Virus record (IMG/VR): IMGVR_UViG_3300046542_000227
Coordinates: 124,001-188,000 of that record
Reading direction: 5' to 3' (one strand)
DNA length: 64,000 nt
The notes beneath the pieces are model-generated. The model ran no database searches and was not told where the DNA came from. It was given only the letters and a program-made list of their open reading frames with translations. Each line of letters opens with the position of its first letter. Positions within the stretch are counted from its first letter, which is position 1. Positions 1 through 64,000 of this stretch are shown piece after piece. Both the position numbers and the translations under genes were made by a program.

Positions 1-2
1 GG

Positions 3-245
3 ATGGGTGCGCAGGTGAAAGAAATCACCAAGTTTCCCTATTCCATAGGGTCAGGTTCGAAGGCAGCACTATTGGCAATGAAGCGCTTGGGCTTTACTGC
101 CCCAGCCGCTGTTGCTTGTGGCATAGACGTAGACCCGCACTCTGGCGGAGAAGTGTGCTATGTAAACTGCCGCGGTAAGGCGAAGGAACGCGAGCTATTG
201 CGTTATACCTACAGTCCTGCCGATATAGACGAATTGTTCGAATAA
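3..245 (+). CDS. 5'-truncated C-terminal part of a proteasome-beta/HslV-like Ntn-hydrolase
   Basis: Motifs SIGSGS and DVDPHSGGEV match the GSG and D..SGG motifs of T1-family subunits; the gene runs off the window start. Confidence 0.6.
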   Translation: MGAQVKEITKFPYSIGSGSKAALLAMKRLGFTAPAAVACGIDVDPHSGGEVCYVNCRGKAKERELLRYTYSPADIDELFE

Positions 246-305
246 CCCTACCCCTCCCGCCGTTGGGAGGGGTTTATTCCGTCATCTCCTTATAAGGAAA
301 AACCC

Positions 306-1109
306 ATGAATACGCAAGCAGCTGCCTTCCTCGGTACCTACGGTTCTTACTATCAATCCGTGTGTGACGACGTGCAGATCGCGTTGGGTAATGTGAACGC
401 CCAAGCCCTGTTCGATTCCATCGTTGTTAAAGAATGCCTGACCAGTACTGAGCTGGATGCGGCCATCCATAGCCTGCGTGATCTGGTACCGGGTCTGGGT
501 TATAGCCAGGGTCAGAATCACATCTTCCGTGTCCTGGGCTACCGTAGCTGTGGTCTGGCTTTCGAGATCCGTAAGGTCTGGTCGTCGGTCTGGCAACACA
601 AGGAGCTGTCCCACCCTAACCTGTGGCATCAGTTCCTTTACGTCAACATGACCGATTCGGTATTCGGTTCCCGTGACTACAGCAAAGACCAGTGGAGCCT
701 GCACTACATCGAGTTCCTGTTTGAACCGTTGTTGCGTGGGTTGATCCAGTACGAAGACCAAGTCCCTGAGGTATTGGCCAATACGTTCCTGACCATGCTG
801 AACATCTCGCAACAGAAGACAATGAGCATGCCTATGGTGCGCACTCTGGCCGATCAGATCGAACATGAGATGAACGGTACCGTTCGGCACACCACGGCCA
901 TGAACCTCGTTGCAGTGGCTCTGGGCTACAAGACCTGGCCTGCGATGTTGGAATGCTGCCATGACTCCACCATCAACAACCGTCGTCACCCAAGTCGCTT
1001 CGGCATTGCCCGCTGGATCGTAGAACCACCACTGAACGGTGACCTCTCTGCGTTGAAAGCAGCTGGCATGATCGACGCTATTGGTAGTTACCCAACTGCC
1101 CGCGAGTGA
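306..1109 (+). CDS. Hypothetical protein with two copies of a short helical motif
   Basis: 267 aa ORF with AAGGA RBS; HSLRD...FRVLGYRS and TLADQ...VAVALGYKTW resemble each other. Confidence 0.6.
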   Translation: MNTQAAAFLGTYGSYYQSVCDDVQIALGNVNAQALFDSIVVKECLTSTELDAAIHSLRDLVPGLGYSQGQNHIFRVLGYRSCGLAFEIRKVWSSVWQHKELSHPNLWHQFLYVNMTDSVFGSRDYSKDQWSLHYIEFLFEPLLRGLIQYEDQVPEVLANTFLTMLNISQQKTMSMPMVRTLADQIEHEMNGTVRHTTAMNLVAVALGYKTWPAMLECCHDSTINNRRHPSRFGIARWIVEPPLNGDLSALKAAGMIDAIGSYPTARE

Positions 1110-1188
1110 AAGAAATACCCCCCAAGGTATAGTGTGTAGAAATACCACTTCCCAATAAAACCCCAACCAAAAGAAAAAGGATTACCCC

Positions 1189-1458
1189 ATGACCATCTCC
1201 GCCATCGCATCCAGCATCAAAGCCTCCGTAGCCGCAGAACTGGCTAACGTACAACTCCCGGAAGGCGTTGAAGTATCGGCCGAAGTGCAACAGTCCATCG
1301 CCGACGCTGGTGTTCGCGGTACTCTGAACGCCATCGGCGAACTGAACAATGCCAATGTCGTCTACATCAGCGGTTCGGTTGAAGAAGGCAACGACGACGT
1401 CGCCAGCTTCTCCCCATCCGAAATCCTGGGCGAGCTGTTCGGTTCCGTGAACTCGTAA
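1189..1458 (+). CDS. Small acidic hypothetical protein
   Basis: 89 aa, AAGGA RBS, strong C-ending codon bias, followed by a terminator hairpin. Confidence 0.7.
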   Translation: MTISAIASSIKASVAAELANVQLPEGVEVSAEVQQSIADAGVRGTLNAIGELNNANVVYISGSVEEGNDDVASFSPSEILGELFGSVNS

Positions 1459-1481
1459 TACCTGCTCGGCCTGCGCCAGAC

Positions 1482-1525
1482 TAGAGGAGCCTTCGGGCTC
1501 CTCTATGTCCGTCTACTGGTTTTAT
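1482..1525 (+). terminator. Intrinsic terminator hairpin
   Basis: TAGAGGAGCC-TTCG-GGCTCCTCTA followed by TGTC and a T-rich tract. Confidence 0.75.
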
Positions 1526-1544
1526 TTTTTACCTGCTGGAATGA

Positions 1545-2339
1545 GTGTACATGTACAATCCGGTAAACATTACTCGTGATAAACCACAAACCACCGTAGG
1601 TGATCAAATGGATACGACGACTACTGCAGCACAAACCGAAGAACATACCGCCACTCCAGGCGATGTCAATAACAACTGGAACCTGCGTGACGTGTTTGTC
1701 AACATGACCGTTGACGACTATGACGCAGCTTTCAAGAAGGGTTTCAAAGGGACTCAGGAAGAATGGGTTGAGTTCCTCGAAGGGATCACCCATCCGGTAG
1801 ACCCAGAAGCTATCGCAGCCTCGATTCCAGCCATGGAAGAGCTGCCGACACAAGTCAGTGACCGTGCGGTAGAGAAAGCGGCTACAAAGGCCGCTAAGGC
1901 CGCCGTGCAATATCGGACCGGTCCGTTCATCCGACTGATCATGTACATGACTGCAGCTTTCATGTTCCTGGTAACGGCAATGGGTGGGGCTGTGGCTTAC
2001 GTCGCTACCAACTACACGACAGCAGAACGCGTTGAGAACAATCGCCCTTGTGCGCTCAACCAAGAAGGTATCGAGATCTCCGGTACTCGCAGCTACAGTT
2101 ACATCGACCATCAGCTCTTTGGGTATCACTGGTCAACCCCGGACACACTCCTGACCAAGACCGTACTCAATGTCTCCATGAAAGGCTTGACGGTCGTAGC
2201 CATTACCAATGGCGAATCCAAAACAGTTCGGCGTGGTGAAGCAGAAGGTGGGGTATTGATTCTACCCGATGCTGACTACTACGCTTTCTTCTCCGCAGGC
2301 AGAGCCACAGGCGCCGCTTACAACGTACTCTGCAAGTAA
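1545..2339 (+). CDS. Single-pass membrane protein
   Basis: Acidic N-terminus and hydrophobic segment FIRLIMYMTAAFMFLVTAMGGAVAYVA; true start may be ATG at 1607. Confidence 0.65.
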   Translation: MYMYNPVNITRDKPQTTVGDQMDTTTTAAQTEEHTATPGDVNNNWNLRDVFVNMTVDDYDAAFKKGFKGTQEEWVEFLEGITHPVDPEAIAASIPAMEELPTQVSDRAVEKAATKAAKAAVQYRTGPFIRLIMYMTAAFMFLVTAMGGAVAYVATNYTTAERVENNRPCALNQEGIEISGTRSYSYIDHQLFGYHWSTPDTLLTKTVLNVSMKGLTVVAITNGESKTVRRGEAEGGVLILPDADYYAFFSAGRATGAAYNVLCK

Positions 2340-2348
2340 GGACCCGTT

Positions 2349-2837
2349 ATGACCTACAACCAAAAACATACGCTCAACACACTGCTGGTGAATCTGGTCG
2401 TGTTGATTCGCGATGCCAAGGTCTCTGAAGAGATTAAAGGTAAAGCGATTGCCATCGTCGACTTCTACCTGTACAACCCGTTCACGGCCAAGCAGGCGAA
2501 CTTCTTCCACATGCTGCACGGTACGGAGTTCTACACCACCAGTCTACGTGGGTATTACCACCCAACGCATGACCACTGTGCTGAGCAGGCATACGTGCCG
2601 TTGCTCACCCACATGCTCAAGACCAACTACGACAGCCTCGAAGCTGAACTGGAACGGTTGAAGATGTTGGAGGGGTTGTCGATTTACGATGATACGATTC
2701 CTACCGCTGAAACACTGAGGAGTCGTTTCGTTGAGGGCATTGCCTTGTACGAGTCGGTGGATCACCGGGACTACAACCAGCTGACCCGGACGCTACCCCT
2801 GCACCTGTTCGCGGAGGTAACCAATGAGAGCGCCTAA
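2349..2837 (+). CDS. Hypothetical protein
   Basis: 162 aa ORF packed in an operon with RBS. Confidence 0.6.
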   Translation: MTYNQKHTLNTLLVNLVVLIRDAKVSEEIKGKAIAIVDFYLYNPFTAKQANFFHMLHGTEFYTTSLRGYYHPTHDHCAEQAYVPLLTHMLKTNYDSLEAELERLKMLEGLSIYDDTIPTAETLRSRFVEGIALYESVDHRDYNQLTRTLPLHLFAEVTNESA

Positions 2838-3177
2838 TCCGAATCGGGTTCTCCCGTGGTTTGCTGGGACCATCGCTCTGATGTTCTTGGTACTGTCTGC
2901 CATGATGCATCCATCCGAAGCGGTATCGAGTACTGACGATACCCAGGACTACTACAGCTCTGTGTGTGCCTCGTTGCGTAACAAGTCGCAGCTTATGCAC
3001 ACTGCTGGTGAAGCGTTTGACCAGGCTACCGATGAGAGCCTTAAGTCAACATTCTGGGACCAGTACCAAGTCGCTCAGGAACAGCGCGAGCGATTGCTGC
3101 AACAACACCGGGCCAATGTGTCCTGGCAAGCATCGATGGGTAACCTGCCACCACGTGGCTCGACCTGTTTGTTGTAG
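2824..3177 (+). CDS. Membrane-anchored or secreted small protein
   Basis: N-terminal hydrophobic stretch WFAGTIALMFLVLSAM; overlaps upstream gene. Confidence 0.6.
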   Translation: MRAPNPNRVLPWFAGTIALMFLVLSAMMHPSEAVSSTDDTQDYYSSVCASLRNKSQLMHTAGEAFDQATDESLKSTFWDQYQVAQEQRERLLQQHRANVSWQASMGNLPPRGSTCLL

Positions 3178-3241
3178 GGGGACATAGAGCGGCGGGGTAA
3201 CACCCGCCGACTGTGCCGCATTTTATGATGTCAGAATAGGA

Positions 3242-3511
3242 GTGAAGCTCATGAGTGCGATTCGTCTTTACCGTAATGCTGCGAAGTCGTGGGTATTCGA
3301 TCACGATGGCGCTGAACGTCTGGCTGTTCTGTCTTCTGTGGATACCGATGAGTCATTCCGCTCGTTCGGTCTGCACCCCAACGGCGCTGTGTCCATCAAG
3401 GTATGTCCTACTGGCGAAATCGACGATGTCCAGTTGCTGGATGAAACTCCAGTGGCCGAACTGTACGTGCCTCGTGGCCATAGCCTCTATCGCGACCTTA
3501 CCCCAGTCTGA
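3242..3511 (+). CDS. Hypothetical protein
   Basis: 89 aa ORF with AGGAG RBS. Confidence 0.55.
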   Translation: MKLMSAIRLYRNAAKSWVFDHDGAERLAVLSSVDTDESFRSFGLHPNGAVSIKVCPTGEIDDVQLLDETPVAELYVPRGHSLYRDLTPV

Positions 3512-3571
3512 CTTTTTATACTGGGGTGGCCTGCATTATGTAACCATTCCCAAGTATAAGCGAATCAGCCG

Positions 3572-3913
3572 ATGTTCGACATGACGCAGAAACCGAACTG
3601 CACTTGGTCTCACACTAGTTGGGGCCGTGGTAAGCGCACCGTAGAAACCGGTCAAGGCTACTACGTGATCGAGCACATTGCCACTGGTAAGTGCATCGTA
3701 GGTAATTCCACCAACGTCACCAAAGACGTAGACGCTCAGATCGCGGCGTTGATGGCTGGCACGCATCCTAACAAACCGCTGCAGAAACTGGTCAGCATGG
3801 ATATGGACCTGAAACTCATTGAATATGAAGCCATGTCCGCTAAGGTCGCTAAAGACCGTGTCCGTGAAATCAAACGCAGCATGATTCCATCCTATCTCCT
3901 ACTGAACCCTTAG
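3572..3913 (+). CDS. Degenerate GIY-YIG-like domain protein
   Basis: GYYVIEHIATGKCIVGNS...GTHPNKPLQ resembles GIY-YIG/SegA-type N-terminus, but catalytic Tyr/Arg appear missing. Confidence 0.5.
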   Translation: MFDMTQKPNCTWSHTSWGRGKRTVETGQGYYVIEHIATGKCIVGNSTNVTKDVDAQIAALMAGTHPNKPLQKLVSMDMDLKLIEYEAMSAKVAKDRVREIKRSMIPSYLLLNP

Positions 3914-3923
3914 GGTATTTTGC

Positions 3924-4133
3924 ATGTCTATTAAACCAGGCGACACCGCAGAAGCTCGTGCAACACGTAATATCTCTGTGGCTGAAGATGAAGCACCGAT
4001 CTTGGTGATCAAAGCTGGCGATCGTTTGGTCGCTACCTCAGCTGCTGATGCCAATGGTTTCCAAACGTTTATCCACCTCCCCTCCAGTTTCGAGAACGTC
4101 ACCCTACACAAGGATGACGTAATCCCCGCGTAG
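3924..4133 (+). CDS. Hypothetical protein
   Basis: 69 aa ORF in operon. Confidence 0.5.
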   Translation: MSIKPGDTAEARATRNISVAEDEAPILVIKAGDRLVATSAADANGFQTFIHLPSSFENVTLHKDDVIPA

Positions 4134-4141
4134 GCACCCCG

Positions 4142-4669
4142 ATGACTCCAGCACTGCTTTACCACGGATCGCTGTATAAACAGAACGAACTAAAGCCCGG
4201 TTTTCAACATACCGGCAAGCTGGTCCAGTGGGACGGCATTGAAAACAATACCTACCTTTACACTACGTCCGATAAACCTGAAGCGATCAGCCTCGGTCTG
4301 GGTAGTGCGTTGGAGAAGGTGTTGGACTCACGGCGTTACGCCACGTTCGATAACAACGTGGTCGTGTACTTCTTCGGCGATCTCCCTGATGCAGAAAAGC
4401 TGCGTGAGTTGGAGATCTACGTGTACACGATCAAACCTGCCCCGGCTGATGGCTGGGTGAAGAATGAGAACCCATTTAACAATATCGATACCGAATGGGT
4501 AACACAGGCTACCGTGCGTGGCTTGCTCAAGTGTGAACGGGTAGACGTGGCTGGCTGGTTGCAAGATAAGAACCTGCTGTTCACGACCCGCTCTGTGGAT
4601 ACCTGCCCTAAGTCGCTGGTTGATTCCAGTGGCCAGTGGGGTGGTAAGACTGTCCGCGTGCAGCTGTAA
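4142..4669 (+). CDS. Possible ADP-ribosyltransferase-fold protein
   Basis: N-terminal LYHGS...ELKPG, later YLYTTS and YVYTI strands, as in Arr-like ART folds; the fold call is tentative. Confidence 0.4.
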   Translation: MTPALLYHGSLYKQNELKPGFQHTGKLVQWDGIENNTYLYTTSDKPEAISLGLGSALEKVLDSRRYATFDNNVVVYFFGDLPDAEKLRELEIYVYTIKPAPADGWVKNENPFNNIDTEWVTQATVRGLLKCERVDVAGWLQDKNLLFTTRSVDTCPKSLVDSSGQWGGKTVRVQL

Positions 4670-4744
4670 ATCCAGGCGAGGGGAAACCCTCGACCTGTTT
4701 TTCTTTTATGCCGCCTAGGAGGTGCATTGATCAAAAAGTATACT

Positions 4745-4935
4745 AGGGTGCCCCATGATGTGTTTAAGCCAGGCCTCTGTGGCTTTCTGGCTTTTATTCA
4801 GCTGTAAGACCCGGCCATTACTACGCCATCTTCGTGGTAGGCCATTCTAACCCTGCGTAAGCGGGACCTTTAGCTCAGTCCAGCGTTCGGCGGTGAGGAC
4901 CGCAAGGATACAATAAGACGCCCGTCAGAGCTAGT
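4745..4935 (+). ncRNA. Candidate structured non-coding RNA A
   Basis: ORF-free interval with nested stems (AAGCCAG/CTGGCTT, GGCC..CTAC/GTAG..GCC, CCC-GC-GTAA-GC-GGG, AGCTC/GAGCT) and GNRA/UUCG-type loops. Confidence 0.45.
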
Positions 4936-4946
4936 GAGATAAGTAC

Positions 4947-5264
4947 ATGGCAATACGTCAAAGTTACACCATCGCCCACGGTGGTCGTTATGAACTGGGT
5001 AACCATATCGGTAAGATCGGGAGGGTGCAAATCATCTCCATCACCGTTAACGGAAAAGCGATCCGTTACTCAGACTTAACCCATCGGGAATCTGGTACGC
5101 CGAACCGCTATTATGTGGAAGTCGGTCGTTCCTTCGATCCACTTGTCGGTGGCATGATCATGGTCAATAAAGATGCTCACGTAATCGAGACCTTCATTGC
5201 ATCGGATCAGTTCTATGACAGCGTCGTTGTGACGCTTGACATATACGAGGCAGGGGAGTCGTAA
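4947..5264 (+). CDS. Hypothetical beta-rich protein
   Basis: 105 aa ORF between ncRNA candidate A and a hairpin at ~5251-5275. Confidence 0.55.
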   Translation: MAIRQSYTIAHGGRYELGNHIGKIGRVQIISITVNGKAIRYSDLTHRESGTPNRYYVEVGRSFDPLVGGMIMVNKDAHVIETFIASDQFYDSVVVTLDIYEAGES

Positions 5265-5301
5265 GACTCCCTGCTTTATGTTCGCCTACCAGATTTCAAG
5301 A

Positions 5302-5321
5302 CTATATCACCTAAGCGATAG
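5302..5321 (+). promoter_or_regulatory. Putative early (virion RNAP) promoter CTATATCAC-N6-GATA; further copies at 9497, 16461, 26911, 42076, 48029, 60683, 61023
   Basis: Eight intergenic copies, each just upstream of a plus-strand gene; resembles the TATATTAC early motif of phiKZ. Confidence 0.7.
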
Positions 5322-5342
5322 ATAGAAACGTGGAGAGTCGCA

Positions 5343-7493
5343 ATGGAACTTAACGAAGCTGATCTAAAGATCGGTTTTCTTCGTGACGAGATCACCAAAC
5401 ATGATCATCGTTATTACGTACTGGATGACCCGATTATCCAAGACCAAGCTTATGATAGCTTGATGCTCCAGCTGCGTACGCTGGAACAAGCCTTCCCTAG
5501 TTTGATCATCCCGACATCTCCGACTCAGCGCGTAGGTGGTTGGCGCTCTAACCAATTTGAAGCAGTGACGCATGACTACCCGATGCTTAGCTTGGGTAAC
5601 GTGTTCAACATCGAAGAACTACTGGCATGGTTTAAGACTATCCCACTGGGTACTCACGTTATCGGTGAGTGGAAGTACGACGGCTTGAGTTTGAGCCTGA
5701 CGTATGAAGGTGGGATCCTGACCCGGGCGGTAACGCGTGGTGATGGTGTCGTCGGTGAAGACGTAACGGTTAACGCTGTACACGTCGGCGGTATTCCGAA
5801 GAAGATCAAGTACGCCAGCAAAGCCTCGGTGGTTACCATCCGTGGTGAAGTGGTGGTGAACAAAGAGATCTTCGAACACGTCCAGGCTACATTGGAAGCT
5901 GCGGGTCAGAAGAAGTTCGCTAACGAACGCAACTATGCGGCTGGTAGCCTACGTCAGAAGAACCCACAGATCACCAAGGATCGTCAGTTGCACTTTGTGG
6001 CCTACAGCTGCAAGTCAACCGACGAGGACTTCAAACGTCACAGTGATTCGCTGGAGTACGTGTCGAAGAATGGCTTCCACATTGCACATTGCTTTGGTAC
6101 CTTCGATCTGCCGATTGATGAGCAGACCTTGGGCTTATCGGTAGCGGTGGCTGGTGGTCTGCGTGAGAAGCTTCCTGTCGTTATCGATGGCCTGGTGTTC
6201 AAGGTGGATAACTTCGACATCCAGCGTCAAATGGGTTTCCGTTCTCGGGAGCCTCGGTGGGGGACGGCATATAAGTTTCCAGCGACTCAGGTGACCACCA
6301 CGCTTGAAGCGGTGGACTTCCAAGTCGGTCGTACGGGGAACATTACGCCAGTAGCCCGGATCACACCGGTGCGGGTGCATGGGGTTGTGGTGACTAACGT
6401 CACATTGCATAACCCAGATGAGATCACTCGCCTGGGTGTGGGGATTGGCAGCAAGATCATCATCGAACGACGTGGGGACGTCATTCCGAAGATCATGGGG
6501 ATTGATCCGAACTACAAGGTCAATACCACGCCAATCATTATCCCGACGGGTTGCCCGGTCTGTGGTGCTCCTATCGCTCCTCGGATGCGTAAGGCTGGTA
6601 AGGAGCAAGAAGTTAGTGCGGTGGTTTACTGCACGAACCACAGAGCCTGTGAAGGCCAATTACAAGCACGCATGGAATACTTCGTCGGCAGTGATGGTCT
6701 GGATATTGAAGACCTTGGTGGTGCAACTATCGCTACGCTGATTTACGAAGGCAAGGTGGGTCGTTGGGGCGACATCTACCGACTGACCTACGATGACTTC
6801 GACGGTTTGGATGGCTTCGGGGAAGCTACGATTACCAAACTGCTGAAGAACATCAAGTTGTCGAAGGTGACCACTCAACGTAAGTTCCTGACTGCTCTGG
6901 GTATCACTGGCGCCAGCACTGGTACATGTCGACGTATGGTGGAAGCACTGGGTAGCATCGAACGTATTTTCCATGCTGCATCACAGACTCTGGAGCAGAT
7001 CCGTGACATTGGTCAGGACACAGCCGAAGGGATCATCGAGTGGTATCGGGAGAACTACGGCGACGTTCAGGACTTGCTATCACATCACTTCACCTTCAGT
7101 GACGTTGGTGATGTAGCGGCTGAACTCAGAGGTACCTTCACTGAGAAGGCGCTTATGAAGCTGGCTAAGCGTGATAGTTTGAGTAATGACGGGATCGATG
7201 TGTTGCGCAAGCAATGGGTTGATTGGGGTCTGCATGAGTCCTGCGAAAAAGTAGAACGACTCAAAGGCCCTCTCGATGGTCAGACTTGGGTGCTTACCGG
7301 TAACTTCTCTCACTTCAGTCGTAATGAGGCAACGGATAAGTTGCGGCTGCTAGGGGCAACTGTAACCGATAGCGTATCCAAGAACACCACTTGCGTCATT
7401 GCGGGTCCAGGGGCTGGAGCAAAAGAAACCAAGGCAAATTTGCTCGGCGTTCCTGTGCACGGGGAAGTTTATCTGCGTGCAGTAATCGAATAA
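5343..7493 (+). CDS. ligA: NAD-dependent DNA ligase
   Basis: KYDGLS adenylation motif, TRGDG, OB fold GRTG, Cys4 zinc finger, HhH repeats and C-terminal BRCT (VLTG...VSKNT). Confidence 0.97.
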   Translation: MELNEADLKIGFLRDEITKHDHRYYVLDDPIIQDQAYDSLMLQLRTLEQAFPSLIIPTSPTQRVGGWRSNQFEAVTHDYPMLSLGNVFNIEELLAWFKTIPLGTHVIGEWKYDGLSLSLTYEGGILTRAVTRGDGVVGEDVTVNAVHVGGIPKKIKYASKASVVTIRGEVVVNKEIFEHVQATLEAAGQKKFANERNYAAGSLRQKNPQITKDRQLHFVAYSCKSTDEDFKRHSDSLEYVSKNGFHIAHCFGTFDLPIDEQTLGLSVAVAGGLREKLPVVIDGLVFKVDNFDIQRQMGFRSREPRWGTAYKFPATQVTTTLEAVDFQVGRTGNITPVARITPVRVHGVVVTNVTLHNPDEITRLGVGIGSKIIIERRGDVIPKIMGIDPNYKVNTTPIIIPTGCPVCGAPIAPRMRKAGKEQEVSAVVYCTNHRACEGQLQARMEYFVGSDGLDIEDLGGATIATLIYEGKVGRWGDIYRLTYDDFDGLDGFGEATITKLLKNIKLSKVTTQRKFLTALGITGASTGTCRRMVEALGSIERIFHAASQTLEQIRDIGQDTAEGIIEWYRENYGDVQDLLSHHFTFSDVGDVAAELRGTFTEKALMKLAKRDSLSNDGIDVLRKQWVDWGLHESCEKVERLKGPLDGQTWVLTGNFSHFSRNEATDKLRLLGATVTDSVSKNTTCVIAGPGAGAKETKANLLGVPVHGEVYLRAVIE

Positions 7494-7533
7494 GAGAAAG
7501 CGGACAAGGAAGTCCAATCGTTAGGAGTTAGCG

Positions 7534-7848
7534 ATGCACGACTTTGATGAGCGGTACGGAGCTATTAAGCGTAACATGTCCGATTACAGTAATCAGACAT
7601 CCGTACCTCAGGGGAGGAGATTCATCTATGCTTACGTGGATCTGACCAATCGGATCATTCACTTAGGCAAAACGATTTCACCAGTCAACATTGCCTCGTA
7701 CTACCATGCCTTCAGGCGTAAATATTCAACGGCAAAGTTACCTGCAAAGCTTAAGGGTAGTGACAAGAATACCCGTCTGCTTTTCTTTATCAAAGACGAC
7801 CCTGATGGTAGTGTCTACCAACGAGTCATGCGCCCCAGCCGATGGTGA
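7534..7848 (+). CDS. Hypothetical protein, weakly GIY-YIG-like
   Basis: FIYAYVD...IHLGKT; AGGAG RBS. Confidence 0.5.
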   Translation: MHDFDERYGAIKRNMSDYSNQTSVPQGRRFIYAYVDLTNRIIHLGKTISPVNIASYYHAFRRKYSTAKLPAKLKGSDKNTRLLFFIKDDPDGSVYQRVMRPSRW

Positions 7849-7856
7849 CCGACACA

Positions 7857-8057
7857 ATGACCAATCCAAACAACTGTGATACCTGCGACTATAAACAGAT
7901 GCGGGGATCCGAACACGACGACAAACAACACTGCTACATGTTTTACGATTCCCCTGTGGAACAATGCATGCAGCACACCGGTCACCGCGTGGCCGAAACC
8001 AATCTTACTAACGCACTGCGTGACTTCGTAAAGTTCATGCCTAAGGACCTACTATGA
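7857..8057 (+). CDS. Small Cys/His-rich protein
   Basis: CDTC...HCYM...CMQH; overlap-coupled to the next gene. Confidence 0.55.
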   Translation: MTNPNNCDTCDYKQMRGSEHDDKQHCYMFYDSPVEQCMQHTGHRVAETNLTNALRDFVKFMPKDLL

Positions 8058-8668
8058 CCACCGTCGTACTTACACCAGACTTTATTTTGGCTGACTGCCG
8101 TGTGACCTGTAAGATCGCTGCGGTTGATGCGATGGGTAAGACCGTCCAGCTTGATTGCATCACCGACGAGTTCGGTAAGATCGGCGAGTGGCGTCAGTCC
8201 CTCGATGGCGATGAGTGCTACGGCTTCGTGTTGTTCGGTGAAGTTGAAACTGCACAGGCCTTGGCTAAGTACTTGGACACAGTCGGTCTGTCCAACCTTA
8301 AGGACAAGCTCGATGCATTGGGTGGTTTCAAGATCAAGCTGCCACAGGTAGCCACGGGCATTGCTTGGGTCACTGAGGCTAAGCGCATGATGTGGGTGAC
8401 CTTGGATCCTCAGGGTTATCAGATCCATGAAGCTGAGCCCGGTAAAGAATACGTTGCCTTAGGCAGCGGCGCTGCATTGTTCGACCAATACTACCAACGT
8501 CCTAAGGACATCATGTCGGCCTTCCTTTATGCAGCCAAGGAAGATCCGCAGTCGACCCATCAGGTCTATGACCGTTGGACGCAAGAAACAGCACACATCG
8601 TTCGTCATCGTATTCCAGATGGCGAAGTCCCTAAAGTACTTGAAGAGTTGTTAACCGGCGGGCTCTGA
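8054..8668 (+). CDS. Proteasome-beta/HslV-like Ntn peptidase
   Basis: N-terminal M-T-T nucleophile, ADCRVT (D17/R19-like), GKI, ALGSGA and EDPQS. Confidence 0.65.
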   Translation: MTTVVLTPDFILADCRVTCKIAAVDAMGKTVQLDCITDEFGKIGEWRQSLDGDECYGFVLFGEVETAQALAKYLDTVGLSNLKDKLDALGGFKIKLPQVATGIAWVTEAKRMMWVTLDPQGYQIHEAEPGKEYVALGSGAALFDQYYQRPKDIMSAFLYAAKEDPQSTHQVYDRWTQETAHIVRHRIPDGEVPKVLEELLTGGL

Positions 8669-9141
8669 TGTATTCGCAACTGATCGTGGTTGACTTTAGC
8701 AAGGTAAAGAAGCAGATCGACTTCTCTGGACTAACTGGGTTCACTACGGACACTGTGTCCTATTATCGAGACGATCTGTTTCCTGACTTCTCAGCGTATC
8801 TGTTTAACTACGAGCGCTGGGGTGAGCGACCACTATTTCAACTGGCTTTCATGTTTGAAGGACAGCCAGAACCTAACGGGGTTCTTATGAACTCGGTTGA
8901 GGTAAATGAAATCGTACTACGATCCGCTCTGCGTTACGCAGCGTGGGTTAAGGGTGAGCTGTCAGTAGTTACCCATAAAGGCAACCGTACCATATGTGGC
9001 TATGCCTCTACCGAGAAATACCCCGACCTTGGCAATACGTTGCAATGGTTAGTGGAACCAATCGCGGAGAAACAAGATGCGGAACCTAGCAGTGGAGAAG
9101 ATCCAGCGGAACCGGCGGGAGCGCCAGTTCTACCTTACTAA
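8668..9141 (+). CDS. Hypothetical protein
   Basis: 157 aa ORF, TGATG-coupled to upstream gene. Confidence 0.6.
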   Translation: MYSQLIVVDFSKVKKQIDFSGLTGFTTDTVSYYRDDLFPDFSAYLFNYERWGERPLFQLAFMFEGQPEPNGVLMNSVEVNEIVLRSALRYAAWVKGELSVVTHKGNRTICGYASTEKYPDLGNTLQWLVEPIAEKQDAEPSSGEDPAEPAGAPVLPY

Positions 9142-9208
9142 TGTCGGTGTGATTGTTGCCGGTGTTAGTTACGCTTTGTTCGAACTGTTCAAGCCACTCT
9201 TGCATTGA
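9077..9208 (+). CDS. Candidate 43-aa membrane microprotein (not in ORF track)
   Basis: GGAG RBS at 9066; MRNLAVEKIQRNRRERQFYLTNVGVIVAGVSYALFELFKPLLH: basic N-terminus plus one TM helix. Confidence 0.45.
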   Translation: MRNLAVEKIQRNRRERQFYLTNVGVIVAGVSYALFELFKPLLH

Positions 9209-9235
9209 AGGAAAGTTTTACACATTCTGTAATGG

Positions 9236-9477
9236 TATGTGAAACAGTCCTTGCATGCTACTCACATAGCTCTTTAAAACCCAGGCAACACCCCCAAGGT
9301 GGGCTTCGTCCCCATCATTAACCCCTATCGTACCAGCGTTTAGGGGCAGCTAAACCCGGAAGTGAAGTAGACCCTCGCAAGCAGGCAGCTGGCCAGCGTA
9401 GCGCGGTCGAACATGAAAGGCAATAGCTCTAGCATTAAGAAGTGCAGACCCCCGCCCTCCGGGGCGGGTCTATGCCC
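9236..9477 (+). ncRNA. Candidate structured non-coding RNA B
   Basis: ORF-free; starts at AATGGTATG late-promoter-like motif, ends in GC hairpin; stems TATGTGA/TCACATA, CCCCTA/TAGGGG, CAGCT/AGCTG and a GCAA tetraloop. Confidence 0.5.
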
Positions 9478-9529
9478 GTTCGAACATATTCAACGTCTAT
9501 ATCACTGAGTTGAATACCTACATCTACAG

Positions 9530-9940
9530 GTGGTCATCATGCATGCCCGTTGCACTACGTTGCAAGAAATGAAAGCCCATAAGTGTGAGCGTCCTACATG
9601 TCAGTTCGCTCCAATGTTTCAGGTGTTCGACGTGAACAGTCATGGACTGCACGAATCGATCTACCTGTGTAAAGACCATTATGCCGACTTGCAGCATGAA
9701 CAAACTGCAGCTCAGGCCAAACAGTATTGTGAGCTGTGCGGTAACCCAGACACAAAGTTCTATGACTCACCGAAGTTTGGTGATGCTAACCCCAACAAGA
9801 TCTACCAGGTTTGTGCTGGTTGCAAACAAGAGCAGGAGGATCTGACGCAGGCGGAGTTCGAAGCTCAAGAAGAAGAACCCGCACCCGACGAAGTCGATGA
9901 TCGTCCTAACATCGACCCTACTCCTTACGATGAGTTCTGA
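9530..9940 (+). CDS. Cys-rich putative zinc-finger protein with acidic tail
   Basis: CERPTC, CKDH, CELC, CAGC motifs; Glu/Asp/Pro-rich C-terminus; early promoter at 9497. Confidence 0.6.
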   Translation: MVIMHARCTTLQEMKAHKCERPTCQFAPMFQVFDVNSHGLHESIYLCKDHYADLQHEQTAAQAKQYCELCGNPDTKFYDSPKFGDANPNKIYQVCAGCKQEQEDLTQAEFEAQEEEPAPDEVDDRPNIDPTPYDEF

Positions 9941-9942
9941 AC

Positions 9943-10299
9943 ATGACCGTAGCTAACTTTAAGATCACCGTGGATGGCCGTGAAGTTCACGTGACACCGG
10001 CCGACCATCCAACCCTAGTGGCAGATAGTTTCGGCATGGTGCAACGCATGGGTTACCTGCTGGGTATCTCGACCGGTTATCTGGCGGGGTTGGCTGAGGC
10101 ATGTAAAGACGACAAGATTGCCAAGCTCTACACTACCAAACCGGTAGCCATGGTTACCTTGAGTGGTGAGTTCACAGAGCAGGACGTCGACGATGTTAAG
10201 CGTGCCATGTCCCACATGCTGGGTGTGATCAAAGGACTTACTGATAAGAATCAGGCCTTCATCGAAATCGAAGACCTGTCCTTCAAAATCTACTTCTAA
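9943..10299 (+). CDS. Hypothetical protein
   Basis: 118 aa ORF in tight operon. Confidence 0.6.
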   Translation: MTVANFKITVDGREVHVTPADHPTLVADSFGMVQRMGYLLGISTGYLAGLAEACKDDKIAKLYTTKPVAMVTLSGEFTEQDVDDVKRAMSHMLGVIKGLTDKNQAFIEIEDLSFKIYF

Positions 10300-10302
10300 G
10301 GA

Positions 10303-10650
10303 TTGCACATGTCCACCGTTACATTCTCATTACGAGTTGACGACATTGCAGTACAACCAGACACCAATGGTCCGGTTACCTGTACCATCATGGACCAAAG
10401 CATGGCGGTAAACAACCTGATCTATCTGATCGGGTTTGCCATTGGTTGGATGCGTCAGGACTCTACTACCCATGGTGACATGTGGATTTGCACATCGATC
10501 CTCACCCCTAACGAACAACGGGTCGTCGGCAGGTACATGCACATGGCCATGCAATACATGCATGTCCGTACTCGACATCCAGACCTGTTGCATTATGATC
10601 CTAATGGTCAGGTCATTACTATCCACCGCGACGAAAGCCGAGATCTTTAA
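10303..10650 (+). CDS. Hypothetical protein
   Basis: 115 aa ORF, AAGGA RBS. Confidence 0.55.
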   Translation: MHMSTVTFSLRVDDIAVQPDTNGPVTCTIMDQSMAVNNLIYLIGFAIGWMRQDSTTHGDMWICTSILTPNEQRVVGRYMHMAMQYMHVRTRHPDLLHYDPNGQVITIHRDESRDL

Positions 10651-10652
10651 TT

Positions 10653-11174
10653 ATGGGTATCCGTAGAACATTCGAACCACTGCCAGTATTTGAAGCGCTG
10701 TTTTACATGCAGATGCGTATGATCCCTGACTGCAACGTCATCAATCATTCCTCTGTGTGTGAGAAGCTGGACGTCTACAAAGTGATGTGCATCGGCTACG
10801 CTAAGTGCACCCTTGATGGTCGCCTGCATGGTGTACCGATGTTGGCTAAGTTGGGTGAAGACGGCAGTATCACTAACTGGCTCGTTGTCGGCACTGATAA
10901 GGGCGTGGTGGTGGTCAGTGAAAAGGGTGAGATCTACTGGTCTGATTCCTACAGCGAAAAGGTGAAGAAACACTTCCCCAATAACCAGAAGAAAATCGAT
11001 CTGGTGGTTAAGAAGGCACTGGTCTGTGGCTTGTCCATCCGCCGGTTGTTGACGTATCTGGAACAGGATGTAAAGGGTCCAGATACCGAGCTGTACATGG
11101 TCACCAATGCAATCCACGGTGCTGCTGACTTGATGGGTAACGGTGATCTAAATAAAGAACTCGGTTTCCCGTGA
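10653..11174 (+). CDS. Hypothetical protein
   Basis: 173 aa ORF ending at a palindromic hairpin. Confidence 0.6.
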   Translation: MGIRRTFEPLPVFEALFYMQMRMIPDCNVINHSSVCEKLDVYKVMCIGYAKCTLDGRLHGVPMLAKLGEDGSITNWLVVGTDKGVVVVSEKGEIYWSDSYSEKVKKHFPNNQKKIDLVVKKALVCGLSIRRLLTYLEQDVKGPDTELYMVTNAIHGAADLMGNGDLNKELGFP

Positions 11175-11175
11175 C

Positions 11176-11213
11176 GACATAAAGCCCCTCCCATCGCGGG
11201 AGGGGCCTATGCC
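11176..11213. repeat. Palindromic hairpin family RCATA-GC stem-loop-TATGY, likely bidirectional terminators; copies or variants at ~9444, 16399, 16703, 19603, 24582, 33280, 37745, 42015, 43038, 50102, 52912, 59541
   Basis: Recurrent intergenic inverted repeats with conserved outer arms, mostly at convergent gene junctions. Confidence 0.75.
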
Positions 11214-11219
11214 GCTTTT

Positions 11220-12098
11220 TTATTTGACCGAAGCATCGATCCAAGCAATGCAGCCGCGCATCCAGGCGTAGAACGCATCGTAACCGACGCAAGGACGGTT
11301 GTAATACGCATGACTGAAACGAGCCGAGTAGTCGAAGATGTCATTGATCAAGCGGAAACAGTTCCGGTTGTTCTCAACATCACGGCCGTAGGTGGCATTA
11401 GCTACCAGCTTCGCACCGTCTTCACTGTAGAGGTACCAGCGCTTGTTCAGTGTGGTGGCGAACTCACGGTCCCAAGCATCATGATAGCCAGTGTGGCTAT
11501 AGAAGCTGTCGACCATGTAGATCAGACTGGCTACCAGTTTAGTAACCTGCTCTTTGTTCAGGGCAGGTAGGCTAGCACCCTTCTTGCTGACGTCGTATTC
11601 CGTACCCAGCACGTTGAACTTCGGCGGCACGAACTTGAGGTCCATGGTTTCGAGGTGCGCAGCGAGCTTGTCGGGTTTGGTGTAGCCATACGACTTAACA
11701 AACTCGAAGGAGGGCTCTACCTTCTTCCAGTACGGGTCAGCAATCTTCTTGTTGGCAGCGTTCGACTTAACCCAGGCATCGGCCAGCTTACGCATACCGC
11801 CATTGTAGTCGCCAGTGAACGGTTCGCCGTATTGGCTAATCTTGACTTCACCTTCCACGAAGCGGCGCTTAGCGAGCCATTCTGGATCGAGGTAAGTCTT
11901 GCTCAGGGTGGCTTTGTTCAGTTGTGGGTCACCCTTGTCGTCAGACAACTTAGGTGCACGACCATGGCGGATGTTACGGAAGACGTCACCGATTGATTGG
12001 AAGAAACCTTCTTCCGATACAGTCAGATAGTTTTCGATGGAGACGCGTTCGTCGCCAACGGCACCCACGTTTTCATTTAGGAACTTTTCGAGATCCAT
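11220..12098 (-). CDS. Putative internal head protein, paralogue 1
   Basis: Acidic N-terminus with SIE and SEE|GF prohead-protease-type sites, KTYL..EWL..R motif, C-terminal DASVK. Confidence 0.6.
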   Translation of the reverse strand: MDLEKFLNENVGAVGDERVSIENYLTVSEEGFFQSIGDVFRNIRHGRAPKLSDDKGDPQLNKATLSKTYLDPEWLAKRRFVEGEVKISQYGEPFTGDYNGGMRKLADAWVKSNAANKKIADPYWKKVEPSFEFVKSYGYTKPDKLAAHLETMDLKFVPPKFNVLGTEYDVSKKGASLPALNKEQVTKLVASLIYMVDSFYSHTGYHDAWDREFATTLNKRWYLYSEDGAKLVANATYGRDVENNRNCFRLINDIFDYSARFSHAYYNRPCVGYDAFYAWMRGCIAWIDASVK

Positions 12099-13127
12099 TT
12101 ATTTCACCGATGCATCAATGAGTCGAGCGTAAGCCCGGATGATCGAATCAACATGGCGCAAATGGAATGCGATCATGCGATTCGGAATGCTGTAGACGTT
12201 CTTCATGAGGTCAAACATGCGCTCATGGACGTCAGTGTCGATTGGGTTCTGGCTGGCAGCGTCCGGGCCAGTGTTGTACTCTTCGGCGCGTTCCATGTAA
12301 TCTTCGAGTTCACCGATGTACGACTTGACGACTTGGAAGCCCTTCATGTTGGCGAAGTCCACGCGAAGCTCGGCCATGATATCCAAAGCCTTGGAGACTT
12401 CGATGATACCTTGTGCCGAAGTCATGACTTCGGTTGCAGACAACGCGGCACGTTTGTAGTCTTTGAGCTTAGCTGCGTTGAATGGCTTGTCGCTGTCCAG
12501 CGCTGGCGTCAGGATACGCTGAACGTGGGTGTTACCGAACGTGGTCCGGAAGTCTACAGTCAGGCGCACTTGGGATTGCTCCAGTGCCTCACTGATTGCT
12601 TCGAACTCGAAGTAGTTCAGGTTATCGGCACCCTGAGTGTTGGTCTTGCGCATGATGCGCTGCAGTTCCAGGTCGATCAAACGCAGGTACTGAGAATACA
12701 CCTCGGCAATCTTGCGTTGTTTTTCGAGGAAGTCTGCAATCGGTGCGGCCAGGTCGGTGGTGTTGATTACACCGTCGATACCGATATAGTCGTAAGAACC
12801 ATCGAGCTTGAGGATGGTGCCTTCACGCACACTGCGCCGGGCCAACCAGTCAGCATTTAGATAGGTCTTCTCCAATGCCTTGACGATAACGTCACGACGA
12901 GCAGACCAGCCACCGGCCATGGCACTAACACCTGGCTTACCTGGCTCAGACAACCAAGTCCAGAAACGTTTGAGTACTTCGGTGAAACCCTCTTGGGAAA
13001 TGGTCTCGTCACCATCCACACCAAAGAGCGCATCGACCTGCGATTCGACCGGAACTACCGTGTCGGTATCGGCCGTTGCGTTGTTATCAAGAAAGCTTTG
13101 AATATCCACATTAGTCCCCTTGGACAT
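12099..13127 (-). CDS. Putative internal head protein, paralogue 2
   Basis: SQE|GF site, KTYL..DWL..R motif, C-terminal DASVK; likely start MSKGTNV at 13127. Confidence 0.6.
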   Translation of the reverse strand: MSKGTNVDIQSFLDNNATADTDTVVPVESQVDALFGVDGDETISQEGFTEVLKRFWTWLSEPGKPGVSAMAGGWSARRDVIVKALEKTYLNADWLARRSVREGTILKLDGSYDYIGIDGVINTTDLAAPIADFLEKQRKIAEVYSQYLRLIDLELQRIMRKTNTQGADNLNYFEFEAISEALEQSQVRLTVDFRTTFGNTHVQRILTPALDSDKPFNAAKLKDYKRAALSATEVMTSAQGIIEVSKALDIMAELRVDFANMKGFQVVKSYIGELEDYMERAEEYNTGPDAASQNPIDTDVHERMFDLMKNVYSIPNRMIAFHLRHVDSIIRAYARLIDASVK

Positions 13128-13193
13128 GCCCCAAATGTTTACCACATACAATGCCAATTTGCCGTCAGCATTGCATGTGGTAAGCCCTGAGAG

Positions 13194-14930
13194 TTAGAAC
13201 TGTCGCACGTCGAAGTCGACGGTCATCGTTCCGGTGAAGGTTGCTGGTACACCCGATACCTGCGTAATCCGCACGTCGATGTCGTTACCTGGAACCACTA
13301 CAAACGCGCCAGTAAAGCTGAACCGAGGTGGTCCATCCTTAACGTGATCATAGTACGCCACAACGTTGGTAGCCAACCCTGCCACAAACAGCTGCGCTAT
13401 ATAACGCTGACCGTTAGCGGGTACGTTGTTACCTTGGAGGTTACAGATCACACGAGCGAACGAAGCACGCAATGGCGTGTTGATAACGGTAGCACCAGAT
13501 GACACCACACCACACTTATACGGATCCACTGTGGCACCATCAAAACTCATGCGGGTTGCAGAGTTATGTGGGATCGTAGTGCCTGGGTCGGTCCGATGTA
13601 CGCGTGGTTCGATGACCCGTCCTTTATCCGTGTAGCTATAGGTGTCCAACTCAGCCGGCCACAGTGGGCTACCAGGATCGATCTTCATACCGTCGCCAGT
13701 ATAATGGAAGCTGAACGCCTGGTGCATGTCCACACCGTTCCACAGTGTCTTACGGACAGCAATGTAGTCGGTGATGTCTGGAATACCACCATCGAGCGGA
13801 TCGTTATGGATCAGTCGACCTGCGATAGGACCAGTACAGTTGGTATAGCGCACGATACGTGGCATGTGTCCTTGCAACACAATACCACCACGGTCTGGTC
13901 GATCCTGAGCACCGAAGTAGTTAGTGCACGCGTCGTAGATAACACCCACTTCAATGGACGTATCGGTACCTGTAGTAAAGCGTGGTGGTGCTGCGAACCA
14001 GTACACCCCAGGGAGGCCACCGTTTTCACCACCGAAGCGCACCTTCGTCAGACGAATACCACCGAAGGAATCGACCCAACGGCAACGAGGACCGAACACA
14101 CCACTAGGCACCAGCATGATGTCGGATATGGTGAGCAAGCCAACGTGCTTAATAACAGCGGTATCGAGATCGAACCAATCTGAATACGGCTGCATCCAAC
14201 CACCAGAAATGAAGGTGTGGTCGCACTCGGTGAACAGCGAACGACGGCAACGCGACCAACGGCAGTTTTCGAAGATAGCTTGAGTCGAAGTTACACCGTA
14301 GTCAGTCGCAGTGTTATGCAGGTTCACCGCGTAGTCGTTAGAGCCAACGAACGTACAGTTGCGGAACATCCACAGACCGAAGTTAACGTTCTTGTTGTTG
14401 AGGTGAACTTGAGTCAAGCCACCAATGAAGTAGATGTTCTCGTAGTGAGCACGGTAACTGAGGTTCCCCACGATCATGTCTACGTTCGGCCCGGCTTCAA
14501 TAGAAGCAAAGCCATTGGCACGCAGGAACACAGCGGTAGGCATGGTACGGGTGAGTTTAACCCGAGCACCTTTAGGGATCGTTAGACCTGGGGTAACCAC
14601 CACAGTACTAGGCTCACCCGCACCGATCATCGGCTTCCAGTATTTGGTCTTGGAGATCTGCCAGTTAACAGCACGCTCGTATGCATCCGAGTCGTCGTTA
14701 ACCCCATCACCCACAAAACCTTTGAAGTCAGACAGATCACGATTACCATCGAGTTTAATTTCGACGGTCTGATCTACAGTAGAAGTAGAAGTGACATCAC
14801 CAGGACGATAGGTGATTTTACGGGAACCCAAAGAACTTAAAAGGTCTGTTCGGATGCCGGCGTCGTTGATAAGTTGATTGACATAAATAGCTAACTTTGT
14901 TAAAGCACCGGCAGACATAGATATCTCCAA
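13194..14930 (-). CDS. Tailspike/depolymerase-like beta-helix protein with C-terminal beta-sandwich
   Basis: FVGDGVNDDSDAYERAV (pectate-lyase-3-like start motif), repetitive F.NC beta-helix rungs, C1q/TNF-like C-terminus. Confidence 0.7.
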   Translation of the reverse strand: MEISMSAGALTKLAIYVNQLINDAGIRTDLLSSLGSRKITYRPGDVTSTSTVDQTVEIKLDGNRDLSDFKGFVGDGVNDDSDAYERAVNWQISKTKYWKPMIGAGEPSTVVVTPGLTIPKGARVKLTRTMPTAVFLRANGFASIEAGPNVDMIVGNLSYRAHYENIYFIGGLTQVHLNNKNVNFGLWMFRNCTFVGSNDYAVNLHNTATDYGVTSTQAIFENCRWSRCRRSLFTECDHTFISGGWMQPYSDWFDLDTAVIKHVGLLTISDIMLVPSGVFGPRCRWVDSFGGIRLTKVRFGGENGGLPGVYWFAAPPRFTTGTDTSIEVGVIYDACTNYFGAQDRPDRGGIVLQGHMPRIVRYTNCTGPIAGRLIHNDPLDGGIPDITDYIAVRKTLWNGVDMHQAFSFHYTGDGMKIDPGSPLWPAELDTYSYTDKGRVIEPRVHRTDPGTTIPHNSATRMSFDGATVDPYKCGVVSSGATVINTPLRASFARVICNLQGNNVPANGQRYIAQLFVAGLATNVVAYYDHVKDGPPRFSFTGAFVVVPGNDIDVRITQVSGVPATFTGTMTVDFDVRQF

Positions 14931-15023
14931 TGGTCGGTTCTATTGCTTATCACATATCGTTAGCAAGGAAATACCGGATGGTTTTATAGTCTGTTACTTC
15001 TAAACTGACATGGACTATTCGCC

Positions 15024-15296
15024 GTGACTGAGATCCTGCCCCGCCATCAATTTGAATTCCTAATGAAACACAACGACTTCGTTATTAATGAGGGTCGTAT
15101 TTCGTGTAACTTGTGTGGCAGTAATTGTGGGCAGTGTGGTGTCGGTCGTCAGCAATCGGACTGTCAGGATTACATTGATCACCATGCTGAGGAATTCGGA
15201 ATCAAACCCTTGCCCAAACTTAAAGACATGCCATTCCCGTCACCGATGGTGATCCTGATGGCTATCGCCTCTATCGTACACGTCTTCGTTCAATAA
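15024..15296 (+). CDS. Cys-rich protein with C-terminal TM segment
   Basis: CNLCGSNCGQC and terminal MVILMAIASIVHVFV. Confidence 0.55.
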   Translation: MTEILPRHQFEFLMKHNDFVINEGRISCNLCGSNCGQCGVGRQQSDCQDYIDHHAEEFGIKPLPKLKDMPFPSPMVILMAIASIVHVFVQ

Positions 15297-15305
15297 GGAC
15301 ATCCC

Positions 15306-15713
15306 ATGCTGACCAAAGCCGCCACACCTGAAGTTAAAGCCCTGTATGACCAAGCCATGGCTATCTTTAATAGCTATGCTATCGCTCGGGTTTATGCCAG
15401 CGAGATCACGATGGTGATTGATCGTAAGCCAAATGCCACCGAACACGACATCTGGTTCTACAACTTCAGTAAAGGTCCTGAGCGCTTTGCTCAGCTGGTT
15501 AATGCTGGCGAGTACATGTTGCTGGACTCTGGATTGTCCGAGATCAAGGTGGTGAACTCCATGCGTGGGTTGCCTACGGTATTGACTGAAGCACGTGAAC
15601 GCTGCTGCCAGATCGAAACCGGGCTACCGTATCTTGTCGCTACCGGTAAAGCAGACCTACCCGAACGTCCTCGTGGTCGTGGTTACCTGCGTCGTAGTAA
15701 GGAGGTCGCATGA
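15306..15713 (+). CDS. Hypothetical protein
   Basis: 135 aa, AAGGA RBS. Confidence 0.6.
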   Translation: MLTKAATPEVKALYDQAMAIFNSYAIARVYASEITMVIDRKPNATEHDIWFYNFSKGPERFAQLVNAGEYMLLDSGLSEIKVVNSMRGLPTVLTEARERCCQIETGLPYLVATGKADLPERPRGRGYLRRSKEVA

Positions 15714-16171
15714 CACTGAATCGATATCGTTTTTATAAAACCGAGAACCAGTACTCGGGTCGGTGTCCGGCAGGGATGACGCCTGATCATCTTGGTGCCT
15801 ACTGCTTGGTGGATGATGTCGCTTTAGACCTCGATCAGGCCAAGGCACTACGTGACTTTAACCGACGACTGAAGCGGTTAGGTCATGGGTCGGTACATGA
15901 GTTAGTAGTTAAGCTCGAAGCTGAACAAGAGGCGTTCGATAAGACCCGTGCGCGCATCGAGCCGATGAAACAACATCTTCAGTTCTTCAAGGTAGCCGAC
16001 GGTGAATCCGAACGAGGTTTTAAGGTTGTCCGTGTTCGCGATGACCATGCCCAATTACTGATTGATGAACACATGGAGATCTGGGTAGCTTTTATTAACC
16101 AGAGACCTAGCGATAGAACGATGGTGTTCTTGGATGCCGACTTGCACATCAAGCGCATCATGCATGTTTAA
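15710..16171 (+). CDS. Hypothetical protein
   Basis: 153 aa, AAGGAGG RBS, ATGA overlap. Confidence 0.6.
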   Translation: MTLNRYRFYKTENQYSGRCPAGMTPDHLGAYCLVDDVALDLDQAKALRDFNRRLKRLGHGSVHELVVKLEAEQEAFDKTRARIEPMKQHLQFFKVADGESERGFKVVRVRDDHAQLLIDEHMEIWVAFINQRPSDRTMVFLDADLHIKRIMHV

Positions 16172-16305
16172 TTATATACAGCAGTCGTAGTGCTTGCACC
16201 TTGAGAACCTTATCTACTCTCTTGACCGATGGCGTACCCGTCCGCATTAAACATCGGTAGGACTTCGGTCCCACGACTGCGCCTAATTAAACAGAGGATC
16301 GTGAT

Positions 16306-16398
16306 ATGGCAGCGAAACGTAAACCTGCACCTAAGGTCAAACCTGAGGCTAAGCCGGACAATCGTATCAGTATCAAGATCCCGCTGTGCCTGCAATAA
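16306..16398 (+). CDS. Candidate 30-aa Lys/Pro-rich microprotein (not in ORF track)
   Basis: AGAGGA RBS; MAAKRKPAPKVKPEAKPDNRISIKIPLCLQ; followed directly by a hairpin. Confidence 0.45.
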   Translation: MAAKRKPAPKVKPEAKPDNRISIKIPLCLQ

Positions 16399-16515
16399 AC
16401 ATCTAGCCCGCTTCGGCGGGCTTTATGCCGTCTCGGACTTGAATGCACTATCCTTGAGAACTATATTGTCTTTGTGAATAAGGATCAATCGATCCTTAAC
16501 CATGGAGTAACAATA

Positions 16516-16692
16516 ATGAGCTTCTTTGACATCTTCAAACATGAACCTAAACGTGCTGCTCTGAACCATCGGTTGGCTTCGGCTAAACGTGGTCTGGAAC
16601 GTGCTATGCGTTTGCATGGTATCAACAGCGACCGGGCTCGTGAGTTTGACAAACTCATCGATAAACTGGAAGCCGAGAAACATTATGCATAA
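16516..16692 (+). CDS. Small basic hypothetical protein (58 aa)
   Basis: Early promoter at 16461 and GGAG RBS place the start at 16516. Confidence 0.6.
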   Translation: MSFFDIFKHEPKRAALNHRLASAKRGLERAMRLHGINSDRAREFDKLIDKLEAEKHYA

Positions 16693-16748
16693 GTGCATAG
16701 GCGGCATAGCGCTCTCCCTCACGGGAGAGCGACTATCCTTTTTTCTTT

Positions 16749-17771
16749 TTACTTAACCGACGCATCGATCAGATGGATCAGGCCACGCAACATCAAGCCG
16801 ATCTCATAACCACCATTAGAGGTGTTGGCAGACCAGTCGTACTCGATACCGTAAGAGAACGTAGACAAGTCATCAGCCATGCGACCGATCTCATCCACGG
16901 TGTCTTGGTCTTTGACGTGGAACTTGATCATCGCCACTACGCGTGGGTCTTTCTCAGTCCAAGCACGATCAGCACTGCCCTGGGTGTACATGTCGGTGTA
17001 CCAGCTGGTATCCTTGAAAGGATTCATTGGCGAACCATAGTAAACCGTAGTCAGTTGCTGGATCAGACCTGCCGCCTTAACTACACCCTCAGCATCGAGA
17101 TGTGGCAGTCTGGCGTCAGCCGGTTCCAACGCCCACACCATGTCAACGAAGTCAGCACCGTCTGGTACCGCAGCGTTATTCTTGGCACGGACTACACGAA
17201 CCATCTCAGGATCTTTCCAGCTACTGCCAGTGAAGAGATCCAGATACGGCTTAACCTGAGCCAACAGTTTGTTGATGACTGGCTTGTTCTTGTCCGAGCA
17301 AACTTTCATCGCTTGGATCAACTTAGCCACAGTGGCCGCTGGATCACCTTGCAACAGGTTACCACCTTTAACCATGACCTCGCCCGGGATCAGACGACGA
17401 GACTTCACCCACGTCAGATTACCGTACGTGCGTTTGATCTCTTCCATCTTGGACGGCATGTTCATGTCGGACAGTTGTGGTTTCTTGCCACGCATGACGT
17501 TACGCAGCACATCGCCAGCGGCGTCCATGAAACCTTCGTTAGACAATGTCTCACCCAACGGAGCGATCTGGTCATCACTGCCCATACCGACCATTTCCAG
17601 CCAGTCTTCGGTGGAAGACTTTTTGTCGTCTTCATGGTCTTCACGAATTTCTTCGATGTCCGACTTGATGAAGTCCTTGATGGTTTCTTCCGGCAGGTCT
17701 TTCTTCTCACCGAACTCGCGAACCCGTTTAATGGCTTCGCCGATCTCGGCTCCTACGTTCTTCTCCGACAT
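16749..17771 (-). CDS. Putative internal head protein, paralogue 3
   Basis: Long acidic N-terminal region, SNE|GF site, RTYG..TWV..RR motif, C-terminal DASVK. Confidence 0.6.
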   Translation of the reverse strand: MSEKNVGAEIGEAIKRVREFGEKKDLPEETIKDFIKSDIEEIREDHEDDKKSSTEDWLEMVGMGSDDQIAPLGETLSNEGFMDAAGDVLRNVMRGKKPQLSDMNMPSKMEEIKRTYGNLTWVKSRRLIPGEVMVKGGNLLQGDPAATVAKLIQAMKVCSDKNKPVINKLLAQVKPYLDLFTGSSWKDPEMVRVVRAKNNAAVPDGADFVDMVWALEPADARLPHLDAEGVVKAAGLIQQLTTVYYGSPMNPFKDTSWYTDMYTQGSADRAWTEKDPRVVAMIKFHVKDQDTVDEIGRMADDLSTFSYGIEYDWSANTSNGGYEIGLMLRGLIHLIDASVK

Positions 17772-17782
17772 GAGGTGTTTCC

Positions 17783-18583
17783 TTAAGCGTTAGCCAACCA
17801 CCTGGTCAGGAGGGGCAGTTGACGATGGGGGTCTGGGAATAGCCGTGCCGTAATGCCGAAGCGATCGCTACGATCAAAGCGTTTCCATTTACCTTCGGGT
17901 TGGGCCAACCGGTCGGCAACGATGTACATCGCCATCAGGTTCACACCCAAGCCACAATGGCTGCTATACACTTCGATGTTCTCGGAGCGTTTGGTTTCTT
18001 TCTCGATGCAGCACTGCCAAGCCACGACGCCGTCGGTACGGCTGAAGATAGAAGTGGTCGGTACTGGCGGGGTACGCTTGAAGGCTTCGAACTCAGCGCC
18101 TTCAGGTACGGACTGACCGCTGGAGAGTTCATACAGACGCCATGCAGTAGTGGCCTTAGCCGACTCAGCAAACGGTGTACCCATGGTCACGACTTGGCGA
18201 ACCATGTCAGTGAGTTCATGCGATACGTGGCGAGCGTAGATACCACCCAGAGACCAGCCGATCACAGTGACCTTACGACCACCGTGCAGGGCGTAGACTT
18301 CACGCACCTTAGCGAGGCAGCCCTCCAGCACGCCTTCACGTGGACCACGGTTGACGCCTTGATCCCAGCCGTAAGTGGTGTAGCCGAGGTTGTCCAAGAA
18401 CTCACGCAGTACTGCAGTGGTGAGATCACCCGCACCAAAGCCTGGGAACACCACAACCGGATGGCCATCGCCTTTAGGGGCACGACGCATCAACGGCTTC
18501 GTCAGCAACGCAGTAGCCAGTTCCCCCAGCGCACGCCATTCCAGAGTACGCAGGATATAGCCAGGAGCTTTCAATTCACGCAT
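17783..18583 (-). CDS. Alpha/beta-hydrolase (lipase/esterase-like)
   Basis: Oxyanion PGF, nucleophile elbow GWSLGG, DGVV and SHCG triad motifs. Confidence 0.85.
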   Translation of the reverse strand: MRELKAPGYILRTLEWRALGELATALLTKPLMRRAPKGDGHPVVVFPGFGAGDLTTAVLREFLDNLGYTTYGWDQGVNRGPREGVLEGCLAKVREVYALHGGRKVTVIGWSLGGIYARHVSHELTDMVRQVVTMGTPFAESAKATTAWRLYELSSGQSVPEGAEFEAFKRTPPVPTTSIFSRTDGVVAWQCCIEKETKRSENIEVYSSHCGLGVNLMAMYIVADRLAQPEGKWKRFDRSDRFGITARLFPDPHRQLPLLTRWLANA

Positions 18584-18638
18584 GGTGTTACCTCACTTTT
18601 ATTATTGGCAGTGGGATGATCCCAATTGATAATGCATG

Positions 18639-19568
18639 TTACTTGATGGAGCGATCAATCCAACGGCAAGACGCCAGCAACACGTCACCGTAATAACGAC
18701 GCACGACTGCAAACTCCTCAGAGCCCCAGTACATCGCAGCAGGGTCTAACCGGGTGGACACGTAGATCCAATCCTTTAACTTGCGCTGTGAGCCTTTGGG
18801 GAGCTGTGGGTTCTTGCTGTGACACAGTTGGATGAAGGGACGGGTCTGTACTGGACCTACCACGTCAAACGAAACCCGGGTAAAGGCATCACGCAGGGTA
18901 TTGAGCTCTTCGAGTTGTTCGAGGATACTCGCTACTAGCGTTTCGGTCTGGACGTAGTTCAGTGGACGGGCTTGCCATGCTACTTCAACTGGAGGCTTAA
19001 TCAGGTTAAAAGCTTTAGGGATTAGCCGATCCCCCACTGGAAACACCCGCGGTGGGTTCTTATAGAAGCTACCGACTTCAGGGATACCCTTGAGAAGCTT
19101 CAGGGCCTTGTCTAAGGCTTCATCGGTTAGCCCCGGGGTCAATGCTTCAACCACAGGCTTCACGGCTTTAAAGTAGGCTGTAACGGCTGCTAGCCATTCA
19201 CGGTGGACGGTGATGCAGAATGTCCCTGCATCCACCACCTGTTCACGGAGTTGCTCGGGGAAGATCTGATCCAAGTAAGGCAATAGATCACTACCTTCAA
19301 CTTTGGACTTAACCCAGTTCTGTTTACGCAGCCAGTCCTTGTTACCGTACTGACGACTGATCGCCGTCATGGTGGACTTAAAGTTGTACGTGTGTTCGAG
19401 TCTAACGGGTTTGTAGTCATCCCCTTTCAAACTCTTACCGAGTGAACCAAAGATAAACTCCTTGGCTTTATCGAAGAACCCTTCTTGTGAAATCACCAGG
19501 TTCTCCAGACTAACTCGGGTTTCGGTATCGAGTGCTGCCGATGAGGCTAGCCACTTATCAACGTCCAT
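18639..19568 (-). CDS. Putative internal head protein, paralogue 4
   Basis: SLE and SQE|GF sites, RQYG..DWL motif, C-terminal DRSIK; likely start MDVDKW at 19568. Confidence 0.6.
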   Translation of the reverse strand: MDVDKWLASSAALDTETRVSLENLVISQEGFFDKAKEFIFGSLGKSLKGDDYKPVRLEHTYNFKSTMTAISRQYGNKDWLRKQNWVKSKVEGSDLLPYLDQIFPEQLREQVVDAGTFCITVHREWLAAVTAYFKAVKPVVEALTPGLTDEALDKALKLLKGIPEVGSFYKNPPRVFPVGDRLIPKAFNLIKPPVEVAWQARPLNYVQTETLVASILEQLEELNTLRDAFTRVSFDVVGPVQTRPFIQLCHSKNPQLPKGSQRKLKDWIYVSTRLDPAAMYWGSEEFAVVRRYYGDVLLASCRWIDRSIK

Positions 19569-19634
19569 GAAAACCCCCTGTTTAAATACACAAGATAAAG
19601 GCGGCATAAAGCCCGCCGAAGCGGGCTCCATGGC

Positions 19635-20828
19635 TTAGCGTGGCAACCAGATACCTTGGGACTTCGGACGGTGCAGTGGGAAGTCGAAAGTACGACCGTG
19701 GTCATCGTGGCGAACCACGTTCACACGGTACTGACCATTGTCTTGTTCTTGTGGCGAGGCTTGGGTAGCAGCCACGTCCAACCAAGTGGTCATGTAAGGC
19801 AGCGGCATTGCCAGTGGGGCTTTAAAGTCCACTGGGCGCTCCAGTACATCCAGCGCATCAGCTACGTTGTAGTTGATGTAGGAACCAATCTCGTCCCAAC
19901 CTACACCCGGTACAATCGAACCGGAGTCACGTTGGAAATTCCGCCAGCGCATTTCAGAAGCACGTACTTCGAGTGCCATGTCATCGAGCAGTTGACGGTT
20001 GGCTTTCCAGCAAGCACGACCGCGTGGAGTGGACATCTCGTACTGGAGCACGTACTTACCGACGTTAACGTGGATCTCGGCTTCGTCTTGTGCGATGCGC
20101 TGTACCGCTTTGCAGATTGGCATGTAAGCACCAGTCTGAGCGATACCGCCAGTCACAGCAAACGAACCCATGAAGTTCACACGTTCCAGCAGGAACAGAG
20201 CCACGGTGAACATGAACGCAGCACGATAGGCTTCTTCGGAGTCACGAGCGATCAGACCCAGGGAGACCTTCAGACCCGTGCGATAGGATTCACCCATCAC
20301 CCGGCCGATGGTTTCCATACGCGACATGCCTTCTTTGATCTGCAGTACGCCCACCAGCACCGCGTTCGGTGCATCGAAGCTGTAACGGACGATCTCGGAA
20401 TAGGTAGTAGCGTGCAGGTTCTCGTTGGCTACGATTTGGTCCCACACTACTTTAAGTGCAGAATTGGTCACGAAGTGGTTACCCACTGCCATGATCGAGT
20501 TGGCGGCCATGGTGTCGCCTTCCCATTGCCAACCCAGGTTCTGGATCATAGCTTGGGCGATGGCCTGTTGCTCTTTACCTTCTTGCTTGAACTCCAGCAT
20601 ACAAGGGCTGAAGTCAAACTCATTGGTGTCCCAGTCGAGGCCACGCAGGCTACGCCAGAAGTCCCAGAGCTTTGGGTGTGGATCGTTTACGGTGTCGAGC
20701 AAACCAGCCTGCTCACCCAAGAACAAACGGCTGTCGCCATAGTTCTCTTTTTCGGCGTTGAAGATGTTACGGTCAAACATTGCAACTGATCCCGGTAGGA
20801 CCAGACCTGCTTCATTCAAATTGGACAT
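19635..20828 (-). CDS. nrdB: Ribonucleotide reductase class Ia beta subunit
   Basis: Di-iron ligands WEGD, ENLH, LERVNF, DEAEIH; radical Tyr in ENLHATTY. Confidence 0.92.
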   Translation of the reverse strand: MSNLNEAGLVLPGSVAMFDRNIFNAEKENYGDSRLFLGEQAGLLDTVNDPHPKLWDFWRSLRGLDWDTNEFDFSPCMLEFKQEGKEQQAIAQAMIQNLGWQWEGDTMAANSIMAVGNHFVTNSALKVVWDQIVANENLHATTYSEIVRYSFDAPNAVLVGVLQIKEGMSRMETIGRVMGESYRTGLKVSLGLIARDSEEAYRAAFMFTVALFLLERVNFMGSFAVTGGIAQTGAYMPICKAVQRIAQDEAEIHVNVGKYVLQYEMSTPRGRACWKANRQLLDDMALEVRASEMRWRNFQRDSGSIVPGVGWDEIGSYINYNVADALDVLERPVDFKAPLAMPLPYMTTWLDVAATQASPQEQDNGQYRVNVVRHDDHGRTFDFPLHRPKSQGIWLPR

Positions 20829-20892
20829 AGTGGATGTCGTCTATTAAAAATTTGGAGTGAAAGCCGGGTGTTACCCCGGCATGCCTAAGTAG

Positions 20893-23373
20893 TTAGACGG
20901 AGCACCCGCCGGAAGTACAGACAGGACCGCTGGTGTCGAGGCCATCATCTTCAGCCACTTCACGACGTACCCGTGCCATTACCCCAGCCAACGCCTCTTT
21001 GTCAGACGAATCACTGTTGGTGTAGTACACAGTCTTCTGACCGAGGTGCGCTGCGTAGTTGGTTTCTTCGATCAGGTCGCTGGAGCTAACCTTCTCATCG
21101 CCCTGGAAGGTAGCGTACCAGTCTGCCGAGATCGACATGTCGGTCCACTTCTGGAAGATCGCGTAGGTTTCCGAATGCTGACGACGCGTACGGTTCCAAG
21201 CGATGGAGTACCATTCTTTCAGGGTGTCGGCTTCTGGAGCAACCCAAAGCATCGAGTTGTCACCGTCGGTCTTGGTGATCGACAGTTCACGCAGGTCCAT
21301 GATCGAGTTGGTGCAAGCACTGTACTTGGACGACGACTCACCTGGCATGTAGCAGATCAGGCTGGAGAAGCGACCACCACCGTTGTCAATCAAACGCTGG
21401 GAAACTTCAGGCCAGTCGTATTGGTTAACGAACGGAGCGAGAGCATCGACATTACGGTTGTAAGTCGTTTGCGGAGTCCAGCCACGTGGCCAGTCGGTCT
21501 TGTGGATCCACTCAGCATTGCCACGCTCTTGACCCAAACGGATCGAAGCGTTGATCAAGTGGTACGCATGACGTTCAGCCATGCGATGCAGCTCCTGCAT
21601 GCCTTCTACAGACGTGTACGACAGCTTACGCTGAGCCATGTAGTGGGCAACGTCCATCAAGCCTACACCAGCGTTACGGCGCGCTTGAGCAGTGAGCTTC
21701 ATGTGCGGCAACGCGTAGTTGTTATGGTCGATGCAATAGTCAACCATGTACAGAGCGTTATACGACGTCTCGGCGTACTGCTCTTCGGTGTGGATGTTCG
21801 TTGGGATCAGTGCGGCCAAAGCACAGAGCGATACTTCAGGCTCTTGACGCTTCTCGATCACTTCAGTTACACGATGGTAAGTGAAGGAACCTTTCAAGCG
21901 GAACTCAACACCTGGCTTGAGTTCCAGTGCCGCAACGGCACCAGGGAAGCCACGGATCTCGACCGGTACGTTCGAGTCGAGGAACATGCCTTTCTGCTCA
22001 GCGGTATCGAACTTGATGAAGCCCATGAACTTGGTGCTGTTAAGCTCCATGAAGTTATCATAGTGCCAAGTCGGTTGAGTTACCTCAACACACAGGTTCG
22101 ACGACAGGATCTGATCACGGTGTGGCGTGTGGAAGTTGATCTCATCGATCATGGCCAGATAGAAGCGACCAGTCTCGAAGCCTTCGGAGCGGGCATTGAC
22201 TACCAGCTGACGGGCCGAGATCCAGATCTTCTTGAAGGCCGGGTCTTGTTCGTAGCGCTCGTAGATGGCGATGAACTCATTGAGGTCTTTGCCGTACAGC
22301 GCACGGTACAGGTCTGGTGCGGTGTGGATGTTGAACAGGAACACCTGCTCATCAGCCGCCGACTTCGACAGCAACCAGCGGTTGAGCATCATCGTGTAAT
22401 CGATGCTACGGTTACGCTTGTTGATCGGGGTACGTGGATTCTTCAGAACCATGATCTCGACCACTTCTGGGTCGTAGGCGCTGAAGAACTCGTTCAGGCT
22501 GCCGCCACGGCTGCCTTGCTTGTTCGACTTAACGATACCGGTTTGCTTACCGTAGTACGGAATCTTGCCGGAGTGGATAATGCTACCACCACGGATTGGG
22601 TCACCGAGGCTACGCACCTGCATGTTCTCGCCCAGACCTGCGGACATGTAGGTCATGACTTCAGCAATAACTGAAGAAGCCGTGATCGACTCTTTGGTAT
22701 CGCTGCAGGTAAACAGGCAGCATGAGAAGAAGCCATTGTGGCCAGTGCCCATGTTGTTGTGGTTCGGTGTAGGAGCCGACAGACGCTCGTTAGCCAGATC
22801 GCTGTAGAACGATTCCAGACGGGCCATACGAGTAATCGGGTCATGTGGTTCGCAAACCACCATAGCTACACGAGCCAGTGCATGCTGACGGGTTTCGTAG
22901 ATGCGACCGGTCAGACGGTTGCGCAGGGCATATTTGTCGCGACCCTGCTTGAGCTGGTAATGCGCACAATGGAAATCACGTTCGTGATCAACCCACTTCT
23001 CGATCTGCGCGTACTCTTCTTCGGAGTAGTTCAGCTCAACCAGGACGTTAGCGGCTTGCATGACAGTGTGCACTTCACGCAGCGTCAAACGCTTCTTGCT
23101 GCCAAAGACTTCCTTATGGATGTCGGTGGCGTAGATACGACCAGCCATGAGCTGACCGGCCCAGGTGTTCTCATTCAGGGCATTACGGATAAGGCCGTTG
23201 TTGAATTCTTTCGCGTGGCAGCGCTCAGGCATCTGAGCTACTGTTGCTACGACGATCTTTTGCCAGTCGATAAACTTAGCAAACCCCTTGGCTCCCCATT
23301 TCCCCCAGCCAAGTGCCTTACCGGCATCGAACGATACCACAGTACCATCGCGTTTGATGAACTCTTTAATCAT
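20893..23373 (-). CDS. nrdA: Ribonucleotide reductase class Ia alpha subunit
   Basis: ATP-cone start IKRDG, SAPTP, FSCCL, SNLCVE, MPGESSS and C-terminal CxxxxC. Confidence 0.95.
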   Translation of the reverse strand: MIKEFIKRDGTVVSFDAGKALGWGKWGAKGFAKFIDWQKIVVATVAQMPERCHAKEFNNGLIRNALNENTWAGQLMAGRIYATDIHKEVFGSKKRLTLREVHTVMQAANVLVELNYSEEEYAQIEKWVDHERDFHCAHYQLKQGRDKYALRNRLTGRIYETRQHALARVAMVVCEPHDPITRMARLESFYSDLANERLSAPTPNHNNMGTGHNGFFSCCLFTCSDTKESITASSVIAEVMTYMSAGLGENMQVRSLGDPIRGGSIIHSGKIPYYGKQTGIVKSNKQGSRGGSLNEFFSAYDPEVVEIMVLKNPRTPINKRNRSIDYTMMLNRWLLSKSAADEQVFLFNIHTAPDLYRALYGKDLNEFIAIYERYEQDPAFKKIWISARQLVVNARSEGFETGRFYLAMIDEINFHTPHRDQILSSNLCVEVTQPTWHYDNFMELNSTKFMGFIKFDTAEQKGMFLDSNVPVEIRGFPGAVAALELKPGVEFRLKGSFTYHRVTEVIEKRQEPEVSLCALAALIPTNIHTEEQYAETSYNALYMVDYCIDHNNYALPHMKLTAQARRNAGVGLMDVAHYMAQRKLSYTSVEGMQELHRMAERHAYHLINASIRLGQERGNAEWIHKTDWPRGWTPQTTYNRNVDALAPFVNQYDWPEVSQRLIDNGGGRFSSLICYMPGESSSKYSACTNSIMDLRELSITKTDGDNSMLWVAPEADTLKEWYSIAWNRTRRQHSETYAIFQKWTDMSISADWYATFQGDEKVSSSDLIEETNYAAHLGQKTVYYTNSDSSDKEALAGVMARVRREVAEDDGLDTSGPVCTSGGCSV

Positions 23374-23616
23374 GGGTTTAGCTGCCTAATCCGAAGCTTT
23401 AAGTGTTGGGGTTTTTCAATACGAATGTTGAAAACCGAATTCATATGAAAACCCGTTGAGTAAAAAATCACGGAGCCCGTCACGTGACTTGACCGAATTC
23501 TTGGGTACTTCTGTATTTAAATTTTTGAACATAGGATTAGCTCATTTGCCTGCTGAGATGGTATGGGTAAATCGAATGCCATAAAGAGCACAAACCAACC
23601 GACAAGGACTAGGGCG

Positions 23617-24099
23617 ATGACTGAAGTGTGTATGATTGTAGCGGCTACTAAAGAGGGGGTTATCGGTACTGGTAATACCTTACCTTGGCATATCAAGGAA
23701 GACCTGGCCTTCTTTAAAGAGAAGACCATGGGTTATCCGGTGATCCAAGGCCGTAAGACCTTCGCTTCTATCGGTCGTCCCCTACCTGGTCGGCAGAACT
23801 TTGTGCTGACACGCAGCCAAGAGCCTATCGAGGGCGTAACGCTGCTACATGAGCCAGTGATTCCCAACATAAAAGCCAAGCGGGTCTTCATCATTGGCGG
23901 CAGTGAGGTCTATAAGGCCTACGAGGACCGGATCGATGAGATCTTCCTGACTGAAGTTGGCTTGGACGTGACTGGTGATGCTTCATTACCCTTCCCGATC
24001 GAAGCCCCTACATGGATTCTCCAATCGGCGGAGTTTAAAGTGTCGTCGAAAGGGGTCAGTCTCTGCTTCCAACACTGGACGAGGAATAAAGATGAGTAG
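23617..24099 (+). CDS. folA: Dihydrofolate reductase
   Basis: MIVAAT..GVIG..N.LPWHIKEDL.FFKEKT, IQGRKTF.SIGRPLPGR, IIGGSEVY. Confidence 0.95.
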   Translation: MTEVCMIVAATKEGVIGTGNTLPWHIKEDLAFFKEKTMGYPVIQGRKTFASIGRPLPGRQNFVLTRSQEPIEGVTLLHEPVIPNIKAKRVFIIGGSEVYKAYEDRIDEIFLTEVGLDVTGDASLPFPIEAPTWILQSAEFKVSSKGVSLCFQHWTRNKDE

Positions 24100-24580
24100 T
24101 TTTACAAGAGCAAATGCCACGATTGCATTCGACCGCGAAGCTTCGTTGGTGCTGGAAAAGAACCATTGGCGTAACATCGCACCTTTCCGCTTCTACATCG
24201 GCGAGAAGGACTCCAATGAATGGGTGGATGTACCTGCAGGCATTCTGTCTGACGGCGCTACTGTTCCATTCCCGGTTAACGCGTTGATCCCGGCTTGGGG
24301 TAGCTATGGTCAAGCGGTATTGATGCACGATTACCTGTGCAACACCTACACCAAGAAGATTTTGGTGGACAGTGTGGTCACGGTAGTGACGATTGACCGC
24401 GCAGAGATCGATAGCATCCTCAATGAGGCCATGGAAGTGCTCAAGGTTGAAACTTGGCGCCGTCTGGCTATCATGACAGGGGTTACCGGCTATCGCCTCC
24501 TGATGCGCCCTACAGCGCCTCGGCGTAATCCTGCTCGTGTACGGCTGGAAGCTGCCTTCGATCCGAATGCATACGCCTGA
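24092..24580 (+). CDS. DUF1353-like protein
   Basis: VPAG..SDGATVP and AVLMHDYL motifs; overlaps DHFR stop. Confidence 0.75.
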   Translation: MSSFTRANATIAFDREASLVLEKNHWRNIAPFRFYIGEKDSNEWVDVPAGILSDGATVPFPVNALIPAWGSYGQAVLMHDYLCNTYTKKILVDSVVTVVTIDRAEIDSILNEAMEVLKVETWRRLAIMTGVTGYRLLMRPTAPRRNPARVRLEAAFDPNAYA

Positions 24581-24622
24581 CGGCATAGTGCCCTCCCCAA
24601 TCGGGGAGGGCCTTTATGTCGC

Positions 24623-26803
24623 TTATGCCGCTCGGCGGAATCCACCGTACGGGGTTGGCTGTTGATAGCGGTTCACACGTGCTTGACGGGAACGTTCATC
24701 GGTAGCCTGTTTGATCATGGCGTCAATACCCACACCACCTGCATCATCACCGAAGTCGATCTCTTGAGACAGACGACGCAGCTGCATTTCGATACGGGAT
24801 ACGGCCATGTGATCCTTGGTGGTCTTAAGCAGATCCAGCAAGTTGTCGAATACTTCACGCATTTCAGCGTTACGCGCGATCTTACGACGTTCGATAGGGG
24901 AGACGTTCGACTCGTAAGCACGAGCTCGTGTCAGCACCGACCCTGGGGCGATACCATAGTGGAAGAGGTTCTGTCCTTTAATAGCCAGCCAGTGAGCCAG
25001 CAAGTAGGCAATAACCAAGTCGTCGTGTGCGCCTTTGGCGTGGTCAACCCGACCGTCTTTAACGATGAGGGTGAAGAACTCGTTGATGAGCTCTTTGTCT
25101 TTGATGACATGACCACCGTAACGGACAGCCGACATCATGATCTCGCCATACAGGCTATCACGAGAATGACGACCCGAACCTGCGGTGTTGAAACCGAAGT
25201 AGCGCTTGTACGGATTGTAGAAGCTGATCTGACGTTGCGACACTGGGGTCTGCAGACGGCGGAACTCTTCTTTGAAGTCATCCTTCTCATCGACGATGCG
25301 GTTGTAGATCCGTTTGAATGGATCGATACCCAAGGTGTTGAGGACAATGATCAGACTGTCCAAGATAGACAGGCCAGTCGACTTACGTTCGAACATGTAA
25401 GTGACGTTCACGTATTTCACCAGCATGTCTGCGATGAAGTGTGCGTACTGTTCGATGTTGGTTTCGTTGACTCGGCAAGTCATCAGGACTTCTGCAGTCT
25501 CGATGTCGTAGAGGATCATACCCATGGCGTCGTTGTCGCCACCCAGGCCTTCCGATGGGTCGAGGGCCAGGATAGTACGGCTGTTAGCCATACGTGCGTC
25601 TAGCTGCTCACGAGGGATCTGCCAGCGCAACGCGTAACGGTAGTCGTTGATCTCCATGTAGACCGGTTCAACTTCAGACTTGGCGATACGTGCGCGAGTC
25701 TCTTCATCAAACGGAGAACCAGTGGAGTCAGCGGTCCAGATGTTGAAGTAATCTCGGTCAGCCAGTTCCCCAGACGATGCCGAATCACGCAGCTTACCCA
25801 AGAGCCACTCATCAGACATACCCAGCTGTCGATGGTTGAACGCACCATAGACCAATGGCTTAAGTCCAGTGCTACCTTTATCGACGACTTCATGCAGAAT
25901 CGCTTCAGAAGGTAGGTCGAGGTAATGCTCAGACCAAGTAGCCCCACCGGTTAGGAAGGCATGTGCCCATTTACCGTCACGCGTCAGGATCGAACCTGGA
26001 GTCGTAGTGAAGATGTTACCGTAAGGCTGATTCGCTTCACGGGCTTGGTCACGGGCAGCACCAGCCGATGCCAGAGCTACAGGCAACGATACCCCGATCA
26101 AGTTGATGTAGGGTACTTCGTCGAACTGCATGATAGGTACGGTCATACCACGACCGAGTTTGTCGGCGGCGATCTTGTCGTTTCGACCTACTGCGGTCTT
26201 GTACTTGTTGTTCAAACGGATGCAGGTCAACAGGTCGGTGTTGTCGGCGTCGTTCGGGTTGGCTGGGTGAATGTAGTCCGGCATCAAGTCACGGATCTCT
26301 TTCATCCGCTCGACGTTGGAGTTCTTCAGTTTGGTATCTTTCGTGATCAGGTTGATCGTGGTGTTCGATGCCCAGATGTACATCAACGGTGCAGTCAAGC
26401 TATCCGTCGAACCAGATTTACCTGTCTGACGTGGTTGGATCAGTGCGAAGTCAACGTGGTTAAAGAAACACCAGTATAGGGCGAGGTTACCCCGGTTCGC
26501 TTTAAAGCGGATAGGTACGTCGCCGGAGTTGGCTGGGAGTCTTGCAACTTCACGGAAGTAGTACCATGGATTATAACGACATTCCATGGCAATCTTCATC
26601 TTGATCTCTGCCGACAGATCGTCAGCATGTGGATCAATCCCGGAGAGTTCAGGCTGCAGTAGCGCCAGCGGCCACTCGCAGTTATCGATCCCCATCTTCT
26701 TGTAAAGTTTTACGACACGTAGAAAGGATTGGTTACTGGTGTTATAGTCGACTACGGCCGTAGGAAACCTGGCCCAATCGCTCTTACGTAAAATGATATC
26801 CAA
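24623..26803 (-). CDS. terL: Terminase large subunit (phiKZ gp25-like)
   Basis: Walker A PRQTGKS, Walker B MQFDE, nuclease LALDPSEG and AHDD; size and synteny. Confidence 0.9.
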   Translation of the reverse strand: MDIILRKSDWARFPTAVVDYNTSNQSFLRVVKLYKKMGIDNCEWPLALLQPELSGIDPHADDLSAEIKMKIAMECRYNPWYYFREVARLPANSGDVPIRFKANRGNLALYWCFFNHVDFALIQPRQTGKSGSTDSLTAPLMYIWASNTTINLITKDTKLKNSNVERMKEIRDLMPDYIHPANPNDADNTDLLTCIRLNNKYKTAVGRNDKIAADKLGRGMTVPIMQFDEVPYINLIGVSLPVALASAGAARDQAREANQPYGNIFTTTPGSILTRDGKWAHAFLTGGATWSEHYLDLPSEAILHEVVDKGSTGLKPLVYGAFNHRQLGMSDEWLLGKLRDSASSGELADRDYFNIWTADSTGSPFDEETRARIAKSEVEPVYMEINDYRYALRWQIPREQLDARMANSRTILALDPSEGLGGDNDAMGMILYDIETAEVLMTCRVNETNIEQYAHFIADMLVKYVNVTYMFERKSTGLSILDSLIIVLNTLGIDPFKRIYNRIVDEKDDFKEEFRRLQTPVSQRQISFYNPYKRYFGFNTAGSGRHSRDSLYGEIMMSAVRYGGHVIKDKELINEFFTLIVKDGRVDHAKGAHDDLVIAYLLAHWLAIKGQNLFHYGIAPGSVLTRARAYESNVSPIERRKIARNAEMREVFDNLLDLLKTTKDHMAVSRIEMQLRRLSQEIDFGDDAGGVGIDAMIKQATDERSRQARVNRYQQPTPYGGFRRAA

Positions 26804-26975
26804 GTTGTCATCCTCGGGAAATTAGCGTTTTGCCCACGGCGGAATAAAAGAAAAAGGGCGGTAAAAGTCCATACCATTGGCGCAACACTTGATTCCACTG
26901 TATTTGAAACCTATATTGTCCATGTGAATTAGGAGCATTAAGCCCCTAATCACCACCCCTTTAAGGAGTAACAAC

Positions 26976-27197
26976 ATGATTCTTCAATACATGTTTCTAC
27001 AGCATTCCTGCGCAAGCATGAGTACTGGTAAGGCAGAAGCTCTCTGTGAGCACTGCAAGCGGCAGCAGGTTCCGGAGTCGGAGCCTGATGTGATTAACCG
27101 GCTGGTCCAGTTCACCGTTAAAGATACGGTAACTGAAGAGGTGCGTGTATACGCCCTGTGTCATGCCCACTTCGTTGATTGGGTTTTGGCAAACTAA
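26976..27197 (+). CDS. Small Cys/His-rich protein
   Basis: CASM, CEHC, CHAH; AAGGAG RBS; early promoter at 26911. Confidence 0.6.
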   Translation: MILQYMFLQHSCASMSTGKAEALCEHCKRQQVPESEPDVINRLVQFTVKDTVTEEVRVYALCHAHFVDWVLAN

Positions 27198-27253
27198 GTA
27201 ACACCCCTCCCTTTCGGGGGAGGGTTCCTATACCCCACGCAAGGAATAAATAA

Positions 27254-27334
27254 ATGAAAGACTTCGTCAAGCTCGCAATGGCTACCGTTGTTATCGTGGT
27301 TGTCATCAAGGCTATTAACGCCGGCCGCATGTAA
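27254..27334 (+). CDS. Candidate 26-aa membrane microprotein (not in ORF track)
   Basis: AAGGAA RBS; MKDFVKLAMATVVIVVVIKAINAGRM. Confidence 0.5.
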   Translation: MKDFVKLAMATVVIVVVIKAINAGRM

Positions 27335-27368
27335 TCCAACCCCCACTATCCCTGTAAGGAATAAAGAC

Positions 27369-27680
27369 ATGACTATCAAACATGTAGTAGCACCACAAGC
27401 TTTCAACGAAGAACAACACATGCAGATGCGTGCTGACAGTTTCCAGACTGCCGGCAATCGGGTGTATCTGTTTGAAGGTGCTTCGGTACTGGTCGACATC
27501 AAGACCAACACCATCACTGCGATTAATCGCGTTCAGGGCATGACCTTCGAACCGATGATTGCTGTAAAACGTATTGCGTACTACCTCGGGTTCGTCTACT
27601 ATGAAGGCGAGCGTCACGAGTTGGACATCCGCCAGCCTAGTAGTGGTCTGTTCAAAAAGCTGTTCAGCTTCTTCGCTTAA
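27369..27680 (+). CDS. Hypothetical protein
   Basis: AAGGA RBS places start at 27369. Confidence 0.6.
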   Translation: MTIKHVVAPQAFNEEQHMQMRADSFQTAGNRVYLFEGASVLVDIKTNTITAINRVQGMTFEPMIAVKRIAYYLGFVYYEGERHELDIRQPSSGLFKKLFSFFA

Positions 27681-27712
27681 CCCCAACCCTACTCCTTATA
27701 AGGAATAACACA

Positions 27713-28156
27713 ATGCAATTTGCCAACCGCAAGAACGCTTTGAAATTCTTCAACCTGTCGATGATCGAACACAACCATCGTGATCACGCTGAATACAACA
27801 TGATGAAAATGCATGGTGTGCTCATCGACGGCAAACCACACATGGTGGTGACTGGTCTGGCTGGCGATATCTTCATCTTCGCTCCGACCATCAAACGTGA
27901 TGACCGCAAGCCTTCGGGTTATGCACTGGTGATCGATGGTGCTGTGGAAGACGGTGCCGGTCCTGAACCACTGACCGACATGACCATCAAGTTGTTCAAC
28001 GAAGCAGTATCGAAGGGTCACCACCCAACCGAACTGCTGGCGTGCATCAACGAGCACCGGACCTGCATGTTGGCTCCGGAAGAAATGGATGACTTCGATG
28101 AAGCCTACTCGGAAGAGCTGGCCCATCTGGCAGTAATGCTCGAACTGTTGTCGTAA
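27713..28156 (+). CDS. Hypothetical protein
   Basis: 147 aa, AAGGA RBS, terminator hairpin after stop. Confidence 0.65.
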   Translation: MQFANRKNALKFFNLSMIEHNHRDHAEYNMMKMHGVLIDGKPHMVVTGLAGDIFIFAPTIKRDDRKPSGYALVIDGAVEDGAGPEPLTDMTIKLFNEAVSKGHHPTELLACINEHRTCMLAPEEMDDFDEAYSEELAHLAVMLELLS

Positions 28157-28243
28157 CAAACTGGGGACCTCGGTCCCCAGCTTTCTTTTCTGTATCACTT
28201 CCTTTTTTACGCTGTACCCTAACTAATCTCGTGGAGACTTAAC

Positions 28244-28909
28244 ATGGCTACTATCAATGCTCAAATCACCGCTCAAGAAGCTAACCGTCTGGTGTTCCTC
28301 GATTCTCGTCGTGCTAGCTATGACGGTCGGGTCATCGAGTTCACCACTACCTACATTGATCACCTCGAAATCCGTGCTATACGTGAAGCTAACGGTAACA
28401 CTGTATCGAGCCGTGAGCTGGCTGGTTGGCCGGAACACCGTATCGCCAACGACAAAGGCATCATGGCCTTGTTCGCTTCTAACAAGAAGTGGAAACAAAT
28501 AAAGATGTGGATGGAATGCTACAAGGTCAAGCTGGACATCGTCGACCAAGCTCAAGTCACCTATCGTGGTAGTAGCTCGCAAGAAGAACTCCTGCATTGG
28601 GTTGAAACTGCTAACCTGATCGGTTACGGTTTCGGCATGATGTCTGGTGGTCCTTGGTCTAGCATGACGGACATCAGTCTGCATGATGCGCTGGGTATGA
28701 TCTACGGTGGTGCTCACAGTCAACTGCACGTCAAGATCCGTGTCGGTAGTTTGGAGATGTACCAGCCGTTCACTCACGTCGCTGCTCAATGCCCACGTCG
28801 GGAACATGAGCCAGTACGTGAAGAAGTAATCACCACTACCGCCGGTGAAGTTATCGGTGCCCTGCTGGGTGCTGGCTTGACCGCTTGGATGGGTCGTAAC
28901 AAACATTAA
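28244..28909 (+). CDS. Hypothetical protein
   Basis: 221 aa, GGAG RBS. Confidence 0.65.
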   Translation: MATINAQITAQEANRLVFLDSRRASYDGRVIEFTTTYIDHLEIRAIREANGNTVSSRELAGWPEHRIANDKGIMALFASNKKWKQIKMWMECYKVKLDIVDQAQVTYRGSSSQEELLHWVETANLIGYGFGMMSGGPWSSMTDISLHDALGMIYGGAHSQLHVKIRVGSLEMYQPFTHVAAQCPRREHEPVREEVITTTAGEVIGALLGAGLTAWMGRNKH

Positions 28910-28927
28910 TCCTCTTAAGGAATTGAC

Positions 28928-29275
28928 ATGTCTATTAATCTAGCTAACCACGTTGCACCTGTTGAGTTCATGACCACTGATGCCGGTCAGGTCTACATCT
29001 ACGTCAGCGACGTACTTGCTGACGGTGGTATGGACGCTGCAAGTATGGCTGCCTTGGCGTGGGCAGTCGAAGCTGTTGATCATGAAGACAAGGAAAACAA
29101 CCTAGCCCTGACTCTGGATATCCCAGCGTCGGTTGCGGCTTGCCTGGACTTCTACAATGAAGACAAGGCTGAGGGTATCACCATTGCACTCGAAGTCAAG
29201 CCACAGTTTGATGTCCTCCGGGCTAAGCTGGAGGAAGCAATAAAGATCATCGACAGTGTACGGTGGATTGAGTAA
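28928..29275 (+). CDS. Acidic hypothetical protein
   Basis: 115 aa, AAGGA RBS, terminator hairpin after stop. Confidence 0.65.
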   Translation: MSINLANHVAPVEFMTTDAGQVYIYVSDVLADGGMDAASMAALAWAVEAVDHEDKENNLALTLDIPASVAACLDFYNEDKAEGITIALEVKPQFDVLRAKLEEAIKIIDSVRWIE

Positions 29276-29369
29276 ACAACTGAGTGTGCCTACCCTTCGG
29301 GGTGGGCATTACTTTCTTTTTAATGTCTGGTGGTCTATTCTTTGTGACCCACCAACCTAGGCAATTGAG

Positions 29370-30044
29370 ATGTCAGTCGATATTACGAAGTACTTGATCG
29401 CTACTCCACTCCCGGTGTCATTGGAAAACCCAGTAGCCTTAGAACTGATGGGTGATGAAGCATTGCTCTACTGCCCAGAAGTAATCAGTCTGTTGGCTGA
29501 TGGTTCCGTACAGCTTACCGCTCCTACTAAAGGCGCATCCAGCAAGAGCACGCATCGTACACGTTGTGAATGGAAAGAACCTGAGTACTGGACTCTGGAC
29601 AGTGCGGCTAAACATTGGAGCCGTCAGGAAATGACGGTAACCAAAGTCAACGCTGCTGGGAAAGTAGTGATTGCGCAAGTCCATGTGAAGGACGCCACTA
29701 CACCACCGCTTAAAGTGTTCTGGAACAAAGGTAAGATTACCTGCGGTTTCCGTGCTAGCTTTGTTAGCCCAGAGATCGTTAACAGTACACTACATCCAGA
29801 TGTTCCTTTGGGTGCACGCTTTAAGATCAGCATCGGTGTTACTGCTGCTGGCTCGGTCTCGGTTAATGTGTTGTGCAACGGTGTGCCTTCAGCGAAGGTC
29901 ATGATGCGTCTGGGTAGTTCCTGGGATAACCAATGCCTCCAGTTCCATGGTGGTGTCTACAACCAGATCGATTATAGTGACGACACCTTAGCCGAAGATG
30001 GTTCGGTGTGCGTTATCCACGACCTCAGTACAACCCACGAGTAA
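29370..30044 (+). CDS. Polysaccharide lyase family 7 (alginate-lyase-like)
   Basis: RTRCEWKE, IAQVH and FHGGVYNQ correspond to the PL7 RxELR, QIH and YFKAGxYxQ motifs. Confidence 0.85.
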   Translation: MSVDITKYLIATPLPVSLENPVALELMGDEALLYCPEVISLLADGSVQLTAPTKGASSKSTHRTRCEWKEPEYWTLDSAAKHWSRQEMTVTKVNAAGKVVIAQVHVKDATTPPLKVFWNKGKITCGFRASFVSPEIVNSTLHPDVPLGARFKISIGVTAAGSVSVNVLCNGVPSAKVMMRLGSSWDNQCLQFHGGVYNQIDYSDDTLAEDGSVCVIHDLSTTHE

Positions 30045-30102
30045 AACATATACCCTCTACCTTAATGCGGTAGAGGGTTTTATTCCGTTTAGGAGTTTCG
30101 AC

Positions 30103-30954
30103 ATGCTAACTAAAGAACAATGGAAAGCCTGGTACGACTACCGTGTACAGTTCACCAAGGATACTACCGGTCGTGAAGAAGAAGAGTCCTACCTGAAGAT
30201 CTTTGCTGATCTCTTCGACATCACTACCTACGACGATGACATGGATGAGTACTTCGGTCAGAAGATCCTCACCGTGTTGCTCAGCATCGTTAACAAAACC
30301 CACTGTGATTACCATGTAGAGCGTCAGGGTTACATTGACTACCTGATGGTCTGCCAGTTCAAGGGTGTCTACCCATTACTGGAGTGGGGTACATCGATCC
30401 GTACTGCATGGATCAACCCGCCAGATAAAGGTTGGGATCTGAATGACGTGCTGGGTGATTATTGTGGTGCTCCAGCTGGCCCTGTCCTGCGTACTCGTGC
30501 AGAGATCGAAAGCTTTATCTTGATCACGGCCGAACTGATCGTAGAGCAAGTGGCTGAGGTGCACCGGAATGCTGCTGACGCTATTGCTGCCAGCACTGCG
30601 ACAGAAGTATCGTGGATTGCACGCATGGCGCCCACCATCGACATGCCGCTGCCGTCTCTAGCCGAAGTCTACTCAGACGACCAGCGTGTTCTGCACCACA
30701 CCCACTTGGCAGCTCTTACTGCCGAAGTAAACAAAGTCCTGGGTGTAACGCTGGGCAATACACACGTTAGCTCCATCGAACAACTGGACCTGCTTATCCG
30801 CGATACCGTAACCAACATGTTAGGGGCCAACGACGGCAGTACGCTTACTACCGGCGCTACCGCCACAGTAACAATGCGTCGTGGTGATCAGAAGATTGCT
30901 TGGCAGATCATCCTCGAAGCACACGGCCTTACCGCTGAAATCATAATCGACTAA
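30103..30954 (+). CDS. Hypothetical protein
   Basis: AGGAG RBS places start at 30103. Confidence 0.65.
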   Translation: MLTKEQWKAWYDYRVQFTKDTTGREEEESYLKIFADLFDITTYDDDMDEYFGQKILTVLLSIVNKTHCDYHVERQGYIDYLMVCQFKGVYPLLEWGTSIRTAWINPPDKGWDLNDVLGDYCGAPAGPVLRTRAEIESFILITAELIVEQVAEVHRNAADAIAASTATEVSWIARMAPTIDMPLPSLAEVYSDDQRVLHHTHLAALTAEVNKVLGVTLGNTHVSSIEQLDLLIRDTVTNMLGANDGSTLTTGATATVTMRRGDQKIAWQIILEAHGLTAEIIID

Positions 30955-30970
30955 GTACAAGGAGTAGACC

Positions 30971-31498
30971 ATGGAACATTCTCAGAAAGCATTGGATCTG
31001 TTAGAAGATAGTCTCGACGATGACTTCTGGACCGGGCAAGAACTGGATCCAGAGATCAACGTTGTTCAGTTGGAAATGGTTCTGCGTCAGTATGGCTTCC
31101 CGGGGCTGGTGGATCTGGCTACGGTGCGTTATGCCGTTAAGAACAGCGACGATCGTACTACCCGTATCGGCATCGTTACCGATAAGTTCTTCTACGAGAT
31201 CGATGCTGATAACCTGCTGATGCGTACAGCTATGGTTGGTCGTTGGCCACTGGTCATGGATCAAGCCACCTTTGATCTGTATCGCCACCACAGCAAGAAC
31301 CCAAGCCAGGTGATTACTTGGCCTGCTGGTGTTACCCACTTCGAACTGACCAAGGTGTCGTACGACGTCATGCGTTGGGAAATCCCAGAACTGGGTGACC
31401 GTGGACACAATGTCCAACTGCGGCGTTCTGCCGATATCCACAAGTCACCAACCACTATCTACATCGGCGATCCAGTGCCGAACGAGGAAGAAGAATGA
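30971..31498 (+). CDS. Hypothetical protein
   Basis: 175 aa, AAGGAG RBS. Confidence 0.65.
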   Translation: MEHSQKALDLLEDSLDDDFWTGQELDPEINVVQLEMVLRQYGFPGLVDLATVRYAVKNSDDRTTRIGIVTDKFFYEIDADNLLMRTAMVGRWPLVMDQATFDLYRHHSKNPSQVITWPAGVTHFELTKVSYDVMRWEIPELGDRGHNVQLRRSADIHKSPTTIYIGDPVPNEEEE

Positions 31499-32214
31499 GC
31501 ACTCCATTCGTAAGCGTCCCAACCGCTAGCCGTGTTTTCTGCAAGTGTCCACTGTGTGAGCAACATGAGTTCGGTGTTAGCCACCTGTTCCACGATGCGG
31601 CTAAATCGGAGAAGGGCTTCTATGAAGTGCACTGGAGCTGCAGTCAGTGTCATGCTAAGTTCGACATCCGTATCTTCGCCGATCGACATGTGGAGTTCTC
31701 ACAGTCCGGTGTGAATGAAGATCCGTTCATCGAGTCGGTCGTGCTGCTGCGGTCGAATACTGGTACCGATGCCCACCCGATCTATGCGGTCGTGCGCACG
31801 CGTTCCTTCAAGAAATCCTTGGAGGAAGAGAAAGCAGAACCAGGTAGTTCGGCCATGCATTTCTACTACACCGAAAACACTTGCCCTACCAACTGGTTCC
31901 GTGACACAGTTGCATTGATCCAAGACGGTGACGATGACCCGCATGGTTGCTTTGAGTTCCTAGCTGCTCGTTCGGAAGCTGAAGTCATTGCGGCACTGAA
32001 GCTTAACTCTGGAGTCGACATGCAGCAGTACGACGAGAAAGACCCGACTGACTTCATCAAAGATAACGTCCGGTTGATCTTCCCTGAACTGTTCGAAGGT
32101 GGTGATACCTTCGACGCTGAGCGCGGCTTAGTTGGTATTGAAATCGAAATGCCGAAGGATGGCTCGCTAGGTCGTGGGGCTTCGTCGGTTCTGTTGATTG
32201 CACCTAAGGACTAA
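31495..32214 (+). CDS. Zinc-ribbon-containing hypothetical protein
   Basis: CKCPLC...CSQC; ATGA overlap. Confidence 0.65.
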   Translation: MSTPFVSVPTASRVFCKCPLCEQHEFGVSHLFHDAAKSEKGFYEVHWSCSQCHAKFDIRIFADRHVEFSQSGVNEDPFIESVVLLRSNTGTDAHPIYAVVRTRSFKKSLEEEKAEPGSSAMHFYYTENTCPTNWFRDTVALIQDGDDDPHGCFEFLAARSEAEVIAALKLNSGVDMQQYDEKDPTDFIKDNVRLIFPELFEGGDTFDAERGLVGIEIEMPKDGSLGRGASSVLLIAPKD

Positions 32215-32216
32215 AG

Positions 32217-32528
32217 ATGTGTAACAATGCTGAGGGTTATGTTTGGACAGCTGCTCAACGTAACCGTCTACGATACGCCTCCTTTAAACGGGAGGCTACT
32301 ATTCGACAGAAGGTCATGATCAATGGCAAGATCTTCCCTAACCTAACACAAGCTGCTAAGGCTTTGGGTGTAAGTGCCAAGACCGTGAAGCGTTGGGCTA
32401 CTGAAGGTATCCCTGCACAGTCTGCTCGAAATGGCGATGTGTCCAAAGAACTGCTGGCTTCGATAAAACTAATCCAAATGGTAGATGAGGTTAATCCCAA
32501 TGCGATCCCGGGTTCGGCGCTACAATAA
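32217..32528 (+). CDS. NUMOD1/HTH-like DNA-binding protein
   Basis: KVMINGKIFPNLTQAAKALGVSAKTVKRW pattern. Confidence 0.65.
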   Translation: MCNNAEGYVWTAAQRNRLRYASFKREATIRQKVMINGKIFPNLTQAAKALGVSAKTVKRWATEGIPAQSARNGDVSKELLASIKLIQMVDEVNPNAIPGSALQ

Positions 32529-32841
32529 GCTCAGGCTATTGCTTGGGTGGCTTTATGTGGTTGGTTTCTGTATTGCCATCGGTGCAACACGACCGCTGGT
32601 CTACGCTTGGCAATACTGGCAAGGTTGGCGCTTACGTACATTGGCTGATGAAGCTACGGTGTTGTCACTTGCCCGTACTTACAACCGTCAACTGTATCCC
32701 ACGATACAGGGTTTTGTTAGTTCGTTCTTCCTAGGTGGTGCTCACTTTACTTACATGAGACTACCGTGTTGGCAACCCGGACTAAACAAAACAGTTATCT
32801 CAAGTGGTTCGTTCAAGCTTGTCATTATATCTCACCTTTGA
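32485..32841 (+). CDS. Possible membrane protein
   Basis: Hydrophobic LLLGWLYVVGFCIAIG segment; overlaps both neighbours. Confidence 0.4.
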   Translation: MRLIPMRSRVRRYNKLRLLLGWLYVVGFCIAIGATRPLVYAWQYWQGWRLRTLADEATVLSLARTYNRQLYPTIQGFVSSFFLGGAHFTYMRLPCWQPGLNKTVISSGSFKLVIISHL

Positions 32842-32851
32842 GGGGAAACGT

Positions 32852-33274
32852 ATGTCCTGGGTTACTAGCGAAGCAGTTAACCGTTTGAGTGAAGTATTCG
32901 TTCGTGGTGTGGTCAGTGGTGACATGGCCGATAAAGGGGTTGAAGACGTACTGATCATGTTGATGGTTAACGCCATCGTGGGTCTGCCCGACAAGATGGT
33001 ACGTAGCAACATCGTCATCGGTCGTAAACCACTTCCTGAGGGAGCGCTATACGAGATCCACATGTTGGAACGCGGTCAGGAACGTGAATTGCCTTCTGTC
33101 GTTACTGTCAAGATGACCGCCAAGTCCACAGTCGAGGAATTCTGGTACGGTACAGAGCGACCGGCTAACTACGACTACGTGGTGATGATGGCTAACCATA
33201 CGGCGTTCTTGTACGACATCTTCTACGTCTACGAGCAATTGTTCAACGTGGACCTCGTCCGCGGTAAGTGGTAA
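32852..33274 (+). CDS. Hypothetical protein
   Basis: GAGGGG RBS places start at 32852. Confidence 0.6.
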   Translation: MSWVTSEAVNRLSEVFVRGVVSGDMADKGVEDVLIMLMVNAIVGLPDKMVRSNIVIGRKPLPEGALYEIHMLERGQERELPSVVTVKMTAKSTVEEFWYGTERPANYDYVVMMANHTAFLYDIFYVYEQLFNVDLVRGKW

Positions 33275-33328
33275 CAAGCGACATAAAACCCCTCCCGTAA
33301 CTGGGAGGGGCTTATGCCGTTTTTCTTT

Positions 33329-34972
33329 TTACGTGCGGTACACGGACAGTGCAGTTGTTGCCAAATGCAGGTCAGTGTCGTAGGTGCGTTTAATCCAGCG
33401 GATGAACAGCAACTCACCATTGGCCAAATCGTTGTTGACGATCTGATCTTTGTTCCAGTCCCCTACTGGGAACTCGTAAGCGTTGTTCATGAACTGCAGG
33501 ATGAAGTGAGTCGGTTGCGGCGCATCTTCCTCGACTTCGATGTTGAACAGTGGTTCGGCAGCGTAGTACATCTGATTCAGCCAATTCGCCATGGTGGTGT
33601 TACCCATGCCGAGGTTCAGCTTCCAGTTGTTCACGCTGACGTAACGCATGCTGGCGATCATGCTGCGACCATAGCCTGCGGTTTGGTTCGGGGTGAACAG
33701 GATTTCCCAGTTCGCCGGTTGGTTGTCACCGCTGTTGAGCAACGCGATGCGCATGGTCTGCACATGACGGTACTGAGCGAAGCGACCATCGACCTTGTTG
33801 ATGTCGATTGCCACGGTGATTTCCTGAACCACACCGTAAGACTTCGGATCGAACGGATTGGAGTTGGTGCCCAACTCGACGTACGGAGTGACGTTGTAGA
33901 ACGTCTGACGATCGAGGTTGTACATCCAGTACTCCATCCGGTAGCCCAGTGCAGCACTGACCCAGATCGGATAGCCGAACAGTTTGATTTCGTAAGCACC
34001 ATCAGCTGCCACAGTACGTGCACTGTAATCAACCGACAGGGTGCGGTTCAACGAAGGCACCATGTTGAAGCTGACTTCATCGTCAGCCAGTTGATAGTTC
34101 AGAACCATCGGGAACTGCTGGCCGATCTCGGTAGCGATGTAGTTACGCAGGCCGAACAGAGTGAACTGTCCACCGTTAACCGACTGACGCGAGATCGTGC
34201 CATCGCTGTAGGTAACGATCGCAGTCAACGGCAAGGATTCTACCGTAACGTTGAGCGGGAAGCCTACAACTTGTGGATCAGCCGAGGAGATGAACGGCGA
34301 GTCCAGATGGATGCCCTGTACGTAACGCTTGCTAGCGTCAGCACGACGGATCGCTTTGGAGTTCTGGATCAACAGTTGAGCTTGGGATACCGGAGTGCCT
34401 TGCTCACCGTAGAACACCACAGTAACGAGCTGACCATTGTCAAACGCTTCCATGGTGTACCCAGGCGCTGGCGCTTTAGCCGGCTTGCTGGTCACCGGGT
34501 CGTAGATCTCTTCGATTGGCACGGCGGTCCCGAGGAACGTCCCCGATGGATCGTACATAGCCGAGATCACCTTACCGAACTCTTCCGAGATGTCAGCACC
34601 CAAGAAGACTTGGTAATGCTGCATTTCACGGTGGTAGCTGTGCAGACGGTAATCTGGGGTCAGCGTGTGCGGAGTAACCGAGGTATCCAAGAACATCCGG
34701 AAAGATTCCGAACTGTAACCAGGACCTACGGCAACCAGTTTCGCATCAGCATCGCCATCAGAATCAACCGGTGGCTTCCATGGTACCAACACCGAATAAC
34801 CGGTGGTGATGTCCACATCCACTACACGGAAGTAACCTTGGGCCCAGTCCAAGATCTTGTCGTCTTTGTTCGGTACCCATTTGCCGTCGCTACCTGGGGC
34901 AACGATTTCCCAGCGGCCAAACTCGCGATAGCCCCGCTCGGGGTCGCGATAAACAGAATCATCAAAAGCCAT
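33329..34972 (-). CDS. Virion structural protein (phiKZ gp26-like, baseplate region)
   Basis: 547 aa; position in the conserved block before the sheath. Confidence 0.7.
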   Translation of the reverse strand: MAFDDSVYRDPERGYREFGRWEIVAPGSDGKWVPNKDDKILDWAQGYFRVVDVDITTGYSVLVPWKPPVDSDGDADAKLVAVGPGYSSESFRMFLDTSVTPHTLTPDYRLHSYHREMQHYQVFLGADISEEFGKVISAMYDPSGTFLGTAVPIEEIYDPVTSKPAKAPAPGYTMEAFDNGQLVTVVFYGEQGTPVSQAQLLIQNSKAIRRADASKRYVQGIHLDSPFISSADPQVVGFPLNVTVESLPLTAIVTYSDGTISRQSVNGGQFTLFGLRNYIATEIGQQFPMVLNYQLADDEVSFNMVPSLNRTLSVDYSARTVAADGAYEIKLFGYPIWVSAALGYRMEYWMYNLDRQTFYNVTPYVELGTNSNPFDPKSYGVVQEITVAIDINKVDGRFAQYRHVQTMRIALLNSGDNQPANWEILFTPNQTAGYGRSMIASMRYVSVNNWKLNLGMGNTTMANWLNQMYYAAEPLFNIEVEEDAPQPTHFILQFMNNAYEFPVGDWNKDQIVNNDLANGELLFIRWIKRTYDTDLHLATTALSVYRT

Positions 34973-34975
34973 GGT

Positions 34976-37663
34976 TTATATCCCGTTGTCAACGAAGACA
35001 AACACTGAGACATCTGGAGGTACCTGGAGGTACGTCTTCAATGCCCGTTTCAAGAAGTTGTAGCGTTCGATTGGTAGCCCCACCGGAGCCCCTTTCCAAT
35101 GCGGGTAAACCTGCACATGGTTTTCGTTGTATGCTCGGTTAGCCAGATCGTGTTCCAACAACCATTCGTAGCTAGCCAGCCACGTACGGATATCGGCTTC
35201 ACTGTAGTGATCCATAATCCCTGGAGGATTCAGATACCCAGCTTTCAGGTCATGTACCAGCTTGTTGGCAAAGCACGACACCACAGCGTATTGCCGGGTA
35301 ATCGTGTCGACTGGTCCACGCACACGTTTCGGATACAGGTTGCCCATGTAAGCACCCACCGCAGCATCTTTAGCATTGTCCTCATCCCGGGCCTTACAGT
35401 CGTAGATGTAGACATCGCGGAACACCATCGGTGGAGTCTGGATGCTGTACGGTGCACCGTTACGCTCATCGGTAACCAACACCGTGCCCCACTCCTCTTC
35501 GAAATGCAGAGTAGCCGGATCGCGGTAGTGACCATCGATGATGATCCGTTGGACCTTGTGAGTGTGCAGGTTGTAGGTTGCATCGTTAGACAGCAGACCG
35601 TACTCGATGAACCCGAACTCCGATTGAACCGGACGGGTCAGATCACCTTCACACATGCCGTAACCACGCACGAGGATATCCTGCATTGCCGTAGCATTCA
35701 GGTATTCCATGTTGTGGATCACGATCTCAGGCCACTTGACGGTGTAGTCAAGGTCTTCAATAAGCGGACGTTTGTTGAGGAAGATATCGAGCTGAGCGAA
35801 TGGTACTTCCAGCAGCTTGTATTGATCCAAGCCCTGGTGGGTTTCATAGCTCGCCACACTGAAGCGCAACTGACCCGCGTCCTTATTAAGGCTCAGGGTG
35901 TAGTTGAGGAAGGCGTCGTCTTGACGAACGCAGCCATACCACTGGGTTTCGTCATACGACCACACCCAACGAGGGGTAGGTCCAGACTCATCCATGTAGC
36001 CCCAATCGATGCGGTTCGGTAGATCCGTGATATCAAGCCAGCCACCCTGCTGTATCCCCGCGTACAGTGCAACCACGTAGATACGGTAGTTGTAGCCATC
36101 CTTGAGTGTGACAGGAGTTTTGTCGTAAACCGTGTTCAGGGAGTTCCCACCCTTACCGACGATTGCTTCAACCCGCACTGCCGCAGTATTACGAACTGGA
36201 TAACGACGACCCGCCGCATGATAGTGGTATTCCAGCATGACCCCAGCGGCATCGAACTCATACACCGTGGCATTATACCAGTAGGCATAAGCAAGCTCAG
36301 CTTCACGACGACCGCCGTTGTTAGCTACCAGAGCAGGGGTTTTAGCCAGAATGCTAGCAGCAGCGTGATAACCAAACACAGCCCCAGCAAACTCTTGCGC
36401 AGCACTCTTCTGTTCTGTGGTGACGTCCGGATCCATGTAACCGATCGGTACGACCTGGGATTGTGGCGCACCCATGAACTTGACGTAGGCCGCCTTCTCC
36501 AAGTTAGCCGCTTTCCACAAGGCCAAGGACGAGTTCACCCCAGTCATTGCAGCCACTACCCGAGCATCCGACATCCGGTAGAGCTCATGGATACGAGACG
36601 CTTCCGGTTGGAGTGGACGGTCATAACCAGACTGACGGAAATACACCCGCAGTTTGAGTTCAGACAGACTGGTCCACTTGTCTTCGGTGAACTTGGTCGC
36701 ATCGATGATAAAGCGTGGATCGGTTGGGTGGTTCTGCATGAAGCTGTTCAGCCGTTCCACTGGGACCGAGTAGTCCTTGTGAGTCAGCTGGCGCACCCAG
36801 TTACCTTCGTTACGATGGTAAGTCGCCCCGAGGAACCGTCCATTGCCACCACCTTCCTTAATAAGGAAGATATCCAGGTCGTCGTAGAACTTGATCGACT
36901 TAACCGTTGGATCGTTGTAGTGGATGAGGAACTTGTTCTCGTTGTCCAACGTCGACAGGAACGTTGGGATGCTACTCAACGGAAAGTCAATGTACTTATC
37001 GATCGACGAATCGATGATCAGTTCCATCGCATCGCCCGGTGAGCAGTTCATCAAGCTCAAGGCATTACTGAAGCGACCGTTGACGTAGTAATACGGCGTG
37101 CGCCCTGGCCGTGCTGTAACCGCTTGGTTCATGGCGATCTGCAGTGCAACTACTTCCTGAGTCGACTTCGGGGTACCACCCATCACGAACACGTACTTAC
37201 GTGCCGCATCGGTCGAACGCTCGGAATCGAAATAGGCGTTATTGTAAAAGCGCAGATAAACGTCTTGCAGATCCAGCGTGTGCACCCGTTCGTTGATCTT
37301 GACGGCAACGATCAGGTTCTTGGTCTTGGTCAGCAACAGGTGAACGTTGTGACGTGGGAACTGAATCCCGTTGTTCAGGTACAGCTCCGAATACAACGCT
37401 GTCTCGTTGGCGATATCAGCCAACGACATCCAGTCATTGTAACGCTTCGGAATACCCAGTAGCGTCGGCTCTACTTTGCCGATCTGGTAGATCTGGTAAT
37501 AATCGCGCTCGGTCGGCAGTAGGTACCGTTCGAAGTCGACAGTGTAGGCTGTGTGCACACCAGAGCGAGGGGATAGCCGCACGAGACGATACACGTGCTG
37601 CCGGTCCATCGATGGGTTACACCAAACCGTACTGATCGCATGGCGCAGAAGGTACTCGTTCAT
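34976..37663 (-). CDS. Virion structural protein (phiKZ gp27-like, baseplate region)
   Basis: 895 aa; size and synteny. Confidence 0.7.
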   Translation of the reverse strand: MNEYLLRHAISTVWCNPSMDRQHVYRLVRLSPRSGVHTAYTVDFERYLLPTERDYYQIYQIGKVEPTLLGIPKRYNDWMSLADIANETALYSELYLNNGIQFPRHNVHLLLTKTKNLIVAVKINERVHTLDLQDVYLRFYNNAYFDSERSTDAARKYVFVMGGTPKSTQEVVALQIAMNQAVTARPGRTPYYYVNGRFSNALSLMNCSPGDAMELIIDSSIDKYIDFPLSSIPTFLSTLDNENKFLIHYNDPTVKSIKFYDDLDIFLIKEGGGNGRFLGATYHRNEGNWVRQLTHKDYSVPVERLNSFMQNHPTDPRFIIDATKFTEDKWTSLSELKLRVYFRQSGYDRPLQPEASRIHELYRMSDARVVAAMTGVNSSLALWKAANLEKAAYVKFMGAPQSQVVPIGYMDPDVTTEQKSAAQEFAGAVFGYHAAASILAKTPALVANNGGRREAELAYAYWYNATVYEFDAAGVMLEYHYHAAGRRYPVRNTAAVRVEAIVGKGGNSLNTVYDKTPVTLKDGYNYRIYVVALYAGIQQGGWLDITDLPNRIDWGYMDESGPTPRWVWSYDETQWYGCVRQDDAFLNYTLSLNKDAGQLRFSVASYETHQGLDQYKLLEVPFAQLDIFLNKRPLIEDLDYTVKWPEIVIHNMEYLNATAMQDILVRGYGMCEGDLTRPVQSEFGFIEYGLLSNDATYNLHTHKVQRIIIDGHYRDPATLHFEEEWGTVLVTDERNGAPYSIQTPPMVFRDVYIYDCKARDEDNAKDAAVGAYMGNLYPKRVRGPVDTITRQYAVVSCFANKLVHDLKAGYLNPPGIMDHYSEADIRTWLASYEWLLEHDLANRAYNENHVQVYPHWKGAPVGLPIERYNFLKRALKTYLQVPPDVSVFVFVDNGI

Positions 37664-37715
37664 TTAGGCTACCTGTGAACTGAGGTGACAAATTATACTG
37701 GCATGCTTAGTTAAA

Positions 37716-37731
37716 GCTCATAACATCGAGT
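37716..37731 (-). promoter_or_regulatory. Putative late promoter ACTCGATGTTATGAGC; identical 16-mer at 38809-38824
   Basis: Exact 16-nt repeat ahead of two consecutive minus-strand structural genes; contains the TATG core known for phiKZ nvRNAP late promoters. Confidence 0.65.
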
Positions 37732-37797
37732 GCTATGCTATCAAGACATAAAGCCCTCCCCTTTCACGGGGGAGGGTATATGCCGCGTTGTGTGAAA

Positions 37798-38760
37798 TTA
37801 TTTGAACTGTTCTGCGACTTGGCGGTAGACCAGATCCGTGAACGTTTTATGGTCACGGTCACTGCCGGCCGATTTGGCCCGCATGAAGATCGCCGACTTG
37901 CGGTAGGACTTGTCCTCCAGCGCACAATAAACCATGGCAATAAAGGTAGGCAAGTGTTCCAGTGCCACACCAATGTTCTCACGATAGTTGACACCGCTGA
38001 AGCTACCAGCAACCAACAGCCAGATGTCCGGGAACTTCAGCTTACCCATGCGAATGGTGCCGAGGTCTTCCGAGACAGTACGGGCCAAGTCATCGAAGGT
38101 AGCCAGTGACTTGATCGTGTCAGCCACTTCCATTACCGTACGCAGGTCTGCCTTGGTAACCCGTTGCACGATGTTCGCCATTTCCAGGCGAGCTTCCGGA
38201 TCGGTCGCTACCGCGTCGTCCGACATGCCCAGGTAGTAGTAGGCAACCGCAATGCTGACCTTCAGTTCAGCAGCCAAATCCAAGTTGAACTTCTGGCTCA
38301 GGGCCAGAGTAATCCAACGAGTAAAGGTGATCATCGGTACATCGCCGAGGCGGCGAATAACTGCTTTATCACCCTTCATCAACTGCAAAGTCAGTGCCCC
38401 ACGAATGCAGTGGAACATGTAATCGTTTTCAGCAGTTAGACGGTATGTACCTGTACGGCGATCGTATCGCATATACGGTCGACCATCCAGGACAAGCCTG
38501 GGTTCCTGATCAGTCCCCAGATTCACATATTGGGTGAAGCCGTTGACGTCCTCGTGTTCTTCGCTTGGGGTAACGAAGTGAAAGTTTTTAATAACGTTAC
38601 CACCAGGAGTCTCAACCTCAGGGAGAGGAAGATCGATCTGGGCGCGCTTGATCTGGCTGATGATTTTATCAGTTTGATACATGCGTCCTTGGTGGGTATC
38701 GTAAGGCATGAGAATCATGCTGCGACTCCATCGTTGGTCGATTAAAAATACATTGGTCAC
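37798..38760 (-). CDS. Virion structural protein (phiKZ gp28-like)
   Basis: 320 aa, divergent from the sheath as in the phiKZ block. Confidence 0.65.
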   Translation of the reverse strand: MTNVFLIDQRWSRSMILMPYDTHQGRMYQTDKIISQIKRAQIDLPLPEVETPGGNVIKNFHFVTPSEEHEDVNGFTQYVNLGTDQEPRLVLDGRPYMRYDRRTGTYRLTAENDYMFHCIRGALTLQLMKGDKAVIRRLGDVPMITFTRWITLALSQKFNLDLAAELKVSIAVAYYYLGMSDDAVATDPEARLEMANIVQRVTKADLRTVMEVADTIKSLATFDDLARTVSEDLGTIRMGKLKFPDIWLLVAGSFSGVNYRENIGVALEHLPTFIAMVYCALEDKSYRKSAIFMRAKSAGSDRDHKTFTDLVYRQVAEQFK

Positions 38761-38857
38761 TTAATAGCGCCAATGCTGTTTAATATCTATGGATTGAATT
38801 GGGTTAACGCTCATAACATCGAGTCACCGTGCACCACGCCCTCCTAGGAGACAAAAG

Positions 38858-40924
38858 ATGGCATCTATCAACTCGACGCCGCGGATCGTTTACGGCGGCA
38901 TCAACGACAAGTCCCGTGGGACTCCGTCGCGGGCACCGATCACTTACCCGCAGCACGCGCCTCTGTTGCGCCTGTGGTGTGAAACCGGTACCGACAAAAC
39001 CGTTTTTCTCGGCAACGAGAACAGCGACTTCAATACCATGTTCGGTGCGCAAACGCTGGCTCGTCGTGGTAAGTTCTTTAACCTGCAATCGCTGCTGGCA
39101 GAAACCCTGCTCGGCGCCGGTAACGGTTTCTTCGTTAAGCGCCTGATTCCTCAGGATGCCAAGAAGTCCCGTTTGATCGTAGGTCTGGAAATCGTTCGTG
39201 ACGATATCCCGGCTCTGCTGGAGCGCCTGTCGGGCTTCAACTACAACGGTCAGATCCCGGCTCAGAACGCTGATCCACTGCCTCCTATCGATGGCCTGCG
39301 CGCACGTATTGTCGTCGTGCCAGCTACCGGTGAGCCAGGTACTGCCGAAGTTATGCCCGGCACCCTGTTGGCGGAGAAGGATGGCACTCAAGCTGACATC
39401 TATCCACTGTTCGAATTGCCTGCCTCGTACTTCGGTGCCAGCGGTAACAACCTGGGCATCCGTGTCTGGGCTCCGAACGACAAGACCAACGAAGTCTGGG
39501 ACGAGGCTACGGCCGAGACCTTCAAGACCCGTATGTTCCGCATGCAGTTCATGCAGAAAGTCGCCAACACCAACATCCCGGCCATCGTGCTGACGGCGTT
39601 CGGTGAAGACTACGTTGATGTGTGCTTCACTCCTGGTGCGTACAGCGCTACCACGGACAAAGAGTACTACCTCGGCGACACGCTGATCAAAGCCTACAGC
39701 GACGACGGTATCGAGTCGGGCCTCGCGCCTCTGACTTCCCCGTTCAGCAAGGTCTACGTCTACGACGAGCACATCAAAACTGTGCAAGACCTGATCTACG
39801 CTCGTGAACTGGCCAACAACCCAGCTCTCGCAGCGAGCGTTACCCAGTCGAGCCAGATCGATTTCCTGACCGGCACTGGCACCGACGGCGACCTGTACCA
39901 ATCCTTGTACCTCCTGGGTGCTCTGGATGGCGGTATCGTGTTGGGCGACGGCACCACCGTTTACGCTAAAGGCGGCGAAGACGGCACCATGACCCACGCT
40001 GCTTATGAAGAGCTGGTGACTGTTGAAAACACCGCGTTCGGCCAACTGGGCGATCTGTACGAGAACACCGCGCTGTATCAGTTCTCGCACATTTACGACA
40101 CCGGTCTGTCGATGGAAGGCAAGTTCGCAATGATGAACGTGCTGGGCCAACGTCGTGACCTGAAGACCATCTTCACTACCTACGTCGAATCCGAACAGCG
40201 TGCCCCGACTCTGTCGGAAGAGCTGTCTCGCGGCCAGGTTCTGATGACCCGTCTGAAGGCCTATCCGGAATCGACTCTCTACGGCACCGGCATCTGCCGC
40301 GCCGAAGTCATCTATCAGACCGGTGAGCTGATGGGTGGTGGTTACAGCAAGCCTGTGCCACAGATCATCGACTACGCGAACAACTGGGCGAAGTTTGCTG
40401 GTGCTGGCACCGGTATCCTGCTCGATGGCGCTGACATCGATATCGACCCGAACAACATGGTCACCTTGGTGAAGAACCTGAACGTGCCGTACTTCCCGGC
40501 CCGTGCTCAGTCCAACGCCTGGGAATCCGGTGGTACCTACTCGTTGACGTACGACACGCGTAGCAACTACTACCCTTGCGTGCGTTCGGTTTACCAGGAC
40601 GAGACTTCGGTTCTCCTGTCGCCGATCACCACCAACATCGCCTGCGACATCGTGCGCCAGATCATCCGCATTCACCAGAAGTTCTCTGGTAACGCGAAGC
40701 TCACCAAAGAGCAGCTGATCGAGCGTTCCGACAAGGAGATCCTGCGTATTGTTGAAGGTCGTTACGCTGGCCGGGTGCAGATCCGTCCAGAGACTTACAT
40801 CAACGATGCCGATGCCAACAATGGTGTGACCTGGCACTGTAAAGTGCGGTTGTACGCGAACAACCCTCGCACCACCATGTTCTTCGAACTCGAAACCTAT
40901 CGCATGGACGCCCTGGCCGAGTAA
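38858..40924 (+). CDS. Tail sheath protein (phiKZ gp29-like)
   Basis: 688 aa, N-terminal INSTPRIVYGGINDKS, strong codon bias, followed by tube gene. Confidence 0.88.
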   Translation: MASINSTPRIVYGGINDKSRGTPSRAPITYPQHAPLLRLWCETGTDKTVFLGNENSDFNTMFGAQTLARRGKFFNLQSLLAETLLGAGNGFFVKRLIPQDAKKSRLIVGLEIVRDDIPALLERLSGFNYNGQIPAQNADPLPPIDGLRARIVVVPATGEPGTAEVMPGTLLAEKDGTQADIYPLFELPASYFGASGNNLGIRVWAPNDKTNEVWDEATAETFKTRMFRMQFMQKVANTNIPAIVLTAFGEDYVDVCFTPGAYSATTDKEYYLGDTLIKAYSDDGIESGLAPLTSPFSKVYVYDEHIKTVQDLIYARELANNPALAASVTQSSQIDFLTGTGTDGDLYQSLYLLGALDGGIVLGDGTTVYAKGGEDGTMTHAAYEELVTVENTAFGQLGDLYENTALYQFSHIYDTGLSMEGKFAMMNVLGQRRDLKTIFTTYVESEQRAPTLSEELSRGQVLMTRLKAYPESTLYGTGICRAEVIYQTGELMGGGYSKPVPQIIDYANNWAKFAGAGTGILLDGADIDIDPNNMVTLVKNLNVPYFPARAQSNAWESGGTYSLTYDTRSNYYPCVRSVYQDETSVLLSPITTNIACDIVRQIIRIHQKFSGNAKLTKEQLIERSDKEILRIVEGRYAGRVQIRPETYINDADANNGVTWHCKVRLYANNPRTTMFFELETYRMDALAE

Positions 40925-40958
40925 TCGGCCAGTTCGTTCTTCACAAGGGTAAATACCA

Positions 40959-41825
40959 ATGGATCGTTACAGCAGTCCGTTTATCGGTCAGAACGGTTAT
41001 GGCCGGGGCCAGTCCCCGGGCACTATCAACCTGGCTCAAGCCGGTACCCACACCATGGCACCGGATCTGGCGAACATCGCCAGTAACACACCACTCGTCG
41101 CACGGAACCTGGTACCGTTCCTCATCGAGCCGCCACGGTTCTTTGAATTCTTGCCGAACCGCGAACTGGCAGTCCGCTGCCTGAAAGCGTTCATCGAGAA
41201 GCACACCCGCACCATCAACGGTCTGAACCAGCAGATCTCGGTCGACACTGCCGATAACCCCTACGGTGGTTCCGGTGAAGCGATCAAGGTTGCGACCAAC
41301 GTTACCCGTGCCCAGTCGAACCCAACCTTCGGTGGTTGGGAACTGCAAGGCCGCGCGGTTACCCGCTTCATCAAGTGGTGGATCCAGTACGGTATTGGTG
41401 ACGAAAACACCAAGATCCCTCTGGTGGTAGCCGATGGTGCAGTACGGGCCGATCAGTATGATGCATCGTTCTACGGTGCTACCATCCTGTTCGTTGAACC
41501 GGACGCGTCCTTCTCCGAGCCGATCTCGGCTTGGTTGGGTACCAACATGTTCCCTCTGGCGACCCCGCCTTGGGAAGGTCGTAAGGATGCTGGCCAGTTG
41601 GGTCAGAACCTGGAGTTCGATATCGAGTTCTCCATGGTCTCCGACGTTTCTGTGGGCACTACCATCTTCGCTCGCGAAATGATGCGCTCCCTGAACCTGC
41701 GTGGCATGAACCCGAACGATCGTCGTCTGTGGTTCACCGGCGTTAGCGCCGACGTGGCAGCTGCTCAGAATGGCCTGCAACAGCAGCTCACTGAAGGCGC
41801 TGCTGCTCGTCAGAACGTTGGTTAA
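40959..41825 (+). CDS. Tail tube protein (phiKZ gp30-like)
   Basis: 288 aa directly after the sheath. Confidence 0.85.
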   Translation: MDRYSSPFIGQNGYGRGQSPGTINLAQAGTHTMAPDLANIASNTPLVARNLVPFLIEPPRFFEFLPNRELAVRCLKAFIEKHTRTINGLNQQISVDTADNPYGGSGEAIKVATNVTRAQSNPTFGGWELQGRAVTRFIKWWIQYGIGDENTKIPLVVADGAVRADQYDASFYGATILFVEPDASFSEPISAWLGTNMFPLATPPWEGRKDAGQLGQNLEFDIEFSMVSDVSVGTTIFAREMMRSLNLRGMNPNDRRLWFTGVSADVAAAQNGLQQQLTEGAAARQNVG

Positions 41826-41838
41826 GGAGTAATCCTTA

Positions 41839-42012
41839 ATGGCAGCCGTGTTGAATCAACCTACCTCCACAGCCGGGACTCCGGCACCCGCACAGGCAAC
41901 TGAGCGAAAGGCCCAGGGTCAACTGGTGTCCACCGGAGTCGCGGCTGCTCTCAACGGACTGGCTGGTGGTCTAGAGCAAGCTGCTAAAGAGCGTGCACTG
42001 GACAACCTGTAA
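41839..42012 (+). CDS. Candidate 57-aa Ala/Gly-rich microprotein (not in ORF track)
   Basis: AAGGAG RBS right after tube stop; hairpin follows its stop. Confidence 0.55.
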   Translation: MAAVLNQPTSTAGTPAPAQATERKAQGQLVSTGVAAALNGLAGGLEQAAKERALDNL

Positions 42013-42118
42013 AAACATACTGCCCTCCTCGATATGAGGAGGGCTTTATGCTGTCCACTGCATTTAGTCTGAGACCTATATCACTGAAGAGATAAACCAC
42101 CCAATCTAAGGAAGTGTT

Positions 42119-42385
42119 ATGTTCAAGTCTCTACTGGTTGTCATGCTATCTCTGTTCGCGATCTCGGCCTTTGCTGATACCGACGAGGAGATGTACAAGA
42201 ATAGCTACATGGTCATGTGCGAAGGTTACGTGTGCCAAGACCTGCGCAACAATGAATGGTTCCCAGTGGCCGATACTGAAGAACCACAGTACGGCTACGT
42301 GTTGCACTTCACCAAAGACTACACCGATGTGGAAGTACTCAAAGCCACGCCTTACATCCTAGAGCGACTTCGCGGGGAGCAGTAA
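42119..42385 (+). CDS. Small secreted/periplasmic protein
   Basis: Signal peptide MFKSLLVVMLSLFAISAFA; early promoter at 42076. Confidence 0.7.
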   Translation: MFKSLLVVMLSLFAISAFADTDEEMYKNSYMVMCEGYVCQDLRNNEWFPVADTEEPQYGYVLHFTKDYTDVEVLKATPYILERLRGEQ

Positions 42386-43035
42386 TGTCTAAAGTACACC
42401 AGTTGACACCAAAGCACGTTGAGGGTGTGGACTCGATGGGTAACCCCTTCGTGATCCACTTGTTGGGTTTTATGCCGTCCAATCTGGGTAGTCTGGCGGA
42501 ACTGCCTAACGTCTACCTGTACGAGCCCGAAAGCCAGTTCCACTTCTTCTTGCGGTTTGAGTTCGTTGGTGACATTAACACCACTCGGACTTTTATCAAC
42601 AACTATGAGTTGGACATCCTGACCAGCATGTATTGCGCTTTGATCAAAGCGCATATCCGTGATGCCGGGTTCAGTCTGCCTGAGCAAGTGGTGATCAGTG
42701 ACGTACACCAAATGCTACTCACCTTCCGGGATTCTGGCGTGTGTCATTCTTACGGGTGGTTGTACCGTGGGATGTCGCAAAGCTTTATCTTCGAGATGGG
42801 TGCAGTGTTCTTCCATGTCTATCGTGAAGAGAAGGCCGATCGTTGGTCTATCCCAATCGAGGTCAATGGCGTACGTCATCAGATCTACTTGATCACCAGT
42901 CCTACGAAAGTACGGCTGGATCCACAGACGGTGTTTGAAGGTAACGCCCAAGCGTACAGCGAACTCGAAGATTGGTTTAACAAGACCGTCAACGAATCGC
43001 CGTATACCCGGGCTGAGTTTGTAATGGTGCGGTAG
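42385..43035 (+). CDS. Hypothetical protein
   Basis: 216 aa, TAATG coupling. Confidence 0.6.
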   Translation: MSKVHQLTPKHVEGVDSMGNPFVIHLLGFMPSNLGSLAELPNVYLYEPESQFHFFLRFEFVGDINTTRTFINNYELDILTSMYCALIKAHIRDAGFSLPEQVVISDVHQMLLTFRDSGVCHSYGWLYRGMSQSFIFEMGAVFFHVYREEKADRWSIPIEVNGVRHQIYLITSPTKVRLDPQTVFEGNAQAYSELEDWFNKTVNESPYTRAEFVMVR

Positions 43036-43077
43036 ACGGCATAAGGGGAGGCTAGGCCTCCCCAGTGCTTTTTCTTT

Positions 43078-44313
43078 TTAGCGTTTGGTGTAGTAATCTT
43101 TCGTCATCGCACGCAGCACGATATACAGAAGGGTCCCGGTTCGCACAGCTGCGATCTGGGCCTCGTATTTATTCCGTCCCGTGGCTTGACGCACCAGCTT
43201 CTCAGCTTCAGTACGCAACAGCATTACCGATGGGTCGGTGGAACGCGAGGCTGTCAACAGTGCTTTGAGTTTGGCGATGTTGGTAGCAAGGTCATTACGC
43301 TGAACCGAAGGTAGACGGTTTACATAAAGGTGATCGAAGGAGTAGAGCAGCACTTCCTTAACGATCTCTTGCAGGTAGTTCTGATGCGGGGCGAAGTAGT
43401 TGTTCGACATGTAACGCAGTGTCGTAACCAACAATGGCTTCGGCATCGTGTTCATACCCGACGCTACGACGTCTACAAGCTCGTCTCGGATGAAGTTGCG
43501 CTCAGATGGGATAATGTCATTGATGTACCGCATAAACGACGCATAGCCGTTCTTACGGTCTTTGAGCACCATCTCACCATCAGCGTTGATCGTGGTATCT
43601 GACGTGGTCTTCACTCGCACGCCAGTGTCACTGAAGTGTTTGTGGATCGCGTAGATCTTCTTGATCAATTCACGGATACGAGATTGGGTATCGGTAACCG
43701 TACGGATCAACATGCCGTCTGGCTGGAAGTCCTGCAGGCAACGATAGTAGATCGACTTGGCCGACACAATGTCTTCAGCACGAGCACGGATCAAATCACG
43801 CCACGAACCATAACGACGAATGTCGAAACGACCGTTGAGGGCGAGGTAGGTCGCTGTCGCAACCTCTTTGTCTGCTGGGTACTGGAACCGCTTCACCAAC
43901 AACGAGGTGATAAAGCGATAGTGTAGAACCATGTACGCATGCACCATAGCCTCATGGCGCAACGATTGGGCAACACCCGTGGCTTTCATCAACCGATGGA
44001 CGATGTAGGCTGGTGTGTAGTTGAAGGCGTCACTCATGACGTTGAATTCATGGTTGATCGCATCGATCTTACGGAAGTCCGCAAGAAACAGATCTTCGTC
44101 GACTTCCAGTACGTCTTCGTACCAGCTGTCTCGGTCACTGTCAAAGAATTTGACGGGGTTAACCCCCAGGAGAACACCACCAAAGAAAGCAGAGTGGTCT
44201 TCATTACGGTTCATGAAACGGATGGAGTACTGAATCACCCGCTTACAGAACTCGGCATCGAATTTAACGTGATCGAATTGACGATCAAATACCTCTTTAA
44301 TCGTAACGCCCAT
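43078..44313 (-). CDS. Conserved virion protein (phiKZ gp32-like)
   Basis: 411 aa; size and position after tube gene. Confidence 0.65.
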   Translation of the reverse strand: MGVTIKEVFDRQFDHVKFDAEFCKRVIQYSIRFMNRNEDHSAFFGGVLLGVNPVKFFDSDRDSWYEDVLEVDEDLFLADFRKIDAINHEFNVMSDAFNYTPAYIVHRLMKATGVAQSLRHEAMVHAYMVLHYRFITSLLVKRFQYPADKEVATATYLALNGRFDIRRYGSWRDLIRARAEDIVSAKSIYYRCLQDFQPDGMLIRTVTDTQSRIRELIKKIYAIHKHFSDTGVRVKTTSDTTINADGEMVLKDRKNGYASFMRYINDIIPSERNFIRDELVDVVASGMNTMPKPLLVTTLRYMSNNYFAPHQNYLQEIVKEVLLYSFDHLYVNRLPSVQRNDLATNIAKLKALLTASRSTDPSVMLLRTEAEKLVRQATGRNKYEAQIAAVRTGTLLYIVLRAMTKDYYTKR

Positions 44314-44417
44314 GTCCCTGTACCGGTTGGGTTAAAAGTTCACAAGATTGAGCAGTCTCAAAAACAATACAAACCTAGATTATCCTCATGTTAAACAATC
44401 CACGCGAGGGCTTGATT

Positions 44418-44678
44418 ATGGATCTCTTCGATCTGGAACGTGAAGTAGCTGAACAAGAGAATGTACGCATTGCATTCATCCACCCCGAAAAGGACTTGGT
44501 GTTGACCAATTCCTATCGAACCCTGCATCCAGTTGCCTTGCCCGATGGCGCTGACGACAGCATGTTGGTAGACCGTGTTATTGACGTGGTGGGTCACGGT
44601 CGTCCATTCATGCTGTTGCTGGAAAACGAAGCCACTGTCTTCAATACCAAAACAGCACCACAAAAACAACTCAACTAA
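44418..44678 (+). CDS. Hypothetical protein
   Basis: GAGG RBS places start at 44418. Confidence 0.55.
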   Translation: MDLFDLEREVAEQENVRIAFIHPEKDLVLTNSYRTLHPVALPDGADDSMLVDRVIDVVGHGRPFMLLLENEATVFNTKTAPQKQLN

Positions 44679-44691
44679 GTAAGGGTTTCAC

Positions 44692-45459
44692 ATGGCTGAT
44701 AGCAAGCGGATTTTGATTCCATGGTCGGGTGGTGCCGACTCTACGTTGTTGATCGCCGAAGCACTACGTGCCAAAGATCGCATTTGGTACTGTACCTTCG
44801 AAGCGGGCCAACCTAATACCCAGATCATGGCAGAAGCAGTAGCTCGGGAAAAGTTAGAGGAACGGCTCAAGCGGCGTTTCGCTGAAGCGCCAGAGATGCA
44901 CCTACACCGGAGCAAACTGGTGTTGGATACCAGCGGTACCAACTTGCCGATGAAACAGCTTCCAGCATGGTTCATGCACTTGATCACCATGGTTGCTGAC
45001 AAAAGTGGTCAGTTCTATTTCGATGAGATCCATCTGGGTTACTTGCTCAACGATGATGCTGCCTATTCGCTTAGCAATTTGAAGTTAGCTTGGCACCACA
45101 TGTGTCTGGCTGTCTACGGGATTGACCGTGATCCACCGAAGCTGATGTTCCCATTGCTGCGTTATCGCAAAGGGCAAGTGTTGGCTGAGTTAACTCAATT
45201 GGGTCTGATCGACCTGATTTCGATCTGTGAGCTACCCCAGCTCTATGACGACGGTTGGCGTCAGTGTAACGAATGTCCATCCTGCCATAAACACAACACC
45301 GCCAAGGCCGTAGACGATCTGCACAATGGCATGCGCTGGCGTGGTGACTTGTTGGTTGATTACGATCACCGTACTAAACCGAATCCTGAACTGGTTGATG
45401 AAAGTCAACTTACCGAATACCCACTCGAAAAGGAAGCTACCTGTGAACAAACGTCTTAA
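44692..45459 (+). CDS. QueC-like PP-loop ATPase with C-terminal zinc site
   Basis: WSGGADST PP-loop; SIC-x12-CNECPSC zinc cluster as in QueC. Confidence 0.75.
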   Translation: MADSKRILIPWSGGADSTLLIAEALRAKDRIWYCTFEAGQPNTQIMAEAVAREKLEERLKRRFAEAPEMHLHRSKLVLDTSGTNLPMKQLPAWFMHLITMVADKSGQFYFDEIHLGYLLNDDAAYSLSNLKLAWHHMCLAVYGIDRDPPKLMFPLLRYRKGQVLAELTQLGLIDLISICELPQLYDDGWRQCNECPSCHKHNTAKAVDDLHNGMRWRGDLLVDYDHRTKPNPELVDESQLTEYPLEKEATCEQTS

Positions 45460-46213
45460 CGTAATGACCACCCTGGGCCAACTGCTGTCGATGCATATCG
45501 CTGACTACGCACGTGGTCGTGCTGGCCGCGCCCCCAAGCTGTCGATCCATGGCAAGCAGCAGAACATCAAGATGCAGTTCCAGATCCATGAGAAAGTCGT
45601 GGGTGAGTTGGTACTGGTCTGCCCGAAGAACGACCCGGATCCAGAGAACTACGTCGGCCGCTTCGGGAACTGGGATGTGACGCTGCCTGAGACCGAGGAC
45701 TGGGCACATGCGATCCGTAAGCTGCCACATGCCAAGCGTCAGGAACAGCGTGACTACTGGGCAGCTATGGACATCCTGTACATGATGGCCATGGTGGGCT
45801 TTAAGGTCGTTACCTTCGACGGTAAGAACAGTCACATCCATGCGGCTGGTGTATTGGCACCGGGTGGCGCTGAAGGCTATGGTCGTTTCCATTTCAACTT
45901 CAACGTAACTACGGCGTATGACTCACACCGCAACTTCTACGGTCAACACGGTGGTGCAATGCCTGTCCTACCGGATCACCTGAAGACGGATGAAGACCGT
46001 CAGGCTGAGATCAGTGCGGCGCTGCAGGATCCATCGACAGAAGTCGTACGAGTTGTACCTGGTGTTGAAGCTATTCACACCATCCGTGGTCGTGAGACCG
46101 GTGTGGTAACATTCGGCGCAATGGACCAGGTGACGCCTGAAGAAGCAATCCAGATCCAACAGGCGATTGCCACCGGTGGTTCTTATGAGGGTACCAAGAA
46201 TGAACCAGCCTGA
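45443..46213 (+). CDS. Hypothetical protein
   Basis: GTG start with AAGGAAG RBS, overlapping the QueC-like gene end. Confidence 0.6.
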   Translation: MNKRLNVMTTLGQLLSMHIADYARGRAGRAPKLSIHGKQQNIKMQFQIHEKVVGELVLVCPKNDPDPENYVGRFGNWDVTLPETEDWAHAIRKLPHAKRQEQRDYWAAMDILYMMAMVGFKVVTFDGKNSHIHAAGVLAPGGAEGYGRFHFNFNVTTAYDSHRNFYGQHGGAMPVLPDHLKTDEDRQAEISAALQDPSTEVVRVVPGVEAIHTIRGRETGVVTFGAMDQVTPEEAIQIQQAIATGGSYEGTKNEPA

Positions 46214-46619
46214 TCCATGCCAACTCACCAGAGCGCATCTCGACCAGTTCATGGACAAGCTGGCTGCACGTGCTCCATTCCGTAAAAGCATTGTGGTACC
46301 ACGTGACGATGGTCGTCGCGGTAAGGTGTTCCGCACCCAATGCGATGGCATCGAGATGGTGATGCCCTTACCACCAGGTGAGTACGTGGAACAACCGCCC
46401 GAATGGCAAGGATCAGTACCGCATCCAAAGGCTATGTACTACGACCCGCGATCGTTCGGTACTGCGCCGTACGAACCTGACCTAATCAGTCATATCGACG
46501 TGGTCGATGCGGCTGGTAACCGGGTAGATGTTGCTGCTGTACCGCAGCGCTATTTGATTGCCGAGTTCGAATCCGCGCCGCGCGCCGCGTCCGAAGTTTT
46601 GGCTAAGGGCGATGAGTAG
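46200..46619 (+). CDS. Hypothetical Pro-rich protein
   Basis: GAGG RBS, overlaps upstream gene. Confidence 0.55.
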   Translation: MNQPDPCQLTRAHLDQFMDKLAARAPFRKSIVVPRDDGRRGKVFRTQCDGIEMVMPLPPGEYVEQPPEWQGSVPHPKAMYYDPRSFGTAPYEPDLISHIDVVDAAGNRVDVAAVPQRYLIAEFESAPRAASEVLAKGDE

Positions 46620-47030
46620 CGCTTCGCTAATGTGAGTGTTTCCTTAAACACTTATCCATTACCAAGGGTTTCTGTTCTTTAGGGATTGACAGAATAAAGA
46701 CAGAGGGGGTAAACCCCTCTGATCTTATTTTGTTTTTTGATTTAAAGAGAAAATAAAAATACTAGATATATAGATTAATTGGGGGAGGGAGCCGGTTAGG
46801 CGACCGACTCCCAATTAATATCCTTATTCTTTAGTAATAACCCCCCTCCCCCTGTTTGGGGGGTCTTATTCCGTGTTGGGGTAAATCCACGAGTGAGTGA
46901 CAAAACACTCACCGTGTTAATCTCATACGGCAAAAAACCCTTCCCGAAGGAAGGGCTAGCTTTCGCTACAGATGGGTGCCCTGACAAATGGATACCCGAT
47001 TCCCAACCAAAGGAACATATCATTAAGGAT
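46620..47030. other. AT-rich intergenic region with clustered hairpins
   Basis: At least five inverted repeats plus an A/T tract at ~46720-46780. Confidence 0.7.
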
Positions 47031-47035
47031 TCGCT

Positions 47036-48025
47036 ATGCAAACGTGTGTTGTAGCCATCGTGGGTTTGGAGTTCACCGATAACTTCCGTCATCTGCCGCC
47101 AGTATTCGAAAAGCAACTCGGTGACGAAGACGTGCGCTTTCTGATCCACTCGACTCCGGTGACAGAACAACACAACGGTCGCTTGGTGTGCAACTACGAT
47201 CTACTGCTGGACGTGGGTTATGAAACCGCTCATCCGAAAGCGGACTACGTTTCCAAACGTTTGAGCAAGACCGATCAAGCCATTGAACTGGCGAGCATCG
47301 CTGCTGAGATCGGTGCACGGCATTTCGTTCCAGTTCCGGTACTGAGCAAGAAACCCAACCCGACCAATATCTACGACATGCTGCACATGCCACCGCTGGT
47401 GCTCATCAAGCCAACCGATGGGGCACGTGGTGTGGGACACATTGTGTTCGATAACACCAAAGCGAGTATGTTCAGGTTCTTGAACGAGTTGCGTAACCGT
47501 AGCCCAGAAGGTACGGTTGAGGAAGTCTTGGCCAAATACGCTGACGCCATCGAGCTCCACAATGGAACCTCGAACTATCCTGGCGAAGCGGCCTACATGT
47601 TGACCAGCCAATCGCTGATGGTCACTGGCTTGATCCGTGGCATCACCCAAGAAGTTCGTGTGGTTACCAATGCACATAGCGAAGCGACGTTGGTCAAAGT
47701 ACGTGAGCGTAAGAGCAACGTAGATCCAGCGTACGACAAGCAAGGTAAGTACGAACAAGCCACCGGCGCTAATCGTGATAACGACAGCCTGTACTACGAC
47801 CTCGATAGCGTGATTGCTAACGTCGATGTGTTGGCTGAAGTCAAAGCAATGCTCAAGCGACTGCCACCTCTGAACTCGGTGGACCTGTTCTTCAATGAGC
47901 GGGGTTGGGGTATCTTCGAATACTGCAACCAGTTTGGTACCGAAGCCTTCGAGATCGATGACTCGGTCAATCTACACACCAACCTGTTGGCGTCATTGTA
48001 CCTGAAGAAATTCAAACCAGAATAA
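47036..48025 (+). CDS. ATP-grasp fold ligase (RimK/GshB-like)
   Basis: LIKPTDGARGVG, EVRVV, SVDLF and IFEYCN match ATP-grasp motifs. Confidence 0.7.
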   Translation: MQTCVVAIVGLEFTDNFRHLPPVFEKQLGDEDVRFLIHSTPVTEQHNGRLVCNYDLLLDVGYETAHPKADYVSKRLSKTDQAIELASIAAEIGARHFVPVPVLSKKPNPTNIYDMLHMPPLVLIKPTDGARGVGHIVFDNTKASMFRFLNELRNRSPEGTVEEVLAKYADAIELHNGTSNYPGEAAYMLTSQSLMVTGLIRGITQEVRVVTNAHSEATLVKVRERKSNVDPAYDKQGKYEQATGANRDNDSLYYDLDSVIANVDVLAEVKAMLKRLPPLNSVDLFFNERGWGIFEYCNQFGTEAFEIDDSVNLHTNLLASLYLKKFKPE

Positions 48026-48099
48026 GAACTATATCACTGACCTGAATAATCCTACGCTAGGGACATAGCGAATAACTTTCCAACAACGGGACTTTACTC

Positions 48100-48456
48100 A
48101 TGCAGCAAAAATCCGAATTCCCTTTCGACGACCTTACCATGGAATCCGAACACGAAGTCTCGCGGGTCATCCGCTACTTCACGCTTCCCGGCATTGAACG
48201 TTGGGATGATCCCCAAACGGTCGAACACCACCTGCAGCAAACCAGCGGTGACTTCGCCTTGTTCTTCGCTACAGACGAACACCGGATCCCACGCATTGTC
48301 GTGGTCTTCGAAACCGGCTTCACTTTCAACTTCTACCTGTACCAAGTTGGTATCTCGCAGGATGATGCCGTGCGCTTGTTTAACGAGTTCATCGAAAAGA
48401 ACACCGATGCCGTTTGCGAGTTCATGCTCGAACATCCCCTGTGGTTGGCCGCTTAA
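48100..48456 (+). CDS. Acidic hypothetical protein co-transcribed with phuZ
   Basis: 118 aa between early promoter 48029 and phuZ; strong codon bias. Confidence 0.65.
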   Translation: MQQKSEFPFDDLTMESEHEVSRVIRYFTLPGIERWDDPQTVEHHLQQTSGDFALFFATDEHRIPRIVVVFETGFTFNFYLYQVGISQDDAVRLFNEFIEKNTDAVCEFMLEHPLWLAA

Positions 48457-48483
48457 TCCCCCTTTTCTACCTGGAGTAAAACC

Positions 48484-49482
48484 ATGCAACAAGCACAATT
48501 GCCAGCAGTACCAAAACTCGCCATCTTCTGTGCCGGTGCTTTCGGTATCACCACGGGCCTGCGTCAGCCTCAGAATGCTGATACCCGGGTTACCTACATC
48601 GACACCAGCGAAGCCAACCTGACCAGCGACATCGACGACGCCAAGTGCTACCGCATTCCAATGCCACCGGAAGCCGATGGTCGTGTAGTACGTGGCGGTG
48701 GTGGTCAAGATCGTCGCCGTACGGCCAAAGCGGCAATGCCACACATCGCTCCGATCCTGGAGCGTTTCGTGCCTGGCGCATTCAACCTGCTGGTGTTCTC
48801 GTGCTCGGGTGCATCCGGTTCGGTTATCTGCTCGTTGCTGGCTCGTCAACTGTCGGCCGCTGACCACAGCTTCCTGCTGCTGTGCGTTGGCGAAACCACC
48901 ACCACGAAATACCTGACCAACACCCGGGATACCTGGAAAGGTCTGGAGAACATGGCGCTGTCGACTGGCCGCCCATTCGTGATGTCCTACCACCACAACC
49001 GTCAAGGCGTGCCACAATCGGCCGTGGACCAAGATGTCGACTTCGTGATCGAAGCCGTCACCGCCCTGACCTGCCAGTTCAACAAAGACCTGGACGCCAG
49101 CGACATCCACAACGCCCTGAACTTCAACAACGTGACCTCGGTGCCACCACAACTGGCCACCATCTCGATCAGCGACAATCGCAAGACTGCCGCCGCCGTC
49201 ATGGAACCGATCACCCAACTGTCGCTCTACTGCGATCGCGACGAAGCCAGCGTCATCGGCACGCCGCATTACAGCAAGTTCGGCTACCCACAAGAACCAC
49301 TGGTCAGCGCTTTCGATCAGCTGCACTTCATCGTCAACACCATCTCGGTCGACGAGATCAGCAAAGATCTGCGTGAAGCCGAAACCGTGCAACAACAAGC
49401 TCACGGCAACTATCGCAAGCGCGCTGCGCTGGTGAATGTCCGTGATGACGAAGTGACCGCCGACGGCCTGGTTCTGTCTTAA
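48484..49482 (+). CDS. phuZ: Phage tubulin PhuZ
   Basis: CAGAFG, IDTS, GGGQDR, SGASGS signature variant, T7 loop LDASD, acidic C-tail DDEVTADGLV. Confidence 0.9.
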   Translation: MQQAQLPAVPKLAIFCAGAFGITTGLRQPQNADTRVTYIDTSEANLTSDIDDAKCYRIPMPPEADGRVVRGGGGQDRRRTAKAAMPHIAPILERFVPGAFNLLVFSCSGASGSVICSLLARQLSAADHSFLLLCVGETTTTKYLTNTRDTWKGLENMALSTGRPFVMSYHHNRQGVPQSAVDQDVDFVIEAVTALTCQFNKDLDASDIHNALNFNNVTSVPPQLATISISDNRKTAAAVMEPITQLSLYCDRDEASVIGTPHYSKFGYPQEPLVSAFDQLHFIVNTISVDEISKDLREAETVQQQAHGNYRKRAALVNVRDDEVTADGLVLS

Positions 49483-49500
49483 GTCACACGCCTAAAGATG

Positions 49501-49523
49501 GGGTGCCTTCGGGCACCCTTATC
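49501..49523 (+). terminator. Terminator hairpin after phuZ
   Basis: GGGTGCC-TTCG-GGCACCC followed by TTAT. Confidence 0.7.
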
Positions 49524-49603
49524 TTGTGGTAAATCCAATACCAAACTTTTTCTTTTTCTAATGGAGATGAAGCTATCGCATTTACACCCTGAGGAGTTAC
49601 CAG

Positions 49604-50107
49604 ATGGGGAAATCATTAACCAAGCAAATGGATGAGTTACTCGCCGATGACTTAGCGCTAGACCTCTTCCAGTTTACGGTGACCATTAAACACACATTGA
49701 AGCTTACTCGTGTGATCACGGGCTTCGTCTTTGCCTACAGTAAAGACAACCAGATCTACTACGACATGGTCCCATTGGTTTACGAACGCAATGGCATGCG
49801 AATCAAACTCCCCAAGTTTGCGATGCCCCCTGTGGTGAAGCAACGTATAGCCAAACATCAGTACCAGCGCTGGTATGTTTACAGTGACACGGTACTCTAT
49901 CCACTCCAAACGGCAAAACCCAATGTGCTCGAAGAATCCTTTATATTCACGGTAGACGATAACCCGTACTACCAAACACAAACCGCGTATCAAGAGGAAA
50001 CGATGTTCCTACGCAAGAAAGCATTGATGCATTGCCGACCCTTGAAGCCCGGATGGGGTGTTACATTGCGACGTAAACAAGTTGTAGAAAAGCTGGAACC
50101 AGCATAG
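49604..50107 (+). CDS. Hypothetical protein
   Basis: 167 aa, GAGGAG RBS. Confidence 0.6.
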   Translation: MGKSLTKQMDELLADDLALDLFQFTVTIKHTLKLTRVITGFVFAYSKDNQIYYDMVPLVYERNGMRIKLPKFAMPPVVKQRIAKHQYQRWYVYSDTVLYPLQTAKPNVLEESFIFTVDDNPYYQTQTAYQEETMFLRKKALMHCRPLKPGWGVTLRRKQVVEKLEPA

Positions 50108-50143
50108 ACCCCTCCCAGTGCCGGGAGGGGCTTATGTCGTTTT

Positions 50144-50509
50144 TTATTTCTGTGCTGGATCATTGGGTACGAGATAGAAGCGATAGGTCTCTTCAATCAA
50201 ACCTTCCCGTGATGGATGTGGATCCCAGTAGAGTGCATCACCTGACATCACCACACAATGGATCGATCCCCGTGGAGAAGGACCCGATGCAATACTGAGC
50301 ATGCCATCGTTGTGGGTATAACGCAGCGACAGGTGGTTATCCTCAAGCCAGTCTTCCACACGATCCCAGAACACCTCTGCCGAACAACCATCGTGATGGA
50401 AGTGCGGTACATCAGCCATCGGTCGATTCAGGTAAGTAGCAATACAAGCCTGCAGACAGTTCCCGAAGCGACCATTAGCTGGATCATGCAAGATGGACTG
50501 GTCGTGCAT
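50144..50509 (-). CDS. Papain-fold (C39-like) peptidase-like protein
   Basis: GNCLQAC, IHCVV and WDPHP give a Cys-His-Asp order; ATG abuts the upstream TAA. Confidence 0.55.
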   Translation of the reverse strand: MHDQSILHDPANGRFGNCLQACIATYLNRPMADVPHFHHDGCSAEVFWDRVEDWLEDNHLSLRYTHNDGMLSIASGPSPRGSIHCVVMSGDALYWDPHPSREGLIEETYRFYLVPNDPAQK

Positions 50510-51310
50510 TTAGATAGCCCCTACCATAGTGCGCAGTGTGCGACGGCGGGATTCTGGATCGTTGAAGTTCTGTGCCACGTTCTTCCACTTCTTCAGCGCC
50601 AGCTTGTAGTCTTCCAACGCGGAGGACCATTCATTGACGGCATCACCGAACACGCCGAGCTCTTGACCACCCGACAGGAACGCTTGACCGATCTTGACGC
50701 GATAGGTGTTGAAGATGTAAGCCTTGGTCGCCAGTACACAGAGTTCAGCAAAGTCCAAGATCGCTTGTGGGCGAATAAAGGTCAGCGCTTCATCGTTACC
50801 CAGACGGCAGCGCAAGAACGCAGCAGTATAAGGCAAGTAGGTGTACTTGACGATGAACGTGTTGTGGTTGATCAGGTTGATGTAGGAAGTAGCAGCTGGT
50901 GGAGTGCGCAGTGCCGAGTCGAGCACCTTACGCATTTCACCACCCATGGCCGATTCAGGGTAACGCATCACACCCGAGGCTACGCTGTAACCCAAGATGC
51001 CGAAGTGCACCGAGTAGATCTGACGGATCGGACGGTTCTGGGTGAGCTCTTCCGGGATGTGGTACATCACGGTGTATTGATCGATGTACTCGCTGGTGAC
51101 TTGACCGTCCAAAGGGATGTATGCCTCGGTGCCACCTACGATGTCCATGTCCACCAAAACCTTAGCATCGATGATCGCTTCTTGTAGGCGAGTCCGCATC
51201 GAGACCGGGCTGGAGCACATGTAAAAATCAGCCTGAGTAAAGAAGGCCTTCAAGATTTCTGGAGGGATTTCGAATTCGATGTCATCCAGAGCTTTAACCA
51301 ATGGGTTCAT
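50510..51310 (-). CDS. Conserved phiKZ-family protein (gp42-like by position)
   Basis: 266 aa with AGGAGG RBS and upstream TATG; synteny. Confidence 0.6.
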   Translation of the reverse strand: MNPLVKALDDIEFEIPPEILKAFFTQADFYMCSSPVSMRTRLQEAIIDAKVLVDMDIVGGTEAYIPLDGQVTSEYIDQYTVMYHIPEELTQNRPIRQIYSVHFGILGYSVASGVMRYPESAMGGEMRKVLDSALRTPPAATSYINLINHNTFIVKYTYLPYTAAFLRCRLGNDEALTFIRPQAILDFAELCVLATKAYIFNTYRVKIGQAFLSGGQELGVFGDAVNEWSSALEDYKLALKKWKNVAQNFNDPESRRRTLRTMVGAI

Positions 51311-51451
51311 AAAGCCTCCTAATTTGCCGTGTAAGGCGTTTTAACTAAATAAAGTACCCTCATACCTGATAGTATACTAGAGGGGGCGTATACGTGATCT
51401 AAAGGCGTTTCAGAACTACATCATAGACGTAGTTAACCTCGGGAACCACCT

Positions 51452-51787
51452 ATGAACAAACAAAACACGGCGATGTCTTACAAAATAGACATAGCGGCTG
51501 TGCTCAACGAGGTGCGCAATGTTCCGCCTACCCTCAATGGGTATCTGGTGGACGCTGATACGTTAGTTGACATATTCATACTGCGCACACTGAACTCATT
51601 CGAGGTCTGTACCTATTTCCCAACACCGCCGGTGATAACAGACCCGATCGTTCTGGCATGGATCGACAGCTTAGAATACGCAAAACGATTGTTGTGGCAA
51701 CTGTCCAAGGTCCCGCCGCAACACTCAGGAACACAGGTTTCGTATATACGTCAAGGCGAAAGCATTTGGCTATTCTACATCATTTAA
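51452..51787 (+). CDS. Hypothetical protein
   Basis: 111 aa; promoter variant CTACATCAT at 51416. Confidence 0.6.
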   Translation: MNKQNTAMSYKIDIAAVLNEVRNVPPTLNGYLVDADTLVDIFILRTLNSFEVCTYFPTPPVITDPIVLAWIDSLEYAKRLLWQLSKVPPQHSGTQVSYIRQGESIWLFYII

Positions 51788-51802
51788 CGGAATGCGAGAA
51801 AT

Positions 51803-52903
51803 ATGAGCGGTAAACTGTTCAGCCTGAATACCCGTTGCTACATCAGCCTCCTCCTCACTGTATCCGCCAACTACTGCAAACACCATAACGAGATCGCACA
51901 ATCAGGCCGCATTACTGAACCGTTCCACCGTACCTTGGTCACCCAACCGTTGATCCCATTCGATGCTCAACGCGCCATTGCGTTTATCCATGCCATGGTT
52001 AAAGCCGACGTGTCTTCGTTCTTGGCTTATGGCAAAGGCGATACTCAGTCCGACGTCATGGCTGAACTGTTGTTCGGCGAAGGCACTCAGTTGACCGGTG
52101 GTATCGGTCAGGTTGTGGATGACTTCATGTCGGTGGAAGAAGTCGATGACATTTATATGGACATCGATGGCCAGCTCTCACGGTTCTTGGAACGTGACAC
52201 GTGGGCGGTGGTTGACGTCTACGACATGGGCAAGTCGGTCAGCGTAGTCATTCAAGAAGACATGCGTATTAAGGAGTGGAAACAACTGCGTGGGTATCGC
52301 AGTACATTCACCCCAACGCTGGAACTTGAACTGTCTGACATGTTCAGCTACCTGCGCACCAAGACCAACCAGACCCTGAAGAAGATCGAAGTAAAGAAAG
52401 ACGAGGCTACCTTTACTGTGTGGCCGGGTGAACGTCTGGACTTCAAACCGATGTTGCTGGAAATGTTGCTGGTTCGTTATCCGAACCTGCGTACGGATTC
52501 CCAGATCGGTGCATCGACTGAACGTACTGCCGCTGGCGGTCCACGTAATGTTGAAATACTGGTGGCTGCAGGTCTGGTGAATAATGGCACTCAGGTTATT
52601 GACCTGAATGACCAACAGATCCGTACCGTCAACAACTTCATCGATCGTCTGGTTACGCCGGTCGTAGAATCCTACGCAGTACATCGCTTCATGCAGACGC
52701 TGGATCCACTGACTGTTTACACGGTCGAGATCACCAGCGCCGAGAAACTGGTCATCACCCGTCAAGACGACGACGTGGCGACTGTTACACCTGCTGACGA
52801 CAATGTGCGTTTGAAGGAACTGGCAGAATCCTACCTGCGTGGTGATTTCCTGCCAACCAAGGAACGTGAAGAAGCCGAACGCTACATTCAAGAAAACCAA
52901 TAA
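51803..52903 (+). CDS. Conserved phiKZ-family hypothetical protein
   Basis: 366 aa, biased codon usage, located in the gp43-gp49 interval. Confidence 0.6.
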   Translation: MSGKLFSLNTRCYISLLLTVSANYCKHHNEIAQSGRITEPFHRTLVTQPLIPFDAQRAIAFIHAMVKADVSSFLAYGKGDTQSDVMAELLFGEGTQLTGGIGQVVDDFMSVEEVDDIYMDIDGQLSRFLERDTWAVVDVYDMGKSVSVVIQEDMRIKEWKQLRGYRSTFTPTLELELSDMFSYLRTKTNQTLKKIEVKKDEATFTVWPGERLDFKPMLLEMLLVRYPNLRTDSQIGASTERTAAGGPRNVEILVAAGLVNNGTQVIDLNDQQIRTVNNFIDRLVTPVVESYAVHRFMQTLDPLTVYTVEITSAEKLVITRQDDDVATVTPADDNVRLKELAESYLRGDFLPTKEREEAERYIQENQ

Positions 52904-52951
52904 CAACGCTGAGCTCTGGGGTGACCCAGGGCTTATGCCCGGGCTACGACC

Positions 52952-53326
52952 ATGAGCAAGTCATTTATCTTCGTATTTGATCCCGAGATCTTATTGCCAG
53001 ATGGCCTGGCCAAGGAACCTTTTCGTAACAGTGAACACTACTTCCATGCCTTAGCATTCCTAACCAGCACGATCCGTGACTTTAATAGCGGTGTGAGTAT
53101 CTACCAAGGTGAGGATTACAACGAGAGTATGGATGAATGGTTTACCTCGTACATGGAGAACCACGACCTGTATCACCTAGAGGATGTTCGGGGCAGCATG
53201 ATGAAGAAAGCCACGCACATGCATAACCTGTTACCAGACGGAATCTTCGAACGGCTAGACATCCATGAGCTTAGACCTCGCGGTGTGTTCTATTCGGGGA
53301 TCATCCATGACATCGATTACCGTTAG
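52952..53326 (+). CDS. Hypothetical protein, tandem paralogue A
   Basis: FDPEILLP...RGVFYSGII. Confidence 0.6.
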   Translation: MSKSFIFVFDPEILLPDGLAKEPFRNSEHYFHALAFLTSTIRDFNSGVSIYQGEDYNESMDEWFTSYMENHDLYHLEDVRGSMMKKATHMHNLLPDGIFERLDIHELRPRGVFYSGIIHDIDYR

Positions 53327-53340
53327 TTTGGAAGCCTCTC

Positions 53341-53709
53341 ATGAGCAGAACCTTCTTAGCGTGTTTCAGCCCGGAAGACCTGCTGCCTAGAGATCCAGTC
53401 CTTAGGAAGCAGTATCGCTACGACATGGATTACTTTGACTCCCTAAGCATAGCTGCCGAAGCAATGCGGTTGCGTGCATGGAATCTGACCCATTCTAAAA
53501 AACGGACAGACAAACACTACAAAGCGATCGATGATATTGCCCATGGGCAGATCGAAGAACGGGTTGGGTTCAAGTACGTTCACATCGAAGAGATCTTAGC
53601 CGAGCGTGGGGAATACATGCAGCGGTTGTTACCGATGGGTGACATCAGCGACATGCGTTTGCATTGTTTACATGAACGTGGTGCCTTTTATACGGGGGTA
53701 TTGCAATGA
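53341..53709 (+). CDS. Hypothetical protein, tandem paralogue B
   Basis: FSPEDLLP...RGAFYTGVL. Confidence 0.6.
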   Translation: MSRTFLACFSPEDLLPRDPVLRKQYRYDMDYFDSLSIAAEAMRLRAWNLTHSKKRTDKHYKAIDDIAHGQIEERVGFKYVHIEEILAERGEYMQRLLPMGDISDMRLHCLHERGAFYTGVLQ

Positions 53710-54077
53710 AGGAGTTAATCGTCATGCCAATGACCCCCAAGAACAACATGTACGCTATCCGCATCACGGATCTGTTTACCGAACAGGAGATGGCTGTAGC
53801 CTTAACCCGGTTCAAGACCCGGCAAGGTGTGATCGAGTTCCTTGTAGACTTTACCGATTACACCTACATCTTCACCCATGATCTTACTGCGAAAGAGGTG
53901 GATCTGGGTAAGGTGCCACATGTCTTCGATGCGATTGTCAATGCGGCTCGACGACTGCGTTCGATCATCGGGTTCTCAGACACACGCCAAGTCGACAGCT
54001 ACCGGCTTACCCGCACAACGGTGTTCATCGTAGTCAGATACGAGGTCCCAACCAATGAACATACTGGTGACCTTTGA
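53706..54077 (+). CDS. Hypothetical protein
   Basis: 123 aa, ATGA overlap. Confidence 0.6.
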   Translation: MKELIVMPMTPKNNMYAIRITDLFTEQEMAVALTRFKTRQGVIEFLVDFTDYTYIFTHDLTAKEVDLGKVPHVFDAIVNAARRLRSIIGFSDTRQVDSYRLTRTTVFIVVRYEVPTNEHTGDL

Positions 54078-54564
54078 ATCAAGGTCGTTACAGTTTGGCC
54101 TATCCAAGTTTGACGATCATGAATCGGTTAAGGTAGCCATTACGTTGGTACTCCAATGGTTCCTTAACGCGGTGCATAGAAAGCTAACCCCTGACGACGT
54201 TATTGATAACATCGCACAGGTGGTTAGCGATACTTACGTTTATGCCGAGTATATGCTTGGCGACAATAGTTTGATCGACAATCGTACTGGGGTAGTGTCA
54301 ACCCTCAATTATCCAACGGTGCACAGTGAGTCTGATAAAAATTACCGGTTTGGCGAATACAGTACAGCCCATAGCAACTTGTACTGTCGTTACGGTGAAA
54401 TAGTCGAACACATCGTGCTGAACTACGCACGTCAAGCGATGGGGTTTCTTCAGACCCTAGAGCAAGACAAGCACGGCACCAGCATTCAGTGCTTGGAATA
54501 CACCGAGCGGTATATAGCTGCCCTCGTGCATTGCCGGAATCTTATCGAGTACAACAATGAATGA
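54055..54564 (+). CDS. Hypothetical protein
   Basis: 169 aa, GAGG RBS. Confidence 0.6.
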   Translation: MNILVTFESRSLQFGLSKFDDHESVKVAITLVLQWFLNAVHRKLTPDDVIDNIAQVVSDTYVYAEYMLGDNSLIDNRTGVVSTLNYPTVHSESDKNYRFGEYSTAHSNLYCRYGEIVEHIVLNYARQAMGFLQTLEQDKHGTSIQCLEYTERYIAALVHCRNLIEYNNE

Positions 54565-55063
54565 CATCGTACGTACTGCCCCGTTTCATGCCCACGTAAT
54601 GGTGGACACTACTTTCGTCATGGAACAGTTCCGCCCGATCATGACGATGATGGAAGCCTGCATCTCCAATGCTGATGCTGCCATGTACCGCGCCTTCGAT
54701 ATCGATGGTGCCTACATGCGTCTGTTCGAAGCAGCGGATCACTTCCTAGCTTTCGAGCTGGGACGAAAGCGGGGCAACATTGGCTTTGACTTCTATATAC
54801 AGGAGTACTTTGCCCAACCTGCCCAGTACCTCATGGCTAACCAAGACTTCATGCGTGCTGGTGGTATCTACTTCGCCAATGCCGTGGGTTACCTAACCCG
54901 TTGCCTGAACCTCGCTAGACTCAATGCTGAGGAGATCGGTGCGGTGGTGGTTGAGGTTGACTCCACCCCGTATAACGGATGGGGGTTGTTTACCTACATC
55001 GTGACTGCTCATTTTGACAATCACCTGTATGTAGATGTACAAACTCCCGGCATGGTCTACTGA
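54557..55063 (+). CDS. Hypothetical protein
   Basis: 168 aa, overlaps upstream stop. Confidence 0.6.
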   Translation: MNDIVRTAPFHAHVMVDTTFVMEQFRPIMTMMEACISNADAAMYRAFDIDGAYMRLFEAADHFLAFELGRKRGNIGFDFYIQEYFAQPAQYLMANQDFMRAGGIYFANAVGYLTRCLNLARLNAEEIGAVVVEVDSTPYNGWGLFTYIVTAHFDNHLYVDVQTPGMVY

Positions 55064-55149
55064 ACGGTATGTGAAAAGAACAACCGATCTTGACGTCCGT
55101 GACTAATGACAGAATAAATCGGATACCAAGATCGTTTAGGAGCATCACC

Positions 55150-55533
55150 ATGAACATCGCCATCAACTTCTATAGTGCGGACTACGCCAAGTTCGTTGAA
55201 GAGCGGGTCGAGGAAGTCTACCGTGACACGGACGCTGAATACAATGGCGTTCGTTTGCTGCAAGGTATTGCCCACGACATGACCATTCGGTTTTACGATT
55301 ACCTCGTGCCGAACACCATCAGTCGTGAAGACCTGTTGGAAGACGAAGACCCAGTATTGGTTTTGTTAACCCGCCTCATGATCCTGTTAGAAAAGACTTA
55401 CCCCACGGCCAGCGTTATAGGCTTCTACCCCGTGGACCTGAAAGGGCATGTCCTCGGCGTGATTCATGTACCCAACGGCCAAGGGTTCATCAATGCCACC
55501 TCCATTAACCACTTATCAGGATGCGCAACATGA
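55150..55533 (+). CDS. Hypothetical protein
   Basis: AGGAG RBS places start at 55150. Confidence 0.6.
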   Translation: MNIAINFYSADYAKFVEERVEEVYRDTDAEYNGVRLLQGIAHDMTIRFYDYLVPNTISREDLLEDEDPVLVLLTRLMILLEKTYPTASVIGFYPVDLKGHVLGVIHVPNGQGFINATSINHLSGCAT

Positions 55534-55946
55534 GTACTGATATTAGCAACATCCAGATCGGCCAACGGTTCTCCTTCGAGGTGTATCCGTCGTCGATCAT
55601 GGGCAACAACTTCAAGGACGTCGTGCTGGAAGGTGTGCTGAGTCCAGACATGGCCCGTGCGTTCGGTATCGACATTGTTAGCCTGCACGCTAACGTGTAC
55701 CGTACCTTGCCTTCCACGGTGCCCAATGACCCCACCAAGTACAACTACATTCGCGTTCGTCACCAGAACAACAGCTTCAGCGTTGTAGGTATCCCGTACG
55801 TGCGTCCAGACAGCGTCGTGATCTCTACCCACGGCGTACTGAACCTGCGCTTTGACGGTGTGACCCAACAGGACCAAACCCGGATCCTCAACGCACTGTC
55901 GGCCAACGGTTACTCACCATCGGTAAACCTGTTGACGCAACAATAA
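55530..55946 (+). CDS. Conserved phiKZ-family protein (gp49-like by position)
   Basis: Directly upstream of the DNA polymerase subunit; ATGA overlap. Confidence 0.55.
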   Translation: MSTDISNIQIGQRFSFEVYPSSIMGNNFKDVVLEGVLSPDMARAFGIDIVSLHANVYRTLPSTVPNDPTKYNYIRVRHQNNSFSVVGIPYVRPDSVVISTHGVLNLRFDGVTQQDQTRILNALSANGYSPSVNLLTQQ

Positions 55947-56043
55947 TACCCTTGTGTTTAATGGATTGCCATGGTCGACTCATGGTAATTCTCCGATCGA
56001 AATTTGACTCCCCTTCGGGGGAGTCTTTTATTCAGGATGGCAC

Positions 56044-58215
56044 ATGGGTATTCGCAATGCATTCGTTCTCCCGGATTCGGAATATATCCGGGATCTGAAT
56101 ATCATCGACGGCACCATCGACGATAACGCCCGTTACGTTTCGTTGATGACACAAGACCCGTACGAAGAGTGCCGTGTGTTTGTACACGGTCTGCTCGCAC
56201 CAGAAGGTGAATTCAAACTGCGTAACCCCAAAGCGTTGATCCTGGACAAGGATCTGAACGGTGACCGTAAAGCGGTGACTGGAAACGTCATGGGTTTCAT
56301 CAAACGTGTGGAGCAACAAGGTCTCCTCCTGTCGCCGTCGATGACGGCTTATATGCCCTCAGCTCAACGCCAATCTACCCACGCTCTCTACATCGAAGAA
56401 GGTGTAAAGAACCGTTCGGTGGTAAAGCGGGAGATGATGGACTCGGAGCGTGCCGCTACTACGGAGAAAGATCCGCTCAAGAAGACGACACACAAAGAAC
56501 GTGCGCTGATGAAAAAGGGTGCACAAAACAACCTGAAGATCAACAATAACTCCTACTCAGGAGCCACGGTATCTGTTGCAACGATTCTGCATTACAAGTC
56601 GACTCACTCTTCATTGACCTCGACCTGCCGTAGTGCAACCTCTTACGCGAACGCTTCGAACGAGAAGTTCATCCGAGGCAACCGCCACTATTACACACCA
56701 GAAGTGGTTAAGGCCAACCTGGTAAGTTTGGTTAACCTTGCGCCATTGCAACAGGTTGAACAAGCTGTTGAGCAGTACGGTCTGTGCTACCCATCGCCAG
56801 ATCAGGTGATGGAGATGGTTTGGGAATCCAGTCGCCACTATTGGCAAGAGACTCCTGAGCTGGACAAGATCCGTCTGATGGTGACTAACATGACGCCAGT
56901 GCAACGCGCTGCGGTTATGTACGTCGGTGACATGTACCACCTGTACCTGCTTAACAAAGAACCAATCCGCAAGTTCCTGTTCCAGCTCTCGGCTGTGGGT
57001 AATCCAGCTACCGATATGCTGACTGACTCCGAGTACGACGATGTCGATGGTGACACGAAGCTGCTGGCTACCTTTATCTGCTATCAGGAAGTGGCTGGTC
57101 GCAAGATGAAGGAAATGAAAGAGCAGAACATGGATGACTATAACAAGGTCATCGCTACTGCCGGTAACGTACTGAAGACACTGGAAGAATACGAGCTGAT
57201 GCTCAAAGCGTTCTTCCTGACCAAGTGCTTGCCTTCATCTATTCATGCCTTCCCATCGATCCGTCGTAAAGCTGTACCGATCTCCGACACAGACTCCACG
57301 ATGTTTACATTGATGTGGTGGGTCAATGAACTGTTCGGTGAAGAAGAAGCCTTCTCGGCTGCTGCTCGCCGTCTGACGTTCGCCATGGTGTTCATGGTAT
57401 CGGAAGTGGTAATGCACATCCTCGCTGTGCTGTCGCGCAACATGGGTGTGGCTGATGACAAACTACGCTTGCTGGCGATGAAGAACGAGTACTACTTTGA
57501 AGTGCTCAGTCTCACCGCTCGCTCGAAGCACTACTATGCGTCTCAGGACGCTCTGGAAGGCCTCATGTTCAGCAAAGCGAAGATGGAGGTGAAAGGAGTA
57601 GGGCTCAGGGACTCTAAGGTTCCTCCGCGCATTCAGGCCCAAGCCAAGAAGATGATGGAGCGTATCATCAACACCATCAAGGCTGGCAAGAAGATCCAAC
57701 TCCACGACCTCCTCACCGAAGTCGCCAATATCGAACGCAGTATCAAACACTCGTTGGAGACTGGTCAGTTTGAATACTTGACCACAGCTCAGGTTAAACC
57801 GGCTGACTCCTACAAGTCGGATGAGAACGCAACCTTTAAACAGTACTCGCTGTGGCAGGATGTGTTTGCTCCGTCGTTTGGCAATACCCAGAAGCCGCCT
57901 TACCAAGCGGTGAAGCTCAGTCTGGTTACGCACAACAAAACCGAAGTCGATGCATGGTGTGAGAAGATGAACAACCCGGCGCTGGCGCTGCGGTTGAAGA
58001 CCTGGATGATGAAAGAAGGTAAGCGTGATATGAATACCTTGATCATCCCGGCAGCGGTAGTAGAGTCCTCCGGTATTCCCCGTGAGATTACCTGTGCTAT
58101 CGATACCCGTCGCGTTATCAGTAACGTAATGGGTGCGTTCTACATTATCCTTGAATCACTTGGCATCATGTTGGTAGAGAAGAATAACATCCGTTTGATC
58201 TCTGACTACTATTGA
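56044..58215 (+). CDS. Family-B DNA polymerase catalytic subunit (phiKZ gp50-like, split polymerase)
   Basis: Motif B QNNLKINNNSYSG and motif C ISDTDS; motif A and exonuclease motifs absent, as expected for the split enzyme. Confidence 0.85.
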   Translation: MGIRNAFVLPDSEYIRDLNIIDGTIDDNARYVSLMTQDPYEECRVFVHGLLAPEGEFKLRNPKALILDKDLNGDRKAVTGNVMGFIKRVEQQGLLLSPSMTAYMPSAQRQSTHALYIEEGVKNRSVVKREMMDSERAATTEKDPLKKTTHKERALMKKGAQNNLKINNNSYSGATVSVATILHYKSTHSSLTSTCRSATSYANASNEKFIRGNRHYYTPEVVKANLVSLVNLAPLQQVEQAVEQYGLCYPSPDQVMEMVWESSRHYWQETPELDKIRLMVTNMTPVQRAAVMYVGDMYHLYLLNKEPIRKFLFQLSAVGNPATDMLTDSEYDDVDGDTKLLATFICYQEVAGRKMKEMKEQNMDDYNKVIATAGNVLKTLEEYELMLKAFFLTKCLPSSIHAFPSIRRKAVPISDTDSTMFTLMWWVNELFGEEEAFSAAARRLTFAMVFMVSEVVMHILAVLSRNMGVADDKLRLLAMKNEYYFEVLSLTARSKHYYASQDALEGLMFSKAKMEVKGVGLRDSKVPPRIQAQAKKMMERIINTIKAGKKIQLHDLLTEVANIERSIKHSLETGQFEYLTTAQVKPADSYKSDENATFKQYSLWQDVFAPSFGNTQKPPYQAVKLSLVTHNKTEVDAWCEKMNNPALALRLKTWMMKEGKRDMNTLIIPAAVVESSGIPREITCAIDTRRVISNVMGAFYIILESLGIMLVEKNNIRLISDYY

Positions 58216-58272
58216 TACACCGCCCCGGGTAATACCGGGGCTTCTTTTATTCCGTCTATGGGGACAATAACA

Positions 58273-58644
58273 ATGCAACTGGAAGATCGCGTACAAAACA
58301 ATTTGATCCGTCTGGCTACTGAGGACTTCGGGGTTATCTTGGCTCCGGTCTTTGAACGTGTCGGTAAGCGGGCTTTCAACATCGCTAGCTACCCACCGAA
58401 GATGGCCAACAACGATGAGTGGTTCGGTCAGGGTATCTACATTGATCGTCGCTTCGGTACCCGTTACGCGGTCCTGGAAATGGATGACCACTTCCTTATC
58501 TACAATGCTGGCGTGAATACGCGAATGTATCGCCAAGACAAACTGGGCCTCCAGTACCACCTACCCATCCATGCGACCACTGTCACCATGCGTGCTGATG
58601 AGTTCATTCCTGCTGTCAAGAAGCTGAATGAGAAGTACGCCTGA
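58273..58644 (+). CDS. Hypothetical protein
   Basis: ~123 aa ORF after a hairpin at ~58222. Confidence 0.6.
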   Translation: MQLEDRVQNNLIRLATEDFGVILAPVFERVGKRAFNIASYPPKMANNDEWFGQGIYIDRRFGTRYAVLEMDDHFLIYNAGVNTRMYRQDKLGLQYHLPIHATTVTMRADEFIPAVKKLNEKYA

Positions 58645-58677
58645 ATACCTTCTATCTACAGTAACAAGGATTAGCCA

Positions 58678-59538
58678 ATGCAATTCTCAATGAATGGTAA
58701 AGTTTCCGCATCCATTGCTGACATGCTCGATATTCCTGCAGGTCGGGTTACGTTTACCGATCGATCCAGTCCTTACCTGCGTGGTGGTTCCCTTAACCAT
58801 GGTTTGCGCCGCGATGAGCTGCCGGTACTGACTAGCCTTCGGGTTGGCCATGGTGGGCATGTTACGGGTTCTTGGGGTAGCACCAAGATTCAGAATGCCA
58901 GTTATTCCGGCATGCGGTTGCCCATGGGTAACTACATGGGTAAGTCTATGGCTAGCTGGTATTACAGAGAGCCTATGTTCAGAGGTATGGCTGATCTGGC
59001 TGTGGCGCTCCACCACTGTAAATACCTGTCGGTGAATGTCTCACAGTTACGCCTTACACCGCTGATCTTCGTGCATGAGTTGTTGTCGATACATAACAAC
59101 TTCGTCATGCACCACGCGCGCAACGTAGGCAAGTCATGGTCCATTCAACGGATGCTGGGGATGCTCCAGCGGGGTTTGGTAAGCGTGCCGATGTGGTCTA
59201 CTCTGTTCGAGCGGTCAGAGTTCAGTTCGGACTACCTGCCTGAGTCCTACCGCAAAGCTAGATCACGGTTTAGCTGGATGTCAGACATACACTTCGGGTC
59301 ATTCGACAGTAGCCTTTACCCTGAGTATGGTGGATATGTCTTGTGTGATTCGATCACCCAGTATGACTACATGTCGATATTCCCGGAGCGTGGACTGCCA
59401 GTAACGTCCGAGTGTCTGCGTCGCAAGATCTACGGCGCATCTATCCCTGCTAAGCGTAGTAAAAAGAAACCAGTAGAACCCCGCGTGTTGTTCCCATCGC
59501 AGACCCCTGCTCAGATCTCTGCTTGGGTAAACCGTTAA
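58678..59538 (+). CDS. Basic hypothetical protein
   Basis: 286 aa, AAGGA RBS, ends at a palindromic hairpin. Confidence 0.55.
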   Translation: MQFSMNGKVSASIADMLDIPAGRVTFTDRSSPYLRGGSLNHGLRRDELPVLTSLRVGHGGHVTGSWGSTKIQNASYSGMRLPMGNYMGKSMASWYYREPMFRGMADLAVALHHCKYLSVNVSQLRLTPLIFVHELLSIHNNFVMHHARNVGKSWSIQRMLGMLQRGLVSVPMWSTLFERSEFSSDYLPESYRKARSRFSWMSDIHFGSFDSSLYPEYGGYVLCDSITQYDYMSIFPERGLPVTSECLRRKIYGASIPAKRSKKKPVEPRVLFPSQTPAQISAWVNR

Positions 59539-59574
59539 ACGGCATAAAGCCCTCCCGTAATGGGAGGGCCTATG

Positions 59575-60651
59575 TCAACTCACCATCTTCAATACTTGCT
59601 CGACTTGTTGCTTGTAGATACGTGCCAGTTCAGGATCACCAATCGTACCGACGGTGTTATCCCACTTAGCCTCCAACAAAGCAATCTTGATTTTACCCAG
59701 CGCAGCGCCATCGGTCCGGTTAGATGTAAGCACCTGACTGACCAGATACTTCACGTAAGGTAATCGGGCGAGAATGATCGCCCATTCATTTTGCCGTGTC
59801 ACAGGATCCTTAGGAATCCCTGCGGTATGGAACAGGTTATCTCCAGACAGCACCGGGGTTGACCATGCCAGTTGTTCGATGTCTTCGCTACGATGAGCAG
59901 AGGCACCATTCACCACTGTACACACCCGGTCAATCCGTGGAGCCATGTCAGTAAGATAGAAAGGATGCGCAATCGGGAAGTTGGGAGTACCAATTCCCTG
60001 AGCTGCCCGCGCCAGTCTATTAAAGAAGGCAATGTCCAGATAGCTATCAATCGCATTCGGTAACACGAACCCACCGATAAAACGATAGACGGTATCTTTA
60101 GGACCACCCTGAGGAACATGATGACGCAACCAATGGCGATACATCACCGCCAACATCGGAACGTTCAACGACGCTACCCCGTAACCTTTACCCGGGGTTT
60201 TGTTGTTCATGATCGGCAGGTTGAGATCTGTCCGCGAATGGTAGAGGTAACGGAACGGTTGCAGTTCACGCCACGTCTGTTTGAGGTTGCTGGTATCGAA
60301 GCTTTCAGTGTTGGCAATAATGACCTCACTGGTAGCCTCACCCAACGTCACCCCACCGACGTGTGCTTTACCCTTACTAATAGAAGAGGTCATGCCGAAC
60401 GCTTTGATCAAGGGATCACAAACGTCCTCGACCATGGCTGCGAATGCACGGTCGTCCAAATCCATGCGCATGTGAATATGCAGAAGGATGTTGCCAAGGA
60501 TGTTCTTGCCGTCGACCTGTTTGGGGTTACGACGGTAGTAGGACTTGACATCCTCCAGCATTCCCACGTAGCTACGCCGAACGTAGATCAGATCGGGGAA
60601 TACATAGGGACTCGTCTTTCGGGACGGTACCCCTTTGAAGAGATCGTACAT
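59575..60651 (-). CDS. Conserved phiKZ-family protein (gp52-like by position)
   Basis: 358 aa, divergent from the chimallin locus. Confidence 0.65.
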   Translation of the reverse strand: MYDLFKGVPSRKTSPYVFPDLIYVRRSYVGMLEDVKSYYRRNPKQVDGKNILGNILLHIHMRMDLDDRAFAAMVEDVCDPLIKAFGMTSSISKGKAHVGGVTLGEATSEVIIANTESFDTSNLKQTWRELQPFRYLYHSRTDLNLPIMNNKTPGKGYGVASLNVPMLAVMYRHWLRHHVPQGGPKDTVYRFIGGFVLPNAIDSYLDIAFFNRLARAAQGIGTPNFPIAHPFYLTDMAPRIDRVCTVVNGASAHRSEDIEQLAWSTPVLSGDNLFHTAGIPKDPVTRQNEWAIILARLPYVKYLVSQVLTSNRTDGAALGKIKIALLEAKWDNTVGTIGDPELARIYKQQVEQVLKMVS

Positions 60652-60730
60652 GACTAAATCCCGAATGAAAAATAATTAACCACTATATCATCGTTGTGTA
60701 ATTGAACCTGTAATAGCTAAGGAGCTAGTA

Positions 60731-60883
60731 GTGAGTACTCTGTCTTTGGAAGAACGTGTAGCCATCGCCGCTGACAAGGGAGCGCAGATCGCTACCGAAG
60801 ACTGGACCGGTTCGGAAGAAGGAAAAGCTGAGCTTGGCTCCTTCCTGGATTCCCTCGACGTTCCTCGTGAAAAGGAAGACTGA
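60731..60883 (+). CDS. Candidate 50-aa acidic microprotein (not in ORF track)
   Basis: Early promoter at 60683, AAGGAG RBS, GTG start: MSTLSLEERVAIAADKGAQIATEDWTGSEEGKAELGSFLDSLDVPREKED. Confidence 0.6.
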   Translation: MSTLSLEERVAIAADKGAQIATEDWTGSEEGKAELGSFLDSLDVPREKED

Positions 60884-61094
60884 AAAAAGAATTACACGTC
60901 GTAGTGTATAGTATGTGAACTAGCATATGGTTCATCGCACCTTTGGTGTATGTTCCTATGCTGCCGACATTTAGGTCTTTTTACCTACCCCACAGAAAAG
61001 TGGAATTAAAAATACCTGAAGCCTATATCACGTAGAAGAATAACCGCAATCGGTTACGCTTACGTATATACCCAACCAAAAGGAAACAAGAGTC

Positions 61095-62969
61095 ATGGCA
61101 ATTCAAGACGAAGAGAATGGCGCACAAAACAACGGCCAGCAATCGGCTCCGGGCACCATGGGTACTCAGAACCCGTACAACGGCACTGCTGAACAGTCTC
61201 AGGCCCGCGCCACTCACCTCGGTGATGTGAACAGCCTGCTGGCTCGTGGCGGTAAAGCCGATAACACCGAAGGCCGCTCCGGCGAACTGCTGACCGCTCT
61301 GACCCTGAACGGTAAAGAAGCAGTTGCAGCTCAGAACCTGACCCCGGACTTCGAACTGGTTCGCTTCGATCGCGATCAACATCGCGTCGGCGTCGGTGCC
61401 ATCCTGGTACTGCGTGCGTACCGTAAAGGTGCCGATACCTACATCGCTGTTCGCCCACTGCTGGTCGACAACAAGCAGGTTTCGCTCAAGCCTCGCATCC
61501 TGACCATCGGTCAAGAGCGCCTGGAAATCCCTACCTACGTCGCCGACGTACTGTCCGACGAATACTGGAACCGTATCACTCGCCACGTGCAAGACCACGT
61601 TGCCAACCCGAAGGCGATCGTCGCCAACGCTGGCTACCTGGAAGTACCGAGCGACTTCGACGTGTCCGACAAGAACTCGGCCGACGTTACCAAGCTGTTG
61701 TCCGTATCGGTCAACCGCTGCGACGACGTGCTGGCTCGCGTTAACGGCGAAACGCCTTTCAACATCGCTGTCTTCAAAGCAGCGAACGAAGTGCTGACCG
61801 CCAAGCTGGACTTCTCCGGTACTCCGCGCACTGACCTGTTCGGCCAACCGATCCGTTCCGACATCCAGGTGTCCATGAACCGCAGCATCCGCGGCAACGC
61901 TGAAGCTGATCCGTTCTACGACGCTGACACCCAGTTCTCCTCGGTGAGCTGCTACGTCAACCTGGAATACGCACCGGCCAACGCCCCACAAGGCTACGCT
62001 CCGGCTGCCGTAATGGAAACTCAGCTGTTCACCCCGACCATCGTCATCACCGACGTACGTCAGGCCAGCTGGATCGGCGCCAACACGCCTGAGCTGTACT
62101 TCCTGGCTCTGTCCAACGCCTACCGCACTACCGCTGGTACTGCATGGGCCGGCAGCCTGCTGCCAGACGTTGCCAAGAAAGACGACCCACGCGACATCGG
62201 TGCTCTGACCTACCTGACCAAGGACGCGAAGAAGACCAAAACCAAAACCGATACCTTCACCCCGGCTCACTTCGGTGAACTGATGTTCATGCTGGTTCGT
62301 CCTAACCCGACGTTCCTGATCGACATCAACCCGGTCGGCGAAAACTCGGCAATCGAAAACGTCCTGCTGATGGCGGCCAGCGATGGTCCGAACCGTGAGC
62401 GCGCCGTAGCGATCCTGGTATCGAGCCTCAACAACCTGACCGCTGGCCACTTCAGCCAGATCTTCGACCACACCAAGCACCACTTGATCCGCATGTACGG
62501 CACCGACGTACACCGCGGCTACTACCTGGACGCACGCGAAGATCGTCACGATCTCCGTGACCTGGGCACGCTGGAAGCGCTGAACGCATCGGGTGGCAAC
62601 ATCCAAGAGTTCATCGCCTACTACCGTACCATGTGCGACCAAGCGATCCACCCGGAAATCCGCCTCAAGCAGCGCGTCGGTTACGAGCGTCAGTACCTGA
62701 GCCAGAACCTGGTGATCCGCGGCAAGTACCACCGTCTGGTCTGGACTCCTGAGTTCATCCTGGCGCTGGACAATGCGGTTAAAGCTGCAGGCGTATCCGT
62801 CGACGTGGAAAACGTGAGCACCGTTTACGGTTCTCAGCGCTTCACCGGCAACACTGCTGTTACTCAGTTCGCTGTGGCTCAACAAGCACAGTACGGCCTG
62901 GGTGCCAACGCAGGTCAGGGCGGCTACGGTCTCCCAGGCGGCGCCGGTGCTGGTACCATGATGTACTAA
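61095..62969 (+). CDS. chmA: Chimallin, phage nucleus shell protein (phiKZ gp54 / 201phi2-1 gp105-like)
   Basis: 624 aa, own early promoter and terminator, strongest codon bias in the window, directly upstream of the nvRNAP beta-prime gene; assignment mainly by size and synteny. Confidence 0.85.
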   Translation: MAIQDEENGAQNNGQQSAPGTMGTQNPYNGTAEQSQARATHLGDVNSLLARGGKADNTEGRSGELLTALTLNGKEAVAAQNLTPDFELVRFDRDQHRVGVGAILVLRAYRKGADTYIAVRPLLVDNKQVSLKPRILTIGQERLEIPTYVADVLSDEYWNRITRHVQDHVANPKAIVANAGYLEVPSDFDVSDKNSADVTKLLSVSVNRCDDVLARVNGETPFNIAVFKAANEVLTAKLDFSGTPRTDLFGQPIRSDIQVSMNRSIRGNAEADPFYDADTQFSSVSCYVNLEYAPANAPQGYAPAAVMETQLFTPTIVITDVRQASWIGANTPELYFLALSNAYRTTAGTAWAGSLLPDVAKKDDPRDIGALTYLTKDAKKTKTKTDTFTPAHFGELMFMLVRPNPTFLIDINPVGENSAIENVLLMAASDGPNRERAVAILVSSLNNLTAGHFSQIFDHTKHHLIRMYGTDVHRGYYLDAREDRHDLRDLGTLEALNASGGNIQEFIAYYRTMCDQAIHPEIRLKQRVGYERQYLSQNLVIRGKYHRLVWTPEFILALDNAVKAAGVSVDVENVSTVYGSQRFTGNTAVTQFAVAQQAQYGLGANAGQGGYGLPGGAGAGTMMY

Positions 62970-62990
62970 GTACCAGACCACGGTAATAAA

Positions 62991-63023
62991 GAGAGGACCT
63001 TCGGGTCCTCTCTCTCTTTTTTT
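62991..63023 (+). terminator. Intrinsic terminator after chmA
   Basis: GAGAGGACC-TTCG-GGTCCTCTC followed by a T7 tract. Confidence 0.85.
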
Positions 63024-63048
63024 GCCCTCCGACACAAAAGGACCAAGT

Positions 63049-64000
63049 ATGGGTGTTAGCCTACAGTGCGTCGATCACGATCAGGTGTTCAATAACCTCC
63101 CTTACGAACCTTTGATGGTGAGCTCTCTTGATACTTCCACTCCCGAGAAGTTGATTGAGTTCAAACGCCATATTTACAGTCACTACAACAACAGCGATAC
63201 GATTGAGGAATCGGCTGCTTGTACCTGTAAAAAGATCACTGATGTTGAGAAGATCGGTACCTTTTGCCCGGATTGCCACACTAAGGTGGAAGGCAGCAAC
63301 GAGCGTCCTATCGTACCGTCAATGTGGATGGAAGCGCCAGAAGGCGTAACCAGTCTGATCAGTCCACACCTGTGGATTATTCTGGACAGCAACACCACGA
63401 CGAAGGAGTTTAACTTCCTTCGCTATCTGACTGACACCAAATACAAGTTCGTGTTCGAACGCTTGAGCTCTAAAGAGACCAAGCGCAAGGTTGAGAAGTT
63501 GTTGGCACAGAACTTTGAACGTGGCCTCAACGCGTTCATCCGTGACTTCGATCGCATCATCGAGTTCTTCTTTCAAGCGAACATTATCGACAAGAACAAA
63601 GCCGAACTGGCAGCGTTCATCGGTAACAACAAAAAGGCCTTCTTCCCGCAAGTGCTACCACTGCCATCGCGGGTGTGTATGGTGGTTGAATCCACCACCA
63701 GCGGTACCTACATCGATAAGCCAATCCTCCTTGCGGTGGACGCTGCTTTGTCGATGGCTTCTATTGGGTCAACCAGCTTTAAGCTGAAGTCCATTGAAGT
63801 TCAGAACATCACCGCTCAGTCGATTGCGACCCTGAGCATGTTCCACCAGATTTATGACAAGGAGCGCCTGGCGCGTAAGCCTGGTCTGATTCGCCGACAT
63901 GTGTTGGCCAGCAGCCTGTATCTCACAGGCCGTAACGTGATCACCTCGATCTCGAAGCCACACAACTACGAGCAGATCGAACTGCCGTGGGGGATGGCGG
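63049..64000 (+). CDS. Non-virion RNA polymerase beta-prime N-terminal subunit (phiKZ gp55-like), 3'-truncated
   Basis: Open from ATG 63049 to the window end (read by hand); CTC...CPDC zinc ribbon and RKPGLIRRHV...GRNVIT matching beta-prime GKxGRFR...GRSVI. Confidence 0.88.
   Translation, partial: MGVSLQCVDHDQVFNNLPYEPLMVSSLDTSTPEKLIEFKRHIYSHYNNSDTIEESAACTCKKITDVEKIGTFCPDCHTKVEGSNERPIVPSMWMEAPEGVTSLISPHLWIILDSNTTTKEFNFLRYLTDTKYKFVFERLSSKETKRKVEKLLAQNFERGLNAFIRDFDRIIEFFFQANIIDKNKAELAAFIGNNKKAFFPQVLPLPSRVCMVVESTTSGTYIDKPILLAVDAALSMASIGSTSFKLKSIEVQNITAQSIATLSMFHQIYDKERLARKPGLIRRHVLASSLYLTGRNVITSISKPHNYEQIELPWGMA

What the first reader, a model, noticed from the sequence alone, without database searches (positions are those of the whole stretch)
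9229..9477. Candidate novel structured ncRNA B (~240 nt) as a stand-alone late transcription unit
It has a late-promoter-like AATGGTATG at its 5' edge, a closing GC hairpin before the next early promoter (9497), and no ORF. It contains a 5' stem TATGTGA/TCACATA, several hairpins, a CAGCT/AGCTG multibranch with GCAA loop and a direct repeat ATAGCTCT (~9266, ~9423). Like RNA A, it has AGCT-closed multibranch elements and a CC(T)CGCAAG-type loop, so the two may form a family. Possible roles: virion-packaged RNA, RNA-binding-protein sponge or defence decoy.
Basis: partly seen in the sequence, partly recalled or inferred. Interest (0 to 1): 0.7.

Follow-up and report, generated by a model that had tools for sequence, protein, structure and literature searches.

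The report
Conserved small RNA gene, jumbo phage
An apparently empty 320-base gap in a giant Pseudomonas phage holds a conserved, folded, non-coding RNA gene that uses the same special promoter as the phage's tRNA genes, but nobody has yet seen the transcript or knows its job.

Summary
The window is part of a 267-kb phiKZ-like jumbo phage related to Pseudomonas phage Noxifer. The flagged stretch is real and is best read as a stand-alone gene for a structured RNA of about 240 nt (window 9239 to about 9478, + strand).

- **Conservation:** the same unit sits in the same gene context in 13 distinct relatives.
- **Structure:** three hairpins (P1, P2, P3) are kept through compensatory changes: 94% of cells paired, 16 of 18 pairs with double changes.
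- **Linker:** a roughly 28-nt single-stranded stretch (GCUCUUUAAAACCCAGGCAACACCCC) is usually better conserved than the neighbouring gene.
- **Not coding:** frames shift between close relatives.
- **Promoter:** AAGTTYTAC-N7-GTAATRSTATR recurs in front of the phage tRNA genes in four genomes.
- **Terminator:** it belongs to the phage's own recurrent class.
- **Known families:** there is no Rfam or tRNA match, and each genome has one copy, so it is not related to "RNA A".
- **phiKZ and PS119XW:** both carry shorter look-alike units at the syntenic site.

No transcript data exist and no target was found. The function is inferred: a trans-acting RNA working through the exposed linker.

The parts
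9077..9208 (+). Conserved 43-aa mini-ORF with a basic N-terminus and a C-terminal hydrophobic helix. It lies immediately upstream and overlaps the end of ORF 8668-9141. It sets the true 5' limit of the non-coding gap.
   Evidence: Synonymous-type substitution pattern against Noxifer. Translations are conserved in L003, L007 and L008. Called as a 42-45 aa gene in L011, L015 and L019.
9213..9239 (+). Promoter: AAGTTTTAC (9213-9221), a 7-nt spacer, then GTAATGGTATG (9229-9239). The predicted start is G9239, by analogy with the phiKZ T-3 A-2 T-1 G+1 motif.
   Evidence: Conserved in 13 orthologues. The same motif at the same spacing lies upstream of tRNA-Tyr/Asn in the own genome and upstream of tRNAs in Noxifer, G001 and G002. 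The start-site assignment is inferred from PMC7598289.
9239..9265 (+). P1, the 5'-terminal hairpin: GUGA 9239-9242 pairs with UCAC 9262-9265. It begins at the predicted +1.
   Evidence: All 4 pairs show compensatory changes and 92% of cells are paired in 13 sequences. The alignment was fitted by the covariance model.
9266..9297 (+). Single-stranded linker. The core GCUCUUUAAAACCCAGGCAACACCCC (9269-9294; C9295 follows as a fifth C) is the best-conserved part of the RNA. Its 5' motif YUCYUUA resembles the 16S anti-Shine-Dalgarno sequence.
   Evidence: 83-86% identity where the flanking gene is 57-66% identical. Predicted unpaired probability 0.64 against 0.41 for the rest of the RNA. The resemblance to the 16S 3' end is from the analyst's own knowledge.
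9298..9316 (+). P2 hairpin: GGUGGG 9298-9303 pairs with CCCAUC 9311-9316; the loop is CUUCGUC.
   Evidence: On a MAFFT-only alignment of 13 sequences, 92% of cells are paired and 5 of 6 pairs have double changes; slid controls give 33-59%. G-U pairs place the RNA on the + strand.
9322..9346 (+). P3 hairpin: CCCCUA 9322-9327 pairs with UAGGGG 9341-9346. An inner helix CGU 9329-9331 pairs with GCG 9336-9338; the loop is ACCA.
   Evidence: All 6 outer pairs show double changes and 94% of cells are paired.
9347..9447 (+). Variable 3' domain. The closing stem AGCUA 9348-9352 pairs with UAGCU 9424-9428, and a hairpin GCAUU 9432-9436 pairs with AGUGC 9441-9445. Short relatives replace this domain with one small GNRA-type hairpin.
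   Evidence: One compensatory event: AGCUA/UAGCU becomes AGGUA/UACCU in L009, and four of those five pairs (AGGU/ACCU) hold in L003. This is weak, since it rests on four close sequences.
9451..9478 (+). Terminator: CCCGCCC 9451-9457, loop UCCG, GGGCGGG 9462-9468, followed by the tail UCUAUGCCCG.
   Evidence: Conserved in all orthologues. A hairpin followed by YTATGYCYG recurs across the genome, often in both directions. L016 and L017 carry two or three such terminators in tandem.
9494..9516 (+). Early-type promoter motif CGTCTATATCAC-N6-TGAAT. It serves the downstream ORF and separates the RNA unit from that ORF.
   Evidence: 13 exact CTATATCAC copies in the genome, all on the + strand and 10 in gaps, against about 3.5 expected. 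Conserved in orthologues.
9530..9940 (+). Downstream ORF of 133-136 aa, rich in cysteine pairs, with no family match. It is the neighbouring gene, not part of the RNA.

Best explanation
Window 9239 to about 9478 (+ strand) is a gene for a structured, non-coding small RNA of about 240 nt. It belongs to a family so far found only in Noxifer-like jumbo phages, probably with shortened relatives in phiKZ-type phages.

Transcription (inferred): a phage-encoded multisubunit RNA polymerase starts at a dedicated promoter, AAGTTYTAC-N7-GTAATRSTATR, which the phage also uses for its tRNA genes. The transcript begins with a 5'-terminal hairpin (P1). It ends at a phage-type hairpin terminator and is insulated from the next gene, which has its own early-type promoter.

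Anatomy (shown by comparison): P1, then a roughly 28-nt conserved single-stranded pyrimidine/A-rich linker, then hairpins P2 and P3, then a fast-evolving 3' domain.

Mechanism (inferred): the RNA acts in trans. The exposed linker is the working surface. It could pair with purine-rich, Shine-Dalgarno-like stretches of mRNAs, or it could bind a protein. The hairpins would provide stability and presentation.

Estimated probabilities:
- A genuine functional structured RNA element on the + strand: about 0.85.
- An independently transcribed stable RNA: about 0.7.
- Acting through the linker in trans: about 0.4.
- Specifically by anti-Shine-Dalgarno-like pairing: about 0.15.
For: - **Orthologues:** the unit is in the same gene context in 13 distinct phage genomes or contigs.
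- **Model recovery:** covariance model R1, built from 4 close sequences, recovers distant orthologues. Model R2 recovers the held-out L019 (E = 4e-5) and L016 (E = 0.05).
- **Covariation:** 94% of cells paired and 16 of 18 pairs with double changes; slid controls give 39-46% paired and 2-8 pairs. P2 gives the same result on a structure-blind alignment.
- **Strand:** G-U pairs fit only the + strand.
- **Not coding:** a 2-nt indel between the window and L007 shifts the frame across the most conserved block, and the Noxifer clade has no ATG.
- **Linker:** it is better conserved than the flanking gene in 11 of 12 comparisons. It is predicted to be unpaired more often than the rest of the RNA (0.64 against 0.41).
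- **Promoter:** it is shared with the tRNA genes. In the own genome it lies at 77,128 upstream of tRNA-Tyr/Asn. In three relatives the pattern gives 7 hits against 0 for the control: 4 precede tRNAs, 2 are orthologues of this RNA and 1 precedes another ORF-free unit.
- **Polymerase:** the phage encodes beta and beta' fragments of a multisubunit RNA polymerase.
- **Terminator:** its class recurs genome-wide, and tandem terminators occur in L016 and L017.
Against: - No transcript has been observed. The only runs holding related sequence give thin, even coverage of a relative about 85% identical, over coding and non-coding parts alike.
- Folding energy is not better than shuffles.
- No target was found. 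Duplex scores against all phage translation starts equal those of shuffled linkers. There are no complementary 10-12-mers beyond chance.
- Anti-Shine-Dalgarno-like pairing is only mildly above shuffled 8-mers: 29% of starts against a shuffled mean of 17% and maximum of 38%.
- The Noxifer clade has TATA rather than TATG at the start site.
- No terminator separates the upstream mini-ORF from the RNA, so read-through transcripts may also cover it.
- The covariation counts for P1 and P3 come from model-fitted alignments.
Confidence: 0.6

Rival explanations
1. It is a cis-acting 5' leader or attenuator. The structured region and its terminator would control how much transcription from upstream reads into the downstream genes. 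The short RNA would then be a by-product of premature termination, like the 5'UTR-derived short RNAs of phiKZ and 201phi2-1.
For: - In phiKZ the syntenic short unit sits directly in front of the PHIKZ288 ribosome-binding site with no promoter in between.
- Short RNAs made by conditional termination in 5'UTRs are documented in phiKZ and 201phi2-1 (PMC10914365, PMC11512511).
Against: - In the window and all Noxifer-like relatives, an early-type promoter lies between the terminator and the next ORF.
- L016 and L017 carry two or three tandem terminators.
- The downstream gene differs between clades: L015 has a 64-aa gene.
- No Rfam riboswitch or leader matches.
Confidence: 0.15
2. It is the structured 3' end (3'UTR) of the upstream operon. 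It would be made by read-through and possibly processing, and would mainly stabilise that mRNA rather than being a gene of its own.
For: - No terminator lies between the mini-ORF (9077-9208) and the RNA.
- In distant relatives the promoter motif overlaps the mini-ORF stop codon.
- The RNA is always adjacent to the same upstream genes.
Against: - The promoter motif is conserved at a fixed distance from P1 and is the same one that precedes the tRNA genes.
- P1 starts exactly at the predicted +1 in every clade.
- A 28-nt single-stranded block conserved above coding level is not expected of a mere stabiliser.
Confidence: 0.1
3. It is a replication-origin primer transcript. A promoter-driven structured RNA would form a hybrid with an adjacent AT-rich stretch and prime DNA synthesis, as at T4 oriF/oriG or with ColE1 RNA II.
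For: - The locus lies a few genes downstream of the NAD-dependent DNA ligase.
- It consists of a promoter followed by an A/T-rich conserved block.
- The comparison with T4 and ColE1 is from the analyst's own knowledge.
Against: - GC skew shows no inflection near genome position 133 kb; the skew follows gene orientation.
- The transcript ends at a strong terminator.
- G-U-containing helices point to selection on the free RNA fold.
Confidence: 0.04
4. It is the RNA partner of the adjacent 43-aa membrane mini-protein, in a type I toxin-antitoxin-like or holin-regulating pair.
For: The mini-ORF and the RNA are adjacent in every Noxifer-like relative.
Against: - Both are on the same strand and do not overlap.
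- There is no complementarity to the mini-ORF mRNA beyond shuffles.
- PS119XW has a look-alike RNA and no comparable mini-ORF in its gap. In phiKZ the small annotated ORF PHIKZ287.1 is only the tail of the 157-aa gene homologue.
Confidence: 0.04

Closest known systems
Short intergenic and 5'UTR-derived RNAs of jumbo phages phiKZ and 201phi2-1, found by ONT-cappable-seq (PMC10914365, PMC11512511)
   Same: - Same phage group, with multisubunit RNA polymerases.
- A promoter followed within 250 nt by a terminator, with no ORF and a predicted structure.
- Function unknown.
- One of them (201phi2-1 sRNA005 / the phiKZ gp182 leader) is likewise conserved by position across genera.
   Different: - Those RNAs were seen as transcripts, and two were confirmed by Northern blot. 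This one has not been seen.
- None is reported at the PHIKZ287.1/288 locus in the text I could read; the supplementary tables were not available.
- This family has covariation support over 13 genomes and a promoter shared with the tRNA genes.
Phage T4 stable RNAs C and D (species 1 and 2 RNAs) encoded with the tRNA cluster (from the analyst's own knowledge, not checked here)
   Same: Small stable non-coding phage RNAs of unknown function, expressed together with the phage tRNAs.
   Different: - The T4 RNAs lie inside the tRNA operon and are cut out of a common precursor.
- This RNA lies about 56 kb from the tRNA genes and shares only the promoter type.
- No sequence relationship was tested.
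Bacterial trans-acting base-pairing sRNAs with C/U-rich seeds that mask Shine-Dalgarno sequences (from the analyst's own knowledge)
   Same: A conserved, exposed pyrimidine-rich stretch next to stable hairpins, a 5' stem-loop, and a terminator hairpin at the 3' end.
   Different: - There is no U-tail after the terminator, so a canonical Hfq 3' binding site is missing.
- The conserved block is much longer than a usual seed.
- No target was found.
Riboswitch or attenuator leaders
   Same: A structured region followed by a terminator hairpin upstream of genes.
   Different: - A separate promoter lies between the terminator and the gene.
- Some relatives have tandem terminators.
- There is no match to any Rfam family.

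Membership tests
Any Rfam 15 family, including tRNA, tmRNA, SRP, 6S, ribozymes and riboswitches | A covariance-model score at or above the family's gathering threshold | tested here: not met
   No match at gathering threshold in the whole window. In the permissive scan of 9100-9600 the best hits have E = 0.8-8 and lie far below threshold. ARAGORN finds no tRNA or tmRNA.
phiKZ-type late promoter of the non-virion RNA polymerase | T-3 A-2 T-1 G+1 overlapping the start site, with all four bases required in vitro (PMC7598289) | tested here: inconclusive
   TATG is present at 9236-9239 and in 10 of 13 orthologues. The Noxifer clade (L001, L008, L010) has TATA.
phiKZ-type late promoter of the non-virion RNA polymerase | Transcription late in infection by the phage non-virion polymerase | not testable with these tools
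   No RNA data exist for this phage or for Noxifer. The phage does encode polymerase beta and beta' fragments.
Stable-RNA (tRNA-type) promoter class of Noxifer-like phages, defined here | AAGTTYTAC-N7-GTAATRSTATR directly upstream of an RNA gene that begins with a hairpin | tested here: met
   The motif precedes this RNA, tRNA-Tyr/Asn and a third ORF-free unit in the own genome. In three relatives it gives 7 hits against 0 for the control, and 4 of them precede tRNAs.
Jumbo-phage short non-coding transcription units (phiKZ / 201phi2-1 kind) | A promoter and a terminator less than about 250 nt apart with no conserved ORF | tested here: met
   The promoter ends at 9239 and the terminator at 9468-9478. 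Frames are not conserved between relatives.
Jumbo-phage short non-coding transcription units (phiKZ / 201phi2-1 kind) | An abundant short primary transcript observed | not testable with these tools
   No usable RNA-seq data. The supplementary tables of the phiKZ study are not held.
Hfq-dependent trans-acting sRNA | An intrinsic terminator ending in a run of U | tested here: not met
   The hairpin is followed by UCUAUGCCCG, with no U run.
Hfq-dependent trans-acting sRNA | A conserved single-stranded seed complementary to target mRNAs | tested here: inconclusive
   The exposed conserved linker is present. No phage target scores above shuffles. The host genome was not searchable.
Riboswitch or transcription attenuator | The structured leader is contiguous with the regulated ORF, which depends on read-through | tested here: not met
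   An early-type promoter at 9494-9505 lies between the terminator and the ORF. Relatives have tandem terminators.
   Models R1 and R2, searched over the whole 267-kb genome at E <= 10, find only 133,236-133,349.
Type I toxin-antitoxin RNA | Complementarity to the mRNA of the adjacent small hydrophobic protein | tested here: not met
   The duplex energy is no better than for shuffled targets. Both elements are on the same strand and do not overlap.

The most novel reading that the evidence does not exclude
RNA B would be the full-length form of an RNA family shared by nucleus-forming phiKZ-like phages, with minimal versions at phiKZ 262,670-262,760 and PS119XW 283,189 to about 283,370. It would belong to a phage 'stable RNA regulon', co-transcribed with the phage tRNAs from a dedicated promoter. 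Its invariant YUCYUUA-containing linker would mimic the 3' end of 16S rRNA. By occupying Shine-Dalgarno-like sequences, or a factor that reads them, it would re-programme translation in mid to late infection.
Probability: 0.1. Interest if true: 0.8.

Novelty: new member of a known kind. Interest (0 to 1): 0.55.

Why it matters
Jumbo phages of the phiKZ type transcribe their genomes with their own polymerases, and what defines their middle and late promoters is still unclear. Short non-coding transcripts have been seen in phiKZ and 201phi2-1, but none has a function or a solid structural model.

This locus adds two things. The first is an RNA family with real covariation support, conserved across relatives whose flanking protein is only 45-66% identical to the window's. 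The second is a long, specific promoter motif shared by this RNA and the phage tRNA genes. That motif is a concrete handle on promoter recognition by the phage polymerase and on a possible stable-RNA regulon.

Look-alike units exist in phiKZ, where genetics, Cas13 knock-down and transcript maps are available, so the question can be tested directly.

Tried and rejected
1. **Rfam and ARAGORN:** nothing found.
2. **Folding energy against shuffles:** not significant on either strand.
3. **RNAalifold on a raw MAFFT alignment with flanks:** it paired promoter motifs with each other and was not used.
4. **Pattern scan of genome contigs for the linker:** at least 120 hits in unrelated bacteria, about the number chance predicts. 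These loci were not searched with the model. The 13 extra viral contigs pattern hits (L022-L029, L031-L035) were searched with model R1 and rejected.
5. **Coding hypothesis:** rejected by frame shifts between close relatives.
6. **Target search in the phage:** duplex scan of all translation starts, exact complementary words, the mini-ORF mRNA. None scored above controls. The downstream translation start was marginal (5 of 200 shuffles did as well). I traced it by eye to a 6-bp GCAUGC palindrome that is absent from L003, and discarded it.
7. **Anti-Shine-Dalgarno test:** 29% of starts against 8% of internal sites, but shuffled 8-mers average 17%, so the result is inconclusive.
8. **GC skew for an origin:** no signal.
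9. **Expression:** the only 'metatranscriptomic' runs holding related sequence look like DNA-level coverage of a relative.
10. **Neighbouring proteins:** no informative Pfam or PHROG matches.
11. **phiKZ and PS119XW units:** neither model R1 (filters off) nor R2 (default filters) detects them. Their kinship rests on synteny and on a local alignment of the linker (z = 6.6).

Full report
**Where the window lies.** The window is positions 124,001-188,000 of a 267,320-bp virus record with terminal repeats. Its closest isolate is Pseudomonas phage Noxifer, a 278-kb jumbo phage of P. fluorescens SBW25. The genome encodes fragments of the beta and beta' subunits of a multisubunit RNA polymerase. It therefore belongs to the phiKZ-like phages that transcribe with their own enzymes.

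**Checking the observation.** The non-coding gap is a little smaller than it looks. A 43-aa ORF at 9077-9208, with a basic N-terminus and a hydrophobic tail, overlaps the end of ORF 8668-9141. It is conserved at the protein level in relatives and is called as a gene in several of them. The gap proper runs from 9209 to the start of the next ORF at 9530/9539. Folding energy is not informative: z = -1.2 on the + strand and +0.8 on the - strand. There is no Rfam family and no tRNA.

**Relatives.** I collected the syntenic locus from 13 distinct genomes or contigs, using the flanking 157-aa protein. The gene order is DNA ligase, some small genes, the 157-aa gene, the mini-ORF, a gap, then the next gene. 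The flanking protein ranges from 90% down to 45% identity to the window's. All carry the same unit in the gap. In order, it consists of:
- a promoter-like block;
- a hairpin starting at the predicted first transcribed base;
- a conserved unpaired stretch;
- two hairpins;
- a variable part;
- a GC hairpin followed by YTATGYCCG.

**Structure.** P2 aligns without any structural guidance. On a plain MAFFT alignment of 13 sequences, 92% of cells pair and 5 of 6 pairs carry changes on both sides. When the partner columns are slid, pairing falls to 33-59%.

A covariance model built from the four closest sequences found the distant orthologues. A second model built from those hits found two sequences that had not been used to build it: L019 at E = 4e-5 and L016 at E = 0.05. 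On the resulting 13-sequence alignment:
- 94% of cells pair;
- 16 of 18 pairs show double changes;
- no shuffle reaches the observed covariation score;
- slid controls give 39-46% paired and 2-8 pairs.

For P1 and P3 this alignment is fitted to the model, which favours the structure. The size of the effect and the P2 control make an artefact unlikely. Many pairs are G-U, which would be C-A on the other strand, so the RNA is read from the + strand.

The helices in window coordinates are:
- P1: 9239-9242 with 9262-9265.
- P2: 9298-9303 with 9311-9316.
- P3: 9322-9327 with 9341-9346, plus an inner helix 9329-9331 with 9336-9338.

**It is not a protein gene.** The ATG inside GTAATGGTATG opens a 29-codon frame in the window. 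The 90%-related L007 has a 2-nt deletion just before the most conserved block, so that block is read in another frame. The Noxifer clade has no ATG there at all.

**The linker.** The stretch between P1 and P2 (9266-9297, core GCUCUUUAAAACCCAGGCAACACCCC) is the best-conserved part. It is 83-86% identical in relatives whose flanking gene is only 57-66% identical at the DNA level. In all 13 orthologues it is predicted to be unpaired more often than the rest of the RNA, with a mean of 0.64 against 0.41. Its first bases (GCUCUUUA; GCUCCUUA in L008 and L010; GCCUUA in L016) resemble the 3' end of 16S rRNA, CCUCCUUA. That resemblance is from my own knowledge.

**The 3' domain** (9347-9447) evolves fast. 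In the window's clade it is closed by AGCUA 9348-9352 pairing with UAGCU 9424-9428. This covaries once, becoming AGGUA/UACCU in L009, with four of those five pairs (AGGU/ACCU) holding in L003. The second ATAGCTCT 'repeat' copy is simply the 3' strand of this stem, and it is not a repeat in L003 or L009. Short relatives (L016, L017, L019, L021; 130-145 nt) replace the whole domain with one small hairpin.

**Promoter.** Across the orthologues, TAC-N7-GTAAT-N2-TAT-R is conserved, and P1 always begins at the R. Scanning the own genome with a weight matrix from the orthologues gave one further strong hit, at 77,128. It reads AAGTTCTAC-N7-GTAATACTATA and lies about 20 nt upstream of tRNA-Tyr and tRNA-Asn. 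A third copy at 73,728 precedes an ORF-free stretch of about 100 nt that ends in a terminator.

In Noxifer and two metagenomic relatives, the pattern TACN7GTAWTRSTATR occurs 7 times, and the reversed control pattern occurs 0 times:
- 4 hits precede tRNA genes;
- 2 are orthologues of this RNA;
- 1 precedes a 330-nt ORF-free unit with no Rfam match.

So this RNA shares a specific promoter with the phage's stable RNAs. That is the best available argument that it is transcribed as its own unit.

The match to the phiKZ late motif T-3 A-2 T-1 G+1 (PMC7598289) holds in most orthologues but not in the Noxifer clade, which has TATA. In 201phi2-1 a tRNA is driven by a middle promoter (PMC11512511). 'Late' is therefore not established.

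**Terminator and insulation.** The hairpin at 9451-9468 with its tail UCUAUGCCCG belongs to a class that recurs throughout the genome, often as bidirectional sites of the form CGGCATAAA-hairpin-CTTTATGYC. It is followed by CGTCTATATCAC. The core of that motif, CTATATCAC, occurs 13 times in the genome, always on the + strand and mostly in gaps in front of genes, against about 3.5 expected. This fits the conserved AT-rich early promoter element described for these phages (PMC7598289). L016 and L017 have two or three terminators in a row after the RNA. The unit is thus insulated from the downstream gene.

The flanking protein has weak homologues in phiKZ-type and PS119XW-type phages. Downstream of those homologues there are short units with a TATG start, GCUCUUUUA, one or more hairpins and a terminator:
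- phiKZ: about 262,670-262,760.
- PS119XW: about 283,189-283,370, with hairpins like P2, P3 and P4.

The PS119XW linker aligns to that of L021 with z = 6.6. The covariance models do not reach these units, so I treat their kinship as probable, not shown. In phiKZ no promoter lies between the terminator and PHIKZ288. There the unit looks like the 5'UTR-derived short RNAs described by Putzeys et al. (PMC10914365).

**How it might work.** What is shown is a conserved fold, a conserved exposed linker, a promoter shared with the tRNAs, and a phage-type terminator. What is inferred is that the RNA is made as a stable, independent molecule and acts through the linker.

I looked for targets and found none:
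- Duplex scores against all phage translation starts equal those of shuffled linkers.
- Complementary words are not enriched.
- Neither the mini-ORF mRNA nor the downstream start gives a conserved interaction.

The anti-Shine-Dalgarno-like motif can pair with 29% of phage translation starts against 8% of internal sites. Shuffled versions of the 8-mer reach 17% on average. The idea stays open but unsupported. Host targets could not be searched. A protein-binding role is equally possible.

**Expression.** No RNA data exist for this phage. Four soil runs labelled metatranscriptomic hold fragments of a relative about 85% identical, at depth 2-4, over coding and non-coding parts alike. This shows presence, not a discrete transcript.

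**Comparison with known systems.**
- The closest known kind is the set of short non-coding transcription units mapped in phiKZ and 201phi2-1 (PMC10914365, PMC11512511).
- From memory, the stable RNAs C and D that T4 expresses with its tRNAs are also comparable.
- It is not a member of any Rfam family.
- It lacks the U-tail of Hfq-type sRNAs.
- It does not meet the contiguity expected of a riboswitch or attenuator in this phage group.

**Verdict.** This is a real, conserved, structured non-coding RNA gene: a new family within a known kind. Its promoter link to the tRNA genes is interesting. Its function is unknown and no transcript evidence exists yet. Interest is 0.55.

Noticed in passing
window 9077-9208 (+): A conserved 43-aa ORF (MRNLAVEKIQRNRRERQFYLTNVGVIVAGVSYALFELFKPLLH) with a basic head and a hydrophobic tail. 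It overlaps the 3' end of ORF 8668-9141 in another frame. It is not annotated in Noxifer, but it is called in several metagenomic relatives.
   Followed up: partly
window 1503, 9470 and 52933; about 42020-42055; genome-wide: A phage-specific terminator class: a GC hairpin followed by YTATGYCYG rather than a U run. It is often symmetrical (CGGCATAAA-hairpin-CTTTATGYC) and so probably works in both directions. The tail contains TATG, the phiKZ late start motif, so some of these sites might double as start sites.
   Followed up: partly
window 5310, 9505, 42084, 48037 and 61031 (motif ends): CTATATCAC, often followed about 6 nt later by TGAAT, occurs 13 times in the genome. All copies are on the + strand and most lie in gaps upstream of genes. 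It is probably the early (virion polymerase) promoter element of this phage.
   Followed up: partly
window 60893-61010 (+): TTACAC-N7-TGTATAGTATGTGAAC resembles the RNA B promoter. It is followed by about 100 nt without an ORF, containing hairpins (UGAAC...GUUCA, GCACC...GGUGU, CCAC...GUGG), and then by an early-type CCTATATCAC. This is a possible further small RNA or leader upstream of the 624-aa ORF at 61095.
   Followed up: no
window 4670-4946 (+): A 277-nt gap with GC hairpins, CGCAAG/GCGUAAGC-type loops and AGCT-flanked stems. The RNA B covariance models do not detect it.
   Followed up: partly
own genome 73,700-73,830 (outside the window; L166 701-831): AAGTTCTAC-N7-GTATTGGTATGTGAAA is the same promoter type as RNA B. 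It is followed by about 70 nt and a bidirectional terminator, so this is a candidate small RNA.
   Followed up: no
own genome 77,128-77,480 (L166 4129-4481): The same promoter drives tRNA-Tyr and tRNA-Asn. Downstream of these tRNAs lies a further structured ORF-free stretch (GCCGGCUA...UAGCCGGC, closing several hairpins) ahead of a terminator. tRNA-Gln lies at 75,110.
   Followed up: partly
L162 1501-1860 (relative G001, 177,380-177,740): The same promoter is followed by an ORF-free stretch of about 330 nt ending in a phage-type terminator, directly upstream of the tRNA-Asn promoter. Rfam gives no match at E <= 0.01. This is another unknown RNA of the same regulon.
   Followed up: partly
L157 2941-3034 (phiKZ 262,667-262,760) and L158 2944-3129 (PS119XW 283,186-283,371): Short TATG...GCUCUUUUA...hairpin...terminator units at the syntenic position. 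The PS119XW unit has P2-, P3- and P4-like hairpins. The annotated PHIKZ287.1 is only the C-terminal part of the unannotated homologue of the 157-aa gene.
   Followed up: partly
L016 4451-5438 and L017 3865-5067: In one distant relative (L016) the nearby thymidylate synthase gene carries an intein (Hint and intein-splicing domains). In the other (L017) it does not.
   Followed up: no

What the first reader, a model, noticed from the sequence alone, without database searches (positions are those of the whole stretch)
11176..59576. Genome-wide palindromic element family: RCATA - GC hairpin - TATGY
About 13 intergenic hairpins have variable GC stems but conserved, mutually complementary outer arms (e.g. 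GACATAAAGCCC...GGGCCTATGCC). Seven sit at convergent junctions between plus-strand early and minus-strand late genes. The conserved arms go beyond a plain terminator and put TATG, the phiKZ late-promoter core, on both strands. Hypotheses: phage-RNAP-specific terminators, terminator-promoter cassettes, RNA processing or export signals, or DNA-binding sites.
Basis: partly seen in the sequence, partly recalled or inferred. Interest (0 to 1): 0.6.

Follow-up and report, generated by a model that had tools for sequence, protein, structure and literature searches.

The report
Conserved two-way terminators of phiKZ-like phage
The palindromic RCATA-hairpin-TATGY elements are real, but they are this jumbo phage's copies of the conserved hairpin-plus-TTATG transcription terminator already mapped in phages phiKZ and 201phi2-1, mostly built to work on both strands.

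Summary
The window has 8 GC hairpins with TATGY tails on both strands, against 0 in 100 shuffles, and 8 with one tail, against 1.1. The whole 267-kb genome has about 61 such sites. The consensus is CGRCATAA-(G)CCCYCCC-loop-GGGRGGG(C)-YTTATGYCGT. That matches the terminator motif BCCYCCCCHWWDGGGRRGGBYTTATKYYGT mapped by ONT-cappable-seq in phiKZ, which also recurs in 201phi2-1.

A covariance model built only from this genome finds mapped phiKZ terminators and four 201phi2-1 terminators validated in a reporter assay. It also has many hits in Noxifer, PhiPA3, Psa21 and Xanthomonas RTH11, and none in EL, OBP, SPN3US, RP12, RSF1 or T4.

The context points to terminators, not promoters. Elements sit at 19 of 19 convergent gene junctions but at 1 of 18 divergent ones. 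In phiKZ, 0 of 27 tails coincide with a mapped transcript start, and mapped 3' ends fall within 3 nt of the tail's G.

The outer "arms" are the terminator tails of the two strands. One feature I found no report of: the base after TATG is C on one strand and T on the other in 145 of 179 two-tailed elements across seven phages. The arms are therefore systematically non-complementary at that position.

This is a new member of a known kind.

The parts
11174..11216 (.). Two-tailed element, ACGACATAAAG-CCCCTCCC-loop-GGGAGGGG-CCTATGCCGCT. Lies at the convergent junction between ORF 10653-11174(+) and virion structural paralog 11220-12098(-).
   Evidence: R1 scores 45.8 and 44.6 bits on the two strands. 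RNA folds at -24.7 and -32.7 kcal/mol, z -4.4 and -6.1.
24580..24630 (.). Two-tailed element plus a second tail word in tandem (CTTTATGTCGCTTATGCCG). Convergent junction before the terminase large subunit gene 24623-26803(-).
   Evidence: R1 scores 40.7 and 39.7 bits. Folds.
33278..33320 (.). Two-tailed element at the convergent junction between 32804-33274(+) and virion structural gene 33329-34972(-).
   Evidence: R1 scores 42.7 and 44.7 bits. Folds.
37743..37786 (.). Two-tailed element between two minus-strand genes, 34976-37663 and 37798-38760.
   Evidence: R1 scores 38.8 and 39.9 bits. A two-tailed element sits at the syntenic Noxifer junction.
42012..42054 (.). Two-tailed element between plus-strand genes (after 40959-41825). 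Stem is CCCTCCTC / GAGGAGGG.
   Evidence: R1 scores 34.6 and 33.5 bits. Unchanged in soil and wetland strain variants where covered.
50099..50140 (.). Two-tailed element at the convergent junction between 49604-50107(+) and 50144-50509(-).
   Evidence: R1 scores 41.6 and 39.4 bits. Syntenic Noxifer copy.
59539..59579 (.). Two-tailed element at the convergent junction between 58678-59538(+) and 59575-60651(-).
   Evidence: R1 scores 32.9 and 36.4 bits. Folds.
16700..16741 (-). Mixed element at the convergent junction 16474-16692(+) / 16749-17771(-). The minus-strand tail is TATGCCG; the plus-strand tail is an ordinary T-rich tract.
43033..43075 (-). Mixed element at the convergent junction 42385-43035(+) / 43078-44313(-). 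The hairpin has the G-arm first (GGGGAGGC/GCCTCCCC). The minus-strand tail is TTATGCCGT; the plus-strand tail is T-rich.
   Evidence: Unchanged in strain variants where covered.
16395..16432 (+). Single-tailed element, AGCCCGC-ttcg-GCGGGCT-TTATGCCGTC, between plus-strand genes.
   Evidence: R1 E-value 0.0014.
19600..19637 (-). Single-tailed element with a minus-strand tail TTTATGCCGCC, between minus-strand genes 18639-19631 and 19635-20828.
   Evidence: R1 E-value 0.0014.
9441..9478 (+). Single-tailed element, CCCGCCC-tccg-GGGCGGG-TCTATGCCCG.
1472..1517 (+). Single-tailed element, TAGAGGAGCC-ttcg-GGCTCCTCTA-TGTCCG. The syntenic Noxifer junction carries a two-tailed copy.
3178..3209 (-). Hairpin CGGCGGG/CCCGCCG with a minus-strand tail CTCTATGTCC.
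5239..5281 (.). Atypical copy (GGGAGTC/GACTCCC) with distant CATA / TATG words. It overlaps the end of ORF 4947-5264.
240..285 (+). Variant tail: ACCCCTCCC-loop-GGGAGGGGT-TTATTCCGTC, with T at the K position of the phiKZ motif.
30042..30092 (+). Variant: ACATAT-ACCCTCTACC-loop-GGTAGAGGGT-TTTATTCCGT.
58222..58256 (+). Variant: GCCCCGG-loop-CCGGGGC-TTCTTTTATTCCGT.

Best explanation
The elements are intrinsic (hairpin-dependent) transcription terminators of a nucleus-forming, phiKZ-like jumbo phage. They belong to the conserved terminator family already mapped in phiKZ and 201phi2-1.

Each functional half is a GC-rich CCCYCCC/GGGRGGG hairpin followed by a short, U-poor tail, YUUAUG-YCG-U. By analogy with phiKZ, the RNA ends at or within about 3 nt of the G of that tail, which is 5-8 nt after the stem. 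The 'conserved outer arms' are simply this tail written on each strand. Where both tails are present, the element stops transcription from both directions. That explains why every convergent gene junction has one. It also explains why many tandem junctions carry one, where the second tail would stop antisense or read-in transcription.

Shown here: the sequence identity of the motif, its genomic context, syntenic conservation, and cross-detection of mapped terminators. Inferred: that RNA 3' ends form at these sites in this uncultivated phage, and which polymerase is stopped.
For: 1. Motif identity. The consensus here is nCGGCATAAnnCCCnCCCCnnnGGGGnGGGnTTTATGCCGn, with a tail profile G-arm/YY/TATG/Y/C/G/T. 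The published phiKZ motif, from 61 mapped terminators, is BCCYCCCCHWWDGGGRRGGBYTTATKYYGT. 201phi2-1 motif A (n=59) resembles it, and motif B lengthens the hairpin.

2. Cross-detection. Model R1 was built only from this genome. It hits phiKZ at the mapped terminators T011, T012/13, T015, T018/19, T036, T039, T057, T059/60, T067, T070/71 and T076. It hits 201phi2-1 at four of the eight terminators validated in a reporter: 84,756; 179,552; 183,876; 289,834.

3. Context in the 267-kb genome. Of 143 GC hairpins inside genes, only 4 carry a TATGY tail. Elements lie at 19 of 19 convergent junctions, 1 of 18 divergent junctions and 47 of 236 tandem junctions. Stop codons abut the arm.

4. phiKZ data. 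Twenty-six mapped 3' ends lie -3 to +2 nt from the G/T of TATK. Of 48 tails, 19 have a 3' end within 4 nt. Of 27 tails, 0 have a transcript start within 3 nt.

5. Vertical conservation. Twenty-two junctions whose element is two-tailed in Noxifer are syntenic with an element in this genome (almost all of those also two-tailed), with compensatory stem changes and conserved tails.

6. Stable RNA folds on both strands, z -4.1 to -6.9.

7. The genome is phiKZ-like. It encodes chimallin, tail sheath and terminase and split multisubunit RNA polymerase pieces.
Against: No RNA data exist for this phage; all 24 listed holder runs are DNA metagenomes. Termination at these sites is therefore inferred from relatives.

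Mapped 3' ends in phiKZ could in principle be processed ends rather than release sites.

In tandem junctions, antisense tails are about as frequent as sense tails. In phiKZ these antisense tails mostly lack a mapped 3' end, so their use is unproven.

The C/T rule at the base after TATG is not explained by a plain hairpin-plus-U-tract mechanism.

Stem pairs are so conserved that covariation on the model alignment does not exceed shuffles.
Confidence: 0.85

Rival explanations
1. A refinement rather than an alternative. The tail is a signal read by the phage's own polymerase. During elongation, the non-template TATG enters the same beta-lobe pocket that recognises the TATG late-promoter core. This pauses the enzyme with its active site at the G, just after the hairpin, and so replaces the long U-tract of ordinary terminators.
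For: The phiKZ non-virion polymerase binds non-template TATG in a gp123 pocket, and the transcript starts at the G. Mapped phiKZ 3' ends cluster -3 to +2 around that same G. Conservation extends beyond the weak U-tract to TATG-Y-C-G. That tail is kept across phages from 37% to 58% GC. The motif is absent from the more distant relatives EL, OBP, SPN3US and RP12.
Against: A TTATT variant of the tail is common here and in phiKZ (K in the published motif). 201phi2-1 copies terminate in uninfected Pseudomonas, that is, with host polymerase. Early genes are transcribed by the virion polymerase, whose promoter is different. No pause or termination biochemistry exists for these enzymes in the papers I found.
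Confidence: 0.25
2. Terminator-promoter cassette. The TATG after the hairpin is a working late promoter that restarts transcription on one or both strands.
For: TATG is the phiKZ late-promoter core. Detached TTATGCCG words occur after some U-tracts. Six of 27 phiKZ tails have a separate mapped start 4-60 nt further downstream.
Against: None of 27 phiKZ tails coincides with a mapped start within 3 nt. Elements occupy 19 of 19 convergent junctions but only 1 of 18 divergent ones; at a convergent junction a promoter could only make antisense RNA. Candidate TATG promoters in divergent gaps are followed by R or TG, not YCG. The TTATT tail variant lacks TATG.
Confidence: 0.05
3. RNA processing, stability or export signal. 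The hairpin and tail mark sites of endonucleolytic cutting, 3'-end protection, or recognition for export from the phage nucleus. RNA ends would then arise after transcription rather than by release.
For: Long outer helices form on one strand of each element, -29 to -33 kcal/mol. A conserved wobble or mismatch in the outer helix is the kind of feature that RNA-binding proteins read. ONT 3' ends cannot by themselves tell release from processing.
Against: 201phi2-1 copies lower downstream reporter expression in a two-colour terminator trap without phage proteins. The geometry, with ends 5-8 nt after a GC stem, is that of intrinsic termination. Transcripts terminated at the G lack the YCG needed for the outer helix.
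Confidence: 0.08
4. Mobile or selfish palindromic repeats (REP- or MITE-like), or protein-binding sites on DNA, that only happen to lie between genes.
For: There are many near-identical copies, for example the identical copies at window 11184 and genome position 207026. The elements are palindromic.
Against: Copies sit at the same junctions in Noxifer, with compensatory stem changes. They lie strictly at gene 3' ends and are nearly absent from divergent gaps. No presence/absence variation appeared in strain variants where covered. The identical copies follow paralogous genes.
Confidence: 0.03

Closest known systems
phiKZ conserved intrinsic terminator motif (Putzeys et al. 2024, microLife; PMC10914365)
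   Same: Same CCYCCCC/GGGRRGG hairpin, same YTTATKYYGT tail and same intergenic 3'-end position, with bidirectional pairs at convergent genes. The upstream RCATA arm is visible in that paper's Table S4 sequences. Model R1 from this genome finds those sites.
   Different: This phage belongs to a different lineage (Noxifer-like, 52% GC against 37%). The tail more often ends in CCG/TCG. No RNA ends have been mapped here. In the text I read, the paper describes the motif on one strand only and does not discuss the palindromic arms or the C/T rule.
201phi2-1 terminator motifs A and B (PMC11512511)
   Same: Motif A resembles the phiKZ motif, and adding motif B elongates the hairpin. Fifteen sites were called bidirectional. 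Eight terminators were validated in a reporter, and R1 hits four of those eight.
   Different: The logos themselves are not available to me, so equating motif B with the upstream arm is my inference.
Bidirectional intrinsic terminators of bacteria (hairpin flanked by an A-tract and a U-tract; from my own knowledge, not tested here)
   Same: One hairpin serves both strands. The upstream flank is the complement of the downstream tail. They are favoured at convergent genes.
   Different: Here the flanks are not simple A/U runs. They are a specific word, TTATGYCG, conserved across phage genera, with a fixed non-complementary position.
phiKZ non-virion polymerase late promoter, TATG with the start at G (PMC12809450)
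   Same: It shares the four-base word TATG, and the polymerase active site sits at the same register (start at G; RNA 3' end around G).
   Different: Tails are preceded by a hairpin and followed by YCG. They lie at gene ends, and none coincides with a mapped start in phiKZ.
REP/BIME extragenic palindromes of Pseudomonas and enterobacteria (from my own knowledge)
   Same: Short GC-rich intergenic palindromes present in many copies.
   Different: There is no sign of mobility, copies are syntenic between phages, and they are confined to 3' ends.

Membership tests
phiKZ-type conserved intrinsic terminator | GC-rich stem-loop of the form CCYCCCC-loop-GGGRRGG | tested here: met
   The consensus of 53 strand copies is CCCnCCCC...GGGGnGGG.
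phiKZ-type conserved intrinsic terminator | Tail YTTATKYYGT directly after the stem | tested here: met
   Tail profile of 91 tails. The word TTAT[GT]YCG occurs 71 times in the genome, about 52 of them right after a strong hairpin. The K=T variant is present.
phiKZ-type conserved intrinsic terminator | Lies downstream of genes, with paired opposite sites between convergent genes | tested here: met
   Elements at 19 of 19 convergent junctions and 1 of 18 divergent junctions; only 4 of 143 intragenic GC hairpins have a tail.
phiKZ-type conserved intrinsic terminator | Detected by one sequence-structure model together with experimentally mapped members | tested here: met
   R1 finds mapped phiKZ terminators and reporter-validated 201phi2-1 terminators. 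It finds none in T4, EL, OBP, SPN3US, RP12 or RSF1.
phiKZ-type conserved intrinsic terminator | RNA 3' ends map at the tail | not testable with these tools
   No RNA run holds this phage. In phiKZ the ends lie -3 to +2 nt from the tail's G/T.
phiKZ-type conserved intrinsic terminator | The host phage is phiKZ-like and carries its own multisubunit RNA polymerases | tested here: met
   Chimallin, tail sheath and terminase. Polymerase beta and beta' domain hits over the Pfam cut-offs. The nearest relatives are Noxifer and DT01.
phiKZ late promoter (TATG) | A primary transcript starts at the G of TATG | tested here: not met
   Tested on published phiKZ data: 0 of 27 hairpin tails lie within 3 nt of a mapped start. 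Not testable in this phage itself.
phiKZ late promoter (TATG) | Lies upstream of late genes, in divergent or 5' intergenic regions | tested here: not met
   Only 1 of 18 divergent junctions has an element. The window's 7 divergent gaps have plain TATG words without hairpins.
REP/MITE-like mobile palindromes | Insertion polymorphism and non-syntenic copies between relatives | tested here: not met
   Twenty-two junctions whose element is two-tailed in Noxifer are syntenic with an element in this genome. No gain or loss appeared in strain variants where covered, but coverage was patchy.

The most novel reading that the evidence does not exclude
The tail is more than a weak U-tract. [quoted passage not shown] The family-wide rule that a two-tailed element carries one TATGC and one TATGT tail then reflects selection on a specific wobble or mismatch (G.U on one transcript, A.C on the other) in the outer helix. 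Possible reasons are to keep a pyrimidine after TATG on both strands while preventing a perfect 18-bp palindrome, or to serve as a recognition feature.
Probability: 0.2. Interest if true: 0.65.

Novelty: new member of a known kind. Interest (0 to 1): 0.3.

Why it matters
As a finding about this window it is mostly annotation. It gives about 60 reliable transcription-unit boundaries in an uncultivated Noxifer-like jumbo phage. It also shows that the phiKZ terminator word is conserved across at least seven lineages (phiKZ, 201phi2-1, PhiPA3, Psa21, Noxifer, DT01 in weaker form, and Xanthomonas RTH11) despite a GC range of 37-58%. That breadth argues that the tail is read by something conserved in these phages, most simply their unusual multisubunit polymerases. 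Termination by those enzymes has not been studied biochemically in the papers I found.

Two points could be followed up cheaply with phiKZ enzymes that already exist. First, the RNA ends at the same TATG register where late transcripts start. Second, the C/T rule.

Tried and rejected
1. RNA evidence for this phage. The look-up of sequencing runs listed only DNA metagenomes, including a rhizosphere source and soil, wetland and compost holders, so no 3'-end mapping was possible.

2. Read laying of four DNA holders on window 37700-43100, 5,401 letters as the operators' note requires. Contigs were short and patchy. The elements at 42012-42054 and 43033-43075 were unchanged where covered, and no insertion or deletion of elements appeared. 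This is too thin to say more.

3. The plain word pattern CATA-N(14-34)-TATGY is not significant by itself. The hairpin requirement is what makes the signal.

4. The sigma-70 promoter and terminator scan picked up only some elements, because their tails are not T-rich.

5. Covariation on the model alignment A3 does not exceed shuffles, because the stems are nearly invariant. Structural support comes from syntenic compensatory changes instead.

6. blastn synteny to DT01 found no usable flanks. R1 finds only 4 weak hits there, although a hairpin-plus-TATGY scan finds 17 two-tailed sites.

7. I looked for a link between the C or T tail and strand, sense versus antisense, or spacer type, and found none.

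8. I tested whether intergenic TATG words away from hairpins prefer a purine next. Overall they do not (T 22, A 14, G 13, C 12), so the promoter-versus-tail distinction remains anecdotal.

9. Supplementary tables were not held for the two journal versions, so I used the bioRxiv supplement. I read only TTS T001-T076 and TSS P008-P066.

Full report
**What the window is**

The window is bases 124,001-188,000 of a single 267,320-bp virus contig with direct terminal repeats and 52% GC. Its ribonucleotide reductase gene is 77-78% identical in DNA to Pseudomonas phages Noxifer and pPa_SNUABM_DT01. It is more distantly similar to PhiPA3, Psa21 and Ralstonia and Xanthomonas jumbo phages. The window encodes these genes:
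- NAD-dependent ligase, 5343-7493 (+)
- two paralogous virion proteins, 11220-12098 (-) and 16749-17771 (-)
- terminase large subunit, 24623-26803 (-)
- a virion structural protein, 33329-34972 (-)
- tail sheath, 38858-40924 (+)
- DNA polymerase, 56044-58215 (+)
- the nuclear-shell protein chimallin, 61095-62969 (+)

The genome also has split multisubunit RNA polymerase beta and beta' domains. It is therefore a nucleus-forming phiKZ-like phage. The only runs that hold it are DNA metagenomes, from rhizosphere, soil, wetland and similar samples.

Yes. A direct scan finds the quoted elements at the quoted places. With a hairpin finder (at least 6 perfect pairs, GC-rich core, loop of 3-8), the window holds 60 GC hairpins against 33.9 +/- 5.9 in 100 dinucleotide-preserving shuffles. 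Eight have TATGY within 16 nt on both strands, against none in any shuffle. Eight more have it on one strand, against 1.1 +/- 1.0. The bare word pattern without the hairpin requirement is not significant.

Genome-wide there are 250 GC hairpins. Thirty are two-tailed and 31 single-tailed, giving 91 strand-specific tails. The word TTAT[GT]YCG occurs 71 times, and about 52 of these directly follow a strong hairpin.

- The stems are mostly one sequence, (G)CCC(C)TCCC / GGGAGGG(G)C.
- The conserved flanks are longer than described: CGRCATAA upstream and YTTATGYCGT downstream.
- The flanks are not perfectly complementary (see "The arms are not simply a longer stem" below).

**Where the elements sit**

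I used a rough self-trained gene call of 274 genes covering 88% of the genome. Of 143 GC hairpins inside genes, only 4 have a TATGY tail, which is about the chance level. Elements with TATG-type tails occupy the junction types as follows:

| Junction type | Junctions with an element |
|---|---|
| Convergent | 19 of 19 |
| Divergent | 1 of 18 |
| Tandem, plus strand | 38 of 186 |
| Tandem, minus strand | 9 of 50 |

In the window, all 7 convergent junctions have an element and none of the 7 divergent gaps does. Stop codons usually abut the upstream arm, as TGA/TAA/TAG followed by CGRCATAA. This is the distribution expected of terminators and the opposite of that expected of promoters.

**What is known about such elements**

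Putzeys et al. (microLife 2024, PMC10914365) mapped transcript ends in phiKZ by ONT-cappable-seq. They reported that 61 terminators share the motif BCCYCCCCHWWDGGGRRGGBYTTATKYYGT, a stem-loop followed by TTAT. A later study of 201phi2-1 (PMC11512511) found 132 termination sites, 15 of them bidirectional. It described a motif A (n=59) that "strongly resembles" the phiKZ motif and a motif B that elongates the hairpin. It validated eight terminators in a two-colour reporter in uninfected Pseudomonas chlororaphis, where sites with elongated stems were strongest. The window's consensus is the same motif.

The sequences in the phiKZ supplementary Table S4 also carry the upstream RCATA arm. One example is T011, GCATATCGCCTCCC..GGGAGGCTTTATGT. 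The opposite-strand pairs T012/13, T018/19, T051/52, T059/60 and T070/71 show it as well.

**Testing membership**

I aligned 53 strand copies from this genome and built covariance model R1 from them. Strand matches in other genomes were:

| Genome | R1 strand matches | E-value cut-off |
|---|---|---|
| This genome | 60 | 0.01 |
| Noxifer | 54 | 0.01 |
| phiKZ | 36 | 0.01 |
| DT01 | 4 (weak) | 0.01 |
| 201phi2-1 | 40 | 0.01 |
| EL, OBP, SPN3US, T4 | 0 | 0.01 |
| PhiPA3 | 49 | 0.001 |
| Psa21 | 18 | 0.001 |
| Xanthomonas RTH11 | 22 | 0.001 |
| RP12, RSF1 | 0 | 0.001 |

The phiKZ hits include the mapped terminators listed above. The 201phi2-1 hits include four of the eight reporter-validated sites (84,756; 179,552; 183,876; 289,834).

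Using the phiKZ genome and the published coordinates that I read (T001-T076 and P008-P066):
- 26 mapped 3' ends with a hairpin-plus-TTATK tail lie -3 to +2 nt from the G/T of TATK.
- 19 of 48 hairpin-TATGY tails in the first 168 kb have a mapped 3' end within 4 nt on the same strand. The ones without are mostly antisense tails in tandem gene runs.
- None of 27 tails in the region covered by the start-site list has a mapped start within 3 nt. Six have a separate start 4-60 nt further on.

**Conservation between relatives**

Twenty-two junctions whose element is two-tailed in Noxifer are syntenic with an element in this genome, and almost all of those are also two-tailed here (1472-1517, for example, is single-tailed here). 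Loops differ, stems show compensatory changes, and the CATA/TATG words are kept. Examples are CCTACCC/GGGTAGG against CCTGCCC/GGGCAGG, and CCCCTGCC/GGCAGGGG against CCCCTCCC/GGGAGGGG. This argues for vertical inheritance under selection and against a mobile repeat. Strain variants in soil and wetland metagenomes show no change in the two elements they cover, but coverage is thin.

**How it most likely works**

Each half is an intrinsic terminator. RNA folds into the GC hairpin; both strands of four window elements fold at -21 to -33 kcal/mol, with z-scores of -4.1 to -6.9. By analogy with phiKZ, the transcript ends 5-8 nt later, at UAUG(Y). The "arms" are the tails of the two strands. An element with both tails stops transcription from both sides, which a genome with 19 convergent junctions and tight gene packing needs.

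Mixed elements also exist, with a TATGCCG tail on one strand and an ordinary T-rich tail on the other (window 16700-16741 and 43033-43075). There are also variants with TTATTCCG, the K of the published motif. Because 201phi2-1 copies work in uninfected cells, the elements also function with host polymerase.

In tandem junctions, antisense tails are about as common as sense tails. Whether they stop antisense transcription or only lengthen the hairpin, as 201phi2-1 motif B is said to do, is not settled.

**The arms are not simply a longer stem**

In two-tailed elements the perfect inverted repeat never exceeds 11 bp. Spacers between the stem and TATG often differ on the two sides. The base after TATG is C on one strand and T on the other in most two-tailed elements:

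| Genome | C/T combination among two-tailed elements |
|---|---|
| This genome | 28 of 30 |
| PhiPA3 | 34 of 36 |
| phiKZ | 17 of 20 |
| 201phi2-1 | 15 of 17 |
| Noxifer | 25 of 33 |
| DT01 | 11 of 17 |
| RTH11 | 15 of 26 |
| Pooled | 145 of 179 |

At most half would be expected, so the pooled excess gives P of about 8e-18.

On a model-based alignment of 104 strand copies from four genomes, that position is G.U in 45, a non-pair (A.C type) in 49 and Watson-Crick in only 10. The neighbouring pairs are Watson-Crick in 100 and 69 of 104. Single-tailed elements prefer TATGC, 25 against 6 in this genome. Each element therefore gives one transcript with a continuous outer helix containing a G.U, and one with an A.C interruption.

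I found no link to strand, sense or spacer. The simplest reading has two parts. A pyrimidine is wanted after TATG on each strand, and full complementarity of the outer arms is selected against. A conserved wobble read by a protein is the alternative. I did not find this rule described in the papers I read.

**The TATG coincidence**

The phiKZ non-virion polymerase recognises TATG on the non-template strand in a pocket of gp123 and starts at the G (PMC12809450). The terminator tails place the same word so that RNA ends around that same G. This invites the hypothesis that the elongating phage enzyme pauses on the tail by re-binding TATG, which would compensate for the weak U-tract. The hypothesis would explain why the tail word is conserved from 37% to 58% GC. 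Against it stand the TTATT variant, function with host polymerase, and the use of a different polymerase for early genes. It is untested, and I give it about one chance in four or five.

**Verdict**

The elements are new members, in an uncultivated Noxifer-like phage, of a terminator family already mapped in phiKZ and 201phi2-1. The additions from this work are the breadth of the family across genera, the explicit two-tail reading of the palindrome, the strong contrast between convergent and divergent junctions, and the C/T rule.

Noticed in passing
window 11174-59579 and genome-wide; also phiKZ, PhiPA3, 201phi2-1, Noxifer, DT01, RTH11: In two-tailed elements the base after TATG is C on one strand and T on the other (145 of 179 across seven phages). 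The outer arms therefore carry a fixed G.U / A.C position instead of a Watson-Crick pair. Unexplained.
   Followed up: partly
window 4706-4713, 24612-24630, 26840-26847 (minus strand): Tail words (TTATGCCG / TTATTCCG) stand detached from a hairpin, either after a T-run or as a second copy in tandem (CTTTATGTCGCTTATGCCG). They could be back-up stop sites or something else.
   Followed up: no
window 33314-35008(+) vs 33329-34972(-); 38804-40837(-) vs 38858-40924(+); 61023-63035(-) vs 61095-62969(+); several others: Many real genes are shadowed by a stop-free antisense ORF of almost the same length. This is unusual for a 52% GC genome. It is probably a codon-usage effect (few TTA/CTA/TCA codons), but I did not test that.
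   Followed up: no
window 60652-60730: An AT-rich word upstream of the chimallin operon (AAAAATAATTAACCACTATATCATCG) resembles the phiKZ early-promoter consensus (...TATATTAC).
   Followed up: no
window 14931-15305, 23374-23562, 26804-27287, 38761-38857, 51311-51451 (divergent gaps): Plain TATG words without hairpins lie upstream of the structural, terminase and tail sheath genes. They are followed by G, A or TG rather than YCG, and are candidate late promoters distinct from the terminator tails.
   Followed up: partly
window 11220-12098(-) and 16749-17771(-); genome position 207026: Paralogous virion protein genes (phrog_28891) are each followed by an element. The copy at window 11184 is identical, flanks included, to one at genome 207026, which suggests a gene-plus-terminator duplication.
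   Followed up: no
DT01 (MW735835), whole record: The close relative DT01 gives only 4 weak hits with model R1, yet it has 17 two-tailed hairpin-TATGY sites. Its stems have diverged from the CCCTCCC type.
   Followed up: partly
window 40620-40660: Metagenome contigs from other organisms lie partly on a short GC-rich stretch of the tail sheath gene, with many loose ends and a 3+2+1-base deletion variant. It is probably a conserved or low-complexity patch.
   Followed up: no

What the first reader, a model, noticed from the sequence alone, without database searches (positions are those of the whole stretch)
44692..46619. Orphan QueC-like enzyme in a tightly coupled operon with unknown genes
No folE, queD, queE or dpdA is visible in this window, and a nucleus-shielded genome has less need for 7-deazaguanine DNA modification. 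QueC-family proteins also act in defence systems (QatC, type IV CBASS Cap9), where protein modification has been reported. This enzyme and its overlapping 45443 and 46200 genes could be an undescribed counter-defence or protein/RNA-modification module.
Basis: inference. Interest (0 to 1): 0.6.

Follow-up and report, generated by a model that had tools for sequence, protein, structure and literature searches.

The report
Orphan QueC-like enzyme cassette, jumbo phage
A nucleus-forming jumbo phage from soil carries a lone, remodelled relative of the queuosine enzyme QueC, tightly coupled to unknown partner genes; it belongs to a large phage-only enzyme family that never comes with the DNA-modification pathway, so it almost certainly does something other than make preQ0 for DNA, but what it does is still unknown.

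Summary
Window 44692-45459 encodes a 255-aa protein with the QueC fold. It overlaps a 256-aa gene (GTG 45443) by 17 nt, and that gene overlaps a 139-aa gene (ATG 46200) by 14 nt. An 86-aa ORF (44418-44678) precedes them and a terminator (46701-46721) follows.

The complete 267-kb genome has chimallin and PhuZ. It has no FolE, QueD, radical-SAM/QueE or TGT/DpdA.

The enzyme is not a canonical QueC: it scores 30 bits on TIGR00364 against a cut-off of 150. It keeps the SGGxDS loop, the four zinc cysteines and the equivalents of E. coli QueC Q37, E42 and K165. It lacks Y35, R99, the Asp-Cys of YPDC and Y189, residues needed for preQ0 synthesis.

It belongs to a large, essentially phage-only family (PHROG 1550). 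Of 28 large phage records that carry this family, none has DpdA and one has QueD.

The partner gene B is specific to Noxifer-like phages, where it follows the enzyme in 9 of 9 loci. Gene C is a split-off middle piece of B. Alleles of the enzyme gene are swapped between otherwise near-identical phages while staying under purifying selection.

My best reading is an ATP-dependent adenylating ligase with a non-canonical, probably macromolecular substrate, in an accessory cassette. The substrate and any counter-defence role are untested.

The parts
44418..44678 (+). Small ORF (86 aa) that opens the cassette. The longer 96-aa reading from 44388 is probably too long.
   Evidence: It is 96.5% identical over residues 11-96 to the 86-aa genes just upstream of the QueC-like gene in L011 and L012, and 40% identical to the 85-aa gene in L015. 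It has no Pfam family. It ends 13 nt before A.
44692..45459 (+). Gene A: QueC-fold PP-loop ATP pyrophosphatase (255 aa) of the phage-only PHROG 1550 branch, with a remodelled substrate pocket.
   Evidence: dN/dS is about 0.1-0.2 against the alleles in L011 and L012.
45443..46213 (+). Gene B: partner protein (256 aa) specific to the Noxifer-like clade. Its N-terminal domain (about residues 1-160) is conserved; its C-terminal half is poorly modelled and variable.
   Evidence: The start overlaps A by 17 nt. A B-like N-domain lies directly downstream of A in all 9 distinct relatives' loci that have DNA. It has no family or fold match.
46200..46619 (+). Gene C (139 aa): a split-off homologue of the middle part of the long (593-800 aa) B proteins of relatives.
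   Evidence: The motif FGTA..ISHxDVVDAAGNRVDV aligns with L002, L003 and Noxifer B. C is kept as a separate ORF in L011 and L012. It overlaps the end of B by 14 nt.
46701..46721 (+). Intrinsic-terminator-like hairpin with a T-run. It ends the cassette and opens a 416-nt AT-rich, hairpin-rich spacer (46620-47035).
   Evidence: 8-bp stem with 6 G-C pairs.
43078..44313 (-). Left anchor of the variable slot: homologue of the phiKZ gp32 head protein (411 aa).
   Evidence: 50% identity to phiKZ gp32, E 4e-146. It occupies the same position in all relatives.
48484..49482 (+). Right anchor of the slot: PhuZ tubulin.
   Evidence: PF22334 TubZ_C_2, E 1.8e-27. 62.5% identity to Noxifer PhuZ.

Best explanation
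Gene A encodes an apparently active member of a large, phage-restricted branch of the QueC / PP-loop ATP-pyrophosphatase superfamily (PHROG 1550). It is not a preQ0 synthase serving a phage 7-deazaguanine DNA-modification pathway.

Shown:
- A has the QueC/Cap9 fold, with the ATP pyrophosphate loop and the zinc ribbon intact.
- The residues that canonical QueC and Cap9 use to hold 7-carboxy-7-deazaguanine are replaced or deleted.
- The family occurs almost only in phages and without pathway partners.
- In Noxifer-like nucleus-forming phages, A is the enzyme of a small cassette (86-aa ORF, A, B, C). The cassette sits in the variable slot between the gp32-like head gene and PhuZ, where phiKZ carries unrelated accessory genes.
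- Alleles of A are exchanged between otherwise near-identical phages and remain under purifying selection.

Inferred:
- Like every PP-loop enzyme, A adenylates a carboxyl or carbonyl oxygen with ATP and passes the activated group to a nucleophile (amide ligation or amination).
- The remodelled pocket and the longer zinc-ribbon lid (12 residues between the first two Cys, against 8 in QueC and 19 in QatC) point to a different, probably macromolecular, substrate.
- The translationally coupled protein B, with its split-off piece C, is the likeliest partner or acceptor in this clade. This would follow the Cap9-CdnD and QatC-QatB precedents, in a host-takeover or counter-defence role.
For: Fold: Cap9 Z 16.2, QueC Z 16.0 and 15.5, QatC Z 12.8; Foldseek agrees.

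Motifs, from hhalign against E. coli QueC (Prob 95.6) and HMMER against 3BL5:
- Kept: SGGxDS, Q37, E42, K165 and the four Cys. N100 is conservatively replaced by the invariant Q89.
- Lost: Y35, H39, R99, the D133-C134 of YPDC, and Y189 (now Glu, as in the Cap9 'CE' motif).
- Y35A, R99A, Y131A and Y189A abolish E. coli QueC function (PMC13329287).
- TIGR00364 scores 30 bits against a cut-off of 150.

No pathway:
- Own complete genome.
- Noxifer and RSF1 have no TGT/DpdA.
- 0 of 28 large phage records with this family have TGT/DpdA, and 1 of 28 has QueD.

Family size and range:
- 820 representative clusters at E<=1e-10, but only 10 at E<=1e-30.
- 44 of 44 sampled members match phrog_1550.
- Only 8 hits, all on MAG contigs, in genomes of 185,579 prokaryotic species.
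- The nearest Atlas clusters are viral.

Cassette and synteny. phiKZ has unrelated genes gp33-gp38 at the same place.

Selection and mosaicism:
- Nucleotide identity to L012 and L011 is 90-99% in the flanks and 51-82% inside A.
- For A, dS is 1.1-2.1 and dN about 0.2. For the flanks, dS is 0.29-0.49 and dN 0.015-0.028.
Against: - No substrate is identified.
- B, C and the small ORF do not start with the Met-Gly-(Gly/Thr)-Ser motif that Cap9 and QatC substrates need.
- More distant family members have no B-like neighbour: RSF1, L013 and L014. B therefore cannot be the family's general substrate.
- In L012, A differs by 29% in protein while B differs by 5%. This argues against a tightly co-evolving A-B interface.
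- In about half of the other viral loci the gene follows an SNF2 helicase, which hints at nucleic-acid metabolism rather than protein modification.
- The B model is poor (pLDDT 57).
Confidence: 0.5

Rival explanations
1. A is still a working CDG-to-ADG/preQ0 synthase. It draws on the host's FolE/QueD/QueE products to raise queuosine supply, for instance for the phage's own tRNA-Tyr(GUA) and tRNA-Asn(GUU), or for host tRNAs during infection.
For: - QueC fold with the zinc site.
- Q37, E42 and K165 equivalents are kept.
- An aromatic residue (Y125) aligns with Y131 in this protein and in most of the wide family.
- The genome encodes tRNA-Tyr(gta) and tRNA-Asn(gtt), two of the four queuosine tRNA types.
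Against: - Y35, R99 and Y189 are replaced, and the Asp of YPDC that reads the guanine edge is deleted. Single Ala changes at Y35, R99, Y131 and Y189 inactivate E. coli QueC (PMC13329287).
- Y125 is kept in only 7 of 12 close relatives.
- The equivalog model scores a fifth of its cut-off.
- The host already has QueC.
Confidence: 0.1
2. A is a counter-defence enzyme aimed at QueC-based immunity (type IV CBASS Cap9/Cap10, QatABCD). It would either consume or divert the shared precursor, or capture or mis-modify the N-terminal tail of the host's CdnD or QatB.
For: - Cap9 is among the best structural matches (Z 16.2, tied with QueC), and A shares its 'CE' zinc-ribbon start.
- The family is phage-only.
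- The cassette lies in a variable accessory slot.
- A alleles are swapped between near-identical phages, a pattern common in arms-race genes.
Against: - The CDG-binding residues are not kept.
- There is no experimental or contextual link to Qat or CBASS hosts.
- PADLOC models match the PP-loop only.
- dN/dS of 0.1-0.2 shows allele exchange, not positive selection in place.
Confidence: 0.12
3. A modifies a nucleic acid base (tRNA, rRNA or DNA), in the manner of ThiI, TilS, MnmA or TtuA, or acts on a free guanine nucleotide as YcfA does. On this reading B is unrelated to its chemistry.
For: - YcfA (Z 15.2), ThiI (Z 13.8), TilS/MesJ, NcsA and MnmA (Z about 12) follow QueC closely.
- In about 40 of 80 other viral loci the gene sits behind an SNF2 helicase, and in one locus beside topoisomerase II.
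- The invariant aromatic and acidic residues W93, Y117 and D121 could hold a base.
Against: - There is no RNA-binding domain such as THUMP.
- The zinc ribbon is of the QueC/Cap9 type.
- There is no Fe-S cluster motif and no sulfur-relay partner.
- The window shows no nucleic-acid context.
Confidence: 0.15
4. A is a catalytically dead remnant kept as a scaffold or virion component.
For: Several canonical active-site residues are missing. The gene lies among virion genes: sheath, tube and the gp32-like gene.
Against: SGGxDS, E48, K160 and all four Cys are invariant or nearly so across a family of hundreds of clusters. Purifying selection is strong.
Confidence: 0.03

Closest known systems
Canonical QueC (7-cyano-7-deazaguanine synthase; E. 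coli b0444, B. subtilis 3BL5, TIGR00364)
   Same: Same Rossmann-like PP-loop fold with a C-terminal four-Cys zinc ribbon (Z 16.0 and 15.5). SGGxDS and the equivalents of Q37, E42 and K165 are kept; N100 is conservatively replaced by Q89.
   Different: 17-19% identity. It scores 30 bits against the 150-bit equivalog cut-off. Y35, H39, R99, D133-C134 and Y189 are lost. The zinc lid is four residues longer. There is no queD/queE neighbour, and none anywhere in the genome.
Cap9 of type IV CBASS (9NTO chain B)
   Same: Among the best structural matches, tied with QueC (Z 16.2, 177 of 181 residues). Both are small single-domain enzymes. The zinc ribbon starts with 'CE' and there is a 'FP/PF(x)4-5K' motif (motifs from PMC13329287). 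Both are encoded next to a possible protein partner.
   Different: Cap9 keeps the canonical CDG-binding core (Y/FxQ, RN, YxDC) and this protein does not. There is no CD-NTase, Cap10 (TGT-like) or Cap11. The neighbour has no N-terminal MGGS. It is phage-encoded rather than part of a defence system.
QatC of QatABCD (9Y01/9Y02)
   Same: A QueC-family enzyme with a remodelled substrate pocket, a lengthened zinc-ribbon lid and an uncharacterised partner protein encoded alongside. The reaction of QatC is likewise unknown (PMC13279940).
   Different: QatC has N- and C-terminal extensions of about 20 kDa that are absent here. The structural match is lower (Z 12.8). The QatC motifs (D(x)4R(x)7WxR, the invariant Thr pair) are not present. 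There is no QatA or QatD. B has no MGTS and no detectable likeness to anything.
PHROG 1550, 'QueC-like queuosine biosynthesis' (e.g. Ralstonia phage RSF1 ORF153, Vibrio phage YC, Burkholderia phage S13 gp155; Pseudomonas phage Noxifer gp027 is annotated hypothetical)
   Same: This is the family the protein belongs to: 70 bits, 44 of 44 sampled relatives, 48% identity to Noxifer gp027 and 31% to RSF1 ORF153. The shared signature is SGGxDS, E48, Q89, W93, Y117, D121, FP, K160 and CE-P...CxxCxxC.
   Different: The family's name is an annotation by homology, and I found no functional study. The Noxifer-like subclade adds the B/C partner, the conserved CELPQLYDDGW lid and a conserved YDHRT tail motif.

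Membership tests
Canonical QueC (preQ0 synthase) | SGGxDS pyrophosphate loop | tested here: met
   S12-G-G-A-D16-S17; nearly invariant in the family.
Canonical QueC (preQ0 synthase) | Four-Cys zinc motif C(x)8CxxCxxC | tested here: met
   C179, C192, C195 and C198 are invariant, but the spacing is C(x)12C.
Canonical QueC (preQ0 synthase) | YxQxHxxE motif (Y35 essential in E. coli) | tested here: not met
   The aligned stretch is AGQP...E. Q40 and E48 are kept; Y35 becomes A38 and H39 is not conserved.
Canonical QueC (preQ0 synthase) | VPxRN motif (R99 essential) | tested here: not met
   hhalign puts K88-Q89 at R99-N100, and position 88 is K or T among close relatives. HMMER puts W93-F94 there. 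Either way the Arg is absent.
Canonical QueC (preQ0 synthase) | YPDC motif (Tyr stacks on CDG, Asp reads its edge) | tested here: not met
   Y125 may match the Tyr, but only in 7 of 12 close relatives. D-C-R falls in a 3-residue deletion.
Canonical QueC (preQ0 synthase) | Score above the equivalog cut-off, and a queD/queE/folE context | tested here: not met
   TIGR00364 scores 30 bits against 150. None of these genes is in the complete genome.
Canonical QueC (preQ0 synthase) | Converts CDG to preQ0; complements a queC mutant | not testable with these tools
   Needs an enzyme assay or a complementation test.
Phage 7-deazaguanine DNA modification (dpd-type) | DpdA/TGT-family transglycosylase in the same genome | tested here: not met
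   No PF01702 match in the own genome, in Noxifer or RSF1, or in 28 other large phage records with this family.
Cap9-type protein deazaguanylation (type IV CBASS) | CD-NTase substrate with an N-terminal MGGS, plus Cap10 (TGT-like) | tested here: not met
   B starts MNKRLN, C starts MNQPDP and the small ORF starts MDLFDL. There is no TGT. No cassette ORF starts MG[GTSA][ST].
Cap9-type protein deazaguanylation (type IV CBASS) | Canonical CDG-binding core retained (Y/FxQ, RN, YxDC) | tested here: not met
   motif list from PMC13329287.
QatC (QatABCD) | N- and C-terminal extensions (about 400 aa in all), QatB with MGTS, qatA/qatD neighbours | tested here: not met
   The protein is 255 aa. PADLOC QueC matches residues 4-51 only and no Qat model matches. 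The neighbours have no family.
PHROG 1550 (phage QueC-like) | Significant full-length match to the family profile and the shared signature residues | tested here: met
   E 2.7e-19 over residues 4-206. The signature is shared with 43 diverse members.
PP-loop ATP pyrophosphatase superfamily | Rossmann-like fold with an N-terminal SGGxDS after strand 1 | tested here: met
   The model has strand 6-10, then the loop, then helix 15-26. The top 50 structural matches are PP-loop enzymes.

The most novel reading that the evidence does not exclude
The cassette would be a virus-encoded, QueC-type, ATP-dependent conjugation system. Enzyme A would attach a small carboxylate (a 7-deazapurine or another metabolite) to a protein, either its partner B/C or a host protein. 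The purpose would be to take over the host or to disarm QueC-based immunity. This would be the first viral case of the nucleobase-protein conjugation chemistry so far known only from bacterial defence. It would give a function to a phage enzyme family of many hundreds of clusters.
Probability: 0.15. Interest if true: 0.85.

Novelty: new variant of a known kind. Interest (0 to 1): 0.55.

Why it matters
QueC-fold enzymes were recently shown to do more than make preQ0. Cap9 and probably QatC modify proteins in anti-phage defence, and the reaction of QatC is still unsolved. This work shows that phages hold their own large, separate branch of the fold. That branch is consistently uncoupled from the deazaguanine pathway and has a different substrate pocket, and databases label it 'queuosine biosynthesis' by homology alone.

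The label is very probably misleading for DNA-modification predictions in jumbo phages. The family is an unexplored enzymatic activity of large phages.

A cultured relative exists: Pseudomonas phage Noxifer on P. fluorescens SBW25, genes gp027/gp028. The question is therefore directly testable.

Tried and rejected
- Complex prediction of A(1-232) with B(1-160): no verdict (ipSAE 0.01). I do not use it for or against binding.
- Fold of B: the model is weak (pLDDT 57). The best PDB match is Z 5.5, within noise. The Atlas shape search gives TM below 0.3 and the Atlas feature search finds nothing.
- phiKZ Dip (gp37) appeared at Z 4.3 and lies in the syntenic slot. hhalign and BLAST show no relation of B or C to phiKZ gp33-gp38, so I rejected it.
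- phiKZ gp33 as a hidden QueC-like protein: rejected.
- B-like neighbours of distant family members (RSF1 ORF151-155, the L013 and L014 neighbours): none.
- Pfam, PHROG, NCBIfam and PADLOC scans of B and Pfam and PHROG scans of the long B proteins gave only sub-threshold noise. So did those scans of C and the Pfam scan of the small ORF.
- Rfam on 44000-47200: nothing.
- Megablast against cultured phages: nothing.
- Programmed frameshift joining B and C: I saw no slippery site at 46150-46213 by eye (no formal search). The split is conserved in relatives 62-95% identical in B, so I read them as two coupled genes.
- Positive selection on A: rejected, because dS is saturated as well. The pattern is allele exchange.
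- The first pattern scan with alignment A3 failed because it was too diverse. I repeated it with A4.
- Literature searches found no functional work on phage QueC-like proteins of this branch.
Full report
**1. What is there**

The window is bases 124001-188000 of a complete 267,320-bp virus record with direct terminal repeats.
- A: 44692-45459, 255 aa.
- B: 45443-46213, 256 aa, GTG start.
- C: 46200-46619, 139 aa.
- A and B overlap by 17 nt, B and C by 14 nt.

The GTG start of B is confirmed because relatives begin with the same MNKRLN(x)MTTL.

An 86-aa ORF (44418-44678) ends 13 nt before A. It is 96.5% identical to the 86-aa gene in the same position in two relatives and 40% identical in a third. 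A terminator-like hairpin at 46701-46721 follows C. The unit is therefore four genes.

Pieces of exactly this A allele occur in soil metagenomes of two further studies. The probable source sample is a rhizosphere metagenome.

**2. The phage**

The flanking genes are:
- the phiKZ-type tail sheath and tube (38858-41825);
- a gp32-like head protein on the minus strand (43078-44313, 50% identity to phiKZ gp32);
- PhuZ (48484-49482);
- a chimallin homologue (61095-62969, 39% identity to phiKZ gp54).

The nearest cultured relative is Pseudomonas phage Noxifer, with PhuZ 62.5% identical.

**3. Is it QueC?**

By fold, yes.
- The AF2 model has pLDDT 78.6.
- It matches Cap9 (9NTO_B, Z 16.2, rmsd 3.2, 177 residues), B. 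subtilis QueC (Z 16.0) and Erwinia QueC (Z 15.5).
- Next come YcfA (Z 15.2), ThiI (Z 13.8) and QatC (Z 12.8). Foldseek agrees.

By family rules, no.
- Pfam QueC gives only 30.7 bits.
- The NCBIfam equivalog TIGR00364 gives 30 bits against a cut-off of 150.

I aligned the family profile to E. coli QueC (hhalign Prob 95.6) and to 3BL5, and read the result against the catalytic signature defined by mutagenesis in PMC13329287.
- Kept: SGGxDS, Q37 (Q40), E42 (E48), K165 (K160) and all four Cys. N100 is conservatively replaced by the invariant Q89.
- Lost: Y35 (Ala here), H39 and R99 (Lys or Thr in close relatives; HMMER instead aligns an invariant Trp).
- Also lost: the Asp-Cys of YPDC, which falls in a three-residue deletion, and Y189, which is Glu as in the Cap9 'CE' motif.
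- The zinc-ribbon lid is C(x)12C, against C(x)8C in QueC and C(x)19C in QatC.

Y35A, R99A, Y131A and Y189A each abolish E. coli QueC function (PMC13329287). In Cap9 the equivalent Tyr, Asp and Arg hold the deazaguanine (bioRxiv 10.1101/2025.04.06.647259). The canonical way of binding CDG is therefore not preserved.

**4. Is it orphan?**

Yes, at three levels.
- The own complete genome has no TGT/DpdA, FolE, QueD or radical SAM enzyme, and a single QueC match.
- Noxifer and Ralstonia phage RSF1, which carry homologues, have no TGT/DpdA either.
- Of 28 IMG/VR records of at least 100 kb that carry a member of the same family, none has TGT/DpdA. That includes none of the 14 that are at least 90% complete. 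One has QueD.

Only 6 of those 28 have chimallin. The orphan state is a property of the enzyme family, not a consequence of the phage nucleus.

**5. The family**

A word search found only 11 relatives. A full profile search found 1,831 representative clusters at E<=0.001, 820 at E<=1e-10 and only 10 at E<=1e-30.

All 44 sampled members match PHROG 1550, 'QueC-like queuosine biosynthesis'. They share the signature SGGxDS, E48, Q89, W93, Y117, D121, F153-P154, K160, C179-E180-x-P182 and CxxCxxC.

The family is essentially viral.
- A pattern scan of genomes of 185,579 prokaryotic species gave 8 hits, all on MAG contigs.
- The nearest Atlas clusters are Uroviricota.

In about 40 of 80 other viral loci the gene follows an SNF2 helicase and a ~120-aa ORF.

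I found no functional study of this branch. The 2026 survey of PF06508 does not treat it.

**6. The partners**

In every relative of the tight clade for which DNA is held, A is followed at once by a gene with the B N-terminal domain. There are nine distinct loci: the window, L002, L003, L005, L009, L011, L012, L015 and Noxifer. The overlaps are 4 to 17 nt, or about 240 nt in the Noxifer type.
- B proteins range from 252 to 800 aa.
- Only the first ~160 residues are conserved (invariant residues include S34, H36, G37, G54-E55-L56, W87, D104, W106, G147-R148-F149).
- C corresponds to the middle of the long B proteins (FGTA..ISHxDVVDAAGNRVDV).
- The split into B and C is conserved in relatives 62-95% identical in B. 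I saw no slippery site by eye (no formal search), so I read them as two coupled genes.

B has no family and no convincing fold match.

More distant family members (RSF1, L013, L014) have no B-like neighbour.

phiKZ has unrelated genes (gp33-gp38) in the same slot between gp32 and PhuZ. gp37 is the RNA-degradosome inhibitor Dip; that function is from my own knowledge, not from a tool. The slot therefore holds accessory genes.

**7. Evolution**

Against L012 and L011, nucleotide identity is 90-99% across the gp32-like gene and the small ORF. It falls to 51-82% from about 60 nt into A up to the start of B, and returns to about 90% in B of L012.

| Region | dS | dN |
|---|---|---|
| A | 1.1-2.1 | about 0.2 |
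| Flanks | 0.29-0.49 | 0.015-0.028 |

Old, divergent alleles of A are therefore exchanged as a cassette, and each remains under purifying selection (dN/dS 0.1-0.2). This shows that the protein is functional. It fits a gene under diversifying pressure at the population level, but it does not prove an arms race.

It also shows that A can change by 29% while B changes by 5%. That argues against a tightly co-evolving interface.

**8. Mechanism**

Shown:
- an intact ATP pyrophosphate loop, an intact zinc ribbon and the conserved Glu and Lys of the fold;
- a remodelled pocket;
- no pathway partners;
- a partner gene specific to the clade.

Inferred:
- A adenylates a carboxyl or carbonyl group and transfers it to a nucleophile, as all PP-loop enzymes do.
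- The substrate is not CDG bound in the canonical way.
- Given the longer lid and the Cap9 and QatC precedents (PMC13279940), a macromolecular acceptor is the likeliest, with B/C as first candidates in this clade.

Against this:
- No cassette protein has the N-terminal Gly motif.
- B is not a family-wide neighbour.
- The helicase context elsewhere hints at nucleic-acid metabolism.
- The complex prediction gave no verdict and is not used.

I put about 0.9 on 'not a canonical preQ0 synthase and not part of a DNA-modification pathway'. I put about 0.5 on the whole best explanation and about 0.15 on a true protein-conjugation or counter-defence system.

**9. Novelty**

The gene family is already catalogued and (mis)named by homology, so the bare presence of a QueC-like gene is known. 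What is new:
- the evidence that this is a separate, phage-only branch with a changed active site;
- the finding that it is orphan throughout;
- the Noxifer-clade cassette with B/C;
- the allele swapping.

I rate it a new variant of a known kind, of moderate to good interest. It is directly testable in Noxifer on P. fluorescens SBW25.

Noticed in passing
own genome, outside the window: G000:C1 75110-75184, 77150-77234, 77236-77311: The phage encodes three tRNAs: Gln(ttg), Tyr(gta) and Asn(gtt). Tyr and Asn are two of the four tRNA types that carry queuosine at position 34. This may be a coincidence beside an orphan QueC-like gene, but it is worth a look.
   Followed up: partly
window 44750-45443 compared with L012 and L011: There is a sharp mosaic boundary. 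Identity to two related contigs drops from 90-99% to 51-82% exactly over gene A (after its first ~20 codons) and recovers at the start of B. Both dS and dN are raised, so whole alleles of A are being exchanged.
   Followed up: yes
L007 (Pseudomonas phage Noxifer NC_041994.1) record 23049-23278; L003 6707-6945: In Noxifer-type relatives the B homology starts 180 nt upstream of the annotated gp028 start. It overlaps the 3' end of the QueC-like ORF by about 230-240 nt in another frame. The annotated gp028 start is probably too late, and the long C-terminal tail of gp027 may be an incidental read-on.
   Followed up: partly
window 46620-47035: This is a 416-nt AT-rich spacer after gene C with several G+C-rich hairpins (46701-46721, 46844-46863 and others seen by eye). 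It has no Rfam match.
   Followed up: partly
L017 196-2649, L049 154-2979 and about 40 other viral loci: In many other large phages the QueC-like gene follows an SNF2-family helicase and a ~120-aa ORF with overlapping ends. Some of these helicases carry Hint/LAGLIDADG intein signatures.
   Followed up: partly
window 61095-62969: A chimallin (phage nucleus shell) homologue, 39% identical to phiKZ gp54. An antisense 670-aa ORF (61023-63035) over it is presumably spurious.
   Followed up: partly
window 43939-44394 (+): A 151-aa ORF lies antisense to the 5' part of the gp32-like gene. It has no family and no counterpart called in relatives, so it is probably not a gene.
   Followed up: partly
L009 B residues 373-406 and own genome G000:C1 249556-249657 (-): A ~34-residue stretch of one relative's long B protein resembles a segment of this phage's DnaB-like helicase ORF (47% identity). 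It also gives a weak divDNAB/DnaB PHROG hit. The window's own C does not share it.
   Followed up: partly
window 45350-45380 (A residues 220-228): A short motif (LL..YDHRT) is conserved in the otherwise poorly modelled C-terminal tail of A, only in the Noxifer-like clade. It may be a docking or regulatory peptide.
   Followed up: no
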